A DNA stretch of 64,000 nucleotides, taken from Haliotis rubra. Lineage: Eukaryota. Below, one piece after another: positions 1-64,000 of the stretch. Each line of letters starts with the position of its first letter. Position 1 is the first letter of the stretch. The translations under genes and the position numbers were made by a program. The stretch covers positions 310,001-374,000 of the forward strand of contig NW_025765015.1 of the NCBI RefSeq assembly GCF_003918875.1, read 5' to 3'. The notes beneath the pieces were generated by a model. The model did no database searches, had not been told where the DNA came from, and worked only from the letters and a program-made list of their open reading frames with translations.

Positions 1-253
1 TGAGTGAGTGAGTGAGTGAGTGAGGTTCGTTTTACGCCGCACTCAGCAATATTCCAGCTATATGGCGGCGGTCTGTAAATAATCGAGTCTGGACCAGACA
101 ATCCAGTCATCAACAGCATGAGCATCGATCTGCGCAATTGGGAACCGATGACATGTGTCAACCAAGTCAGCGAGCCTGAAAACCGATCCCGTTAGTCGCC
201 TCTTACCACAAGCATGGGTTACTGAAGGTTCATTCTAACCCGGACCTTCACGG
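1..253 (-). mobile_element. SINE-like family S3 (~250 bp)
   Basis: Core CCCATGCTTGTCGTAAGAGGCGACTAA..TTGTCTGGTCCAGACTCG..GGAATATTGCTGAGTGCGGCGT and (ACTC)n tail; about 13 copies in the window. Confidence 0.8.
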
Positions 254-286
254 ATCTCATTGCTTGAAGCTGACCACTGTGCCCTG

Positions 287-2626
287 TCAACCTGCGATAT
301 ATGGACAAGTGCAGGTTATCGAACTATTGCGTTTTATATCCTTGAAAAACCCATCTCACTCACTCACACCACGGTGCTTTGTAGTGGTCGAACATTTACT
401 AAATGTGTCTAGATTACACCAGAACACTCAGCCTTACCCCCACATGGCTCTGTGTTGCACTCGTGCATCTCCCTGTTCTGTGTGGCTTCCCCCTCACAGT
501 CTCTACCCCCGTGCATGGGGGTGGAGCAGGAGCGTGACCTCGTGAAGTTAGTCTGGCCTCCACCGCACAGGACGGGGCACTCGGTCACTGGTGTCCAGTC
601 TTCCCAATCAGTCCACTGACCATCGACTAAAATATCGGCATGATACACCATAATGACAATAGCAAGTGTTTAAAGATATTGTCGGCATGACACGGATTTC
701 ATCATTAAGCTGCTAATATGATGAACATTTGTATCAGGTCATAATCCTGCATGATTTAAAAGTGTATTATAAGCTAACAAGTCGGAGAGATAGTGATATA
801 TTTACATAATGACACCACCCCGACCCCACCCCACCCCAAAAAAATATTCACTAGCCAGTCGGGCCATTGACTGTGGAGATTTACTGGCACGGTGGATTTT
901 TACTAGCCACAGGTAAGCGGGCCAGTTCGTATACTGCGTTTAATGAGTCGCTTCTCCCACAAGGACAGAACACAGAAATGCAACAAATCAGCGTTAACAC
1001 AGCATGTATTATAGGGTGTTACCTGGGCATGGAGATTTGCTGCAGGTGAAGGAAAAGGTATATTCGCTTGAGCCATAGCAGCGGGCTCCACCATTAGCTG
1101 GGGCTGGGTTGGTGCATGATCTGGTCTTCTTGTAGTGCTGGCGTCCAGTGCCACACGTCACCGAGCACGAAGCCACCACTTGGTAGCTGGACCAGGACGA
1201 CCAGCCGCCATTTACTGCATTGCGGAACACAGAGTCAAGATCGGAGGATAGAACCACAATCAACGGTAGACGGTATATAGAGCAGCTATATATCAATTAC
1301 CACTTCTACAATATTAGCATTCTGGCATATGATATCCAAAGATCTCGCAACCAAAGATAACTAAACATATTACAACATACTAGCTAGTAAGGGTACAAGT
1401 AACTAGGTTGGTACTACAGCTCACCTCTAGGACAGGGGCCGAAACATGTGTAGTAGCTGGTCCTGCATAACACAAGGAAAAACGAGTTATACGAGGAAAT
1501 AACTTAATTGTACATGGAATGATAAACCACCTGTATCGGTGTTCCAGTTCACACCGGAAACTGTTCACACTTGGATCTGTGCCCCTTCCACACCTATAGC
1601 TGTTCACATACATCTGTCCTCACCTGTATCTGGTGCACCTATGCCTGCTCCAACTCCAACGACTGGTGCTGCAGCTGGTCGTATACCTCGTCCTACTGGA
1701 ACATGTCTTGCGGCATCTGAAGCACACACACCATATAGGATCACATATCACACATTCACAGCTCGTCACACCACACGATGATCATAGTCGTGTGTAAACA
1801 TATCGTGAGTGAGGTGGGTTTAATACCCTTTCAACAGTATTCCAAGAAACACACCTCGACACAGCAAGCCCCCCTCCCCGCCCTTGTAGAAATAGTGCAG
1901 CTGAATAAAGTTCGAAGCATTTTCAGTTTCACAAAATATGATTTTTTTAAATACCTATGTACGTGAAAATCGGATAAAGCTTCCACTTTAGCCTGCATAA
2001 GATGAACCCTGAGTCCGTCACGTTTAGAGGAAACGTGGACAAGTTCTTAAACCAATCAGATGGCAGCTATCTAAAATGCATTATCTTCCAATTATATTTC
2101 AATTTCCCCCTAACAAAATTCTGTCGATGTAGATGCCATGGCGCTCAGAAACGATAAGGTGTTCCACATATTAACAGAGTTTACAGCGAGGTATTTTTTA
2201 TTTTATATTCGGAACTGCACGTTTATGTTCGAGAAAACAGATTTGCAAGTTTTGCTCGCCTGTACCTAAAATGTAAACACCATTAACTGATGAAAACGTT
2301 ATCTATGCAGCTATTATCATAACCTTCCGCTTAAGTGATTCGGTGTCAAAACTGAGGAACCATGTTGACATGATTTCGAGGGGATCCAACGCCATAACAA
2401 TAAGGGACAATATCAACAACGTCAGCAAAGTAGTAGCGTCAACGCATTTTGCCTTGATTTATATATACAGTTCTTAGTTATCGAAGAATTCAATAGACAG
2501 ACCTCATCTCATAATATGTCACAGATGGGTTAACCAGTGATGTAGTTGGTGAAGGACTTACTTCTTTGTGTAGGCGGCTACACAAGCCACTATCAGCAGG
2601 AACGCCAGGAACACTTTCAAATTCAT
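287..2626 (-). CDS. Secreted protein (~190 aa): signal peptide, basic Cys-rich N-terminal module and two thrombospondin type-1 repeats; 6 coding exons
   Basis: Phase-consistent GT-AG exons: 2626-2562 ([21 protein letters not shown]), 1716-1624 ([31 protein letters not shown]), 1462-1425 ([13 protein letters not shown]), 1214-1023 ([33 protein letters not shown]), 626-438 ([42 protein letters not shown]), 291-287 (G-stop; least certain). WxxWxxW/CSxTCG/RxRxC are TSP1 hallmarks. Confidence 0.85.
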
Positions 2627-2686
2627 GTTGACTGTATGAACGGAGACGTCGGCTGCGTCTGCAGAGAGTGCGGCAACGGTGACATG

Positions 2687-2693
2687 TTATATA
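2687..2693 (-). promoter_or_regulatory. Putative TATA box of the TSP1 gene
   Basis: TATATAA on the minus strand ~60 nt upstream of the ATG at 2626. Confidence 0.45.
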
Positions 2694-3559
2694 CCAGCAT
2701 CACAGATCTATTCTAATTGCTAAACTGTGTAATACCTGTACTGACTGGATCCGATTAGGTTGTCTGAATTGGCACCCCTTTCATACGTCATATAGCGATT
2801 AGGTGAAATGGAACCAAGCTGATGAGAAAGCTGATGATTAAATAGGACAGACCATTTTAAAAATTATTGGGTGGGTGGAAGGATTGTTAGCGGTAAAATA
2901 TGTTTCTTTGGACACCGTATATGTTAATTTTCTTATTCATAGCACGGTTTATTTAGGACTTTTAGAGAGTGATTATCATATTATTTATATATTCCGTTTC
3001 TGTTTTCCAAGACCACTCCGCCACCCCCGACCCTTACCCCGACTTACACACACCGTTGTTCTTCACCAGACACACACTCGATATACCACACCCCATGAAT
3101 ATATAATGGTCAGTCCCTAACGGCTAATCTGATTTTGTGGCACAGTCACTTGTGTGTTCATATATTTATTTAAATTTTGTGTATTGCAGAAGCGTAAATA
3201 TTGGAAGAAAAGTATTCTTATCATTTGCATGTAATTCTATTGTGATGAGGATAATACCATAAATGCACTCTCTTTTTGTTTACCCTCTTGACACACACGG
3301 AATTCCATATCTACTTTAATAAATGGCCTTAATAAACCTTAATGCATTTTTGCATTTTCAGGACTTAAAAAATTATTGAACTCTTGTTTCGCGAACGTTT
3401 GCTAAATCAGCGATATTTAAATTAGTCTAAAACAAAGACAATAACCTGAAGGCAAATTCACGCCCTAAGCCTAAGTGTCTTCAAACCATTCATATACTGA
3501 ACATGATACATCTTAACGTATGGCTGACAAGGCGGCTCAGTACTGAAATGTAGTTTGTA

Positions 3560-4245
3560 TGTGGAGTGGGGTGTGATGTGGCGGGGTGTCGTGTGATGTG
3601 GCGTTGTATGGTTGTATGATATGGTGTGGCTTGGCGTGTGATCCGGTGTGTGGTTGTGTGGTCTGGTGTGGTGTGTTCGTGAAGTTTGGTGCGATGTGAG
3701 GTGATGTGATCCGCTGTGGGGTGGTGTGTGGTCTGGTGTGGTGTGATTGTGAAGTTTGGTGCGATGTGAGGTGGTGTGATCCTCTGTGGTGTTGTGGCTT
3801 GCGTTATGTGGTTGTATGGTCTGGTGTGTTATGATTGTGAGGTATGATCCGCTGTGGGGTGGTGTGGGGTTTGATCGTGAAGTTTGGTGCGATGTGAGGT
3901 GGTGTGATCCTCTGTGGCGCGGTGTATGGTCGCGATGTGAGGTGGTGTATGGTCTGATGTAGCGTGGTGTGGATTGTGGGTCGAAGTTTGGTGTCGAGTG
4001 AGGTGGTGTGATCCTCTGTGGCGCGGTGTGATCGAGTGTGAGTGGTGTGGTGTGGTTGTGTTGATTGTGGTGTCGTGATTTGTGGTGGGGCGGGTGTGAT
4101 CCGCTGTGGTATGATCCTGTGGCTGGGTGTGGCGTGTGGCGCGGTGGTGTTGTGGGGCGGGTGTGAGTGGCGTGTTTGTTGTGTGTGGTGGGGCGGGTGT
4201 GAGTGGTGTTGTTGTGGGTCGTTATGATTTGTGTTGTGGGGTGTA
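3560..4245. repeat. GT-rich degenerate minisatellite
   Basis: (GTG/TGG)-rich with recurring GAAGTTTGGTGCGATGTGAGGTG units. Confidence 0.85.
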
Positions 4246-4671
4246 ATTGAGAAGGGTATCAAGGTAGTTTGTAATGTATTTGCAAACGTTTCTTAAATAT
4301 CAAACTCGAATGTTCACTAACATACACTCGAACACTAACATACATACAAAGCCCCCTTCCTCCAAATGATTGCTTCGTCGATTTTAACAACTCTTCACCT
4401 CCAAATTATTTCTCGAGCAGTATATTTAAGGTGACATCTATATTAATACGGAATATAATTAAAACTGTCTGCCTGATGAATCAAAACATCCTTAATTGCC
4501 TATTACCTGGGGCTATACCGACACTGTCACCAAACAGGAGTAGTATGTTTGGGGAAATAGTTTTACATTCACACCGACAATGGTTATCTCCCTTTGACTA
4601 ACGATAGGTTTTTAAAATGACCAATATATAACTGTATTATTCCAGCTGAATAAGCATGCGTCAAATTAACG

Positions 4672-4679
4672 TGACGTCA
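4672..4679. promoter_or_regulatory. Perfect CRE (TGACGTCA) upstream of receptor gene A
   Basis: Palindromic CREB/ATF site ~160 nt before the ATG at 4840; function not testable from sequence. Confidence 0.35.
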
Positions 4680-4839
4680 TGAGTAGTCACCCGAGCGTGT
4701 CCGACATAGACAAATAGTCGTTGATGAAGGTGTTGATTAAGGAAATGTGCGTTAGAATATCCAGTGGACAGCAGTCAAACGTGACCACTGCCTGGTCACA
4801 GTCGTCTTGGAGGAATGGTATACTTGACCTTGGGTCAGG

Positions 4840-7800
4840 ATGAAATACTGGACACATCTTCTGTGTAAGTAGAGAACTATTATCGCTCGGCGATATATGT
4901 TTATATATGTGAAAGAATTGGCTTTATATTTATTTTCATAAATATGTTTCACAAATTACATATGAGTCGATTAAAGTTACAATTTACATCTGTTCTTTTT
5001 TTGTACCATCTGTTGAAATTACAAAAACAGTCACTTATCAGTTAACAAAGTTCAATGGACATCTCAAGAATACCCTTCGTTAAAACGCGGACAAGATCTA
5101 CTGAACGTATTTCGACACTATACACTGTAAATCTGAAGATGTGATTGTTGCTTATATTATCAACCATTGGTTTGTCTCATAATAATTGTATTATTTACAG
5201 ACTGATGTGGTATTGTTGTAATTTAGCTGCAACGTGAAATACGTCACTGTAAAAACAGCGCACTCGTTTCCTACATCATATATTTTAATACAACACTGAA
5301 ACTTGTGAACACTGCCTGAATTTTAAACATGTAAAATGTACCTAACGAATATTAAGAAGACGTTTCAACAAAACCTATGAATATGTTTCTCAGTGTCTAT
5401 CTGGCTGTGATTTATAGTGTGCTACATTTTCCCCCTTGTCATTTCAGTCATCGTGACCACCTGTTGCTATGTCTCCACACAAAATGTTACCACAGAAGGA
5501 ACAGACACGGTCCCGACTGTATCTATATCAAGAGAACTTCGCCCAGGGTCGTAAGTTATTTAGCATTTTTAGGTGGTTTTTTATAATAACATAAGCTCCT
5601 GCGTCTTGTCATATTGTCATATAGTACCACAGGGTAAGTCCTTTTTATCACTACTTTGTGATTTGTAAAAACTTAATTTTTGTGTGTGTAAAATCTTGAT
5701 ATATTCTGAGGCATATGTCTGTATATTGTATTTTATCTGTGATGCATTATATTCATATATGCAATAATTATTATAATCATACCGATATTCCCTTGGGGAA
5801 AATGTATATTGTGTATATTTGTTGAAATTGTAGTGTTTACACATAATAACAGAAAGCACTGCACATCACTGCATCAAATCTGAATATATTCTTTAAGGTA
5901 CTCGTTTATTGTATTTACCTGTAATTACCATCCTTAATAACATGAAAAGGATAAATGACTTCTTTGAGTGGCATTTTAGAAGCTGGGAAGTACAAATTTG
6001 ACAAACTTTATGGATAACAACTTTTTGCACTCTCGTAATAAAGAAGTTGTTATCCATAAAGTTTGTCAATTTTAATAAGGATAAATGAGAAAGAATATAT
6101 GAAAGTGAAAACATGTTCAAAATGATACATTTATATATAGTTTGAAAGGTTTTCATTAACATTTACATACGAACGTCGTAACGAGATACTGCTATGCAAT
6201 AGTTCATGTACATAAGCAGCATCAGTTACACTGAGGAGAAGAGTAATCAATCAACCATGGATAGAATCAATGATATCTATATCATGATCGATGAATGGAA
6301 TGCGGATGTGTTGACGGCATAGGAAACTATACGACAGATAGAAAGATATTTTATACACACTTCTTTGACAAACTGTAACTCCACGCATAGCCGGGGGCAT
6401 GTATTACGCATTAATCTATACCCTGGAGACAGGGTCAGACAAGGATATAGTTCACCTTCGCCTTTCTTCCTGTTATCGAGGTACAACACACTTCCTCTTT
6501 GTCGTAATGTTATACGAGACGTGCAGCCACACTTAATTAAGGGGCACTTAACTGTCAATAGCTGATAGATGACTCTTGAATTGTAAAGTGTTCAGTGTTG
6601 TGTACACTGCTTTAAAATGAAGGCTTCATTCTACGATTTAACTGACGCTACTTAACTAACATATGGCTCAATTTATCTGTCGTTCCTCAGTTTGTTTGTT
6701 ATGTAGTCACCCCTGTTTACAATAACCTAACGTCAACCTATCCGATAGTATTCACTTTTGTCAGTTATGTTTGAAATATTGTGACAGGCAAGGCACAATA
6801 ACACAAGGAATCTTAGCTTTGGTTCACTTCAATCATTAAGGTTAGAATTAAGGCTAGCTTGGCCTGACGTTCCCGAAACAGCCGCATCTATGTTTTAATA
6901 TCGTTATGTCAACATCAGCGTTAACGTCGACATCGTAAGGCTGTATGACTTCTGAAACCTTTGAAAACAACGATCTGCTGTTAACACAGAACAGTTTAGA
7001 ATTGGTTTCTTTCTGGCACAAATTATAAGCGCTGATTTTTTAGCTTGATTTACATAAAGGTCAAATGTAATTTCTAAGCTCGATCGGTTACGAACCTATC
7101 GCTAACTTCCATCACATTATAATCTTGTAAATCAAAGTATAACGGCTCTAATTAATTAATCTCGGGTAAATCTCGGGCACAACATTATGGATTGATCAGG
7201 GTAGTTTCCTCTTCCTCGTTTTTTCGTGACACTGCAGAGTAAACGACTCACATACTGATGTGTTAAGGGTATTCCTGAGATCCTGACATTCCTTACGAAT
7301 GTAATGACTCATTGCTTAAACAAATAAAGAATTTATAATACTACATATTCCATACATGTGAGTAGTGTGGTAACTCTAAAGTAATTAAGTCAAAAGGTCA
7401 CACCAGGATCGATAACATGGTCTCGGGCGTATCCCGACTCACCCATCCCGACATTCCTCCCAACGTATCTGGTCAGTTAGCCTGCATCAGACGAATGGCA
7501 AGCAATATAAAACCACGAAAGCATAACGCTTTATAGGTAGCATCAGACCCACACATACTTCCATGAAATATGATAAGTGATTCAGCAATATTCTTAGAAC
7601 CAATTACACCACTATATCATTGTTCACTTAAAATAGCTTTGGTCTCCCCGTTCCTGGGATCGTTGGAATTCTGACAGCAACTACAACTTCTTCACCATCA
7701 ACAACGACGACAGGTAGACAATGTCCCCCGGGTGAGAGATGGAACCGACCCAGGACAAGAAGGTAAGGCTTCAGATTCCAATCTGGACACCAAACAAGCC

Positions 7801-10800
7801 ATCTACATATATACCACGAACCTTGGTAATGTTTTAACCAGACACTGAACTCCTACTGGTTTCAACTCCATACTTACCCGTGAAGATCCGGGTTAGAATT
7901 GGTCTTCAGCAACCCATGCTTGTTAGAGGAGGCGACCAACGGGATTAAATGGTCAGGCGCATTTGGTTGGCACATGTCCCAATTGCATAGATCGATGTTC
8001 ATGCTGTTGATCAATGGATTGTCTGGTCCAGATTCGATTATTTGCAGACCGCCACCATGTAGCTGGAATATTGTTGAGTCCGGCATCAAACAGCAAACAA
8101 ACTATTCGATGCTGTAACTTCATGAACTCCCCTGGGCCACATCAGCGTCTATTATTGTTCTCCCTTTGTGTTCTAACATTTGTCCGTCCCACCGTCAGCT
8201 TCCTGGAGTGTCTGTGTGAGCGGGGAGGACCTGACCATCAGCCATGTATCCTGAGACTTAGCAACGTCCTGGGCGCCTTTTCCGGAAGGGTCATACCGGC
8301 CATTCTGCCTCGACTGACCGGCACTGATGTCGGCTTCCTCTATCTCTGGACATTTGAGGGTCAGTCAGCATGCGATCCAAGTTTTTTTTCCAACAGAAAA
8401 GTATCACTTGGGTCTAGATCCACATATTTTGTCACAATTCTAACGTCAAATAAAAGTCTTCATTAAGGATATTTTATTTTGTTACACAAAGCTGCAAAAA
8501 TGATACTTCACAAGGAAAGTTTATCAAATGCCTTCTGACAATTACTGAAGTCACATATAAGTGAGTGATCAGGCTCTTTGACTTGTTTGATTGTTTGATT
8601 GTGTATCATTGAACCCGAACCCTGAACTGTTGTTCATAATATCAGTCCCTAGGTTAACACAGACTTGATCATGTAGCACAAGGTGTATTATTGCCGGAAC
8701 GGTGAAGGAAACAACAAACAAACCATATTAATGAGCTTCAGACGTACAGTCGGCTAGGTTTCCGTATTACCTCATGCGATCGGAGAGATTCGGGTTAGAA
8801 TTGATCTTCATGCAGCTACCCATGCTTGTCGGAAGAGGCGAATAATGGTATCAGGTGGTCAGGCTCCCTGACTTGGTTGACACATGTCATCGTATCCCAG
8901 TTGTGTAGATCGATGCTCATTGGATTGTCTGGTCCAGACTCGATTATGTTAAGACTGCCGCCATGGCTGGAACATTGCTAAGTACGGCGTTAAACAACAA
9001 ACAAACAAAACCAATTCTGGATGCCTGAGGTGTGCCGGAATGTCTTCCTTAGTGACGGTTTCTAAGTTTGTTGCTGTCATTTTTAGCCCACGCAAGTCAT
9101 TGTGATGTACGTTTCGTCAGAAAAATGGCATTTTCGGTCAAGAAAGGTAGTAAAAATAATTGAATGTTTCTTGATATGTGCCTGTTGTGTAATTGCCTCA
9201 CACCAATATGGAACGTATACCGTCTTGTCTACTTTCAATGTTGATGCCTGATTGTGTATTGATACTATAATCATTGTAATCATATTACACCACACAGATG
9301 CATGCGGGGTTATTTTCTGCTGACTTCCAAGTTTACGTCCCCTTGTTGCCAAACAAACATGCTGAACATTGCGGCCCTTAGAAACATCAAACAAATATGG
9401 CCGACAGGTATCCGGATTAATACAAGCATGCAGTCAGTCGAGGAATTGCCATTAAATTCACTTCTGTTTTTTCCTTTTATTCCAGGATTTCAGTGTAACC
9501 CCTTCATGGGGATGGGTGGTTTGAGTATTGCGTGTTACCATGACATCGGGAATTCCCCTTTCTCCAGAGACTGTCGGTGAGCATTCGCTAGCAGACTTTC
9601 ATAACAACCTTATGTTTCACTCGGTTCCCATCCGACTCCAGCCAAGGTTACCATAGTCGTGGAAAGGATCGATATAAAAAAAATGAGATTTTACAACAAA
9701 TCTTACGTTCAAAGTCTAATAACTATGTTAATTTGTGTCAGAGGGGACAGAATACATTCTATCATAAAAAAAACTCGCAAGTGAAGACCGAGATATTCCG
9801 AACGAATGTTACATCTATTATTCATAATGTTCGTGAATATAGATGTTGTTACTTAGCACAACTGCACAGGAGCAGTACCATGAATTACGTTTGACAGTAT
9901 ATTCAAAATAATGAAAATATATTTTATATAACTTTTATTTCCACCTAATCATTTCGACAGACAATGGTTCCCTGTTTACATATATTTTATATTCCGATTA
10001 TATCGAAGACGTGCCACTAACTACTTTCACTGTTTGTGTAGTTTTAGCAGGTCTCGCTATTTCTGTGAGTTGCTGATGTGCGTCGACACCATCCTCGCCG
10101 ACACGAGAAGCGCCCCGCAAGACTTCCTCAACTGTGAGAATCAGTCCTGAACTGTGTATTGTTACTAATTTAACATGCTAAAATAACTGTGACACATTCA
10201 CGTTCACGTCAGTACAAATGAAGAACGATATCCTATGAATTCCCTGGTAGAAAACCTGATGTGTTGTTATCTGAGGAGTATTAAAATGATTCCTTTATTC
10301 AGGCGTACGGAGGATAGCTGTACCCGCCCAGAACAGCCCAGTCTACACATGGCCTCATACCCGGATAACCCACCCACCGATCATCATCACCCACCGCACA
10401 ACCACCACAGACGAGCCGGCTGTGACGTCATCATTACGTCACGATGACGCCGACCACGCCGATCACCTTGAATTCGACCAGGACGAGCATGGGGCGCTAG
10501 GCGATGAACACTACAAATATGGTAGGACATTACTGTCTGAGGGGGGCGGGGCGGTGGGGTAGCCTAGTGGTTAAAGCGTTTGCTCGTCACGTTGAAGACC
10601 CGGGTACGGTTCCCCACATGGGTACAATATGTGAAGCCCATTTCTGGTGTCCCCCGCCGTGATATTGCTGCAATATTGCTAAAAGCGGCGTAAAACCATA
10701 CTCACTCACTCACTATAGTTGTGGACTATCTCCCCGACGTCAGTATATTTGGACATACACATGTAGACTGTAATTCCTCGTAAACTTTTCTCATCTTCCT

Positions 10801-13229
10801 GTCAAACTTTCAATTCCCAAACCCTAGAAACGAGTAAGTTGAGGGCTTTTATCATTAGCTATCAGTTAGGTGAGGTGAAATTGGGTTTTACGTCGTACTT
10901 GAGAATATTTCGCTCATATGACGACGTGCATGCGTGTGTATGTGTATGTGCGGCTGCTTGTACTAGCCCAGACTGAAGCTGGTTTTATAGTGCTAGCCCA
11001 CTGAGATACCATGCCGCAGTGAAGCATGAATACCCCACTCAGACACATTATACTGACTCCGCGAGCCGACCAGTCCTTGTTGTACCCATTAATGCCGAGC
11101 GCCAGGCAGGGACCAACAAGTACCATATTTTAACGTCTTTTGGTATGACGCGGTCTGGGATCGAACCCACGACCTTCCGCTCTCCGGGCGGACGCTCTAA
11201 CCACTACACAACGGAGGCGGTCAAGCTATCAGTGAGTGAGTGAGTTTTCACCGTATGTACAGTAAGACCGACGTGTACGGTATGTGCAGTTACATCAGGG
11301 CGGGCGGGCTTGTGTGGGAGGAATGATACAGGTCTCAGGGGTTTACCACAGACGCCACGAGCACGAACACTTTACTGGCGTGCCCAAGGGCGGCAACTCA
11401 GAGCAGCTTTGGGCCAATGGACCACCCCTGTTTCTTGGTAACCTCTTGGGCAGGGGCGGATACAGCTCTTTAAGAAAGGGGGGGTGCACACTATTGAGAA
11501 AAGGAGGGGTGCACACTTCATTTTCACCCGAGTTTCAATGGTCATTTAACAAACTTTCACCACAAAAGAGGGGGTGCGCACCCCTGCACAACCACCACCC
11601 CCCCCACCCCACCACCCCTCTGGATCCGCCTATGTTGGGTGATCATAATTTCTTGTGTCTTCCTCAGATATTATTCGAATTGTTGGAGGCGTGTTTGGCG
11701 GCGTGATGACCGGCATCTTCATCACCGCTGTCATCTTCATCCTCTGCTGGTTTTCGAAACGGAGAAGGTAGTTTACGTTTTCCAATTTCTCGTATTCGAA
11801 AGTGAACAATGCTGCAAAGGCGTTAAAACATGCAACTATTAATATAAAAAAATAACTGACATTTTTGCATTAGATTAAAAAATAATTTACCAAATGTGCA
11901 TGTGGTAGAGAAAGTGTTTAGCACAGTTCCCATCCAACTTTCAACTGTTTAGTATACAACATGTACAAGTTGTATTACAGGGAGCAATGTCGAGCTGTTA
12001 CATGTGACACTGGTAAGTGGTAGCAAATACACATACACTGATAATACAATAAACATGCTGCATTTCAGAGAACATTCTTCATCCTCTTCACCTCGGCCCA
12101 GGATGTCCGTCCGTACACAAGAGTCTGCAATCTATGCTGAAGTTGACGATACGGTAGGTATCATAGTGGGGCGGAAACCTGAGAAGGAATCGGACTTGAG
12201 TGAGTGAGTGAGTTAGTTTTACACCGCACTAAGCAATATTCCAGCTATATGGCGGCCGTCTGTAAATAATCGAGACTGAACCAGAAAATCCAGTGATCAA
12301 CAGCATCAGCATCAACATCGATGTACGCAGTTGGGATACAATGACATGTGTCAACCAAGTCAGCGAGCCTGACCACCCGATCCTGTTAGTCGCCTCTTAC
12401 GACAGGCATGGGTTACTGAAGATCAGTTCTAACCCGGATTTCTTCACGAGTCCGGACTTGAGACTCAAGTCAAGAAATGTTAAGGTTTTATTTACTGTAT
12501 AGGGTGTGGTTTTGAATCAATTACTGCCGAACAAGCGACAGCACTATCCACAAGACTAACCCTGAAGCCTGCTAAAGTGTATGAATAAAATGCAGCTTGC
12601 AGTACAAACTGTAGCAAACGCAGCACCTCAGTGAGATATTTAATTGTAAGTATTTATCAAAGCTCCTGAAGAAAGTATACGTTTTCATATGCTTGACTTT
12701 CACACTGGATTTTCACACTGACATATTCTTGATTTCCAGGGTTCTGACACAGGTCTCTGTAACGCTGGGTACCTTGCTCGCCATGCCCCTGATATCATCA
12801 GCGTCGTTGGCAACAAGTCCGCAGTCGACGACGCCGCATACAATACTCTCAACAACATCAACATATCCCCCGGGGAACGAGGCTACCTGGGGCGCCCCCT
12901 GTCGGTAGACAGTCAACAATACTCGACTATAACGGACCAAGACTCGCTGTCCAAACGGTCTTCCCGAAGCAGCGTCTACAACAAGCTTAGAGAGGATGGG
13001 AAGACCACCGTCGGCGAGCACGTGTACAACAGAGCACAGTTCCCACCCTATGAGGAGTACCAACCGGCGGCAGAGGGGGTATGAGTGTGTCTCTAAGAAG
13101 CAGAACAACTGCGACGGTCCCCAGAAGACTATCATGAAGAAACAACCTTCCACCAGCTCTATAAAGAAGAGGGTGTACTTTACCCTGGAACCGATGGAGT
13201 ACTTGGGAAAACCGTCAGACAAGATGTAA
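4840..13229 (+). CDS. Receptor paralog A: type I membrane protein with signal peptide, Cys-containing ectodomain, stalk, TM and Tyr-motif tail
   Basis: Phase-compatible exons 4840-4864 (MKYWTHLL), 5448-5550, 7637-7762, 8199-8359, 9486-9576, 10051-10133, 10303-10521, optional 11339-11437, TM 11668-11767 (IVGGVFGGVMTGIFITAVIFILCWFSKRRR), 12069-12153 (..AIYAEV), last exon from 12740 (YNTL, YSTI, SVYNKL). Stop is 13084 as assembled, or 13229 if one G of the run at 13075-13079 is extra. Confidence 0.75.
5967..6070. repeat. Dispersed palindromic element (26-bp arms)
   Basis: TTGACAAACTTTATGGATAACAACTT..AAGTTGTTATCCATAAAGTTTGTCAA; homologs ~44852-44995 and ~54693-54757. Confidence 0.7.
7876..8100 (+). 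mobile_element. SINE-like family S3
   Basis: Homolog of 1-253. Confidence 0.8.
8785..9010 (+). mobile_element. SINE-like family S3
   Basis: Homolog of 1-253. Confidence 0.75.
10548..10714 (+). mobile_element. tRNA-derived SINE family S1
   Basis: GGGGTAGCCTAGTGGTTAAAGCG..GACCCGGG head and (ACTC)n tail. Confidence 0.8.
10867..11223 (-). mobile_element. tRNA-derived SINE family S2
   Basis: A/B-box head GGTTAGAGCGTCCGCCCGGAGAGCGGAAGGTCGTGGGTTCGATCC; TSD AGCTATCAGT. Confidence 0.85.
11451..11633. mobile_element. Harbinger-like MITE
   Basis: GGCGGATACAG / CTGGATCCGCC termini with GGGGTGCAC internal motifs. Confidence 0.55.
12197..12448 (-). mobile_element. SINE-like family S3
   Basis: Homolog of 1-253; flanked by repeated CGGACTTGAG. 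Confidence 0.8.
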
Positions 13230-13533
13230 CGGTTCTTTGAAGCGAAACTGACACAACGTCACTGAATGTTAAAACCTAGGCAATACTTTGCTTGTCAATA
13301 ACGTAGCGAATCATTTAATATATGGAAAGACGGTTTATACTTACTTGAGTTTCCTTTCGTTTAGACACTCCTTCGATGAAGTTACAGAGTCTTAAACAAG
13401 AAACACGTTACTTGTATATCTTGCATCTAAATGTAATGAAAATTACAATTGTCCAATTGTTTATTCAGTGTGACAATGCACATCCACTAATATCATTCCA
13501 GTGGGCCCACAAACAATATATTCGTTGTCTAAC

Positions 13534-15600
13534 TATTATAGGCATGAGATTATGGTCTTTATTACAATAAGAGATATATTACTAATATTACGATGACAGA
13601 TTAGGGGGTAGAAGATATACTAGGAGAGTTTTAATAAAATATCTTAAATATTTTATTAAAACTCTCACAATTTGTATCTTCTGCCCCTTTAATCCCCTGT
13701 CATTAATAATCTTGTTTTAATAAAATATCTTAAATATTTTATTAAAACTCTCACAATTTGTATCTTCTGCCCCCTTAATCCCCTGTCATTAATAATGTTA
13801 ATTGTATATCTAATTGTGTCGCCTCTCACTCGTTTTGAAATGCCTGTTTTCATATGTTTATAACATTGGGGATCCGCGGAATTCAAATATTAAACGATCA
13901 GGCGGAATTATTAAACGTTCAGGAAAAAAATTAAGGAGAGGCGTCTTTTCTTGGCAGCCAGCCATTCTTTTTACGCCCAGCCCCCCTGATTTGTCTGACA
14001 GAATAAGGAGGGCCCTAATTGTAGCCGCGAGACCGTCACGCCTAGCCGCGAGAGACCCGTCCCACCCAGAAAATATAGATCAGGCTTTGGATATCGGGGC
14101 GGCGGTACTCCTGATGTATGGCCTGTACTTTGGTTTTCCCCTCCTCGTGGGTCTAGGCGTTAAAGCGGCGTTTAGGGACAGGACGTGACCATTTTATTCC
14201 AATTGACTCAACTCCATACTGACATGGGTACGGAACTGCGAGGTTACGCGGAAATCCTTTGGCAACTGCTACCTATTCCGAGAACAAGGGTTTGGGAATT
14301 CCTCTCTAATCCACCATCGGATGAAGTGGTCACAGGGGTCAGTCGAGCGGCGTCCCGCTTCCATGACAATAGGATGGGATTTTCCTTCAATAAGGAGGCA
14401 CTGAGGTTTTGCGCCCTTTGTACCAGGAAATATTCCCGATCCGAGATACCCGCAGGAAATTTCTGCCGCCAACATTCTGCAAATGGTGTCGACGTGTTCA
14501 ACACACAGGGTGTGCGGCCACACTGCTGAAAGTAGCAGGTTCTGATTTCCGCCAGGTGACACGAAATGACATGGCACCAGGGGAGCAAACATGCATATGC
14601 CTGGGTATACCCCAAGGCGACGGAATGGACGGGTTGGAGGCCTTTTTGGCTGGGGGTTCCCCACCCCACGTCTCCATGTTGGTTGAATGTCAAACAGTGC
14701 CCGGATTGCAAGGTTCCCTATGAGAGCCCGTTCATCGGAGTGTCGGACGGCATGTCGTCCACCCTCCGCAAGCATCCGGCGTTGTTCCCACCCAGCAGCT
14801 TTTTAGACCGATATGACGTCATGACGTTAACAAATTACTACCGCCCGAGAAGAGTTAAAGTAGTCCCGGAGGAATCAATGGTCTGTTTTTATTTAGATAC
14901 AGAGTCAGCATTGCCTGACCTTCCTGAAGGCCTCGTCTACAGTATTAAGAGACGGATGGCCCCTTACCCGGTAGAACAACTGGTCATGAAATTAAAGTTG
15001 TTCTACCCCCCTCAAAGCCGGGGCCACTGGGATAATTGTACCTGGAGGTCCTCGGAGATAGATCCTGAGTGGAAACTTTGACACCCAGGGGCCAGTCAAT
15101 CGGGGATGCTGGGTCAACAAACAAACAAACAAACAAAAAACCCTACCCCACCGCGTCGTCAAGGGAAGCCAAAAATATATCTCTATAATATTATTATTGA
15201 CATATTAGCCATCTTACATGTATTCCGTCCGGTTCCTTTATATCGTTTTTGTTAAATATAGAAGAGTTGTATTTAAACCATATTGATAATAATAATTTTT
15301 GCTCGATGTTGTAACTTATATCTGTATTTGTATGGTTGCGGTTAATCAACCCCATGGTCACAACAAGAACAAGGAAAAATACGAAATTAAAAGGTATCAA
15401 AAACAAGTAGCTTGGGTCTCGACGTCATTAGTCCTATAGGAGTGTGGGGACACACTCTTCGTTGGAAGGGGGGTCGTATTATAGGCATGAGATTATGGTC
15501 TTTATTACAATAAGAGATATACAATTAACATTATTAATGACAGGGGATTAAGGGGGCAGAAGATACAAATTGTGAGAGTTTTAATAAAATATTTAAGATA
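13534..15600. mobile_element. Hairpin-bounded (flip/flop) intronless insertion; virus or plasmid-like endogenous element
   Basis: 45-bp direct repeat (13534-13578 = 15477-15521); imperfect palindrome with a perfect 19-bp stem 13624-13642/13648-13666; partial duplication 13714-13811; 86-bp inverted copy 15515-15600; GC-richer, ORF-dense interior. Confidence 0.7.
14224..15081 (+). pseudogene. Frameshifted intronless ORF with C4HC3 (PHD/RING-variant) zinc-finger pattern
   Basis: CALC (14410-14421) and CPDC (14698-14709) lie in one frame (ORFs 14185-14529 and 14566-15081 share it); QEIF..CKWC-RRVQ-H-TG-C (14424-14513) lies in another. Confidence 0.5.
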
Positions 15601-16424
15601 TGAAGTGATTGGTAACGTTGTAAGGTGGGAGGTAAGGTAGAAAGTCAGTAACGTAGGTAATGAACATGAAAGTAGGTCGCTGGAGCTGGTGAGTGCAGGG
15701 TGAAGTGACTCATAGCTTAGATAGAGGAAAAACTACTATACTATCAAGATGGAGCGACGTGGCCGGGGACCTGGCCGGGGACCTGGCCACCAGTTCCTGG
15801 TACTCTACGAGCCATATATGGTTAGGGGAGAGAGACCCTGAGATTCCTGGAATCCACCTCACGGTCGTACAAATATGGTAGTGGGGGTACGAAATAGAGG
15901 TGGGGGAGAGTAATAGATAGTCAAATTATGGGTTATTGACCAATAGAAAAAATGAAAAGGGTGTTGGCTGTGACGTAGGAACCCAGGTTTAAGCGGGAGC
16001 AAAGCTCAGAAACGGGAGTCTGGTGCGGGCCTGCTCTTGCTGTTGGTCACTAGGAACCGTCTGAGAAATTATCTTGAAGCACCAGCATTTTGGCTTAAGA
16101 CTGAAGCTTTGCGGCTGAAGTCTTATAGAGTGACCATAGAGTAGGTTGACCAGCAACACAGTGTCAATAAAAACTATTGAACGAAGATCATCGTCTTGTG
16201 TTTGCTGGATGGACTACGGTAAAGTTCCAAGGGCCCCCGGGTACTGACACTGTACCTCTCGCACATCCCTTATCGTCAGGACCGAAGTACGGGGGTATAC
16301 CGTAGTCCAGGTAACGACACACCATCCCAGGTGCGGGATACCGACAGGTAAAATACCATCTACCTGCCAGGTAAAGGTGCTAGTCGGAACGCCTTGGACT
16401 CCAAGAATATACAAACATGTCTAC
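15601..16424 (+). mobile_element. Solo-LTR-like segment
   Basis: Begins TG, G-rich U3-like region, TTTAAG ~15988, AATAAA ~16166, possible CA end ~16424; no TSD confirmed. Confidence 0.4.
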
Positions 16425-16466
16425 ATTCCCCGATAAAACCCATACCCCGCCAAAGCGCCTACGATA

Positions 16467-16601
16467 CAAGGTGTTGGTCAAGGCTGTGTTTTGTCAGCTT
16501 GGTTATTTTCATTGTATATTAATGACCTATTATACGCACTGCAAAGATTACAACACGGTGTAAGTATTCCATGGGGTAATGTGCCAGGTATCTTATTAGC
16601 A
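16467..16601 (+). pseudogene. Non-LTR reverse transcriptase fragment
   Basis: Translates QGVGQGCVLSAWLFSLYINDLL..GILLA (RT motif, broken before the DD). Confidence 0.7.
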
Positions 16602-17789
16602 TCTTAATCATAATGCCGACAAAAGTGTATTCTTAACATACATGCCCACCATTTTACATTGGGTAGAAAATTGTAACACTTAAAGATCTTGTCGTGTATG
16701 CTGGCTTGTGCATAACCACTGCATCTTCAACTGTAGTGCGTACTCATGTGATAAACTTAGAATGTTAGTCGCTGCAATGGTTTGTTCTTTGACGGTCTAA
16801 ACTTCATGCATGTCTGCCTGTGGAGTCTGGAACAGATTTATGTCACCATGTGCTCTGTTTGCTTGTGAACTATGGTGTAAACTAACATCTAAATAGTATG
16901 AACTACATAAAAAGAGCACAATCTTTCTTCTGTAAACACATCCAGGGGCTCTCTAAATTTTCTTCGACAGTTGTCGCACGAGACTGTTTAAATTTACTAT
17001 CAGTCCAAGCATACATAGAAAAATCGTTGTCTTGAGTTCCTTGGCAAATTATGTAGAAGTAATTTAAATTTTGTACTCAAGAATGTCTTAGACTATAAAC
17101 TTAATCAATTCTTATTCATGTTATGACAGAGAAGTACAAAATAACCTATCTACCATATGATACTATTAACATATAAATACGACCTTACAGATGTATACTT
17201 GTGTCTGCCAGCTTTCCTTGTAAAGCACAATGCAATGTCCATGTTACGAAAACAATTCATGATGCCAAAATGTTAACGTCAACATAGATAATAGTCAGTG
17301 CGAGACCAGAATATACATAGACTATGGCAAATGTCGATTCTACGACCTGATCTATTTCACTGTATTGCAAACTTGGTGCAAATTAGTACTCTGCGTATCC
17401 AATCAAAAGAGTGTATATGTGGCACATTTGCCTACGATATTGTCAAGCATGTTTTTATGTACTGCGAGTTGACATGACGTCAGAAGGATCTTCTTATCCA
17501 ATCAATTATTGACATAGTAGATGTAAATACGTTTTCTAGCCTTTGGAACAATGATGAAGAATTGACTCTATGTTTCTTACTCGGAGGACCTTTATATCCC
17601 TTGATGATAATGTATGGCTTGAATGTATGGCCAATGTATACGCAACTGTTAACAACTGGAAACACTTCTTGGTAAATTGTTTGTAGCTATCTGTATTCCC
17701 CTGTTTCTGATCTGCATGTAAATATATCATATCACTTGGTATCTTCATTCCCTGGAGAAAATAAGAATATCTATCTATCTATCATCTCC

Positions 17790-18450
17790 CGTACGTGGGT
17801 GGTCTGGGCTCATTGTTGTTTATGCATTCTATGGATGTTGTGATGTTTGAAGTGATTATTGACAAAATGTGGACACTACTTCTCTGAGAGACAACATTTC
17901 TTCTCAACCGCCTTGCAAACCGGACAGCAAAGCGTGTCAGCATGTTGTTCCAAATGTACTGTCCCGGGAACATTCCTGGCACAGCATGGAGTATGCGCCA
18001 GTCATAGTTATGCACCTAACACCATATCCGACCACCGCGAAATTTGTCTCAGGTCTCAGGCTGACAATAGTTGATGTTATTCACGACCACGCCTATCAAG
18101 GAAGTGCAAACTGAATCGGGGCTCATATGGGGACATGAGTCGTGACCACTGAAGATGACGCCAGTGATGTCTGTGAACACAATGACGATTTGTAAGGGCG
18201 TCACAACAGACGCCTATCGAGCATGCAGATGAGCTGCATGTAGGCGATTTCTCATCATCTGCCTCGTAACTTGTACTCCATCAACCTTATGGCACTTTGA
18301 ATCTCGATTTCGTCAAACCTGGATTCGGATAATCGATCCTGTGCTCTGTCGTTGTTCTTGAAATCTAAATTCAATTGACTCAAAACTGTATGATAAGTGG
18401 AATCCATAAACTGACAGAAATTGTGGCCTACAGAGTTCAACCGGTCTTCC
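17790..18450 (-). mobile_element. Old Tc1 transposase relic
   Basis: Broken motifs QDRL, MRNRLHAAHLHAR, degenerate DESRF and GGxxMVWG-like segments in order. Confidence 0.55.
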
Positions 18451-21014
18451 TGAAAGTGTAAAAAAAATGATACCTTACCGTGTATCTTGGGTATCAAACT
18501 TGGGGATGTGTTTTTGTATTATAGACATGTGTTCTTGTATATGATGTTTATTGTCAACATGTCGTAATACTTGGTATTTATAGTCCCAGTACAACATATC
18601 ACCAGTCGTGTCGGTGACTAGGAAAGTATTGAAGGACCAGGACATGTTTTGTATGTGGTCTCAAGTAACATCCAGCGACTATGAATGTAGCCCAGTCATA
18701 TTCAATTTAATCAGAGCGTATCTCACAGTGTAAACAAAACATGTACCTGAGGTAAGGAGATACTTCCCTGCCTCATGTGTGGGAGTATTGCCCACTCAAC
18801 GTATAGTCATGCCGATCCACATCAGCTAATATGAGCTGAATTTCAGGATGTATACATATGTGGATATTGTTCAAGGAACGTGCAGAAAATCTATTCCTGT
18901 CCACTAAGTTGAGGTGAGTTCAACATACGAGAATTCTGTAACCATCGTTCATTTCTTACAGCTGTAGAGGAAAGGTTATTAGTGTAACTCCTATCCGCTG
19001 ATTGTACACTTGGGCAGATGTACTACTTTCAGTCTGCGTATATGAGACTTGTTAAGAACACCACACGGTTGGATCATGATCATGTTTTGCCAGTAAAAGC
19101 TGATACTTCTACAGATAATGAAAGAATATATAAAACGTTATTAGAATACCCTATCGTACATCCTGCATGGGTTACAACCTTAAGGAGTCATAGCTGGATT
19201 ACCAGGGCGATGAATTAGTGAGGTTCTCTTGAAATTACTACGACGTAACTAGTTTAGACCATTGTGATGACGTCATTCTATTGATTCTGAATCAGAAATT
19301 CACTAGCCTCCCTAGTTCCAAAATCAGCAGATTCTCATGATTTCCCAGTGCGTCCCACGTTGTTATTGTAGTGTTCACATAGACGAGTAAACAGGACCTA
19401 ACAGAGATGATTGTTCCTGAAACAGAACAGGATCATAAAGAAGGAAGATACTTGTAACGTCAAAATACGTGAATATACGACACCGTGACATGTTATGTCA
19501 TGCTTGAGAGTGAATGAGTGAGTTAGAATTTAAATCACAGCGGCAGTATTTCAGCCATGTGGTGACTAAGAAAGTTGTACATATATAAATGAATAAAAAG
19601 AAAGTTAGCAAATATACTTACCTGTCTGCAAAGAACAGTAAAACAACTAGATTATCATAGAAATACATTTAAAACTAGTAATTAAATCTAAAATACTTTA
19701 ACTATAAATGACAAGACAATATAAAAACAGGCTATAGATCGCCAACAACTGAAGGTAGATCACCATGCTAGGGTTCATGCTTGAGAGCAGACAGGATGGA
19801 GTATTGTGTCGACGGGTTCTCAGAGTCAACTGTTCAGTATTCGATCAGCCATCAAGACTGATATCAGCATACGAAATTTAATTTAACCTTTCAGAATGTC
19901 ACATTGGTCAGTAAGTGTCGTGGATGTGCACCTCTCAAATAAATGTCTGTTCGACTTGACGACGGGCAGAATATGAGACGTCTGAACAAATATTCTGAAA
20001 TGGGATTCAACACTAACTAGTTCGTGCTAACTGTCCCTTGTTATAAGGGAGAGCTGGTCGTACTGTAAGGTCAAGGTCACGATGGTCCCATAAGTATCCT
20101 GTAGTTGATAAATCTGGTGATTGTGCTGGCTAAGTTAAGATGTTTAGTTATTGTTCAGGATAAAATATCTCAGAGGACAACTTGTGTCGGGCATGTGTCG
20201 TTATTGCGATCCGGAGGTTGTACAACTGGCTGGGGACCTTTTCAATTCATCCATTAACATCTTACAAAATCAACAGGTCTGCAAGTCAAGGCAGATCAGT
20301 CCCCAAACGGGGAGACATGACCCCTTCCATCTGCTCTGAAAAACCTGGTCTCAGCCCTCGTCTGTCAACATTAATCTTTGTCGGTTTCTTTTCTGACAGT
20401 GATGAAGTTTCCGAGCCCTCTTATGTCGGTGTTCCGGTTCCAGTGTAAACTAATGTGTCTGTAAGAGGTCATATTGAAATACAATGTTCTGGACACTCTC
20501 CAGGAACTGACTGACAGGATGCCAAAATGGGAGGCGCCCCTAATGACGTCACCGTGAAATCTGCTTCCCCAGGATACGTAAGGAGCGGCATTCCTGGAGG
20601 AAAGATGAAACAGGAGGTCTGATACTCTTTGGCCTGTCTCATGTCCGCCAATAATGGGCCAGCATGTTGCTTATCACTGCCTAACTGGTTTTGTGTTAAT
20701 GATAATAATGAAATTTTTCGTATGTGTTGGCGATTCATTCCAAACTTTCCTTAAATTAGGACTTCGTTTGCTCAGTTTATCGGATTATATATGAAAAACT
20801 GATCTACAAGTTCTGGCTCTCCCTAACACACTTTTTATAAAAGTAAAGCAATAAATAGGCTGTCTTTTTTCTTACGAATCACCTGTCAGTACCACTGAAG
20901 TTACTCTCCTCTGCAATCGACAAAATACGGACGCGTAAGCAAACACGTTATGCATGTCCGTTCTCAGCCTGTTGGTAAAAGGCTATATTGTTCTTACTCG
21001 CTTACAAGTGAATG

Positions 21015-21172
21015 AGTGAGTGAGTATGGTTTTACGCCGCATTTAGCAATAGTCCAGCAATATCCTGGGGACACCAGGAATAGGCTTCACACATCGTACC
21101 TATGTAGCGCATCGAACATGGGTCTTCGGCGTGACAAACGAACGCTTTAACCTTTACACTACCCTGCCGCCC
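21015..21172 (-). mobile_element. SINE family S1
   Basis: Reverse-complement homolog of 10548-10714. Confidence 0.75.
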
Positions 21173-21204
21173 CTATTTACCTACAAAAGTATGTTTCATT
21201 CATT

Positions 21205-21557
21205 GTTGGTTTGTTTGTTGTTTAACGCCGCACTCAGCAATATTCCAGCCATTTGGCGGCGGTCTGTAAATAATCGAGTCTGGACCAGACCACCCGATCC
21301 CGTATTTGCCGTTCACAACAGACCCGTGAAGGTCCGGGTTAGAATTGATCTTCAGTAACCCATGCTTGTCGTAAGAGGCGACTAACGGGTGGTCAGGCTC
21401 GCTGACTTGGTTGACACATGTCATCGTGTCCCAATTGCGTAGATCGTTGTTCATGCTGTTGATCCCTGTATTGTCTGGTCCAGACTCGATTATTTTACAG
21501 CCACATAACTGGAATATTGCCGAATGTGGCGTAAAACTAATCTCACTCACTCACTCA
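21205..21557. mobile_element. Two S3 copies (partial minus, full plus) just upstream of the paralog B ATG exon
   Basis: 21205-21290 (-) and 21322-21557 (+). Confidence 0.75.
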
Positions 21558-21665
21558 CCTTTTACGACAAACGTGGTTTGGTGAAGTCAAACTCTAACCC
21601 GGATCTTCACGGGTTCGTTTCATTGATACATTGCGTGTTATCATTACAGATTTCCAGTGCAACAA

Positions 21666-24600
21666 ATGGAGGGAGTGTTCGTATTTTTAGGTATGGAAGT
21701 ATGCAACGGTTTATACAACATAGTGATGGTTTACTTAGTTTTATCGTCACGATATGACTGAAATATTGCCGATGTGACGTTAAATATGAACTCACTCACT
21801 CACTTAGTTTTATGTTACGTAGCATTTCAAACAGGCTTAAGCTTTACTGAAATTTTCAGTTTGTGTACGTTTCAAAACGAAATTCCGTTAGAGATCGGAA
21901 CATTGACAGTGACTTGAAAATGCTTGGATGTTATTAATGAGAGATGGATATATTGTAGTTACCACTGTATTACGTTTGGTTATTAAGTACTGTCTGTGTT
22001 ATTTTGTTAACTGACTGAACGTAATGATCAAACCTTCAATTCAAATTTTTAGTGATTTGACAATGAAATGCTTTTTATTGACTGTACTTTGTATTCAGCA
22101 TATATTATATATTGTATTTAGTATCTCTCATTTGGATCTGTGATGCATCAAACAGTCAAGATGACGCCTCGCAATTTCTGACAACACCGTAAGTATCACA
22201 CAATAGTTGGAATGAAAGCAGTATCAGATACATATCCTGTAGAAAAATGAACAAAGGCGTTGTATTTCAGCCCCAAAGATTCTGTTGTCTCGGCATGTTA
22301 CACATTGAGCTGTCATGTACTAGTATAGTAAGAAATGAATGGTTTGGCAACACTATCTAACACTAAATAATTGTAGCTTTCCGTCAAACATTACGTCAAT
22401 ACGTGACTTTTCGCTTATGAATATGTGTGGTTCGTTTCTTCTATTTTCAGTGTAATATTATGGCAAGTGGTCGAACTTGACATAACTTTGAAAAAAATAA
22501 ATTTCTCATGTTGTTATTCCGGTATGATCTATAAATGTGTTAATGTGACTTTTCAGACAATGCAAGCAATGTGTGTGTTCAGTTTGTGCCAGCGTTGTGT
22601 CCCAAGGTAGTTTTATTATTTATCAAAGATGAATAGTTGGAATCTGATCATTTGACCCAGGAAGAAGAAGGTAGCACAAGCTACCTACAACTTAACTCAA
22701 AACATAACGCATCTTAATTAATGAGGATTACTTCATAAAATCCACTTGGAGTTTAAGTTTGTCTTATATAGGCTTTGCTCTTCCATTTTCATCTCAGGCG
22801 GTGTCCTTCACAGAGGAAGAAACATTGTAAACACATATCTCAGGTGACGGTACGTCTTGTTATGGGTGGATAGAATGTCGTTGTCGTAGAAACTGTCGAA
22901 CTGCAATCAGAGAATGTTTGGCAAACAAGTGTCGAGATTGGTACGCCGTGCATTTGCCATGATGTTTGTTTATCCTAGCTTATATATATGTGTGAACACA
23001 TCTCACACATAAATTGGTGATCCAGTAGGTGAACACACGTCACACATAAACTGGTGATCCAGTAGGTGAACACATCTCACACATAAATTGTTGATCCAGT
23101 AGGTGAACACATCTCACACATAAATTGGTGATCCAGTAGGTGAACACATCTCACACATAATTTGTTGATCTAGCAGATGAACACATCTCACACATAAATT
23201 GGTGATCCAGTAGGTGAACACATCTCACACATAAATTGGTGATCCAGTAGGTGAACACACCTCCTACATAAATTGGTGATCAACTAGGTGAACATATCTC
23301 ACACATAAATTGGTGATCCAGTAGATGAATACACCTCACACATAAATTGGTGATCCAGTAGGTGAACACACCTCACACATAAACTGAAGATCCAGTAGGT
23401 GAACACTTCTCACACATAAATTGGTGATCCAGTAGGTGAACACACCTCACACATAAATTGGTGATCCAGTAGGTGAACACACCTCACACATAAACTGAAG
23501 ATCCAGTAGGTGAACACTTCTCACACATAAATTGGTGATCCAGTAGGTGAACACACCTCACACATAAATTGGTGATCCAGTAGGTGAACACATCTCACAC
23601 ACGTTTCACCTGTGAGTACTTCAGATTTATTAGACAAGTAATGTGAAGTAGGGTTTAGACGTGAAGTACATATCCTCTCTTACTTATTGGACCTGACCTA
23701 AAATCTACAGACACAAAGTTTCAAAACATTTGGAAAATGTATGGCTGTTCATATCACAAACAATGCATGACGGGCATATTGCATTATGTTTGACAGGCGT
23801 TTCTTAGATGAAACCAACCAGGCTCTATTTTAACACCTTCTCTGTTACACTGTAATATCAGCAAATCGGTAAGATATTTATACCATTATCTAGCAGACTT
23901 TGTGTAGAAACATCGCTATTACAATAAAGAAACTGTTATGCGTTTGTCTAATTTGACTGCAGTTAATTCATTGCAAACACATTTCTTTACACAGACGCCA
24001 AGAGAGTCCTGGTAAACAGCAGACAGACACTCATGCATACCTAGGACCAGTACGTCAAGATTTAATATCATTATTAGATATTCTCAAGCGAATTGCATTT
24101 GATTGTGTAACGTTTAATCTTAACGTTCTTCCCATAGACCATCTGGTTTAATTCTGGTTTCATTACAGCTTTACTTGTAAACTACTCTTCTTTTCTGTAA
24201 TAAAAAATAATAAATCTTATGCAATGGGTTTTACTTTGCAATTTCAGAAATCTCCATATAACTACTGAATGGTTACTTGGCTTATATCTCTATCCTTAGG
24301 GTCATACCAGCGACTCATCAGACAAGAACAAAGGAACAAATGAAAAGACTTCTTCAGTTCCCGACCTGGTTAAAACGTCCGTAGAACCTGCTGCTGGTGA
24401 GTACGCGATCATCTCAGAGCCTGCAGACGTAGGAGACTACACGGAAATTACAGAAGACATCTCTGGGGCAGCGGCAGGGGTCTCCATGACAACAGCAAGT
24501 CATGGGATGACCACACTGGATGGACGTAAACCAGAAGACGCTGCAGACAACCTTGCTGGTCAATACAACAAACTGGGGGAGTCTATAAATCTGACCATAA

Positions 24601-25106
24601 CCGATGTTCAGGCCACCTACAACAGGTTGAGGGACAATAACTTGGCCAGTGCCCATCTCCGGCAAACTGGTAATGGATCATCAGCAGAATATTTCGTCCT
24701 GGAAGAATCTGATGGCAACTACAACAGACTAGGGCAAGCTGCTCCCATCACTACGACTGATGCCACGAGTGGCTATCACAGACTTGGGGACACAGCCGAG
24801 GCTGGAAGTCCTCAAGCCAAGGACACTGAAGCGCCACCACCCGATTACTTCGTCCTAGAGGAACCTGCAGACACGTACAACAAACTTGGAGTTACTGTTG
24901 CTGCAACTGAGATGGCTACAAAGAACACCTATCACCGATTGGAAAACACTGATGTTGATACAGGGAACAGGGATCCAGAACCTTTCGAAACTGTGCTTGA
25001 AAAGTCAGGTGACAGCTACAACAAACTTGGAGAGAAAACGTCTGCTGAAGAAGCACACGGCACGTACAACAAACTTGGAGAGGTCACTTCCGAGATCAGA
25101 ACCTGA
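21666..25106 (+). CDS. Receptor paralog B: signal peptide, Cys microexons and intact Tyr-motif tail; no stalk/TM exon found (possibly truncated or pseudogene)
   Basis: Exons 21666-21690 (MEGVFVFL), 22122-22188 (VSLIWICDAS..), candidate Cys exons 22557-22606 and from 22798, juxtamembrane exon 23995-24049 (RRQESPGKQQTDTHAYLGP), last exon 24300-25106 open for 268 codons with 12 YxxL/I motifs. Confidence 0.6.
22992..23601. repeat. 37-bp minisatellite, ~16.5 copies
   Basis: GTGAACACATCTCACACATAAATTGGTGATCCAGTAG with period 37. Confidence 0.95.
24300..25106 (+). CDS. Terminal cytoplasmic exon of paralog B (ITAM-like motifs)
   Basis: Acceptor TCCTTAG|G at 24299, in frame with ORF 24486-25106; YAII-x8-YTEI, YFVL-x6-YNRL, YFVL-x6-YNKL. 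Confidence 0.8.
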   Translation, partial: GHTSDSSDKNKGTNEKTSSVPDLVKTSVEPAAGEYAIISEPADVGDYTEITEDISGAAAGVSMTTASHGMTTLDGRKPEDAADNLAGQYNKLGESINLTITDVQATYNRLRDNNLASAHLRQTGNGSSAEYFVLEESDGNYNRLGQAAPITTTDATSGYHRLGDTAEAGSPQAKDTEAPPPDYFVLEEPADTYNKLGVTVAATEMATKNTYHRLENTDVDTGNRDPEPFETVLEKSGDSYNKLGEKTSAEEAHGTYNKLGEVTSEIRT

Positions 25107-26641
25107 CCATTCTCAAGATGATTCCGAAGGACCCACCCTCAGGGTCTTACGGCATATTCGACTAACAACCGACTTGATTATATTCAAAGAGATAATGCTT
25201 CAAGTCCATTGTCCTCTTTAGATATTTCACATAAGTGGATGTGCAAGAATGTTTGCCTTATAGCAAGAAAATGTTATCCATATATCAACATATGTACTAA
25301 ATTTATATTTCTTTCGGGATACATTCAGAGAAACTGACGTCTTGGTATTTATTTGTCTGTGAAATATAGATGGTGTTCATTATTTCATCTCACGGTACGC
25401 TTTTTGACACCTTGCACGCATATATTTACTCAGTGCTTTATAAACTATTGCCCAGGACATCTATATTCGTCTGGTTGAAAATGAAGATCAGACTGTCAGC
25501 CGGTCTGAAATTATACATCATAGAATGAAGGATGTAAAAACCCTTGCCTGTCTCAGTGATGTATCCTCATCCGGTGCAATGTTTCAGTGGTACGCATAAC
25601 TTTCTCTTTGAAGTTCAAGGGACAGAAAGTTGGAGACTCTGCATAAAAATTAAAATTATATATCTAGATATACTGAAAGGCAAAAGAAACGTTGTAATAT
25701 TGAAAATGACATTTAAGTATCAATGGAGTATTTGAACATATTTTTTTTAAATATACACCGGAAGTCAAGGTTAAGGAAAACATTGAATCGTGGTCGTATA
25801 GCATGTTTTGCCCAATAAAGTATTGTTTGAGATTGAGGTTAGAAATTATTTTGTTTGCGGAAAGGGAAGAGTTTGCACAAATACAACATTGAAATCTGAA
25901 CACAGCAGCTATGGCTAGGTTAACGAGAGGTATAGATGGACGATATGACGGTCCTGGTCCAATATTATGACGTGTCTCTTGCCTTTCAGTATATTTGCAA
26001 GCGACATGGTGTATATTCACATTACGCCTATCAAACGAATTATTGCTATAGCAATTAAATGTCAAATGTCATACCCTAGTGTGTGTTGTGCGTTACCTTC
26101 ACATGCAGTATGTGTGCCATGAAGATGCATGCTGAACTTTTCACACAATGTCGTCATCTCTTAACAGCTAATTACAACTGTTACAGAAGAGTGGCATACC
26201 CGCTTTTGCGTTTGTATCTGCACCTATGTATTTCATACAGTAGCACAGCCACTGAGACAAACCAGACAATGACACTTAACCTTCTAAAACCAGTATGTGT
26301 ACGTTTGCTCAGGAATTGCCAGAATGGACTCATGTAGGCTTTTCGTGGGATCACTCCTGCCACTCCTCCCTATTGACCATAATTTCACGTGTTCTTTATG
26401 TGTTTGTATCAAATATATAGTTTATAGTAAATTCATCCACGAGCGATTTTAAACAGCCGACAAGCAAAAGTTTCCTCCTTCTGGGACATGACTGGGCATG
26501 AAAAGGTGACCAAGGTCCAATGTTTTCCTTGTATAACATTACGATATCTTGTGGATATCCAAAGCGTGTGTCTAAATATACAGGCACGTTGTTATGAAAA
26601 CTCCGTGCATTATCCCCGTCGTTGCAAATACATGTATGCCG

Positions 26642-26988
26642 TGGGGCTGGCTGTCGACATAGATCATAGAAATCGATAATCGTTTACTAAATATCGATTT
26701 CGGAGAAGTAACTTTGAGCAAAAACGAATAAAAATGCCTGAAGGAAATGAATATATTTCACACCACTGGTGAGTTGTGACATGTTCATGCATGAGTTACA
26801 AACAAATCAGCGTCCTCTACATAATGGAGAAGCAGCCCATGTATAAATACCTAACTTTGTGTTTGTGTGAGTAAATTAAAACGTTATTCTATCACAAAAG
26901 TTTATGTACCCTAATTATCGATGACACTATTTTCAAATCGATAATCGTAAATATTATTTCCGCTTATCGACCTTTTTAGCCAGCCCTT
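26642..26988. mobile_element. hAT-like MITE
   Basis: GGGCTGGCT/AGCCAGCCC ends, subterminal ATCGAT repeats, imperfect 8-bp TSD GTATGC(C/A)G. Confidence 0.65.
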
Positions 26989-27057
26989 GTATGCAGATAC
27001 TTAAATATTATTTTTCCTGTGATATATTTCCTTCCCTGTACGATTACATGGACATTA

Positions 27058-27976
27058 GTGCATCACCAAATGCATTACGCAGTGCATCATCACTCAATGC
27101 ATCACACAGTGCATCACCACCCAATGCACCACCAAGTGCATCATCACCCAATGCATCACCAAGTGCATCATCACCCAATGCATCACCCAGTGCATAATCA
27201 CACAGTGCACCATCACCCAATGCATCACACAGTGCATCATCACACAGTGCATCATCACCCAATGCATCACACAGTGCACCATCACCAAATGCATCACCAG
27301 TGCATCACCCAGTGCATCATCACCCAATGCATCACCCAGTGCATAATCACACAGTGCATCATCACCCAATGCATCACACAGTGCACCATCACCCAAATGC
27401 ATCACACAGTGCACCATCACCAAATGCATCACACAGTGCATCATCACCCAATGCACCACCCAGTGCATCATCACCCAATGCATCACCCAGCATCATCACC
27501 CAATGCATCATCACCAATCATCACAGTGCATCATCACCCAATGCACCCCATGTGATGCATCACCCAGTGCATCACCCAGTGCATCATCACCCAATGCATC
27601 ACCCAGTGCATAATCACACAGTGCATCATCACCCAATGCATCACACAGTGCATCATGCACACCAAGTGCATCATCACCCAATGCATGCATGCATCACACA
27701 GTGCATCATCACCCAATGCATCACACAGTGCATCATCACACAGTGCATCATCACCCAATGCATCACACAGTGCACCATCACCAAATGCATCACACAGTGC
27801 ACCATCACCAAATGCATCACACAGTGCATCATCACCCAATGCACCACCCAGTGCATCATCACCCAATGCATCACCCAGTGCATCACCCAGTGCATCATCA
27901 CCCAATGCATCACCCAGTGCATCATCACCCAATGCATCACCCAGTGCATCATCACCCAATGCACCACACAGTGCAT
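27058..27976. repeat. CAT/CAC-rich minisatellite
   Basis: AGTGCATCATCACCCAATGCATCACAC-type units. Confidence 0.9.
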
Positions 27977-28025
27977 CCCGGAGTAAGGGCACAGTCAAAG
28001 AAGGATCGCAATGTCTGGCGTCCTG

Positions 28026-28132
28026 GGTGCCGTTGTTCAAAACAACCTTAGCGCTAAGGCTACCTTAAGTCAGTGTTAAAGTATGGGAGTTACGGTCACC
28101 TTAGTGCTAAGATCGCTTTGTACAACGGCACC
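28026..28132. mobile_element. Harbinger-like MITE
   Basis: ~35-bp imperfect TIRs GGTGCCGTTGT..CCTTAG; CTG 3-bp TSD. Confidence 0.65.
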
Positions 28133-29419
28133 CTGGACCTTAACCCTGACTGGTCTGATTATGAGAAGACAACACTTAGAGAAAACATATCGTTTGCATA
28201 CAGAATGTAAACCTTCTATTATGTATTATAACTTTTGGGACATAATTCATAAATTCCTTTTTGAAATAAATGAAATATAAAAGTAACAACAACTTTGTGT
28301 TGTTCACAAATGGTTGAAATGGCGATTCGCCCCAACTTTAGACAGGTCCTGTCACAGATAAGGGGTACTGACATCCCACGGCAACTTTTGGAGACTAAAC
28401 AGTTTGGGTCGGCTGCAAGTATGAAACTAAACAGCAACCGTTATGATAACATTGTTAAATCAGAAAGTTGTCAACAACGACAGAAAACATCAAAACATAA
28501 TTTTATGCAATGCCCACCATGGGAACACTGATTTTTCAAAAATACTGTATAAACTTATGTTGGTCGTTATCAGTATTTGTAAGCTATAGAAAGTTTCGAT
28601 GAATCACTGTATCAACAACGTTCGTTGTACCACCTATGTTACCGGCAGGAATCTATATCCCTCTTACATAGAAATTTGTACGGGAAGTGTATAATTTGTG
28701 AACAAAGTTATTGAAAAGTATTCACAATTCATAATTTTGTATGAAATAGTATCATGTTGTCAATAAAATATACACCTTTACAACTATAGTTTATTCCTTT
28801 TTGCGTGTGTCCATATCAGAATTGTTAACAGTTGACTCTCTGAAAACCTATATGTTGATTGTAGGAATACTCGTCAGTGTTGTGTTTAGTTATCTCGGCA
28901 TAATATAACCACAACAGAAAATCAATAACGTTGTTTATGTTTGTGTGGGCGATTACATACAAAAGAATAATTCTTATCATTTCGCAAAACTTGAGCACAT
29001 AACACCGGAACCCGTGAAGATTCCGGTTAGAATGGATCTTCAGCAAGCCATGCTTGTTGTAAGAGGCGAGTAACGGGACCGTGTGGTCAGGCTCGCTGAC
29101 TTGGTTTACACATGTCATCGTATCCTATTTGTATAGATCGATGATCGGCAGATCACCAACATTTACAGATACCACAATTACTGTTATTATACCTGAAAAC
29201 AAACCCCAGATGTCACACGATGCATAAATATATCACAAAATACCATACCTTGACAGGATTTTTGCACAATACTTGAAGTGAAATATAAGACAATACCCCA
29301 TACGTTTATGCTGTTGCCCATTCATATTTTTAACACATGCATGTAAATAAATAATTTCAACTTTTGCCGTTGGGTAGGTACGTACAGGATGGCCGACATG
29401 TTGTTTTACCTAACTATGA

Positions 29420-30388
29420 GCGAGTGAGTGAGTTAATATTTATCGTCACATCGGCAATACTTCAGCCATATCGTGACGAGAACAATTAATTACATTATAG
29501 ATCAATTAAATTGCAAAATAAATACCTGTTGACGAAGAACAGTAAAACTACTATTGTATTACATATATCCATTTAAAAATAGTAATGCGATCTGAAACAT
29601 TTGAACTAGAAATGACAAGACAATGTAAAATCAGGCTATAGATTGTCAACAACTGAAAGTAGATCACCATACTAAGGACCACAGGGACTTACAGTGCATT
29701 TGCTTCCTGCATGGACCCTTAGTTTGGCATGAAATGCATGTGGACCCGGTTTTTTGTAAATATCTCTTCATCCAATAACCCAATCGATCTCAAACTGTGC
29801 AAGTGGATGTTTTGTCAGACAACCTAATCACATTGTAAATCACCGATTTTATGCATTTGTATTAAAGAATCTGTCTATGTAACTGTCAACAAAATAAACA
29901 GCAGAACGCAGACGGCTTGCAGAGGGATGGAGCCAATGGCCTGTAACATTGGATGAAGAGATATTTACCAAAAACCGGGTCCACATGCATTTCTTGCCAA
30001 ACTATAGCTGGAATGACACCATCCCTTCAGCAGTCAGCAAGTTTAGACAATTTAGCCATACATTTAAAAACACACATATACTACGATTAAAATAATGGAG
30101 AGTTTTAATTTACCTTGAATGTTTGTGGACTTACGTACCCTCTCAGGGCAATAATTTTACAGTAGTTAAACCCCCTTTGAGGATACAGCCACTCACAATC
30201 TAAGTTACTAACTTAAACTTACAATCATAAAATATTTATCTATTTACAAATTATTTAAAAAATCTATTTCTTTTAAAAATGCAATAACTAAATGAGAACT
30301 GATACTATTAAAAAGATCCTTCATAGTTCGTGATTCGTATCCCTTGTGATGGAATATTCAACACAGTCAAGCAGGACATGCCAGAACG
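29420..30388 (-). mobile_element. 5'-truncated LINE 3' end (I/Nimb-like C-terminus) with (ACTC)n tail
   Basis: HVLLDC..DLF..FLKEIDFLNNL-stop; TSD TAACTATGA at 29411-29419 and 30389-30397; related copies ~19510-19777 (-), ~49260-50110 (+), 50120-50360 (-, TSD TCACTTTGTGTGA). Confidence 0.7.
29720..30004. mobile_element. MITE nested in the LINE fragment
   Basis: ~57-bp TIRs TAGTTTGGCATGAAATGCATGTGGACCCGG.. Confidence 0.8.
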
Positions 30389-30796
30389 TAACTATGAAGA
30401 ATGACGAACTATGGTCTGTGTATTTGTTTAGAAGGCAATTCAAATAAGTTTTATTTATACTTTAAATAAAGAAGAATATGCAGATTTTACCAAGCATATA
30501 ATTTATGTGGACATTCAGCCCCCGGGTTTGTTGTCAACATGTCACAACGTCATTGGCACAATCAAGAATACCCTTCTTACGCAGATTTCAAAGACTAATA
30601 CAAAACCAAATCTCCATTCTGCAAAGTCATCGCAAACATTTCGGCGGTGCGTTTAAAAGCATCGAAATATGGATCGGCTCTTTCTATGTGGAATACAAAT
30701 TTGCTTATTAGAGACTATTATTTCGACAGGTTTTTTTTTGTGTTCAGCGCTATTCTCTCTGCACTGCGACACCTACCGGAGGATCGAAGAATGATA

Positions 30797-30972
30797 GGGG
30801 CGATGGGGTAGCCTTGTGGTTAAAGCGTTCGCTCGTCACGCTGAAGACCCGGGTTCGATTCCCCACATCGGTACAATATGTGAAGCCCATTTCTGGTGTC
30901 CCCCGCCGTGATATTGCTGGAATATTGCTAAAAGCAGCGTAAAACCAAACTCAGTCAGTCAGTCAGTCAGTC
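30797..30972 (+). mobile_element. SINE family S1
   Basis: Full head with GGTTCGATTCC B box and (AGTC)n tail. Confidence 0.8.
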
Positions 30973-33682
30973 GAAGTCTGATAAAAAAAGGGGTACAGCA
31001 AGGAGGTACAGGTACAGCAAAATGGACACATGTTTTTGTTGCTTACAGGACTATCGTTGAACTTCATTATTACGCACAGTGAATAACTACATAGTATCCC
31101 TTCAGAGTTTACAGTTAAAAGAACAGCTCATAACATGTGCGGTCTATAAAATGTGAAATCTGAGATATAGTATCACTGGACATGACCATTTACGTTTCTT
31201 TATGTATTTTGCAGTTAAGGCGTAGTTTTATACACAGATACAGATAAAAGAATGCAGCAAAATATGCGGAATAATTGCTTTCTATTGCCCTATCATTTTT
31301 TTCGTATGAACCACTTTGACTAGTAACGATTGAGGCTACACCTTGGGGGTAAGGCAGTTACAACCAAAACAAGTGATATGTACAATATCATATAGTCACC
31401 TTGTTTGAGAAATATATCCGTCAATATCCACAAATTGACAACACCCCATACATCTTAAACTTGTTCGATGTCGCGTGTCTTTGTAACAATCTAATATTAA
31501 AAAATATCTCAGCGTTTCGTGATATTATACCCAGTGTTCATCTTTCAACTGATCATGTGAGTTTGTTTCAGGTGTTTCACATCGGTGTCATGGCTCCTTA
31601 GTCAGCAGAGATAGCACATGTGATGTCTATTTCTATGACATTCACAGTTCTTTAAAAGAGTGGATTTAGTTAGGCAACAATGAACAATCCTAAGTATAGG
31701 ATTTCAGTTGTTAAGTAGAGGGTTGCCGTTGGTTAGGATATGGTTGCCGTCGGTAACTACAGCAGTGCATTTGGGTAGGTACGTATAGGATGGGCAACAT
31801 ATTGCTTTACATATCAACTATGAAGAATGGCCAACTATGGTCTGTATATTTGTTTAGAACGCAATCCAAAATAAGTTATATTTTCAGTGTGTGCATAAAA
31901 ATACATGTACATCTATCCTGATCCTCGAAAGCAAATTTGTAACCATTCTCAACTTATTACCTGCATGCAGAGTATCGGTAGGTCGAACAAGGATGTGGAA
32001 GTCTCTGTATGTAGAGGTGAGATTGCAATTCTAGCCATAGTACAGTCTAGCCGTATAGGAAGACACCATTTCAAGTTGGAGGAAGGGGGTGGGGGTGGGG
32101 AGGGAGGAGAGAGAATTCATGACGCTATATCGCCTAAGCAAGCTCAAAGTTCAAACCCGCAATCTGAGAGTGAGGAGCCAGGCTAAATCCTGGAGGTCAA
32201 TCCAAAAAGTTACCAGCATTTGTACTTTTCTAAGAAAGAGTTATCTCAAATATTACATTTGTTACACGGCAATGTACTAAACCTATATTTATTGAGAATA
32301 ATAAAGACAAGCATGTAAGGCTCACATACTATGTATTTATATGCCATACATAGGAGCAGGGTAAACAGAAAGCCTACATTACGTTTTCATTGTATTTTGC
32401 TTAAAGCCCAACATACAATTTAACGTGAGATATTATTAAAGTTATAAAAGTGTACTGACTAAAGCTTATCGATATTTTAGGTTGGTTCTACAGCACATGC
32501 AGCGTGGTTCTCAACTTAACTACCTCATAGCATTCATTCTGTTTTTGAGGTTTTCACTACGTCAGGCAGTCACAAAACATGACAACGCTACACCTTTCTA
32601 TAGACATGCCATTCAAAATGAAAGTGGTAAATGTGTAAACTGTCGGTCGGTAGTTTTCCTCATAGGTAATACATGTATATGGTAATCTATGTCCGTGTCA
32701 CTTAACGTGAGATCCACTTCCCTGTGTGATCTGTGTCGTAATGTGATCTCTCTGTCGTGATGCGATCCCAGCCCGGGAACATCTCAGCATTATTCATATC
32801 AGGTGAGTTTCAAAGTTGTTTTATGTTTTCTCACGATCTCATTATAATTTCCTTTTTCTGGATAAACGTGTATCGATTGTTATAGAGCACGTATTACAGG
32901 GAACCACCACTGAGCATGCAGGAGATTTATTTTCCTTACTGCCAAGCCTTCTCTGCAGTGCTAAAGCCCTAAATGAAGCAAGTCTAGATTTCCTCAGGTT
33001 CAGGTTCTGAATCTCTTGTCCTTCTATGGCTCCTTTTCAGTTTAAATGGGCTTGTGTGTTACTGTCAAAACTATATATATTCAGAGACTAAGCATTAGTC
33101 TAGCAGGAGATTATATACAGCGTTGTGTAGCAGTGAAATATTTTGTGCTTCGTCGGGTGGACGTGCTGGTGGGGGAGTGGGATAACTGGACATCGGGACT
33201 TCAGGAGAGGTTGTTGTTGGTGGGTGGCTTGACAGTCGATCCCCTCAGTCCAGTCACAATGACACACAATCTACCAGTGAGTGAGTTTAGTTTTACGCCG
33301 CACTCAGCAATATTCCAGCAATATGGCGGCGGTCTGTGAATAAACGAATCTGGACCAGACAATCCAGAGATCAACAGCATGAGCATGGATCTACGCAAGT
33401 GAGAGCTGAGCCGATGACATGTGTCACAATCTACCAGGTCACACATTGTGGCCGATTTATTCCACATTGATGTCCCCGAATTAGGGGAAGGGGTTCACAT
33501 TGCATTCATTCAACACCTCTGGTCTCACCAAGGCTTTAGGGACACAGGGATATATTTCCTTGTCACAGCATCGATATTCGTCTATTTTATATCAGAAAGA
33601 TATTCATTTCGTTCAGTTGCAAATGTTACTTTTGTTGTAAATATGTGCTCATGTTTATTTCAGTATTGCAACACTAAAAGCA

Positions 33683-36600
33683 ATGAAAGCTTTACACCTA
33701 TTTTTAGGTAATTACTTTATTCTTGATAGAATTGGTTATTACGTAATTCATGTAAATTCTTTCTCTAAGATCTAACATCCCCAAGGTCAAAGATGTGATG
33801 TGAGGGGAAATTGGGTTTAACGTCGAGCTTGAGAATATTTCGCTCATATGACGACGTGCATGCGTGTGTATGTGTATTTGCGGCTGCTTGTACTAGCCCA
33901 GACTGAAGCTGGTTTTATGGTGCTAGCCCACTGAGATACCATGCCGCAGTGAAGCATGAATACCCCACTCAGACACATATACTGACTCCGAGCCGACCAG
34001 TCCTTCTGTACCCATTAATGCCGAGCGCCAGGCAGGGACCAACAAGTACCATATATTAACGTCTTTTTGGTATGACGCGGTCGGGGATCGCACCCGCGAC
34101 CTTACGCTCTCCGGGCGGATGCTCTAACCAGTACACCACGGAGGCGGTCCAAGGTCAAAGAAACCATGGAACAAGTAGTAAAGCAAACACATGTAAACAC
34201 TATTTGAAATGTAATAAATCAATATCACCTATGCTTTTCTGTTTTGGAAGAGTAAACTTGTTGGTAGTAGTAATCTACAGTCACTTGCTCACTTCAGGCT
34301 GACACGATCATGGATCAAATCAAACTCATGTCAAACATTAATGATGCACGTTGATATTGTTACATTTGTGCAGTGCTATTTATCTCATGACATAATATTT
34401 ACTCTGTGTAGTGTGTGCAGTCATTGTAGGCTGGATCCCCTGCGGATGTGCAGTACGTACGTCAAAGTAAGTAGAACACTTAATGCTGAAGTTACAATAA
34501 TGATAATAATACAGGAAATTTATATAGCGCTAAATCCAACCACTAAGTGGGTGCTCAAAGTTAAAATTTAATGGTCTAATGACAACCCAGCCAAACAATG
34601 CACTTCTTATCGCCAATACACCAATCACATAAAGTCAACCCATTCTTGGAACCAAACGTTAGTTTCTAGGATAGTTAACATATTTACAGACAGACAGACA
34701 GATGATTTTATTTGTATGAATGGCCATGAGGCCAACAGTTACATCGACATTCATAATAGTAAAGAGTCCGGACATTGATTCACATATAAACTGTATGTGA
34801 TGGTACTTTTGTACAATACACAGCTAAACGTACTAGTATATAAGCTGATTTTGAATTCAGAAGAGTAACGAACTTGTGATAGTTGGGGTTGGAGTAGTAA
34901 TAACATGGTAGATATTTTTTCCGTAGATCGTTGTACAATGGACATTCTAGTAATACGGGATATTCATTTTCTAACTTATCAAGGCAATGTGGACACTTGG
35001 CAATTGCGATATCTGCACTTTTCGATCTTCTGTATAATTGTATGTTAAAACCAGCAATACCACATCGAAATTTTGTCAGTGCTCTACGCAGATGAGCAGA
35101 GGGCAAGACTCGAAGGTAAGTTTCCGGCATTACATCAAGTTTATAGGTTGAATATGTGCATAAATATTAGGAAGCAGTCACGGTAGCTGACCACTCTTGA
35201 TAATAAACATCTTTACATCTTTGTGTGAATATACACGTGAACAATTCTTTATTACCTACGTCTTGGTTCAACCAAGCATAAGACAAGCCATGCTGGAACA
35301 ATAACTCTCGCACTGCTGAGGTCCAATTAATATCTCCAGAATCATCTAAACGTTTTAACATGAGATACGATCGTTTCGAAATGCGAGAATCAGGCTGTCT
35401 GGGCAACCGAATCCAGTATGATATTACTCTAGCTTTGTAATTTACATGCAGTGGATATCGTCCACACTCAGCTAGGATAGCTTTTGTGGGTGAGCGGTAA
35501 CCAATTCGTAAGACAAATGTACAAAAATTTGAACATACCTTTTCCAATGTTGTGGCGATACACTGTTCCCCAGATTTCTGCCCCGCACAATGGGATAGGT
35601 TGGATTTTTCCATCGAATATTTTAAAAGCGATGTCTGGAAGCACTGATTTATAGGTGCAGATAAATTTATTGATTGGATACAGAGCCTTCTCGGCTTGCT
35701 TAGATGAAAAAAACCATCACAAGCTTTAGAGAACATATTTCTACATGACAAAGTTAATCCCAAATATTTGTAATAATTGACAGTTTCAAGTTTCTCATTA
35801 GCAATGTACCACTTTTCATGCTTTGATACTGTGCCACCTTTTCTAAACACTACGACCTTAGTCTTGTCGGTATTTATAGAGAGTCCCCACTTCTTGCAAT
35901 ACCTTTCTAGAATATACATTTTCTTTTGTAAATTTATAACATTGTCCCCAAATATTGCAACATCATCGGCAAACAGGAGAATGGAGAGTGCGTTGACAGC
36001 TTCGTCAATAAATGCACCACTGTGATCGCTGTTCACAATATCTTTAACAAGTTCATCAATATATAGAATGAATAGAATACGGGATAAAATGCAACCTTGA
36101 CGGACTCCTGTCGTACAATTAAATACCTCGGTCATTGTTTGCTTACTACACCGAACAGCAGACTTAACGTTTGTGTACATATTACGAAGCAAGGTGTTTA
36201 TTTTACCATATAGGCCATTATTTAGGAGAACCGAAAGCAGTTTACTTCTATCCACTGTATCAAAAGCCTTCTTGAAATCGACGAAAATACAATAAAATTT
36301 GCCGCCTTTCTTTCTGATATATTTATGTTATCGTTAACATATTTACCATATATGTATTTGTTTTGCTCTCTTTTTTGACAATGAATTGTTTGGTTCCACT
36401 ACACTGTAGTGTTGGAATACAAATTTTTAGGAATCCTCGAACAACAATACCCGTACCATGAGGGTAGTTTGGTAAGGATAAACAATAATTTCAGCCTCTG
36501 TTCAGATCAATACATAGTGGAATGTACTTGTAACCCCCTTGTTGTTATCAATTCATTTAAATTTAAGAGACATTGTTTTGCAGTCTACATCTAAATCATC

Positions 36601-39600
36601 AAATACTAAAGTTCATTTCTGTTCACTGATGAAAACTAAATTTACGTCATGTTTTCATAAACCCACGATTTCCTCACTTGGTGGTTTTTAAAGTGATTTA
36701 AAAAGCATAACTAAAAGCCATACGTTTTAGGACAGAGTTCACTGTTGTACGCCTTTGTCCATGCTCCACACTCCACTGTCCAGAACAACATAACACGTGA
36801 ACAAGTGCTAATGTTTTTGGTGTGTTTAGAATCCTGCTGGCCCAATTAATCTTTTACAGTTCGCCCCCTTTCCTGCTCCATTTTTAACATTCATTTGACT
36901 GCACTGATGAGACGCAATGGGAGGGTGTATGTTGAAATAGTTCCTCTTTTGCGTGAATCGTAACAAAAAGTTAAAATGTCATTTACATATTTTGCGTATT
37001 AATTTAGTAGTTTCTGTTTTTCCTCTAAAGGTCGTTTGGTAAAGATTTATGCATTATTTTTTTCTCGTAAACATAGAACACAAAGCATGTCATTCGTCTT
37101 TACAGGTGTTTCTGCAAGAGAAACAAACGTAAGTATAAAACTATGAAGTTTAAATCAAGGTGATTACAAAATGACTTGAGTAATAAATGCTTCATATCCT
37201 TTAATCAAATCTATGTACAAAGATGACATAAAATCGCAATACCACAACACACGTAATATAATGCGTTTTACTAAAATACATCAACAAAGTTCTATGTTTT
37301 CGCAGATAACCGTACATGTACATGCAACTGGTCTCGAGGTTCCTTTTACTGTATCTCAAATAATTGCAGGTAAGCGTTCAAGTCTCTAAGACTTGCAGGT
37401 ATGGTTCTATGGTAAAGTGCATTTATGGTTCCCGTTGGCGTATGACTTGTTCAAAGTAATTGTTTGAACTACCATAAGCCTCCAAGATGACTTGAGATAA
37501 AGTTTTCATGATAACAGCCTTGATATCTTTGTCATTTAGCGCATGGTGCTTTATCGTGTGATCAATAACATTTCTAAAATTCTGGAAACTCTTGCTTGAT
37601 AGCCTTAGTAGCGAAACATAACATTATAACAAGTTTGTTTGTGTTTGTATTTTTAATGTGTATAAATATATTTCATAAGACAAACACACTTCTCGTTAAG
37701 CCTTCATGTCTTACAACGACAATACGTAGAAATGTTAAACAATGGAATCTTTTTACCTACTGTGCAGATGTCCACCAAGGTGCAGTGTCTGTTGTAATAT
37801 TTGTGAGTATTACACAGTACATGAGTTGACCTTTCTTCAAGTATTATTAATTTTATCACACCATTCGAACTTCTTCAGTTCACCACTACGTTTAACAGCT
37901 CAAGATGACTTCTTATACACCCTTTAGAGAGGTTTAACAAATGAAGAAATAGGAAGTACATGGCGGGGACAGTTTGCATGTTTATATATTGTGAAGGTGA
38001 ATATTTTATGTGACATATTATTGTATAGAGCTATATCCGAATTACTCGTAACTTTCAATTGAAAGATGAAAACATTCAAAATACAACTACAATATCCATT
38101 GATATCCAAATCGGAACAAAAACAACAACATGTCACGTTACGACACAAGGGGCAACCACAGCTAAACATGTCGCTACGACCACCGATCCAGCCAATACTA
38201 CAAGAGCCACTTCTACCACCTCTTCAACAACAACTACACGTGTTATCACGACCACCGCATCTACAACTTCACATGCCACATCGACCAACAGAAGGACGAC
38301 GGATGCTTATTCACCTACAGATGCCGAAATGTCACCCGTTACAACTACACATAGGGATGTTTCTGGAACAACAACGGACCACACTGGTAAGACTCAAGCT
38401 TAGTGGCGTAAATTCCCTGTTTAGAGATATCTAAAATGAAACATGAGATTTATACAAGCCCATTCATTCTTTCCGAACCGTAACATAACTACAAAACTGA
38501 CAAAGATGGATTCAACCAACACCCACCAATTATTCCGTTTTTTTCGGCAGATCGGAACCCTCGTGGACCCTCGTCGGCGTCTTATAGCTCGGTAGCAGGA
38601 GTTGGAGGTGTGATCGGAGGTGTCATCATCACTGTCTGCATTGTTGTGCTGTGGCGCTGCTATCGCTCTCGACAAATGTATGGTATATTTCAACATCACA
38701 TACCCCAACTACAACATAATACTGAGTATAACTGTTACGCCTCTTAGTGTCACGAGTAATACCACGGTATATCAGCTACATGTTGGCGGAAATACTCAAA
38801 TAATATTGGTGAATTGTACGACCACAGGTATGCTTGTGACAAAACCTGAAATATAAACTTTCGTATCTTTGGTTCGAACCATCAACCACGTTTTGGCACG
38901 AGATTCTACACTGCATATTTGTAGCATGGAATAATCTATTCTATCATTTCAAGATGGAAATAATATTGTTTGCTATATATATAAACTACACCATATCATG
39001 AAAATTACTTCTCAGTAACAGACAGACAAACGGAGAAGAGGGAGAGAAGAAAGAGTCGAATACAAGCTTTGGATTAGTAAGTTTGCATCTATTCACGTGT
39101 ACATATTACGTATGGGTGGATTACTGGATGGATGCGAGTCTGCATGCGTGCGTGCGTGCGTGCGTGCGTGTATGCGTGCGTGCGTTCGTTCGTTCGGTCA
39201 CACATTCGAAATTTACTCTACACTTACGATATATTAATTTGGATGTAATCTGCACAATTTCTTCCGATGTCTTCGGAATTAAAAGGTTTCAATATATATT
39301 TAAGACTTTGTTGTGCTTCAATGATTTGTCATAACAGAAAGTAGGAAGATGATAGTTATCTACGTATCCATTCCAGACCCAGTACCGGTCTGTGTTACAT
39401 ATGTGTAGGTTGGATTGATGATATGCAGAAATCTCAGTCCACTTGATTCAGCTGTGAAAACAACACATAAACCACACAGCATAACAAATACATCTGAAGC
39501 TAACACAGCTTTTTGTTTTCAGGATCCCACAACGTCGTCAGGGAGAAAACCCGACCCAGTCCCAGTCCCAGTCCCAGATATTATCAAGATATCTACTGGA

Positions 39601-40689
39601 CCAGGTATTGGCGCGGCGGAAAACGTGTATGATGTGGCCAACGATGAGGAAAACCACACCGTGGGGAATGAGCCTGCTGGTGCAGACCACGGACACTATG
39701 AGGACATAACAGATGGAATACCAGGGGCAGCTGTGTTCTCTGTGTCCAAAACAACCCCGGGGAAGAAGCCTGCTGCTGGAGACCACGGACACTATGTGAA
39801 CATAACAGATGGAATACCAGGGGCAGCTGTGAACGCCCAGGACACAAAGTCACAACCACCTCTGGAGAAAGTTGACCCAACAGAGGGAGACTACAACAGA
39901 CTGATCCGAGACCACGCCACTCACATCAGGATGTTTGCACACGACAAATATAACAGGCCGGGAATTAAGGAAACTTGTGGCCAACCCAAAGTCAGCGGTC
40001 CATCAGCAGAGTATTTTGTCCTGGAGAAGTCGGACGCCGTCTACAACAAACTAGGAGACAGTGCTACGACCACTAGTGGCCAACTCGATATCAGCGGTCC
40101 ATCAGCAGAGTATTTTGTCCTGGAGAAATCAGACACCGTCTACAACAAACTAGGAGACAGTGCTACGGCCACCACTAGTGGCCAACTCGATATCAGCGGT
40201 CCATCAGCAGAGTATTTTGTCCTGGAGAAGTCGGACACCGTCTACAACAAACTAGGAGACAGTGCTACGACCACTAGTGGCCAACTCGATATCAGCGGTC
40301 CATCAGCAGAGTATTTTGTCCTGGGGAAATCAGACACCGTCTACAACAAACTAGGAGACAGTGCTACGGCCACCACTTGTGGCCAACTCAATGTGAGCGG
40401 TCCATCAGCAGAGTATTTTGTCCTGGAGAAATCAGACACCGTCTACAACAAACTAGGAGACAGTGCTACGGCCACCACGACTGATGTGAAGAATACCTAC
40501 CACCGACTTGGGGACACCGCACCTGACATCTACAGCAAACTTGAAAAGCAATACTGTGTTGAAGAGGCACAACGAACCTACTGTAAACTCGGGGAGGCGA
40601 CATCCACCATCTACGACAAACTTGAAGACAAACACTCTGTCGGGAACAAACAAGGAACATACTGTAAACTCAAAGGAGCGACAGCCTAG
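33683..40689 (+). CDS. Receptor paralog C: signal peptide, 10-Cys mini-domain, Thr-rich mucin stalk, TM and ~390-aa tail with 5 tandem ITAM-like units
   Basis: Fully phase-consistent exons 33683-33707 (MKALHLFL), 34412-34466 (VCAVIVGWIPCGCAVRTS), 37106-37128, 37306-37369, 37768-37802, 38066-38386 (Thr-rich), TM 38551-38677 (VAGVGGVIGGVIITVCIVVLWRCYR), 39016-39076, 39523-40689. Confidence 0.85.
33794..34148 (-). mobile_element. SINE family S2
   Basis: Homologous to 10867-11223; 13-bp TSD CCAAGGTCAAAGA. Confidence 0.85.
34688..36332 (-). mobile_element. 5'-truncated LINE (CR1/L2-group-like) in intron 2 of paralog C
   Basis: RT motifs FVDFKKAFD, GVRQGCILS, LFADD, YKYLG; C-terminal CxxC..C; AATAAA and (TCTG)n tail; 14-bp TSD GTTAACATATTTAC at 34674-34687 and 36333-36346; disrupted frame. 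Confidence 0.9.
39523..40689 (+). CDS. Terminal cytoplasmic exon of paralog C
   Basis: Acceptor TTTTCAG at 39522, in frame with ORF 39415-40689; 18 YxxL/I motifs. Confidence 0.85.
   Translation, partial: DPTTSSGRKPDPVPVPVPDIIKISTGPGIGAAENVYDVANDEENHTVGNEPAGADHGHYEDITDGIPGAAVFSVSKTTPGKKPAAGDHGHYVNITDGIPGAAVNAQDTKSQPPLEKVDPTEGDYNRLIRDHATHIRMFAHDKYNRPGIKETCGQPKVSGPSAEYFVLEKSDAVYNKLGDSATTTSGQLDISGPSAEYFVLEKSDTVYNKLGDSATATTSGQLDISGPSAEYFVLEKSDTVYNKLGDSATTTSGQLDISGPSAEYFVLGKSDTVYNKLGDSATATTCGQLNVSGPSAEYFVLEKSDTVYNKLGDSATATTTDVKNTYHRLGDTAPDIYSKLEKQYCVEEAQRTYCKLGEATSTIYDKLEDKHSVGNKQGTYCKLKGATA
39994..40480 (+). repeat. Coding tandem repeat, alternating 99/102-bp units x5
   Basis: Unit starts 39994, 40093, 40195, 40294, 40396. 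Confidence 0.95.
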
Positions 40690-41299
40690 AAATCAGGATC
40701 TGTACTCCCTTGTTGTCCAGAGTCTGATAGGATCAGACAATTTATTCACACAGTAGTTTATTTTTTTCTAAATTCTTAGCCATGTATCATGCAAGCAAAC
40801 CATTCTTCCTGGTGAATCTTGGAACTTGGTATACAGACTGCAGAATATAGTTTTGGATTTGCAATATGACTACCGATTCAAATGTGCTCTCGTCTTCTAT
40901 TATTCGTGTGGGGCATATTTAGTTAGATTGGTCTTTGTTCTGGAGTTACAATTTAGCGTCACATCGGCTATATGTCGGGCCTATATCCATGTAAAGCGGT
41001 CAACAGTGTGTTCAAATAGTCAGTTAGTCTAAAGAGTCAATATAACAGTCGCAATCTAGGGACATGTCCACAGTGCATAGTAACTGTTTCCAAAGTAGTT
41101 TCTTTCAATCTATACAATGCACCAATAGTAGGGGAAATACTTATTATTAATAATACTTATTGTAACTATAGGAAAATACAGCAATGTCTGGCAATGTATT
41201 CAGTAAAACAAAGTGATTTTTAGTGGTGTGGACATTGCAAAGACAAGAATCACCAGACACGTAACGCACGTGCAAGGGTTCGTGTGGCAGATTTACTAC

Positions 41300-41850
41300 A
41301 GAGTCATGTCTCTGTTCTAAGCAGGCAAATATTCTTTTTTTTGGTATCAAACTTGGGCATCTGTCATCAGCAGATTGTTGATAGGGCAACAACAACAAAA
41401 CTAGCGTCGATGGTTGACGCCGCTCTGGACATCCAAGGGCAACAACTCCAGCCCGGGACAGATTAATCAGAGCGATGGAATTATGAACTTGGTTAACTCA
41501 GGCAATGGGCAGGTTACATCAGGCAGCTGGTGCAAAGTCATATCTGCAGATATTTGTCATCCCACAACTTGCTACACGTTGTACAACTTGCTTTAACTTG
41601 AAGAAGAGAGCTCAGTGGTGTAGGGAACGTCAGCACTGGGATAATCGACGTTTGGCTAATGCCTCGACTTCCATGACAGAAGCAAACATGACACGTCATT
41701 GTAAGCGTTTTATGGACGTTCATGGACATCAATTGCACAACGTGTCCTCTTTGAAGGTGATAACGCACGTGCACGTCTACCAACAGCCGTGATGTGCCCG
41801 ATGTCACTGACGCCGGATGCAAAATTCATTTTTCGAATTTGACCCCTGAC
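41300..41850 (+). mobile_element. Old Tc1 transposase relic
   Basis: RRSGHPRATTPARDRLI (cf. RSGRPRITTPLQDRYI in copy 1) and RAQWCRERQHW. Confidence 0.55.
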
Positions 41851-42559
41851 CTTTTTAACGACCTAGAGCGCCACCAGTTTATTACACAACCCATTAAATG
41901 TGATCGCCTATGCAGATATATCATAACATTTCCATTTGCCAATATCACATGGATCAGGAGATATATGCAATACCGATCTCCTATACGTGTAGGATAGTAC
42001 ATAGTGCAGATATTGGTGGTTGAGTCGTTGAGTAATGGGATGTTGGGTCGATGAGTCACGGTTGTGTGAGTCGTCAGCACGATAGACGTGTTCGTGAGTT
42101 TTAGCAACATGGCATGATGTTGAAAGGTTAGGCCACGCGACTGTTTCCAGTTTTCCTGTTTAATCATGTGTTTTCGAACAATTTTGCTTTTTTAAATACA
42201 TTTATTTGTAAGTATACATTTATGCTTTTGGGTCTTATTTGCTTTTGTTGTTGTTGTTTTTCTTTTCTTTTTTTCTGTTTTGGTTTTGGTGGTATGTTTA
42301 GTGGTAATTTGGGATTTTGGGTTTGGGTATGTACCTAAGACAACATGTCCGTCTTTCTTAACAATATTGATGCTTTTGACTTAAAATACAGCTACAGTGG
42401 CATGTATTATTTGCTTGATAACGTAATTTCAACACAGATCGTTGTGTATTTTATGCTGTATCACTTTGAATGATAAAATTTGGAGAAACTGCACATCATA
42501 GTCTGATTTGTATTTGTCTGATTATGGACATGTGATGCCCCGGTAGCGTCCACCATTCC

Positions 42560-43110
42560 AATGGCCAGTGAGCTATGTTCTCCCATGGGTTGCCATCACA
42601 AACATACCATCACACTTCCACTTCCAATCAGCGTTAAATGGTTCTTCTGGACGGCTATAAGCGCTTGCAGCGCCACCGGAACTGTTCAGATGATATCTAG
42701 AGTCATCTGTGAACATTAGACTATCCCAGACGTGTCTTCTGGGAACCTAAGATGCTGTCGAGGCCTATCTTGGCGTCACTTGCGGTGACATAGAAGAAAA
42801 AAGGGCGCCGGGGCGTCACTGGACGTCGGGGCTGGCTTGCAGGTGATTGTGTATGGTTCTGTTTCTGCCACTACTTAATCTAAATCAAGGAATTATCCGA
42901 GCTGTTAATGTGGCAGTTAGGAATCGATTCCAACGATGCATCAACCGAATATGATTGTCTGGCTAACTCTTCCTCATCCTTGGTAAGCCATGAATGATAA
43001 CGTCTCCAAAGAAACGGTATTGTGTTTTGATAGACATTCAAAATATCTGGCAACTTCGTTTTACGCCATTCCAGTTTGCAAGCGAGTGGACTGATTTTCA
43101 GCAAACCATG
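42560..43110 (-). mobile_element. Old Tc1 transposase relic
   Basis: WDSLMFTDDSRYHL..YSRPEEPF..GSGSVMV. Confidence 0.55.
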
Positions 43111-43354
43111 GCATTGCGTAGACGCTTTACTTACTGTTAAACAAAGTGTTTAACATACGCGCTGAGAGTCAGTTGAGAGTCAGGGCCTTAAAGTCGAAGT
43201 GATGTCTTCATGAATATATACTGAATATTTCTTAGTGAACTTTATATTCAGTATAGTAACTTTTTCCGGTAGAATACAATACGTCATTTTTTGTCCAAAT
43301 CCAAAGGTGATCTTTACTGTCATTACCGTGCTGTGTCACTGACCACCAGGATTA

Positions 43355-43930
43355 CCCATGAAATTCCGGGTTAGAATTGGTCTTCGGCAACCCGTGCTTG
43401 TCGTAGGGGGCGACTAACGGGATCGGGTGGTCAGGCTCGCTTGACACATATTAACGTATCACTATTGCGTAGATCAACGCTCATAGTGTTGATCACTGGA
43501 TTGTCTGGTCCAGACTCGATCAGTTACAGACCTCCGCCATATGGCTGGAATATTGCTGAGTGCGGAGTTGAACAACAATCAAACAAACAAATAACGAATC
43601 AATCATACTTTGTAGGTGAATAAGAGTAATATAGCATAAGTTATATAGTATAATGCTGACAAGAGACATGCATCACGTGTTTGTTTATGCTTCACATTCA
43701 AGCTAGCGAGTCCCCATTTTGTCGGTTGGGGAGGAGAGTAACTTCAGTGACATAGCATGAGGCTAGTTTTCCTGACTGGTGATTCTTGGCCTACACATGT
43801 CATCGTATCCCAGTTGTGTAGATTGACGCTCATAGTGTTGATCACTGGATTGTCTGGTCCAGATTCGATTATGTACAGACCGCCGCCATATAGCTGGAAT
43901 GTTGCTGGGTTAAACAACAACCAAACCAAA
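43355..43930 (+). mobile_element. Two S3 copies
   Basis: 43355-43590 and ~43780-43930. Confidence 0.75.
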
Positions 43931-46057
43931 CAGGCTACAGAACGTTCTTTCACAGTCCTTGGTTAGAGTAACAACAGTGTCAGTGTCAGTGTCAGTAGAT
44001 GCCAGCCACTTTAATACAGAATTATCCCCAAAAGTAGCTTTATATAGTGACATTAAATGGAGACACCAAGACGCACAACGTTGCATAAACGTTGATCATG
44101 ACTTCGGTGTTTTGTCAATATATTTTAGATTCAGCTTTGTCTGCTATAAACTAAAGACAACGACACTCCTACCGATCTGACACGACGGCAGTTAAAACAT
44201 TCTTGAGCTTTGGTATATCACGTGCAGACAGTAAAAGCGATAAACAGTGATGTCACGTGGTCTGCAAGAACTCGTCTCACACGGTATTCCAAAAGGCCGA
44301 CTATATGTGTTTCACATCTCCAATTTCAACAATCAAGAGAGCAAGCGGGCGAAAAATGACAAATGGAAAAATCAAAGTGTTTTACATTAATTGTTATTTT
44401 ACTAAATTTCAAAATGTCAGTTGGTTCTTTTCATTATATATCGTTTCATTATTCCCCGTGGGAATGACAAATCAGGGCAGACGGGCGATTGGAAGCACAG
44501 AATTAGATACGGACCGCCTAATGGACCATACAGACGCTCGAACAAAGTTGTGATGAGATAGTACGTGCATCCCGTTAGTCATGTCGCGACATCCGTGTCG
44601 GAGTGTTACATCCTTGATCACAGCCACTAGGTGTTAGATACATCGCCATCCTTCACGTAGCACTTCCCGTTACAATGTGACTTAATCACCCGAATCAGAG
44701 TCGACACATCAGTGGTAAGTACATGATAATCTGTCACGTTTCTCCTCTCAAACATTAGACACATGTGCGAAATGGACAATAATTGCATCTGAACCTATCT
44801 GATTGTACAAGGTGATGCTGTTAGGTACACAACTGTATGGTAGTCTAATATTGAACAAACTGTATGGATAACAACTTTAAGACAATGGTACAAGAATCTG
44901 TATCGAAACGAAACGTGGTACTCACGAAATACAAGAAGTTGTTATCCATAAAGTTTGTTGAATATTGTACGTCCCAACTTCTAAAATGTCACTCAAACAA
45001 GTAGTAGTCATAACTATGTCTGCACAAACGATAACACCGTCAGTAGAAATTTGGATATTGAACGCTTTGTATATTTGTATATCCTTATGAATTATTCTAT
45101 ATATTTAATATTAACTATTCAGACTTAAAGCCTAATACATGGGGCGTGAGATGACAACAATGGAAGTATAAAAATACTGTTACCTTATTTCAATCTGTAC
45201 TTTACTTTGAAAGTCTAATCCAAAATATAGCAAATGTTACATTTGACCACATTCTAATAGGCATTACGTAGGCATAACTTTATGACTAACTCGCTCACAT
45301 TCTAAATTTGATGGACATTGTCTTTGTACAGCAATTGAGCGCAGTAGTCAATCCAAGCCGAAAACAGAGCAATCTGCATTCCGTTTCTGAAGAACCGGTA
45401 CGTAGGAATTGTTGCCCCCCTCATTTTTCTAAACTAAGAGTTCCAACAATTGGCATGCATCTCAAGGTTCAAGAGAGATCTTGATCCGGGTCCACTATTG
45501 CCGCTAAAGAGTCGTGTAGTTTCAGTACGAGTTTACATAACGGCCCCCAGGGTTTCTCACTTCCGACGCAAGGTGACCTTTGGTTTATGAAGATGAATAT
45601 CCGACACTGTTAACCCTAACTCAGAAGCCTTGTAATGCCATAGTTTGTATACTAGTTAGAAGCCTTGTAATGCCATAGTTTGTATACTAGTTCTACAGCT
45701 GCAAATGAAGCAAATGTGTTGAAGATGTTGAATCGCTTAATATCATCCGCAAGAGAGCAATCATTTTACCTTAAAGTTTCAACTGATATTTTGATTATGA
45801 TCAGTGTTTCATCGAGTATTATATGTTTAGTAGTTTTAGAGTTAGATTGCAATTCATCGGTCCGATTTTGAGCCAAACGGACTATATCAATTTATTTTAT
45901 GATGAAACAAATGATTGAATTTCTTTATTGTCGTTCTCATTCATTTTATAACGTTCTCGTTATCCTGTGACGCTAAATATTAACTCACTCACTCTCTCGC
46001 TATCCTATGCTTGTTCAGTTTAAAGATAATCTGTACTGGTTGGTTTGTGTTATACAG

Positions 46058-46477
46058 AAGGAAGATGGACAGGAAACGCCGCCCAAAGGGTATGTCTCTT
46101 TCTCTGTGGAAAACTGTTCATAACAGTATAGTTTGGTGTAGCTGGGGTAAAAAAACAACCAAACCAAACAGGCTACAGAACGTTCTGTCACAGTCCTGGG
46201 CGTTGGTTAAGGTAACAACAGGGTCAGTGTCAGCGAAGGTATAAAGTTATTTGTGTATACCTGTGTAACGGGGAACAGGTCTGGTCAACCGGGATCTCAA
46301 AATAACTTTCATACAGTTTTATGTAAACATATCGAGTCGACGTTGAAGGAACCCATGTAAATAATTCGAGTTATCCGATGTTCGATTCAACTGCAAAATG
46401 ATGACTTAGGAAGGAGTATGGGTACAAAGCGCTATTTCGAGACAACCATAAGTGTGCTTGCATGAGTGAGTGAGTAA

Positions 46478-46560
<83 letters not shown>

Positions 46561-49500
46561 TAATAGTTCTATTATATTTTCAGGGGCAGATAGAGGGAGA
46601 AAAAGAGACAGGTAATATTGTTGTCTTCGGTGCAACCTGTTGGTGTAGGTGTTTGTTTCCACATATGCCTGTTTTAAAACTGTTCACCCTATACTCGTCA
46701 TAAGTTTAATTTAGTGTTTGATTTCGTTGGCCTTGAACGCCCGACTGTGATGTTGATGGGTTTCCTGAAATATCAGGGCCGCCATTGAATGGTGTTATTT
46801 GTTTTGTTATTTTGCTTGTTTTGTTCATTTCATATGTTTTATGTTTTTTGTTTACATTGTATTTGCTGTTTGGGAGTGGGGAGTGTGTGATCTTTTTTTG
46901 TTTTCTAGGAAGGGGAGGTATTTGTCATATTGGGACTTGGGGTGGGATTGAGAGAGTGTAATTTATCTTGAATGAATATTCACGAAAAATTTCGCGATTT
47001 CTGTTTGAAGCAATAATTTTGAATATCGAGTAAAAGGGAAGTTTGCAACACATAATCTTGGTTATTTATTTGCTGTAGATCTGGCCGCAGCTGCCCTCCT
47101 TCTCCACGTAAGTATAACCATTTATTACTTACCACTGATATTCTTTTGGTGGCAGGGGTGAGCAGTGGGGACGGGGGTGCCGATAACATTATTTTGTCAC
47201 ATCGGTTTTTACAATAAACTGTTATCTAAACAGAATCGCGCATGGTATCAACGTCTTTGTTAAACATCCCAGAGTGGGTGAATGAGTTGACAAAAACCTA
47301 GTATGTTTACAAATCATGTTTATCTACATTTTGATTAAAACGACCAATGTCTAACCTTTGTGTAAAAATTGACTGTATTGATTTTTCCATCACATGGGAT
47401 AAATAAACTCTGTCAAAAAAAGAAACGCAACCCCTGTATTTTAGAGATTTTGATCTGAAGTTTTAGGACGACACGGCATTTTTATTATTTAAGACAGAAG
47501 TCTGAAATTTGGCAGAATAATAACCCAGATGGGCATGTTTAAAATTGTCATTTCAAAAGTCATCTCACAGACACCAGTTTGTCACCAGGGGGGCGTCTTT
47601 CTCAGTATCTCGTATGAGCACCACGCGCTGCAATCACTGCACGGCATCTCCTTGGACAAGAACGGATAAGACGCCGGATTCTTTCCTGGGGGAATGGCTC
47701 TCCACTCCTCCTGCAGTGCAACGGCGAGCTGTTGCAGCGTCTGTGGCGGCGGCTGACGTTGACGTACGCGTCGATCCAGAGTATCCCACAGGTGTTCAAT
47801 AGGGTTGAGGTCTGGTGATTTAGAGGGTCATGGCAAGACATTGACGTTGGAATTCTGCAGAAAGTTCATTGTTGCACGTGCAGTATGAGGCCGGGCGTTG
47901 TCCCGTTGAAAAATCTGTGTCTGTTGGTCAATAATCGGGAGAAGGTGAAGCTCTAACACGTGGTTGATGTAACGTTGGGCTGTCAGGTTCCCTGGAACGA
48001 TCACCAAGTCTGATTTCTGGTTGTATGAGATGGTTCCCCAAACCATGACGCTTTCTCCGCCAAATCTGTCCACCTGTCGGACGCAGATGGGCGCAAAACG
48101 TTTATGACGTCTCCCATACAGACGCTGTCTTCCGTCGTGACGTTGCAAAAGAAAACGTGATTCATCAGAAAACCAGATTCGCCTCCAGTTTTGTAAAGTC
48201 CGTATCCTTACGTTGTTGCACCACCTGAGTCGTCGGCGTCGATGTAGGGGCGTAGTACAGGTCCAACAACTGGTCTACAGGCACGTAAACCCGCTTCTTT
48301 CAGACGGTTCCTAATCGTTTGAGCTGACACTCTCCTCAAACCTGGTATTTGTGTGGCAGTTACGGTTGGTAGGGCATGCCGATTACGCAGGTGATGGACC
48401 CGGATGTACCGATCTTGAAGGGGGGTCGTGATTCTTGGCCTTCCACTTCTCGGGCGATCGTTGGTCAAATTGACGTTGTTGTAGCGGCTCCAAAGTCGGG
48501 ATATCGTTGTTTTGTGAACATTTAGGTGCCGTGCAACAGTTCCAAAACTTTCTCCGGCTTGAACACGACCAATGGCGATATTTCGGTCGGCAGCACTCAA
48601 TCGTGGCATTTTAACACAGCTTTTCGGCGACAAATGAATGAATATAATACGGAAGCACATGGGCTTTTATACACCCCTACATTAACTGCCATTTTCATGA
48701 TTTGCATGTGTTTTTTTTGTGCGAAGTCACCATGAGGGTCATTTCATGCGTTGTGACGGAATAAGCAATAAAATACACTTATGCGTACAAATGCAGTTGT
48801 TTGGATGGTCATCTTCATTAATTACGTGTCTCATTTCAATACATTCGAATAAAATTTAGTTTGGAAGCAATAACTTCATTCAAACGAATTTTTCATATCT
48901 GAGGACAGGGGTTGCGTTTCTTTTTTGACAGAGTTTATTTCAATGTCCAAACAATTAAGGATCTTATTATAATGTCAATTATCATTAACAGGTCACAATT
49001 CAATTCTGGACTCACAAAAGTCCAGTAACTCTCCGCATTGTGGACACTTTCTGACAAGGGATTTAACCAAATTAAACATGCAGTTGTCATGAACATATGT
49101 CAAGGATGAAAAAATGAAAACAATTTTTTTCGAAAACTCAAAATTTAAACTCGCTCGCCCATGGGCCGGCACATTGGCGAGAATGTTGTTTGACTCAGAA
49201 TTCATGTTTTGGAGGTTGTAAATGAAAGAATGTATGTTTATACGTATCATGACACAAAATTCAACTCATTTTGACTTAATTCGGCTAATTTAGAGCGATA
49301 TTTAATACTTGTTTTTTAAGGAAATAGAATTATTAGATCAATTTTGAGCAATATGTTTTGTAATAGATAAACGGGATTATAAAATTGTAGTATAAATTAG
49401 CAATTGCGATTGTTAGTGGCTGTATCCTGAAAGGGGGCTGAAGTATCGTAAAATTATGGTCCTCCTAAGAGGGCACGTAAGTCCCAAAATTATCATTAAA

Positions 49501-52500
49501 ATATTGACACAGTTCACTGTTTGTTACGAGGGAGGAGTGCAGAGAAAGGGACAGCCAGGTGTTCGAGAAGCACGTTCACAGACAAAGTTATTTATTCATT
49601 AACCTGTGCTGTCTCCATCCGTTCTCGAACACCTGGCTGTCCCTTTCTCTGCAATCCTCCCTCGTAACAATTAGTGAACTGTGTCAATATTTTAATGATA
49701 GATTGTTAAACAACTTTATTATTTTTAGGACAAAAATTCTGCAAAAACCTCACAGTGTGGGTATGATGTTTTGATTATGATCAGCGTTTCACTGAGTATT
49801 TTATGTTTATTAGTTTTCGAGTTAGATTGCAATTCATCGGTCCGCTTTTGTGCCAAACGGACTATAGTATGGTGATCTACCTTCAGTTGTTGGCGATCTA
49901 CAGCCTGTTAGTATACTGTATTGTCTTCGTAAATAAAACAGTGTTACATTTCCCTTATAGTTTTAAACTCCATCTGTGATACTCTAGTTATTTTACAGTC
50001 CTTCGATGACTGGTTATTTAACAACTTATATTTATAGTGTATGCCAAACCTTTCTCGGCACTATATCTCTGAAATATTGACGTTAAATTTTAAGTCACTC
50101 AGTCATTCACTTTGTGTGAGTGAGTGAGTTAAAATGTAAAGTCACATCGGCAATATTTAAGCCATATCGTGACTAAAATAAGTCATCATAAATACAGGTG
50201 AGGTAAATCACTAAAACCTGTCAACGAAGGACAGTAAAACCAACTAGAATATCACAGACACAAACAAATATAACTAGTATATATCTCTAAACCTGAATTT
50301 CAGATTTGGACAATACAATATAACGAAGGGCTATAGATCGCCAGCAGCCATACTAGGGACTCACTTTGTGTGAAAGTGTATGTGACCGTCAACGTTTAGA
50401 TAGTCATACCAAAAGACATCAACGATGGTACATATATATTTGACCTGTATATTCTGTTGTAACAAGAAATGGGATCGGCTTCTGTTTCTTCTCAGATGTT
50501 GCTTCAATCTATTCAACTTTTCAAAGTTTCATATCGTTATTTGTAACATTGTGTGCAATACGTATATGTTTGTTTATGTGTCAAGAATATAGAATCATTT
50601 GTGTCTATCAATTATTTCAGCTGGAAATGGAGCGGGCAATAGTGGCAGGTAATGCCCTTTTCTTTAATGAGACGTTTTGGTACACATGCTTGTATCCACC
50701 CATGCTCGTCCAGGCTGTTAGCTGTAGCCTATCGCTACAGACAGTGGTGAAGTCTATGTAATGTTATTAGTCTTAAGGCACCTGGACCGCTTCCGTGGTG
50801 TAGTGGTTAGAGCGTCCGCCCGGAGAGCGGAAGGTCGCGGGTTCGATCTCCGGTCGAGTGATACCAAAAGACGTTAAAATATGGTACTTGTTGGTCCCTG
50901 CATGGCGCTCGGCATTAATGGGTACAACAAGGACTGGTCGGCTCGGAGTCAGTATAATGGGTCTGAGTAGGGTATTCATGCTTAACTGCGGCATGGTATC
51001 TCAGTGAGCTAGCACTCTATAGTATGACCAGAAATTATTGAGAATTTTAGGAATATGTTTAATTGGATTTCTAGTATAAACAACCTTGACCAGCTATCAA
51101 GTGCTTGGTTTCATTTAAATAAGACAACTCGGTTAATCCTTTTTCATTAGTTTGTGAAGAGTTATCCCCCTTTGTTTACTTGCTAGCAGACGACATTTTC
51201 AGTGATCCTCAGTATGGATGATTTAGAGAACAGGAAGTTGATTTTAGAGGACATCAGATCAGCTAAAATGATTTCAAGTAGAACAGGCATCCCTTTGTTT
51301 ATCGTGTTTTGAAAAATATTGCAAATGGATGTGGCACTGAGCACCAGGTAGACGCAGGTAGGCCCAGAAAATTGACTGTCAGTGACAGGAGGCGGCTTGG
51401 TATTCTTGTTTCTAAAAACAAACGAAGGAGTTTAGAAAACTTAAGGCTGGATATGATTGATAGAGGAACTGTGGTTGTCTGTAAGAAGACAATTAGAACT
51501 GAGCTGCATGCAATGGGTTGGCAGAAAAGTCGAGGAATTCAATCACCGATCATGAAACCTGAACAAAAGGAGCGAAGGTTGAACTGGAGCTTACAGCATA
51601 GAAGTTTTAACTGGGGCAATGGGATTTTTCTCAGATGAAAGTTCTGTGTGGCTGTTTCCTAAAACACTGAACTTCTGGACCAAACAAACTGAAAAACCTT
51701 TGTATCAGCGCCAAAATTTGTACAGTCCGAAATTTAACGTGTGGGGTGGCATATCTGTGTTATTTTAAGGGAATATGGGAGGGAATATGAATAGTGAGCG
51801 GTACACAGATATTCTCGAGGGACATTTACTTCCATCTGCTCACGTGTTCTATGGAAATGTTTGGATTTTCCAGCAGGACAACGACCCAAAACATCGTTCA
51901 AAGCATTCACAGGCCTGGTTTCGGACCCAAAATATGGCATTATTAGATTGGCCAAGCTATAGCCCTGACCTAAATCCAATAGAAAATGTCTGGGGACTTA
52001 TGAAGGAAAGTGTCAATTAGAAATATCTGACAAATATTGCTGAAATCAAAGAAGAGGTGGTCCGATATTGGGACAGCATGGACCACGACTTTCTAACTTC
52101 TTTGAGTAGTATGCCCCGCCGCATTGAAGCCTGCATTGCTGTTCATGGTGACTTGACAAAATACTAACTGTTTACCTGTCTTTGAATCTGGAGTTATGTT
52201 CTGCTGATATTCACATTTAATATGTGAGTAATGAGTGAAAGAAATATAAAAAATTACAATCTTTAAATTCTCAATAATTTCTGGTTGTACTGTAAAACCA
52301 GCTTAAATCTGGGCTAGTACAAGCAGCCGCACATACACATACACAGGAATGCACGTCGTCATATGAGCGAAATATTCTCAAGTAGGACGTAAAACCCAAT
52401 TTCACCTCACCACACCTCACCTCACCTCACCTCACCTAAGGCACCCGACCGTATTTTTGCAAAGGTTTAAGAGTTTCTCGACTCCGGACCTGGGCAACAT

Positions 52501-55500
52501 GACTTACTGAAGACGATCGGCCAGAGTTGATAAAATCAAGAATCATTCAAGATAGTTTATTGTACATAAGGCCCCGACCCGTTTCCATAATATCATAATC
52601 ACAGGCAAAGTATGGACAGTGCAAGTAGTGACAGTATCATATCATTGTGTCATTAGTTGCCGGAAGAAGTCAAACTCTTTCTTAATGTCAATGAACGTGC
52701 TGCTGATATACTGGGTGTCCTGGAATATTTTGAGTAATTAAACTAATATGGATAATATAGACAATGAAACATTCGGGATCCTAGTGGGAATATATTTACG
52801 ATGTTGTGCCTTAAATACATATATGGAATCGTGTGTATTTAATCATGATTTTGTTTTGTTTTCTAGATCTCACAGCAGATGTCGTAGTTCTTCACGTGAG
52901 TAGAACCAGGGATCACTTTCGTTGATATTGTTGGTGCGGGATGAGATGTCGGGAAAATAGCATGGCCTCGTTGGGTTGTACGAAACACAGAACATGTTTG
53001 GTTAACACGTTACATGCCCTGAAAATCCGGTTTTGAAAACACAACAAAACGGCCGCGGTATCAACATGTCGTTGGACATGTTTGAGTGGATGGGTATTCG
53101 ATAACATAATCTCTTCATGTTCTGTCTGATTTTGATGTTCTGATTATGTGTTCTCTGCAACCACAGGAAGATCCCCCACAAGATCCCCTACAAGATCCCC
53201 CACAACACAGGGTACAACTACAACAGATGGCGCCATCACCACGGGTGCCGATACAACCACACACACATTAACTGGTACCTCCCCAAACACGAGTACAACC
53301 GTGGCCACAAGCAAACCAACCACCACGGGAAGACCCCCAGGTATTGCCTTTGTGACATGGTGTACAAGCTGGGATACAACCTCTATAGTATATTAGCTAA
53401 AACATATCTCAAGAACTTGTCGTAAACTAGTAATAATTAATCATATAGTATTATGACAAATATTTTCATACATATATATAATTCATGTGGATATACGTAG
53501 TGTGTTCAGCTGGTTTGATGGGATAGCGATACGTATGAACTAAATGTATTAAAGAAATGATAATACCTCTTATGTTAACTTGCCCATGTCCATATGCAGC
53601 TGATGCCTCCCCTAAAAATGGCCATGTAGTAGGCGGAGCTGTTGGTGGTCTCGTCGGAGGTGTCGCCATTACTGTTATCCTCTTTCTACTCTGGCGTTTC
53701 TTCCGAGCTAAGAAAAGGTACTGGTAACAAAACACAAAGTCCTTTAAAAACTGGCATGATGGTAGACTGACTGACTGAGTTTGGTTTTACGCCGCTTTTA
53801 GCAATATTCCAGCAATATCACGGCGGGGGACACCAGAAATGGGCTTCACTCATTGTACCCATGTGGGGATTCGAACCCGGGTCTTCGGCGTGACGAGCCA
53901 ACGCTTTAACCACTAGGCTACCCCACAGCACCGGCATGATGGTAGAACTGTAGAGGGTCCGTGGTTCGAATCCCAGCACGGGACTTTCGTGTGATTATTT
54001 AATAGGAGCCAAACAGGTCTGAGTACCATGCCTTCTGTTGACGGGGAAGTATGTAGCTGGTCGTGGGGTCATCCAACAGATGACATCCTTATCTTGTCAG
54101 CTTGCTGATAGGGTTAATCTCTTTGGTCATACGGACAAGGCGCCTGATAAAGGATCAGAAGATCCGTGGTTTGAAACTTTATGGCCACTATACTCTGTCT
54201 CACAGTCCCTCAACCATACTAATTTCCCTACAGTCTAGCCCTAAAGACGTCAATGAAGCAAGTCTGGAGATAGGACAGGGCTTAACACGAGGGCCAATAA
54301 ATATGCCTGTCACTTATACCGGTGACTTCTAATTGATGACCCCAACACGTGTAGCCCCAATGCAGGTGGTTTTTGTCTCTGAATCTCTGGTCTCCCTCGG
54401 GCTCCTTTTCAATTTAAATGGGTTAATTTGTTACAATCAAAATCATATATTTAGAGACTAAGCGCTAGTCTATGACCAGCACCAACACCACGTATGTTCT
54501 ATATCCATGGATATAGTGTCTTGGTGTTTTCTGGCGTATGAGTGCTCTTCCACCATATCAGGAACCTGAGCCAGGAAATTCAAAATAGCTCATGACCGAA
54601 GTGTTGTCAGACAAAAACACATTGTAAACGAGAGCTGAAAGTGAAGCATTTCTTACAGAGAATAACATACCAGGCATAATAATTGTTTGATCGGCATTCT
54701 AGAAGTTGGTGGGTCAAAAATGAAACATACAACTTTATGGATGACAAGAAGTTGTATGTTTCCTTGTTTTATACCAGGCATTGTTGTTGTTGACTCGTGA
54801 TCTAACCTGAGTGAGTTGGAGTTGTCATAGACAGCTACTCACAGAGGGTCCCTTACGGTATGAGCACTTCTTAATGCGACCCGCGAAGATCCGGGTTAAA
54901 ATTAGTCTTCACCAAACAGTGTTTGTCCTAAGAGACGACTTACGGGATCGGGAGGTCAGGCTCGTTGATGTCATCGGATTCCAGACTCGATTATTCACAA
55001 ACCGTCGTCATATAGCTCCAATATTGCTGAGTGTGGCGTTAAGCAATAAACAAAAACTTGTTATGATTATTTTATTCGTATGATTTACATGGGTCTTGCT
55101 GCATCTGTTTGGTTTTCTTGAACAAACAAAACAAAAGCTTGAACAACACTGCTTTATGTGACCAACATTGCTGTTACAGAAGAGGAGACCGACCGAAGGA
55201 AGGAGAGACAGAAAACCCTCACACATACATGGGATTAGTAAGTTATGTCTTATTTATATTAATATTATTTTGTTTATCTATATATCATATCACCATCTGG
55301 ATCATGGGAGTTAGTGGCACCGTATCCATGTGTGTCATGTCATTGCTGTGGAGGAAGCGTGAAGTAGGAGAACATACATGGTCTTGTCTGTAGAACATCT
55401 ATGGGTCTTTTTCTAAACTTTCTCCCCCGCTTCACATCGCAAAGCTCCAGGACATCTAGGTAGAAAGTAAAGGGAAACTGAATCCTGCATATATTTTGAT

Positions 55501-56358
55501 GACTGATCAGTATTCTTTCCCACAGGTTGTTCTCAATATCCACTTCATTGGTTAATACCTGTAATTTTGTGGATGTAAATCTATAACTCACCATTCATAT
55601 GTAATGCCTTCCTTTCCCAGATTTACACCAACAACCCCAGCAGTTTGGTGATGTCCACAGTCCCGGATGTAATCATGGTGTCGCCAGCGCAACTCGCCCC
55701 CAATGAGGCGGAAGCTGAGTATAATGTTATTCAAGAGGAAGAAAATTACCAGTTGGCAAAGAAGATGGTTTCTGCCTCTAAGCAGGCAGATTACGCAGAA
55801 ATCCCGGACACACAGAAGAGCGGTACATCACAACCTGCTGCTGAATATTTTGTCCTGGAGGAAGATGGCCACACAAGTGACGATTTAAACAGACTAAGAA
55901 ACGCTGCGACTCCGACTGGAGGAAAGGATACATACAACAGACTGGGAGACGACACTGCTTCGACACCGACTGATATGAAGGGTACATACAACAGACTGGG
56001 AGACGACACTGCTTCGACGCCGACTGATATGAAGGGTACATACAACAGACTGGGAGACGACACTGCTTCGACACCGACTGATATGAAGGGTACATACAAC
56101 AGACTGGGAGACGACACTGCTTCGACGCCGACTGATATGAAGGGTACATACAACAGACTGGGAGACGACACTGCTTCGACGCCGACTGATATGAAGGGTA
56201 CATACAACAGACTGGGAGACGACACTGCTTCGACGCCGACTGATATGAAGGGTACATACAACAGACTGGGAGACGACACTGCTTCGACGCCGACTGATAT
56301 GAAGGGTACATACAACAGACTGGGAGACGACACTGCTTCGACGCCGACTGATGTATAG
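46058..56358 (+). CDS. Receptor paralog D: microexon ectodomain, Thr-rich stalk, TM and tail with 8x 18-aa YNRL repeat; N-terminus unresolved
   Basis: Phase-compatible exons 46058-46089, 46584-46611, 47079-47107, 50621-50648, 52867-52895, 53167-53340 (Thr-rich), TM 53600-53717 (VVGGAVGGLVGGVAITVILFLLWRFFR), 55180-55237, 55621-56358. The frame stays open past the TAG to a TAA at 56478. The 5' microexons are less certain than the 3' half. Confidence 0.72.
46478..46557. repeat. (TG)n(AG)n microsatellite
   Basis: Direct observation. Confidence 0.95.
47406..48935 (-). mobile_element. Tc1/mariner DNA transposon, copy 1 (DD34E-type, defective)
   Basis: TA flanks; TIR AACTCTGTCAAAAAAAGAAACGCAACCCCTGT; HTH, FSDESRF, QRDNARPH, SPDLNPIEHLW; frameshift and TGA in the WPSKSPDL motif. 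Confidence 0.95.
49491..49700. mobile_element. MITE / foldback with ~85-bp inverted arms
   Basis: TATCATTAAAATATTGACACAGTTCAC..GTTCGAGAA mirrored at 49622-49700. Confidence 0.85.
50783..52436 (+). mobile_element. SINE family S2 split by a Tc1 insertion
   Basis: tRNA-like head at 50785, (CACCT)n tail, TSD TAAGGCACC. Confidence 0.85.
51020..52292 (+). mobile_element. Degenerate Tc1-like transposon nested in a SINE
   Basis: TIRs TAGTATGACCAGAAATTATTGAGAATTT / AAATTCTCAATAATTTCTGGTTGTACTG with TA flanks; FSDES, FQQDNDPKH, WPSYSPDLNPIENVW. Confidence 0.9.
53767..53932 (-). mobile_element. SINE family S1
   Basis: 14-bp TSD GGCATGATGGTAGA. Confidence 0.85.
55621..56358 (+). CDS. Terminal cytoplasmic exon of paralog D
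   Basis: Acceptor CTTTCCCAG at 55620, in frame with ORF 55645-56358; YNVI, YAEI, YFVL and 8x YNRL. Confidence 0.82.
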   Translation: MYTNNPSSLVMSTVPDVIMVSPAQLAPNEAEAEYNVIQEEENYQLAKKMVSASKQADYAEIPDTQKSGTSQPAAEYFVLEEDGHTSDDLNRLRNAATPTGGKDTYNRLGDDTASTPTDMKGTYNRLGDDTASTPTDMKGTYNRLGDDTASTPTDMKGTYNRLGDDTASTPTDMKGTYNRLGDDTASTPTDMKGTYNRLGDDTASTPTDMKGTYNRLGDDTASTPTDMKGTYNRLGDDTASTPTDV

Positions 56359-56376
56359 GATACATACAACAGATTG
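55930..56376 (+). repeat. Coding 54-bp tandem repeat x8 plus the start of a 9th
   Basis: TYNRLGDDTASTPTDMKG; starts 55930, 55984 .. 56308, 56362. Confidence 0.95.
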
Positions 56377-56464
56377 AGTACAATCGATCAGGACAATAAA
56401 GACATTAAACAACCGGAACCAAACGGACGGGAGCAGATTACTTCTGACCAAGTTATACCCTCAG

Positions 56465-57110
56465 ACACCAAGTTCTAATCTCCGTACACCAAGATTTACC
56501 CTCTAACACCAAGTTTTAACCTCTAACACCAAGTTCTAATCTCCATACACCAAGATTTACCCTCTAACACCAAGTTTTAACCTCTAACACCAAGTTCTAA
56601 TCTCCATACACCAAGTTTTACCCTCTAACACCAAGTTTTACCCTGTAACACCAAGTTTTAACCTCTAACACCAAGTTCTAATCTCCATACACCAAGATTT
56701 ACCCTCTAACACCACGTTTTAACCTCTAACACCAAGTTCTAATCTCCATACACCAAGTTTTACCCTCTAACACCAAGTTCTAATCTCCATACACCAAGAT
56801 TTACCCTCTAACACCAAGTTTTAACCTCTAACACCAAGTTCTAATCTCCATACACCAAGTTTTACCCTCTTACACCAAGTTCTAATCTGCATACACCAAG
56901 TTTTACCCTCTAACACCAAGTTCTAATCTCCATACACCAAGTTTTACCCTCTAACTTCAAGTTCTAATCTCCGTACACCAAGTTTTAACCTCTAACACCA
57001 AGTTTTACCCTCTAACACCAAGTTCTAATCTCCGTACACCACGTTTTAACCTCTAACACCAAGTTCTAATCTCCATACACCAAGTTTAACCCTCGAACAC
57101 CAAGTCCTAC
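56465..57110. repeat. 20/21-bp minisatellite in the 3' region of paralog D
   Basis: ACACCAAGTTCTAATCTCCAT / ACACCAAGTTTTAACCTCTA units. Confidence 0.92.
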
Positions 57111-58782
57111 CCTCAACCATTTCATACCCTCAAACACCAAGTAATTCCCACCAACACTCAGTCATACCTTCTAACGCAAAACGACTTCACACTAAGGATT
57201 TGAGCAAGGTAGTATGACACAAAGGAAACGTTCTTTGTCAACCTATATATTAGATAAAACAAAAGCCACTCCATCCGATGCTTTTGATGTATGATAATAA
57301 GTGTAGTTTAACTATTTCTCTTTAATTTAAAATTTGAAACATTTTTATGATCATTGTGTATATCATGCTGTCTGTAGAATATACTCCCGGGTTCCCCTGC
57401 TTTGAAAGCTACATTGATGCCCCTTATATTATGTAGGTAACTGATAAATAAGCCAAGTAGGCCCGAAGGAAAATATCACTTTGTTTACTACCTGCAAGTT
57501 ATTTTCTCGTTAGAGTGTTGTTGTTATTATTTGCTTGCATCCAGCTCACTTATACTGTGTAACATAGCCATACATACTGTTTCTTCTACAGTTTTTGTTA
57601 CAACACACCATCATTTGATTATTTGTTCAATGTGTACCCATATTCATTAGAATGTGAAAAACGTAATAATGTCTCATATCAAAAGCAATAAAATCTCACC
57701 TGCCTAATCTTTGTTTGAATATTATTTATACACATTGTTTAACTATAACAATCCGCGTTTTATGTGTCATAGTTTCGAAACAAGTAATCTACATGGGATA
57801 ATTGTAATCTCCACATGGATAACCTCTGATGCTGGTGGCTGTCTATACATTATCATGTGTACAATGGTAATAACGACATCTACAGATATTGAAGCAACTA
57901 CCCGACGTTTACGCCTGCAGTTGAAGCAGGTGTGTGTGTTTGTTTACACACTCCATTTAACAACAACAATCTGCAAAAATCGATTGATACGCTCTCAGGA
58001 CTTTCAGGCATATCATGGCCTGTCAATATGTGGAATAAAAACATTTCGATAATCATATGACATGTCTTTTGAAAGCAGAGCTCATTGTACCAGTGCGGTT
58101 ACACCATACGCCTGATGCTTATGAATCACTATCAAGAGTCAATGGTCAAACACATTTACCAGATGAAACCTACATGTACCAGCACGGACAGGTGCCGACA
58201 GTGCAAATGTCTTAATCAGGACCAGCCTGGGACTCGAACACACGTCCAAAGAAGCGTTGCATGGTAAGGGACGTAACTCCAGCCAGCCTTCCCAACACTT
58301 CCTTCAGGCAGGTGGAGTATGTTCAGTCAAATTAAGTTAAAATCTGATGTCATTCGATATATGAAACTTAACACGCATTGTGCAGGAAAACATGGGTCTG
58401 TCGACAGCCCGTGGTTTTTAAACAAGTCGCCAATAACGCATTTGATGTATATATTCTATATCAGAATATTTTATCAAACATTGTGAAATCTGTTTCCGAG
58501 CACATGCGATACTACTTCACCGGTCACAAAGAACGTTAGCAGTCTCTAATACTATCGTGTGTAAAGGAAAACACGCCGATAAATAGTCATACTTCCGGGT
58601 TGGTTCCGTTGGCAATGTGCCAGCAGGCTAATTTCACCACTACATCTACAAGGTAATGGGGAATATAACTATAGGGTTAGTCCTCTGAGTCCATGAAATA
58701 TGTAAATGTGAACTTCAGCCATATTGAAGTTGATTATGATGGACAGCAATAGAATACCATATCAAGCCTATTGTATGCTTAA

Positions 58783-58990
58783 GTTAGTTTAGTTTGACGC
58801 CGCACTCAGTAACATTCCAGCTATATGGCGGCGATCTGTAAATAATCGAGTCTGAACCAGACAAGCCAGTGATCAACAGCATGAGCATCGATCTGCGCAA
58901 TTGGAAACTGATGACATGTGTCAACCAAGTCGCCTCTTACGACAAGCATGGGTTACTGAAGATCAATATTCTAATCCGGACCTTCACGGG
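58783..58990 (-). mobile_element. SINE-like family S3
   Basis: Homolog of 1-253; further copies ~29010-29145, 33278-33430, 54879-55055, 63388-63500. Confidence 0.75.
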
Positions 58991-59289
58991 TATGCTTAAG
59001 ACACATGGTGATGCATGGGGAATTACATGGGCATCGCATACTAGAAATATGGTTTTGGTATTTTATGGACAAGTCAGGACATAGGAAATAAAAACTGTTT
59101 ATCTCACTTTTTAAGCAGAGATTGTTTGATTGTTTGAACCAAGATTGGCATCATGCTGTTTCATTTTTTAGCAAATGTCAGACATACTGTCAATTTAAGA
59201 CAATGTTGCAAGTTGAAAGATTACAAACATGATTAGTATTACAGATGTAATAACTTCAAACTTTCAACTGAAACAGGGAGGCATGATAA

Positions 59290-59747
59290 CACACTGTACT
59301 GTAACTGACTTTGTTTATATTGTCATAGCCAAGGCATGTCATTAGTTGAAGATGAGGAGCACTTATTGATGGTTTGTCAACGCTATAAAGATACAAGAAA
59401 TGAATATATTAACCATACCTATATTAGAAACTCGTGTAGGGAAAGTTTAGTAAGACTTATGTCATGTAATTATGTAAATGGTTTGATAAGTATTGCTAAC
59501 ATCTGATAAAGGCTCGTAAAATTAGAAATGCATAAATTAAGTCAACATTCTGCATACTAAGATTTATATGTTATCTTAAGAAGGATATATACTGCCTATA
59601 CACTGTGCACAAATGTTTAATCTTTCAGGAACGCTCTGACAATATTATTGATTGTTACTGGTTTACCAGCATCAAATAAAAACATCAGGAGATGTATTGT
59701 AATGTGGGCCATGACCTTATATACGGAAATATAACTGTCTGTCTGTC
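59290..59747 (+). mobile_element. LINE 3' end fragment related to the 34.7-36.3 kb element
   Basis: CHSQGMSLVEDEEHLLMVCQRYKDTRNEYI zinc-knuckle-like C-terminus and (CTGT)n tail. Confidence 0.6.
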
Positions 59748-59809
59748 GGGTTGGAGAGATTAGAACGACATGTTTCCGGACAGATATGCAGCAGGTCAGG
59801 ATGAAACTA

Positions 59810-61333
59810 AACTCTGTCAAAAAAGAAACGCAACCCCTGTATTTTAGAGATGTTGATCTGAAGTTTTAGGACGACACGGCATTTTTATTATTTAAGACAG
59901 AAGTCTGAAATTTGGCAGAATAATAACCCAGATGGGCATGTTTAAAATTGTCATTTCAAAAGTCATCTCACAGACACCAGTTTGTCACCAGGGGGGCGTC
60001 TTTCTCAGTATCTCGTATGAGCACCACGCGCTGCAATCACTGCACGGCATCTCCTTGACAAGAACGGATAAGACGCCGGATTCTTTCCTGGGGAATGGCT
60101 CTCCACTCTCCTGCAGTGCAACGGCGAGCTGTTGCAGCGTCTGTGGCGGCGGCTGACGTTGACGTACGCGTCGATCCAGAGTATCCCACAGGTGTTCAAT
60201 AGGGTTGAGGTCTGGTGATTTAGAGGGTCATGGCAAGACATTGACGTTGGAATTCTGCAGAAAGTTCATTGTTGCACGTGCAGTATGAGGCCGGGCGTTG
60301 TCCCGTTGAAAATCTGTGTCTGTTGGTCAATAATCGGGAGAAGGTGAAGCTCTAACACGTGGTTGATGTAACGTTGGGCTGTCAGGTTCCCTGGAACGAT
60401 CACCAAGTCTGATTTCTGGTTGTATGAGATGGTTCCCCAAACCATGACGCTTTCTCCGCCAAATCTGTCCACCTGTCGGACGCAGATGGGCGCAAAACGT
60501 TTATGACGTCTCCTATACAGACGCTGTCTTCCGTCGTGACGTTGCAAAAGAAAACGTGATTCATCAGAAAACCAGATTCGCCTCCAGTTTTGTAAAGTCC
60601 GTATCCTTACGTTGTTGCACCACCTGAGTCGTCGGCGTCGATGTAGGGGGCGTAGTACAGGTCCAACAACTGGTCTACAGGCACGTAAACCCGCTTCTTT
60701 CAGACGGTTCCTAATCGTTTGAGCTGACACTCTCCTCAAACCTGGTATTTGTGTGGCAGTCACGGTTGGTAGGGCATGCCGATTACGCAGGTGATGGACC
60801 CGGATGTACCGATCTTGAAGGGGGGTCGTGATTCTTGGCCTTCCACTTCTCGGGCGATCGTTGGTCAAATTGAAGTTGTTGTAGCGGCTCCAAAGTCGGG
60901 ATATCGTTGTTTTGTGAACATTTAGGTGCCGTGCAACAGTTCCAAAACTTTCTCCGGCTTGAACACGACCAATGGCGATATTTCGGTCGGCAGCACTCAA
61001 TCGTGGCATTTTAACACAGCTTTCGGCGACAAATGAATGAATATAATACGGAAGCACATGGGCTTTATACACCCCTACATTAACTGCCATTTTCATGATT
61101 TGCATGTGTTTTTTTTGTGCGAAGTCACCATGAGGGTCATTTCATGCGTTGTGACGGAATAAGCAATAAAATACACTTATGCGTACAAATGCAGTTGTTT
61201 GGATGGTCATCTTCAGTAATTACGTGTATCATTTCAATACATTCGAATAAAATTTAGTTTGGAAGCAATAACTTCATTCAAACGAATTTTTCATATCTGA
61301 GGACAGGGGTTGCGTTTCTTTTTTGACAGAGTT
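59810..61333 (-). mobile_element. Tc1/mariner DNA transposon, copy 2 (near-identical to copy 1)
   Basis: Same TIRs and TA flanks; ORF 60266-61105; same W->TGA stop. Confidence 0.95.
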
Positions 61334-61448
61334 TATATACACACATGTGGAGTGTAAGTCAATCGTTTCTATTAGAAATAATATATATTTTGTTATTAAC
61401 GTAAAAGGGTTAATGGTCAGTTTATTTTAGGGTATAATGGTATAATAT

Positions 61449-62090
61449 ACACTCTTCAAAAAAGAAACGCATATGTGATTTTGAGAATATTGGACTCATA
61501 TAGCTACGGCAAAACAATACAAATATACTATTTCTTTCCAAAACATCATCTTTGTGTGATTGTAAACAGCTTCAGTGCTAACATGCGGCAAATTTAACTT
61601 TTTTCTGGTTTTAGAAGCGTTTGAAGAAAGATTCGCTCAAACGTCATGAAGAAAACATGCAAAGGAAAATGCACGTGCAAGTAAGCGGAAAAGCATGCGG
61701 TATCGATCACTATAAAATGGCAAGCGTTGTGTTTATTTTTGTCTTTAGTTTTTGCCTGGAAAAGAGGAAATCATCCTGCCACTGTGTGCTGCTAATCGAA
61801 ACATCGCAATAGGCCGTCTTGAAGCTGGGGAGTCGCAGTCTGCAGTTGTACGACATTTCAACGTTCATCAGTGCACCATATCTCGCCTTTGGGATCGTTT
61901 CCTGTTTCCCAAACTGTCAGGAATAGATTGGGGGATTCGACCAAGAGACTTAGTTTTGAGATACTTCCATCGGCGCAATCGCTTGCGGTGGTGTCGTAGT
62001 GTCCGGAACTGGAACCTTAGAAAATGGATGCGAGTCTGGTTCAGTGATGAATCACGATGTCCTCATCACCGGGAGATGGAAGACAGCGTG
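61449..62090 (+). mobile_element. Internally deleted Tc1 relic related to copies 1 and 2
   Basis: Left TIR TA-CACTCTTCAAAAAAGAAACGCA; RNIAIGRLEAGESQSAVVRHFNVHQCTISRLW..WFSDESR. Confidence 0.8.
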
Positions 62091-62691
62091 TTTACTGTCC
62101 ACTGTTTACTGAAAAATTAATTTTTTATTATGAGATCAGTTGTCATTGATTAAGTGAATTAATACAGTGATTATGAATATTTACAACAGCGATAAGAACC
62201 CCATTACTATAATCATATTTGTTTTATACAAAACATTTTCAGATTCGTGTCATGTGGAATAATTACGAAATTTTCTGAACCACTGAAACGAATTTACAGG
62301 TAAATGCATGTCAGTTATCAGCTTCAAATTATCTGCATTTGGTGAATTTGGGTGACCAATGAAATGATGACTTAGAATGTCCCACAGATGGGTCCTATCA
62401 TAGGCGAAAACTGATTCATTGGTATGTTTCTAGTCTCAGACACATAACATCAGCACCAAGGGTGAGGTGTCATCTAAAGGCAGCTCAATGACACCCACAG
62501 TCCACGCTGTCAGCATGGTGTCGGGACACCAAGACATGGGTACTAGCCGGACGTTCATGGTCCAGTATCACTTCCCTCGAAGAAGGTTGTGTATATACAC
62601 CTAGACAGACAGGACGGGAGAGACAGTGTCAGACACGTACCTTGGTTTGGTAGGTTGCTGCTGTTGGAGGTACATGTGACACTGGTGTATT

Positions 62692-62835
62692 TGGGGCGGT
62701 GGGGTAGCCAAGTGGTTAAAGTGTTCGCTCGTCAAGGCGAAGACCCGGGTTAGAATCTCCACATGTGTACAATGTGTGAAGCCCATTTCTGGTGTCCCCC
62801 GCCGTGATAATGCTAGAATGTTGCTAAAGGCGGCG
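62692..62835 (+). mobile_element. SINE family S1
   Basis: Homologous head and body. Confidence 0.75.
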
Positions 62836-63824
62836 TGCGTACGTGTGTGCGTGGTTTGTAAATGTATTAGTGTTAGCCCACTGAGATACCGTGCAGTGAT
62901 GTTTTATCCCCTTACTGTCGGTCGCCGCAGGTATTTAGCGACGATGCCAGGCGGTTCTGGACTCTCACGGGGGCTATACAAGATATTGAGAACAGATGAC
63001 CTTCACTTTGACACGTTTCATATGTGCCATGATGAACCTCGGTCAGTGACAATGACTTGTGCCAAATTTGAACCGTTTATTGTGATCTATTGGTTATTTA
63101 TATACATAATACATAAAACATACATCTGAAAAACACTTTTTGCAGAGTGTATGTCTTTCAGGAGTCATTCTAGGTACACACAGATAATGTCAGTGACTGC
63201 TTTGATTTAACCGTTTTATAATTCCATTCCTCAGATCCACAAATACGGTAACGTGTCTATAGATTAGCCCTCCACAGTCCTTGACATGCTGTCGCCGGGA
63301 CAACACACAAACAACGTGGCTGAAGACGATGGCGAGTTTTGCGACTATCAGCTTGCCAAGAAGATACCATTTCCACATGTATACACCGATGCTCATGCTG
63401 TTGATCACTGGATTGTCTGGTCCAGACTCGATTATTTACAGACTGCCGCCATATAGCTGGAATATTGCTGAGTGCGGCGTAAAACTTAACTCACTCACTC
63501 CCCCATTTCCTCATGAGTCTAGCAACAAGGGAGTCTACATATATAGACATAATAGGTGGCAGTTACCCTTGTGGGGTCAGAGCAGGTACAACAACACATG
63601 AACCCGCTTGAAACTTGAACATGGGTTATTCACAGAGAATCTCCCTCTGACATAGATAGTGCATACTTTCATGTTGTTTCGAATGTACAGTCGCCTAACA
63701 TATCAGAACGTCGATAGGTCTCTATTATCTTGCATACACCTTTCTGAAACGCAACCAGTTACAGAGAGATCCTCCGATGCGCACGTAAAATCAGGTAATC
63801 TTACCAGATGTTACCATATACTAC

Positions 63825-63827
<3 letters not shown>

Positions 63828-63908
<81 letters not shown>
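63828..63908. repeat. (TG)n(TCTG)n microsatellite
   Basis: Direct observation. Confidence 0.95.
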
Positions 63909-64000
63909 GGTGTTACTTCGAAGATGAATTTGTCCACCAACTTGGGGGAACCAACTGCAAACCTTATATAGGACGAATTGCACGAGGATCATGCATCAAA

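What the first reader, a model, noticed from the sequence alone, without database searches (positions are those of the whole stretch)
4840..56478. Tandem cluster of four orphan single-pass receptors with divergent ectodomains and multi-ITAM-like tails
Seen: four same-strand genes with a shared exon plan. The ATG microexon is 25 nt and phase 1 in A, B and C (and at 46065-46089 in D). A, C and D have a stalk and a phase 1-2 TM exon with GGxxGG (GxxxG) motifs; all four have a short phase 2-0 juxtamembrane exon (ending YLGP/SFGL/YMGL in B-D) and one large tail exon with YFVLE/YFTLE and YN(K/R)L motifs. The ectodomains show no similarity I can detect. Established: YxxL/I-x6-8-YxxL/I is the ITAM that docks tandem-SH2 Syk/Shark kinases; clusters of divergent single-pass genes underlie snail resistance loci (Biomphalaria GRC/PTC2) and Hydractinia Alr allorecognition. 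Inference: a fast-evolving invertebrate immunoreceptor or allorecognition-like locus with no named domain, which automated annotation would miss or fragment.
Basis: partly seen in the sequence, partly recalled or inferred. Interest (0 to 1): 0.88.

Follow-up and report, generated by a model that had tools for sequence, protein, structure and literature searches.

The report
Abalone-only membrane proteins with ITAM-like tails
This stretch of blacklip abalone DNA holds a real, largely unannotated cluster of abalone-specific single-pass membrane protein genes. Their long floppy inner tails carry repeated tyrosine motifs like those of immune-receptor signalling chains, but one of the four "genes" has lost its membrane segment and no function has been tested.

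Summary
The window is Haliotis rubra contig QXJH01000111.1. The shared exon plan is real. It consists of a 25-nt ATG exon, a stalk exon (phase 1>1), a glycine-zipper TM exon (1>2), a short juxtamembrane exon (2>0) and one large tail exon. Annotated relatives in H. rufescens and H. cracherodii show the same plan.

There are three TM-bearing genes, not four:
- A is LOC124287857.
- B keeps only its two signal-peptide exons, its juxtamembrane exon and its tail. NCBI isoform X1 splices B's last two exons onto A.
- C (633 aa) and D (369 aa) were not found among annotated H. rubra proteins. Their ectodomains are only mucin-like stalks.

The strict ITAM pattern occurs 3 times in B and 7 times in C. 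It does not occur in A or D. Five of C's copies come from a 102-bp x5 coding minisatellite, and D's YNRL motifs come from a 54-bp x8 one.

The family was found only in Haliotis, and no Pfam or PDB match passes. A is conserved (dN/dS 0.22), while B (0.48) and D (0.64) evolve faster.

A phosphotyrosine-signalling tail is the best reading, but it is an inference. An immune or allorecognition role is untested.

The parts
4840..13081 (+). Gene A (LOC124287857, isoform X2, 448 aa). Exons: 4840-4864, 5448-5550, 7637-7762, 8199-8359, 9486-9576, 10042-10133, 10303-10521 (stalk), 11668-11767 (TM), 12069-12153 (juxtamembrane), 12740-13081 (own tail).
   Evidence: P0016 maps exactly onto these exons with GT-AG junctions. 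The H. cracherodii orthologue P0017 is 81% identical in the search table and syntenic.
13073..13228 (+). Extra G in a G-run shifts A's tail out of frame. The old frame, including VYFTLE, runs on to a TAA at 13226-13228.
   Evidence: DNA alignment with H. cracherodii L003 shows a single 1-nt gap and 92% identity. P0017 reads through this stretch.
21666..21690 (+). B: 25-nt ATG exon (MEGVFVFL), phase 0>1.
   Evidence: It matches the P0019 N-terminus (MEGVSVFV) and the H. rufescens microexon at L002:7457.
22122..22188 (+). B: 67-nt signal-peptide exon, phase 1>2.
   Evidence: tblastn of P0019 residues 6-23 hits here. The 67-nt length equals exon 2 of P0014 and P0005.
22992..23601 (.). 37-bp x16.5 minisatellite lying where B's ectodomain and TM exons would be expected.
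   Evidence: TRF. No TM-like or ectodomain-like match was found in 13300-24000.
23995..25106 (+). B: juxtamembrane exon 23995-24049 (ends YLGP) and tail exon 24300-25103 plus stop. The tail carries 3 ITAM-pattern units. NCBI isoform X1 (P0002) uses both exons as an alternative 3' end of A.
33683..40689 (+). Gene C (model of 633 aa; no annotated H. rubra protein found). Exons: 33683-33707, 34412-34466, 38031-38386 (mucin stalk), 38551-38677 (TM), 39016-39076 (ends SFGL), 39409-40686 plus stop.
   Evidence: The ORF is complete with GT-AG junctions. The first two exons are conserved in H. rufescens L006. Joining exon 2 directly to the stalk exon is my inference.
39973..40478 (+). In-frame 102-bp x5 coding minisatellite in C's tail. 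Each unit encodes AEYFVLEKSDxVYNKLG.
   Evidence: TRF reports 93% matches. It accounts for 5 of C's 7 ITAM-pattern hits.
44683..56358 (+). Gene D (model of 369 aa; no annotated H. rubra protein found). A 5'UTR exon ends at 44716. Coding exons: 46057-46089 (ATG at 46065), 53167-53340 (stalk), 53600-53717 (TM), 55180-55237 (ends YMGL), 55621-56355 plus TAG.
   Evidence: The region is syntenic with H. rufescens LOC124118203 (P0004).
55924..56373 (+). In-frame 54-bp x8.3 coding minisatellite in D's tail. Each unit encodes GTYNRLGDDTASTPTDMK.
   Evidence: TRF reports 97% matches.

Best explanation
**Shown.** The locus belongs to a family of type I single-pass membrane glycoproteins found here only in Haliotis. 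Each member has:
- a signal peptide split between a 25-nt ATG exon and the next exon;
- a variable outer part (a conserved 10-Cys domain in A; only a Thr/Ser-rich mucin-like stalk in C and D);
- a glycine-zipper (GGxxGG) membrane helix followed by a basic stop-transfer stretch;
- a long, acidic cytoplasmic tail with no Trp and few or no Cys, and no predicted structure.

In the tails of B, C, D and their relatives about 85-90% of tyrosines sit in a YxxL/I context (about a third in A's own tail). The motifs come as (A/S)A(E/D)YFVLE-x5-YN(K/R)LG units, which fit the ITAM pattern, and as repeated xTYN(R/K)LG units.

**Inferred.** The proteins cluster at the surface, either through the GxxxG helices or through binding to the outer part. 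Src-type kinases then phosphorylate the tail tyrosines, and the phosphotyrosines recruit SH2 proteins. A Syk-type tandem-SH2 kinase could bind where two tyrosines have ITAM spacing, as in B and C. The proteins would therefore act as signalling receptors or transmembrane adaptors.

B in this genome is an internally deleted copy. Its tail can only reach the membrane when spliced onto A, which is the predicted isoform X1.
For: - **Architecture and exon plan:**
- **Topology:** signal peptides in A, B and C, and a basic cluster after each TM helix.
- **Motif counts:** ITAM-pattern hits are B 3 and C 7, against about 0.01-0.02 expected in shuffles. YxxL/I accounts for 12 of 13 tyrosines in B, 18 of 21 in C and 11 of 13 in D.
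- **Family-wide motif classes:** YF.L 31 instances and YN[KR]L 75 instances, each with fixed flanking residues.
- **Conservation:** both tyrosines, the leucines and the flanks are invariant across B-type tails.
- **Selective constraint:** tail dN/dS is below 1 (A tail 0.13, B 0.48, D 0.61).
- **Disorder:** the AF2 model of B's tail has pLDDT below 50 throughout, and 64-72% of tail residues are polar, Gly or Pro.
- **Precedents:** the oyster ITAM receptor CgIgR co-precipitates with CgSyk (PMC6994640). ITAM tails occur in the invertebrate Alr receptors (PMC9546547).
Against: - Nothing here shows expression, phosphorylation or SH2 binding.
- A and D have no ITAM-pattern unit. D's first unit has Leu in place of the second Tyr, and its terminal unit is lost behind a TAG and a frameshift.
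- The high motif counts in C and D come from near-identical minisatellite copies, so they are recent events rather than long-maintained features.
- The strictly conserved non-Tyr positions (F, V and E; N, K/R and G) point to a more specific partner than a generic ITAM reader.
- YN(K/R)L also fits the YxxPhi sorting signal.
- D has no signal peptide.
- The C orthologue in H. rufescens looks dead.
- I could not search for a Haliotis Syk/Shark kinase.
Confidence: 0.4

Rival explanations
1. The tyrosine motifs are trafficking signals. YN(K/R)L and YFVL would be YxxPhi motifs read by clathrin-adaptor mu subunits. On this reading the proteins are rapidly internalised or lysosome-targeted mucin-like surface proteins or cargo receptors, and no phosphotyrosine signalling is involved.
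For: Almost all tail tyrosines outside A's own tail sit in a YxxL/I context, often with Arg or Lys at +2. This resembles the classic TGN38 YQRL signal (own knowledge). The outer parts of C and D are only mucin-like stalks, as in sialomucins such as endolyn.
Against: One or two such signals are enough for sorting; 8-19 copies per tail are not expected. The fixed 6-residue spacing of YFVLE and YNKL and the invariant acidic flanks are not features of sorting motifs.
Confidence: 0.2
2. Only A is a working gene. B, C and D are young, decaying duplicates, and their open frames and repeats reflect recent birth-and-death and minisatellite slippage rather than function.
For: - B lacks ectodomain and TM exons.
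- D ends at a premature TAG, followed by a frameshifted relic of the last unit.
- The H. rufescens C orthologue has lost the end of its TM exon and has a CA microsatellite in its stalk. A Logan C-like contig is frameshifted.
- No annotated H. rubra protein for C or D was found.
- dN/dS rises to 0.48-0.64.
Against: C keeps a 426-codon and B a 268-codon open tail exon, all with intact GT-AG sites. dN/dS is still below 1. The D orthologue and B-type genes have Gnomon models in H. rufescens.
Confidence: 0.15
3. This is the first reader's proposal: a hyper-polymorphic immune or allorecognition locus comparable to the Biomphalaria GRC/PTC2 clusters or the Hydractinia Alr complex, with diversifying ectodomains that read non-self.
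For: - It is a tandem cluster of single-pass TM genes, one of which lacks its TM, as at PTC2 (PMC7494358).
- Gene content differs between species: H. cracherodii has an extra TM exon and a short tail between A and B.
- Coding minisatellites are likely to vary in copy number.
Against: - The only globular ectodomain, in A, is strongly conserved (93% aa identity, dN/dS 0.15).
- C and D have no recognition domain.
- There is no detectable homology to any Biomphalaria or Alr protein and no Ig domain.
- Only one haplotype was available, so polymorphism is unknown.
Confidence: 0.15

Closest known systems
ITAM signalling chains of vertebrate immunoreceptors (CD3-zeta, FcR-gamma, DAP12, Ig-alpha/beta)
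   Same: Single-pass proteins with a tiny or simple outer part. The disordered cytoplasmic tail carries YxxL/I-x6-8-YxxL/I units, with several per chain as in CD3-zeta.
   Different: There is no sequence homology. The membrane helix has no charged residue for pairing with a ligand-binding partner and has a GGxxGG zipper instead. Residues beyond Tyr and Leu are fixed. Units are amplified by minisatellites. Binding to Syk/ZAP-70 is untested.
Oyster CgIgR and Drosophila Draper (invertebrate ITAM receptors that signal through Syk/Shark)
   Same: They are invertebrate type I receptors in which a cytoplasmic ITAM is reported to recruit a tandem-SH2 kinase (PMC6994640; Draper from own knowledge and as cited in PMC9546547).
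   Different: Those receptors have Ig or EGF ectodomains and a single ITAM.
Biomphalaria GRC and PTC2 clusters of polymorphic single-pass TM genes
   Same: They are gastropod tandem clusters of lineage-specific TM1 genes of about 170-530 codons. Some members lack the TM, and gene content varies.
   Different: There is no detectable homology. Polymorphism and any link to resistance are unknown here. A's ectodomain is conserved rather than hyperdiverse.
Transmembrane adaptor proteins (LAT, PAG/Cbp, NTAL)
   Same: They have a short outer segment and a long disordered tail with many tyrosine docking motifs. This is the best architectural match for D and C.
   Different: Those adaptors use YxN (Grb2) motifs and palmitoylated CxxC, with no mucin stalk. 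The abalone tails have almost no YxN.
Membrane mucins and sialomucins (MUC1 tail, CD43, endolyn)
   Same: They combine a Thr/Ser-rich stalk, one TM helix and a cytoplasmic tail with tyrosine motifs.
   Different: There is no SEA or other mucin domain and no homology, and the tail is far longer than the stalk.

Membership tests
ITAM-bearing receptor or signalling chain | Tail contains YxxL/I-x6-8-YxxL/I | tested here: met
   Met for B (3 units) and C (7 units), against about 0.01-0.02 expected in shuffles. Not met for A or D (0 units each).
ITAM-bearing receptor or signalling chain | The motif lies in the cytoplasm (type I topology) | tested here: inconclusive
   Signal peptides in A, B and C, plus a basic cluster after each TM helix, predict a cytoplasmic tail. 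No topology predictor or experiment was available, and D lacks a signal peptide.
ITAM-bearing receptor or signalling chain | Both tyrosines and the +3 Leu/Ile are conserved among relatives | tested here: met
   These positions are invariant across the B-type tails aligned. The terminal unit is kept in the P0005, P0008 and P0015 types. It is lost in D.
ITAM-bearing receptor or signalling chain | Phosphorylated by Src-family kinases and bound by the tandem SH2 domains of Syk/Shark | not testable with these tools
   This needs biochemistry. Only the oyster precedent is available.
ITAM-bearing receptor or signalling chain | A Syk/Shark-type kinase is present in the same genome | not tested
The literature search found nothing specific to abalone.
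Biomphalaria GRC/PTC-type polymorphic TM1 cluster | Tandem cluster enriched in single-pass TM genes | tested here: met
   Three TM genes and one TM-less relative lie within 52 kb on one strand.
Biomphalaria GRC/PTC-type polymorphic TM1 cluster | Exceptional divergence between haplotypes within the species | not testable with these tools
   Only one H. rubra assembly was available.
Biomphalaria GRC/PTC-type polymorphic TM1 cluster | Sequence homology to GRC/PTC2 proteins | tested here: not met
   All named hits of the exhaustive and profile searches are Haliotis; the Logan entries carry no name.
Hydractinia Alr / IgSF allorecognition receptors | Ig-like (V-set/I-set) ectodomains | tested here: not met
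   No Pfam domain passes in any family member. The AF2 model of A's ectodomain was too poor to search by fold.
J-domain proteins (weak PDB hits) | J-domain fold with an HPD motif | tested here: not met
   The hits have E-values of 0.1-0.9 and rest on DxYxxLGV only. There is no HPD in the sequence, and AF2 predicts no fold.

The most novel reading that the evidence does not exclude
A's conserved Cys-rich ectodomain and TM helix would be joined by alternative 3' splicing to one of two cytoplasmic tails. One is A's own tail, which has no ITAM pattern and one ITIM-like SVYNKL. The other is the neighbouring remnant's tail, which has three ITAM-like units. One receptor could then switch its signalling output, a splice-level version of paired activating and inhibitory receptors. 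Meanwhile, coding minisatellites in C and D would tune the number of docking motifs between individuals.
Probability: 0.1. Interest if true: 0.75.

Novelty: new variant of a known kind. Interest (0 to 1): 0.45.

Why it matters
Outside oysters, molluscs have few candidate receptors that could feed a Syk-type pathway. This abalone-only family gives defined, testable ITAM-like peptides, in a farmed genus troubled by infectious disease. It also shows how the gene family changes: by loss of internal exons, by capture of a neighbour's tail through splicing, and by in-frame minisatellites. Finally, it corrects the public annotation, in which no protein for two of the genes was found and one isoform is chimeric.

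Tried and rejected
- **Fold of A's ectodomain.** AF2 on a 2-sequence alignment gave pLDDT 36, too poor for a fold search, so none was run.
- **Sequence search of PDB.** With A's ectodomain and with the tail profile it returned only chance-level hits, to R2 retrotransposon proteins and J-domains.
- **Pfam.** Scans of 13 family proteins or exon translations gave only sub-threshold hits on TM segments.
- **B's missing exons.** I looked for them with sensitive tblastn using P0006, P0019 and P0020, with a hydrophobicity scan and with a GGxxGG scan. None lies in 13300-24000.
The candidate at 18167-18191 has no support. The start at 21666-21690 has homology support.
- **Extra ectodomain exons for C.** Candidates between 34467 and 38030 were not convincing, so I joined exon 2 directly to the stalk exon. 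That join is unverified.
- **Logan contigs P0009 and P0021.** Both come from one run (DRR299178), and P0009's N-terminus reads through what is intron-end sequence in D, so they look unspliced and give no evidence of expression.
- **P0008 locus lookup.** It failed because only the longest isoform is on record.
- **Literature.** I found nothing on this family or on an abalone Syk.

Full report
**Origin of the window.** The NCBI protein LOC124287857 isoform X1 of Haliotis rubra (P0002) maps exactly onto the window. Its gene is recorded at 314840-335106 of contig QXJH01000111.1 (GCA_003918875.1), which corresponds to window 4840-25106. The window is therefore blacklip abalone DNA, record positions 310001-374000. 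It contains no N.

**Gene A.**
- A search with A's ectodomain found isoform X2 (P0016, 448 aa). X2 uses A's own juxtamembrane exon (12069-12153) and tail exon (12740-13081).
- The same search found the H. cracherodii orthologue P0017 (501 aa, 81% identical in the search table).
- P0017's tail runs about 50 residues further and ends with VYFTLE. In H. rubra one extra G in a G-run near 13073-13077 shifts the frame, although the following 150 nt are 92% identical.

**Gene B.**
- B-type proteins with a complete architecture exist in H. rufescens (P0006) and H. cracherodii (P0019, P0020). They have a signal peptide, a small Cys-rich ectodomain, a TM helix, a juxtamembrane stretch ending HAYLGP, and a tail 61-62% identical to B's.
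- Using them as probes, I found B's 25-nt ATG exon at 21666-21690. It encodes MEGVFVFL, against MEGVSVFV in P0019. I also found its 67-nt signal-peptide exon at 22122-22188.
- There is no trace of the Cys-rich or TM exons anywhere between 13300 and 24000.
- The interval between B's exon 2 and its juxtamembrane exon is about 1.8 kb, against about 4.3 kb in H. rufescens. It contains a 37-bp x16.5 minisatellite.
- B is therefore an internally deleted copy. Splicing exon 2 to the juxtamembrane exon would stay in frame but would give a TM-less product. The only annotated use of B's tail is on A, in isoform X1.

**Genes C and D.**
- Both models are complete ORFs with canonical splice sites.
- C (633 aa) has exons of 25, 55, 356, 127, 61 and 1278 nt.
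- D (369 aa) has exons of 25, 174, 118, 58 and 735 nt.
- The window from 33.7 to 58.7 kb is collinear with H. rufescens locus L006, which carries LOC124118203 (P0004), the D orthologue.
- C's ATG exon and its next exon are conserved there, with ATG, length, donor site and open frame all retained. However, the H. rufescens C copy has lost the end of its TM exon and carries a CA microsatellite in its stalk.
- D's ATG lies in a 33-nt second exon that follows a 5'UTR exon ending at 44716. That UTR exon is conserved with exon 1 of P0004.
- All four ATG exons have a pyrimidine-rich CAG acceptor 1-19 nt upstream.
- D has no signal peptide, and its tail stops at a TAG at 56356. The stretch up to 56478 is a relic of the old frame.
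- No H. rubra protein matching C or D was returned by searches that would have found one.

**Family-wide exon plan.** Annotated relatives P0014, P0019, P0005, P0004, P0016 and P0017 all share the plan. A 25-nt first coding exon (0>1) is present in all except the P0004 model, whose CDS begins in an upstream 41-nt exon. Next comes a 1>2 exon, and most have a stalk exon (1>1). All have a TM exon (1>2; 100-151 nt), a juxtamembrane exon (2>0; 46-85 nt) and one tail exon.

**Tails and motifs.**
- The strict ITAM pattern occurs 3 times in B and 7 times in C. It does not occur in A or D. About 0.01-0.02 matches are expected in shuffled tails.
- In the tails of B, C, D and their relatives about 85-90% of tyrosines are in a YxxL/I context. 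In A's own tail it is about a third.
- Two motif classes dominate: (A/S)A(E/D)YFVLE(K/E)(P/S)(D/E)D(T) with 31 instances, and (G/D)TYN(R/K)LG with 75 instances.
- In B-type tails both tyrosines, the leucines and several flanking residues are invariant.
- The tails contain no Trp and few or no Cys, and 64-72% of their residues are polar, Gly or Pro. AF2 gives pLDDT below 50 along all of B's tail. This fits a disordered region carrying short linear motifs. The alignment was shallow, so the result is supportive only.
- Five of C's seven units come from a 102-bp x5 in-frame minisatellite (93% matches). D's eight YNRL motifs come from a 54-bp x8.3 minisatellite (97% matches).

**Distribution and relatives.**
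- An exhaustive phmmer search of 1.84 billion representative proteins with B's tail found 7 clusters. A profile search found 14 proteins. All are from Haliotis: rubra, rufescens, cracherodii, asinina and one unnamed sequencing run.
- The names given by NCBI ("location of vulva defective 1-like", "autotransporter adhesin BpaC-like") probably reflect low-complexity similarity rather than homology.
- No Pfam family reaches threshold, and no PDB sequence match is credible.
- In H. cracherodii the family occupies at least three loci on one chromosome, at about 41.6, 55.1 and 65.9 Mb.

**Rates of evolution.**

| Comparison | Segment | dN/dS | Other values |
|---|---|---|---|
| A, H. rubra vs H. cracherodii | whole gene | 0.22 | dS 0.37 |
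| A | Cys-rich domain | 0.15 | 93% aa identity |
| A | TM exon | 0.05 | |
| A | tail | 0.13 | |
| B, H. rubra vs H. cracherodii | tail | 0.48 | |
| D, H. rubra vs H. rufescens | whole gene | 0.64 | dN 0.53 |

A is a conserved gene. B and D are relaxed or fast-evolving, but none shows dN/dS above 1. Gene content also differs between species: H. cracherodii has an additional TM exon and a short decayed tail between A and B.

**Interpretation.**
- The architecture points to cell-surface proteins whose tails act as tyrosine-based docking platforms. It combines a type I topology, a glycine-zipper helix likely to drive self-association, and a disordered acidic tail in which nearly every tyrosine outside A's own tail is in a conserved YxxL/I motif.
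- ITAM-Syk signalling exists in molluscs: oyster CgIgR co-precipitates with CgSyk (PMC6994640). ITAM tails are known in invertebrate receptor clusters (PMC9546547).
- The step from motif to phosphorylation and SH2 recruitment is inference.
- The same motifs fit YxxPhi sorting signals.
- B, C and D show signs of decay.
- The comparison with the Biomphalaria PTC clusters (PMC7494358) holds for cluster architecture only. Homology was tested and not found, and polymorphism could not be examined.

**Verdict.** This is a real abalone-specific gene family with a well-defined shared structure and conserved ITAM-like units. It is partly missing from the annotation and partly mis-annotated.

Noticed in passing
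window 1-2626 (- strand): The upstream neighbour is a thrombospondin type 1 repeat gene. Its H. cracherodii orthologue also hits the chitin-binding family CBM_14. It is syntenic with gene A in both species.
   Followed up: partly
window 27061-27977: A large 12/15/27/42-bp satellite (unit CATCACCCAATGCAT). It creates long His-rich and Cys-rich pseudo-ORFs on both strands, along with a strong GC-skew dip.
   Followed up: no
window 56447-57114: A 41/61/102-bp satellite starts about 90 bp after D's stop codon and overlaps the relic of D's old reading frame.
   Followed up: no
window 47828-48660 (-), 60266-61105 (-), 51282-52017 (+), 61752-62120 (+): There are four Tc1/mariner-type transposase remnants with HTH_Tnp_Tc3_2 hits. 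Two lie inside D's 7-kb first intron, which is under 1 kb in H. rufescens.
   Followed up: partly
window 34780-36255 (-): A reverse-transcriptase (RVT_1) retroelement fragment lies inside C's second intron. It falls in a roughly 1.9-kb stretch with no counterpart at the H. rufescens locus L006.
   Followed up: partly
window 30-250, 7876-8106, 8786-9014, 12216-12446, 21203-21537, 29007-29146, 33290-33421, 43355-43593, 43796-43929, 58792-58992, 63378-63485: A SINE-like repeat of about 200 bp occurs in many copies in both orientations. Its translation includes ...LSGPDSIIYRPPPYSWNIAECGVK.... It is shared with H. rufescens and H. cracherodii at 70-90% identity.
   Followed up: no
window 53861-53927 (-): This is the only Rfam hit in the window, a tRNA-like match (31.8 bits). 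It lies inside a 160-bp repeat that is also present at 21017-21173 and in H. cracherodii L003, so it is probably a tRNA-derived repeat in D's intron.
   Followed up: partly
L004:3601-5550 (H. cracherodii, between A and the B-type tail): There is an extra family TM exon and a short, apparently frameshifted tail containing AEYFVLEK. It has no counterpart in the H. rubra window, so gene content differs between species.
   Followed up: partly
L002:24009-24103 (H. rufescens): A second copy of the B-type ATG microexon (MEGVYVFV) lies about 9 kb downstream of LOC124146542. This suggests another, unannotated tandem B-type gene.
   Followed up: no
window 13814-15081: A GC-rich block has overlapping ORFs of 100-170 aa on both strands and no Pfam match. 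It lies in the A-B interval and is possibly an unclassified repeat.
   Followed up: partly

What the first reader, a model, noticed from the sequence alone, without database searches (positions are those of the whole stretch)
39994..40480. ITAM cassette amplified as a higher-order tandem repeat in paralog C
Seen: five copies of SGPSAE-YFVL-(E/G)KSD(A/T)V-YNKL-GDSAT (exact YxxL-x6-YxxL). Unit lengths alternate 99/102/99/102 bp, and diagnostic AAGTCG (units 1, 3) vs AAATCA (2, 4, 5) implies a 201-bp dimer was duplicated. An upstream duplicate pair also gives YEDI and YVNI (pYxN is a Grb2-type site). Inference: signalling strength may be tuned by VNTR-like ITAM copy number.
Basis: partly seen in the sequence, partly recalled or inferred. 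Interest (0 to 1): 0.72.

Follow-up and report, generated by a model that had tools for sequence, protein, structure and literature searches.

The report
Amplified two-tyrosine cassette in abalone receptor tail
An unannotated abalone membrane-protein gene carries five recent, in-frame tandem copies of a short two-tyrosine motif that fits the pattern of immune-receptor activation motifs, but nothing yet shows that the motif signals or that its copy number varies between animals.

Summary
Five in-frame units start at 39994, 40093, 40195, 40294 and 40396, spaced 99/102/99/102 bp. Three characters alternate between odd and even units, which fits duplication of a 201-bp dimer. Each unit encodes YFVL-x6-YNKL.

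The window is Haliotis rubra (blacklip abalone) DNA. The array lies in the last coding exon (39523-40689) of an unannotated gene. That exon splices in frame to a juxtamembrane exon, a transmembrane exon and a threonine-rich mucin-like exon. The 5' end is unresolved.

The gene belongs to an abalone-only family with no Pfam domain. Its neighbours in the window are paralogs. The two-tyrosine cassette is the family's signature: 28 instances, most with both tyrosines at x6 spacing. Amplification of tyrosine modules recurs in other members.

Two North Pacific abalone sequences have only one unit, broken by a shared 2-bp deletion. The fivefold array is therefore lineage-specific.

The motif-level ITAM match is real: seven strict matches in this tail. 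Phosphorylation, Syk binding and copy-number polymorphism remain untested. Short-read contigs cannot count the units.

My reading is a multivalent tyrosine-motif docking tail. This is a new variant of a known kind, of moderate interest. The scan has flagged ITAM-like pairs in other abalone genes.

The parts
38059..38386 (+). Threonine-rich, mucin-like ectodomain exon of paralog C. The 5' boundary and the upstream signal-peptide exon are unresolved. The donor is CTG|GTAAGA at 38386/38387.
   Evidence: An open T-rich frame is present. Against H. asinina, all five indels inside the exon are multiples of 3, unlike those in the following intron, and the donor is conserved. The exon joins the next exon in frame.
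38551..38677 (+). Transmembrane exon. It encodes a glycine-rich helix (VAGVGGVIGGVIITVCIVVLW) followed by the basic stop-transfer RCYRSRQ. The donor is AAT|GTATGG.
   Evidence: Translation. The exon is conserved in H. asinina and H. rufescens.
39016..39076 (+). 61-nt juxtamembrane exon (NRQTNGEEGEKKESNTSFGL). Acceptor CTTCTCAG|, donor TTA|GTAAGT.
   Evidence: tblastn similarity to the juxtamembrane segment of family members P0005, P0009 and P0020. It is the only acceptor/donor combination that restores the frame between the TM exon and the tail exon. It lies in a block conserved with H. rufescens.
39523..40689 (+). Terminal coding exon: a 388-codon cytoplasmic tail ending in TAG at 40687-40689. 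The acceptor has a strong polypyrimidine tract (TTTTGTTTTCAG|).
   Evidence: ORF, splice site. Contigs of a run guessed to be RNA, from a close relative, cover 39536-40953 but none of 39300-39527.
39658..39831 (+). Older 96-bp-spaced duplicate pair carrying YEDI and YVNI.
   Evidence: 78 nt, 90% identity. H. asinina also has two copies (YVDI, YVDM). H. rufescens and the DRR299178 contig have one copy.
39973..40478 (+). Five-unit tandem array of 99/102-bp units, organised as a 201-bp dimer repeated. Each unit encodes AEYFVL(E/G)KSD(A/T)VYNKLG.
   Evidence: In an independent short-read run, contigs whose sequence occurs twice in the assembly show 1.4-2.7 times the flank depth.
40498..40623 (+). 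Two further non-repeated ITAM-like pairs with x7 spacing (YHRL-x7-YSKL and YCKL-x7-YDKL), followed by a final YCKL.
   Evidence: Motif scan. The first pair is conserved in the H. rufescens copy (YHRL-x7-YYKL).

Best explanation
Paralog C is a single-pass (type I) membrane protein of an abalone-specific family. It has a mucin-like ectodomain, a glycine-rich transmembrane helix and a long cytoplasmic tail built almost entirely of YxxL/I modules. AlphaFold2 confidence for the tail is low, and I take it to be largely unstructured.

Shown here:
- In the H. rubra lineage, the family's signature two-tyrosine cassette (acidic-YFVLE-x5-YN[K/R]LG) was amplified to five copies. Unequal exchange first made a 99/102-bp pair of units, then duplicated the 201-bp dimer.
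- Together with two older x7 pairs, the tail now carries seven ITAM-consensus sites.

Inferred:
- When the receptor is clustered, Src-type kinases phosphorylate the tyrosines. The tail then acts as a multivalent docking scaffold for SH2-domain proteins.
- Paired sites suit tandem-SH2 readers of the Syk/Shark or SHP-2 kind.
- More cassettes would mean higher valency and stronger or more cooperative recruitment.
For: Repeat anatomy.

Topology and gene model: four 3' exons join into one open frame of 560 codons, with a TM helix followed by basic residues.

Origin: protein P0002 (H. rubra LOC124287857) maps at 97-100% identity to window 5447-25103.

Family:
- All credible relatives among 1.84 billion representatives are from Haliotis or from unnamed Logan contigs.
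- No Pfam domain reaches its cut-off.

The cassette is a conserved linear motif:
- There are 28 instances across paralogs and species, most with both tyrosines at x6 spacing.
- In four orthologs of paralog B, motif columns are invariant in 54% of cases against 27% elsewhere (Fisher p = 5e-4).
- Nearly all tyrosines in the tail sit in YxxL/I context.

Recurrent module amplification in the family:
- Paralog D has a 54-bp unit x 8.3 copies at 97% matches.
- H. rufescens P0005 has a higher-order array of YNRL modules plus cassettes.

Lineage specificity: H. rufescens and a DRR299178 contig each have a single unit.

Tail structure: AlphaFold2 with a 15-sequence alignment gives mean pLDDT 47.8.

SH2 readers in this genome: Csk-, SHP-2-, PLC-gamma- and Src-type genes were seen.

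A working ITAM-Syk axis in a mollusc is published: oyster CgIgR binds CgSyk through its ITAM (PMC6994640).

Likely transcription: contigs of a run guessed to be RNA begin 13 nt inside the predicted exon and cover none of the intron.
Against: - There is no direct evidence of phosphorylation or of any binding partner.
- A Syk/Shark-type gene was not located in my partial scan of this genome.
- x6 is the shortest spacing the ITAM consensus allows. From my own knowledge, classical ITAMs mostly use x7-8.
- Non-tyrosine positions (F, V, L, E, N, G) are as conserved as the tyrosines.
- Some family copies keep the VLE core but lack the first tyrosine (FETVLE, PPLEK), or lack the second (ADTKLG, TSNKLA).
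- Paralog C did not appear in any protein search, and no gene is called over its H. rufescens orthologue.
- Its start codon and signal peptide were not found.
- Its orthologue in the North Pacific clade is frameshifted inside the cassette.
- AlphaFold2 places weak beta-hairpins (pLDDT 55-75) on the repeat units.
Confidence: 0.6

Rival explanations
1. The array is evolutionary noise. Paralog C is a decaying or dispensable gene copy, and the five units are an ordinary minisatellite expansion that happens to sit in an old coding exon, with no effect on signalling.
For: - C did not appear in any protein search, and no gene is called over its H. rufescens orthologue.
- No start codon or signal peptide was found, and the best candidate exon is not conserved in H. 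asinina.
- H. rufescens and DRR299178 share a 2-bp frameshift inside the cassette.
- One low-depth contig of another individual shows a 1-bp deletion at 39546.
- A unit length divisible by 3 is inherited from the first duplication, so it is not evidence of selection.
Against: - The tail frame is open for 388 codons, and four exons join in phase.
- Indels against H. asinina in the mucin exon are all multiples of 3.
- The indel seen among individuals is an in-frame 6-bp one.
- Contigs of a run guessed to be RNA cover the exon but not the intron.
- Paralog D and H. rufescens P0005 show the same kind of in-frame module amplification, P0005 in an annotated gene.
Confidence: 0.2
2. The YxxL/I motifs act unphosphorylated as YxxPhi sorting signals read by AP-2-type clathrin adaptors, or as LIR-type [F/Y]xxL motifs flanked by acidic residues. 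The tail would then drive endocytosis, recycling or autophagic routing of a mucin-like surface protein rather than kinase signalling.
For: Both YFVL and YNKL fit YxxPhi, and AEYFVLEE fits the acidic-aromatic-x-x-aliphatic LIR pattern. This is motif inspection read against established consensus definitions. The hydrophobic VLE core is kept in copies that lost the tyrosine.
Against: - One sorting signal normally suffices, so 18 are not expected.
- The strict pairing at x6 or x7 and the conservation of both tyrosines across paralogs are not explained by sorting signals.
Confidence: 0.12
3. The repeated units fold into a beta-hairpin repeat domain in the cytoplasm. The tyrosines would be structural rather than docking sites.
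For: AlphaFold2 puts a strand-turn-strand on each unit (EYFVLEKS / VYNK), with the best confidence in the protein at pLDDT 55-75. The alternating hydrophobic pattern Y-F-V-L favours beta structure.
Against: - Overall confidence is low (mean pLDDT 47.8, pTM 0.37, no residue at 90 or above). From my experience, sheet-like models of tandem repeats are a common artefact of this method.
- Most family members carry only 1-3 scattered cassettes, separated by unrelated linkers. That suits linear motifs, not a repeat fold.
- Only 25% of residues are order-promoting.
Confidence: 0.05
4. The five copies are an assembly expansion in a Nanopore-based hybrid assembly, and the true allele has fewer units.
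For: The published H. rubra assembly came from about 30x Nanopore reads plus Illumina polishing (PMC6774278). No short-read contig spans the array.
Against: - In an independent short-read run, both junction types are present as contigs.
- Contig spans that occur twice in the assembly have 1.4-2.7 times the flank depth, while spans that occur once have about 1 times.
- Units carry distinct substitutions (E to G, S to C, DI to NV) rather than being identical copies.
- A 0.5-kb array is easily spanned by long reads.
Confidence: 0.03

Closest known systems
ITAM-bearing signalling chains: CD3-zeta with three ITAMs, FcR-gamma, DAP12, Ig-alpha/beta. In molluscs, oyster CgIgR, whose ITAM binds CgSyk (PMC6994640).
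   Same: - Cytoplasmic location after a single TM helix.
- An acidic residue before the first Tyr.
- Paired YxxL/I at x6-7 spacing.
- Several pairs in tandem on one chain, as in CD3-zeta.
- The oyster ITAM begins GDYTEL, close to this family's conserved GDYTEI site.
   Different: - No sequence homology to any of them.
- Seven consensus sites on one chain instead of one to three.
- x6 spacing in the amplified cassette.
- Flanking residues are conserved as strongly as the tyrosines.
- The ectodomain is mucin-like or a novel cysteine-rich domain, not an Ig domain.
- No binding data exist.
Transmembrane adaptor proteins (LAT, PAG/Cbp, NTAL) and transmembrane mucins with signalling tails (MUC1).
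   Same: - A single TM helix followed by a long, low-complexity tail studded with tyrosine motifs, which would work as a multivalent SH2 docking scaffold.
- One juxtamembrane cysteine (WRCY).
- A threonine-rich ectodomain, presumably O-glycosylated, as in MUC1.
   Different: - No CxxC palmitoylation motif.
- The ectodomain is not minimal.
- No SEA domain and no other Pfam domain.
- No homology.
Draper / CED-1 / MEGF10 engulfment receptors, the invertebrate ITAM-like signalling route through Shark/Syk.
   Same: An invertebrate single-pass receptor whose tail carries an ITAM-like pair.
   Different: No EGF or EMI domains, no NPxY motif, and no homology.
Variable-number tyrosine-motif repeats in bacterial effectors (Helicobacter CagA EPIYA segments, Chlamydia Tarp repeats).
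   Same: Tandem amplification of a short tyrosine-phosphorylation module, where the copy number is known to change SH2-partner binding strength. This is the only well-studied precedent I know for tuning by repeat number.
   Different: Those are secreted bacterial proteins. Here the repeat is in a host membrane protein, and no copy-number variation within the species has been shown.

Membership tests
ITAM (immunoreceptor tyrosine-based activation motif) | Two YxxL/I motifs separated by 6-8 residues (loosely up to 12) | tested here: met
   There are seven strict matches in the tail: five YFVL-x6-YNKL, one YHRL-x7-YSKL and one YCKL-x7-YDKL.
ITAM (immunoreceptor tyrosine-based activation motif) | Acidic residue shortly before the first tyrosine | tested here: met
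   E or D sits at -1 in 5 of 5 units and in nearly all family cassettes.
ITAM (immunoreceptor tyrosine-based activation motif) | Located in the cytoplasmic part of a membrane protein | tested here: met
   The TM exon, with a basic stop-transfer sequence, joins the tail in frame through a 61-nt exon. Family members with full models have a signal peptide, ectodomain, TM and tail. The signal peptide of paralog C itself was not found.
ITAM (immunoreceptor tyrosine-based activation motif) | Both tyrosines and their spacing conserved among homologues | tested here: met
   Most of 28 cassettes keep Y-x9-Y geometry (x6 between motifs) across paralogs and four species. Seven lack one tyrosine or the second motif, and two use x9. 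Motif columns are twice as conserved as linker columns.
ITAM (immunoreceptor tyrosine-based activation motif) | Tyrosines phosphorylated by Src-family kinases on receptor engagement | not testable with these tools
   Src-type kinase genes exist in the genome. Phosphorylation itself needs an experiment.
ITAM (immunoreceptor tyrosine-based activation motif) | The doubly phosphorylated motif binds the tandem SH2 domains of a Syk/ZAP-70/Shark kinase encoded by the same organism | tested here: inconclusive
   The SH2 and tyrosine-kinase scans of the genome gave Csk-, SHP-2-, PLC-gamma- and Src-type loci but no Syk-type locus among those inspected. Oyster has a functional Syk (PMC6994640).
ITIM / ITSM | (I/V/L/S)xYxx(L/V/I), or TxYxx(V/I), with the -2 residue conserved | tested here: not met
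   The -2 residue is A before the first Tyr. Before the second it is T in units 2-5, but A, G or D in unit 1 and in other family cassettes.
Transmembrane adaptor proteins (LAT/PAG type) | Very short ectodomain, juxtamembrane CxxC palmitoylation site, multi-tyrosine tail | tested here: not met
   The multi-tyrosine tail is met. The ectodomain is at least 109 residues of mucin-like sequence, and there is only a single juxtamembrane Cys.
Draper/CED-1/MEGF10 | EGF/EMI repeat ectodomain and an NPxY motif | tested here: not met
   No Pfam domain was found in any family member, and there is no NPxY in the tail.

The most novel reading that the evidence does not exclude
The abalone-specific family consists of genuine multi-ITAM (Syk/Shark-coupled) receptors or adaptors. 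Their signalling valency evolves by minisatellite dynamics. The cassette number in paralog C, and the module number in paralog D, would be polymorphic within H. rubra and H. laevigata populations and would change response strength. That would be a natural invertebrate counterpart of engineered ITAM-number tuning.
Probability: 0.15. Interest if true: 0.8.

Novelty: new variant of a known kind. Interest (0 to 1): 0.5.

Why it matters
Tyrosine-motif tails are how many immune and engulfment receptors pass signals into the cell. The number of such motifs on one chain is known to set signal strength in vertebrate and engineered receptors.

Here a lineage-restricted invertebrate receptor family appears to change that number by simple repeat expansion. 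One species has one broken copy and another has five intact ones. Sister genes have expanded different modules.

If the motifs are truly phosphorylated and the copy number varies among animals, this would give a natural system for studying how motif valency is tuned by evolution. It might also give a marker for immune variation in a farmed, disease-prone mollusc.

If not, it is still a clean example of how disordered signalling tails are built from duplicated linear motifs.

Tried and rejected
- **Pfam scans.** Scans of the tails and of full-length family members found nothing above cut-off, only sub-threshold matches to TM segments.
- **ESM Atlas look-alike search.** No usable hit.
- **Word search for orthologues.** A search with the non-repeat half of the tail found none.
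- **H. asinina copy number.** A search for an H. asinina orthologue of paralog D, meant to reach that species' copy of the array, found none. H. asinina's copy number stays unknown because locus L003 ends before the array.
- **Other weak matches in the genome.** Matches of the tail elsewhere in the genome are translated non-coding satellites, not paralogs.
- **Signal-peptide exon.** Weak tblastn and an ATG/hydrophobicity/donor scan gave candidates at 32497 and 34341. The better one is not open in H. asinina. The short ATG-containing piece at about 37957-37995 is only partly conserved. I rejected all of them as unproven.
- **Direct splice from TM exon to tail exon.** Rejected because the phases do not fit. 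A 61-nt intermediate exon solves it.
- **Syk hunt.** Tandem SH2 hits turned out to be Csk-, SHP-2-, PLC-gamma- and Src-type genes.
- **Literature.** No paper on ITAMs in Haliotis, and none on variation in tyrosine-motif repeat number in invertebrate receptors.
- **Copy number from short-read contigs.** Not resolvable. Contigs break in the array, and an in-register deletion allele would create no new 31-mers.
- **Joined protein model.** Exons were searched by reference, and the join was only frame-checked locally.

Full report
**Observation**

The region holds a real tandem array. Tandem Repeats Finder reports 39973-40478 either as period 102 x 5.0 copies (93% matches) or as period 201 x 2.5 copies (95%, no indels). 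The repeat finder shows 201-nt copies that are 97% identical in register and 67% out of register.

An exact anchor at the unit start occurs at 39994, 40093, 40195, 40294 and 40396. The spacing is therefore 99/102/99/102, and every unit is in the reading frame of the exon.

Three characters alternate between units:
- AAG or AAA.
- TCG or TCA.
- Absence or presence of a GCC codon.

Units 1 and 3 carry the first state of each. Units 2, 4 and 5 carry the second.

Unit 1 differs from unit 3 by one base and unit 2 from unit 4 by five. Units 2 and 5 are identical over their first 83 nt. One duplication of a 99+102 dimer is the simplest history.

Each unit encodes AEYFVL(E/G)KSD(A/T)VYNKLG, an exact YxxL-x6-YxxL. 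The upstream duplicate (39658-39735 and 39754-39831, 90% identity, 96 bp apart) gives YEDI and YVNI.

**Where the window comes from**

Protein P0002 is named by NCBI as an uncharacterized protein of Haliotis rubra, LOC124287857. It maps to window 5447-25103 in nine pieces at 97-100% identity.

The window's genome has 1,378,282,171 bases in 2855 contigs. This matches the published blacklip abalone assembly of 1,378,265,264 bp in 2,854 scaffolds, built from Nanopore and Illumina data (PMC6774278).

**Gene context**

The array lies in a 388-codon open frame, 39523-40689, behind a strong acceptor. Three more exons lie upstream:
- A threonine-rich mucin-like exon ending at 38386.
- A transmembrane exon at 38551-38677, with a glycine-rich helix followed by RCYRSRQ.
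- A 61-nt juxtamembrane exon at 39016-39076.

The juxtamembrane exon resembles the same segment of family members P0005, P0009 and P0020. It is also the only combination that restores the frame.

The four exons join into one open frame of 560 codons.

Against H. asinina, all indels inside the mucin exon are multiples of three, while those in the next intron are not. The start codon and signal peptide were not found. The topology makes the tail cytoplasmic.

**Family**

Searches of 5.8 billion and 1.84 billion proteins gave credible relatives only from H. rubra, H. rufescens, H. cracherodii, H. asinina and unnamed Logan contigs. The remaining hits are low-complexity. No Pfam domain passes its cut-off in any member. 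Paralog C itself was not returned by any search.

Full-length members such as P0005 show a signal peptide, a cysteine-rich ectodomain, a mucin stalk, a glycine-rich TM helix and a long tyrosine-motif tail.

**The cassette**

The unit amplified in paralog C is the family's signature. It occurs in 28 instances of the form [A/S][A/D][E/D]YF[V/A]LE[E/K]-x4-5-YN[K/R]LG across paralogs and species. Most have both tyrosines at x6 spacing.

In four collinear orthologs of paralog B, motif columns are invariant in 54% of cases against 27% elsewhere (p = 5e-4). In the tail of paralog C, 18 of 21 tyrosines are followed by L or I at +3. With one unit counted, the figure is 10 of 13 (p = 5e-9).

Two further non-repeated pairs with x7 spacing follow the array. 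The tail therefore has seven strict ITAM-consensus matches.

There are counter-signals:
- The non-tyrosine residues of the cassette are conserved just as strongly as the tyrosines.
- Some copies keep the VLE core but lack the first tyrosine, or lack the second.
- x6 is the lower edge of the consensus.

**Evolution**

In H. rufescens (locus L001) and in an independent Logan contig from run DRR299178 (L022), the orthologous exon has a single unit. A shared 2-bp deletion in the T-run of the YFVL codons shifts the frame, and the old frame stays open downstream. These species also keep an upstream YFIL-x9-YNRL site that H. rubra and H. asinina have lost.

H. asinina shares the YxDI duplication, but its locus ends before the array.

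Module amplification recurs in the family:
- Paralog D carries a 54-bp unit (TYNRLGD module) x 8.3 copies at 97% matches.
- H. rufescens P0005 has a duplicated higher-order block of four YNRL modules plus cassettes.

**Reads**

Logan contigs of four coded runs were laid on 39300-41000.

In a DNA run of the same organism:
- Contigs that occur twice in the assembly have 1.4-2.7 times the flank depth.
- Contigs that occur once have about 1 times.
- Both junction types are present. The multi-copy array is therefore not invented by the assembler.

Contigs break inside the array and no joints were seen, so the exact number and any polymorphism stay open.

A closely related organism (about 4% divergence in the 3' UTR) also has unit-to-unit junction contigs. 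A small run of that organism, guessed to be RNA, covers 39536-40953 but nothing of 39300-39527. That fits an exon start at 39523 and transcription.

Among individuals there is an in-frame 6-bp indel in the (PV)n stretch at 39555. One contig at depth 5 has a 1-bp deletion at 39546.

**Structure**

AlphaFold2 with a 15-sequence family alignment gives mean pLDDT 47.8 and pTM 0.37. The repeat units score 55-75 and are drawn as beta-hairpins. I read this as a largely unstructured tail and keep a folded repeat as a minor rival.

**Readers of the motif**

The genome encodes SH2 proteins of Csk, SHP-2, PLC-gamma and Src types. In oyster, an Ig-domain receptor binds Syk through an ITAM (PMC6994640), so the pathway exists in molluscs.

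**Verdict**

The anatomy is confirmed, and the higher-order origin is well supported. The most likely function is a multivalent phosphotyrosine docking tail. Strict ITAM/Syk signalling has perhaps a 30% chance.

The claim that copy number is VNTR-like and tunes signalling is untested. What is shown is a difference between lineages: one broken unit against five intact ones.

The gene is unannotated with an unresolved 5' end, so a dispensable or decaying gene remains a serious rival. I class it as a new variant of a known kind, of moderate interest.

Earlier notes of this scan flagged ITAM-like pairs in other abalone genes. Follow-up there also found real, conserved motifs without functional proof.

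Noticed in passing
window 55924-56373: The tail exon of paralog D carries its own recent in-frame expansion: a 54-bp unit (KGTYNRLGDDTASTPTDM) x 8.3 copies at 97% matches. Here the Y-to-Y spacing is 18 residues, so it is not ITAM-like. A non-coding 41/61/102-bp satellite follows directly at 56447-57105.
   Followed up: partly
L001:5155-5225 and L022:~600-700: The orthologue of paralog C in H. rufescens and in a Logan contig of run DRR299178 has a single cassette. A shared 2-bp deletion in the T-run of the YFVL codons shifts the frame. The old frame stays open downstream to the ancestral stop.
   Followed up: yes
window 39546 and 39555: There is an in-frame 6-bp indel in the (CCAGTC)n / Pro-Val stretch. 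It is present in three runs and absent in the window and in run X4. One contig at depth 5 of another individual has a 1-bp deletion in an A-run at 39546. It would shift the tail frame, or it may be an error.
   Followed up: no
window 47416-48938 and 59819-61336: Two 99-100% identical copies of a Tc1/mariner-type element lie 12.4 kb apart in direct orientation. The transposase ORF is at 60266-61105 on the minus strand. This means either a very recent transposition or a segmental duplication.
   Followed up: no
window 38551-38677; P0005 residues ~280-305: The family's transmembrane helices are rich in GxxxG / glycine-zipper patterns. They give sub-threshold Pfam matches to ErbB1 and EphA2 TM segments. 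This suggests helix-helix dimerisation.
   Followed up: no
window 22881-23731 and 27019-28068: A 37-bp satellite of about 23 copies lies inside the last large intron of paralog B. A strongly skewed CA/His-codon-like simple repeat lies between B and C (GC skew -0.3).
   Followed up: no
window 34780-36255 (minus strand): A LINE-type reverse-transcriptase ORF of 362 aa plus a 116-aa ORF is inserted upstream of paralog C's known exons.
   Followed up: no
window 23975-24051: Paralog B has a small juxtamembrane exon (RRQESPGKQQTDTHAYLGPG), equivalent to the 61-nt exon I found in C. The tyrosine in B (HAYLG), also seen in P0009 (HTYLG; P0005 has Cys), is Phe in C (TSFGL).
   Followed up: partly
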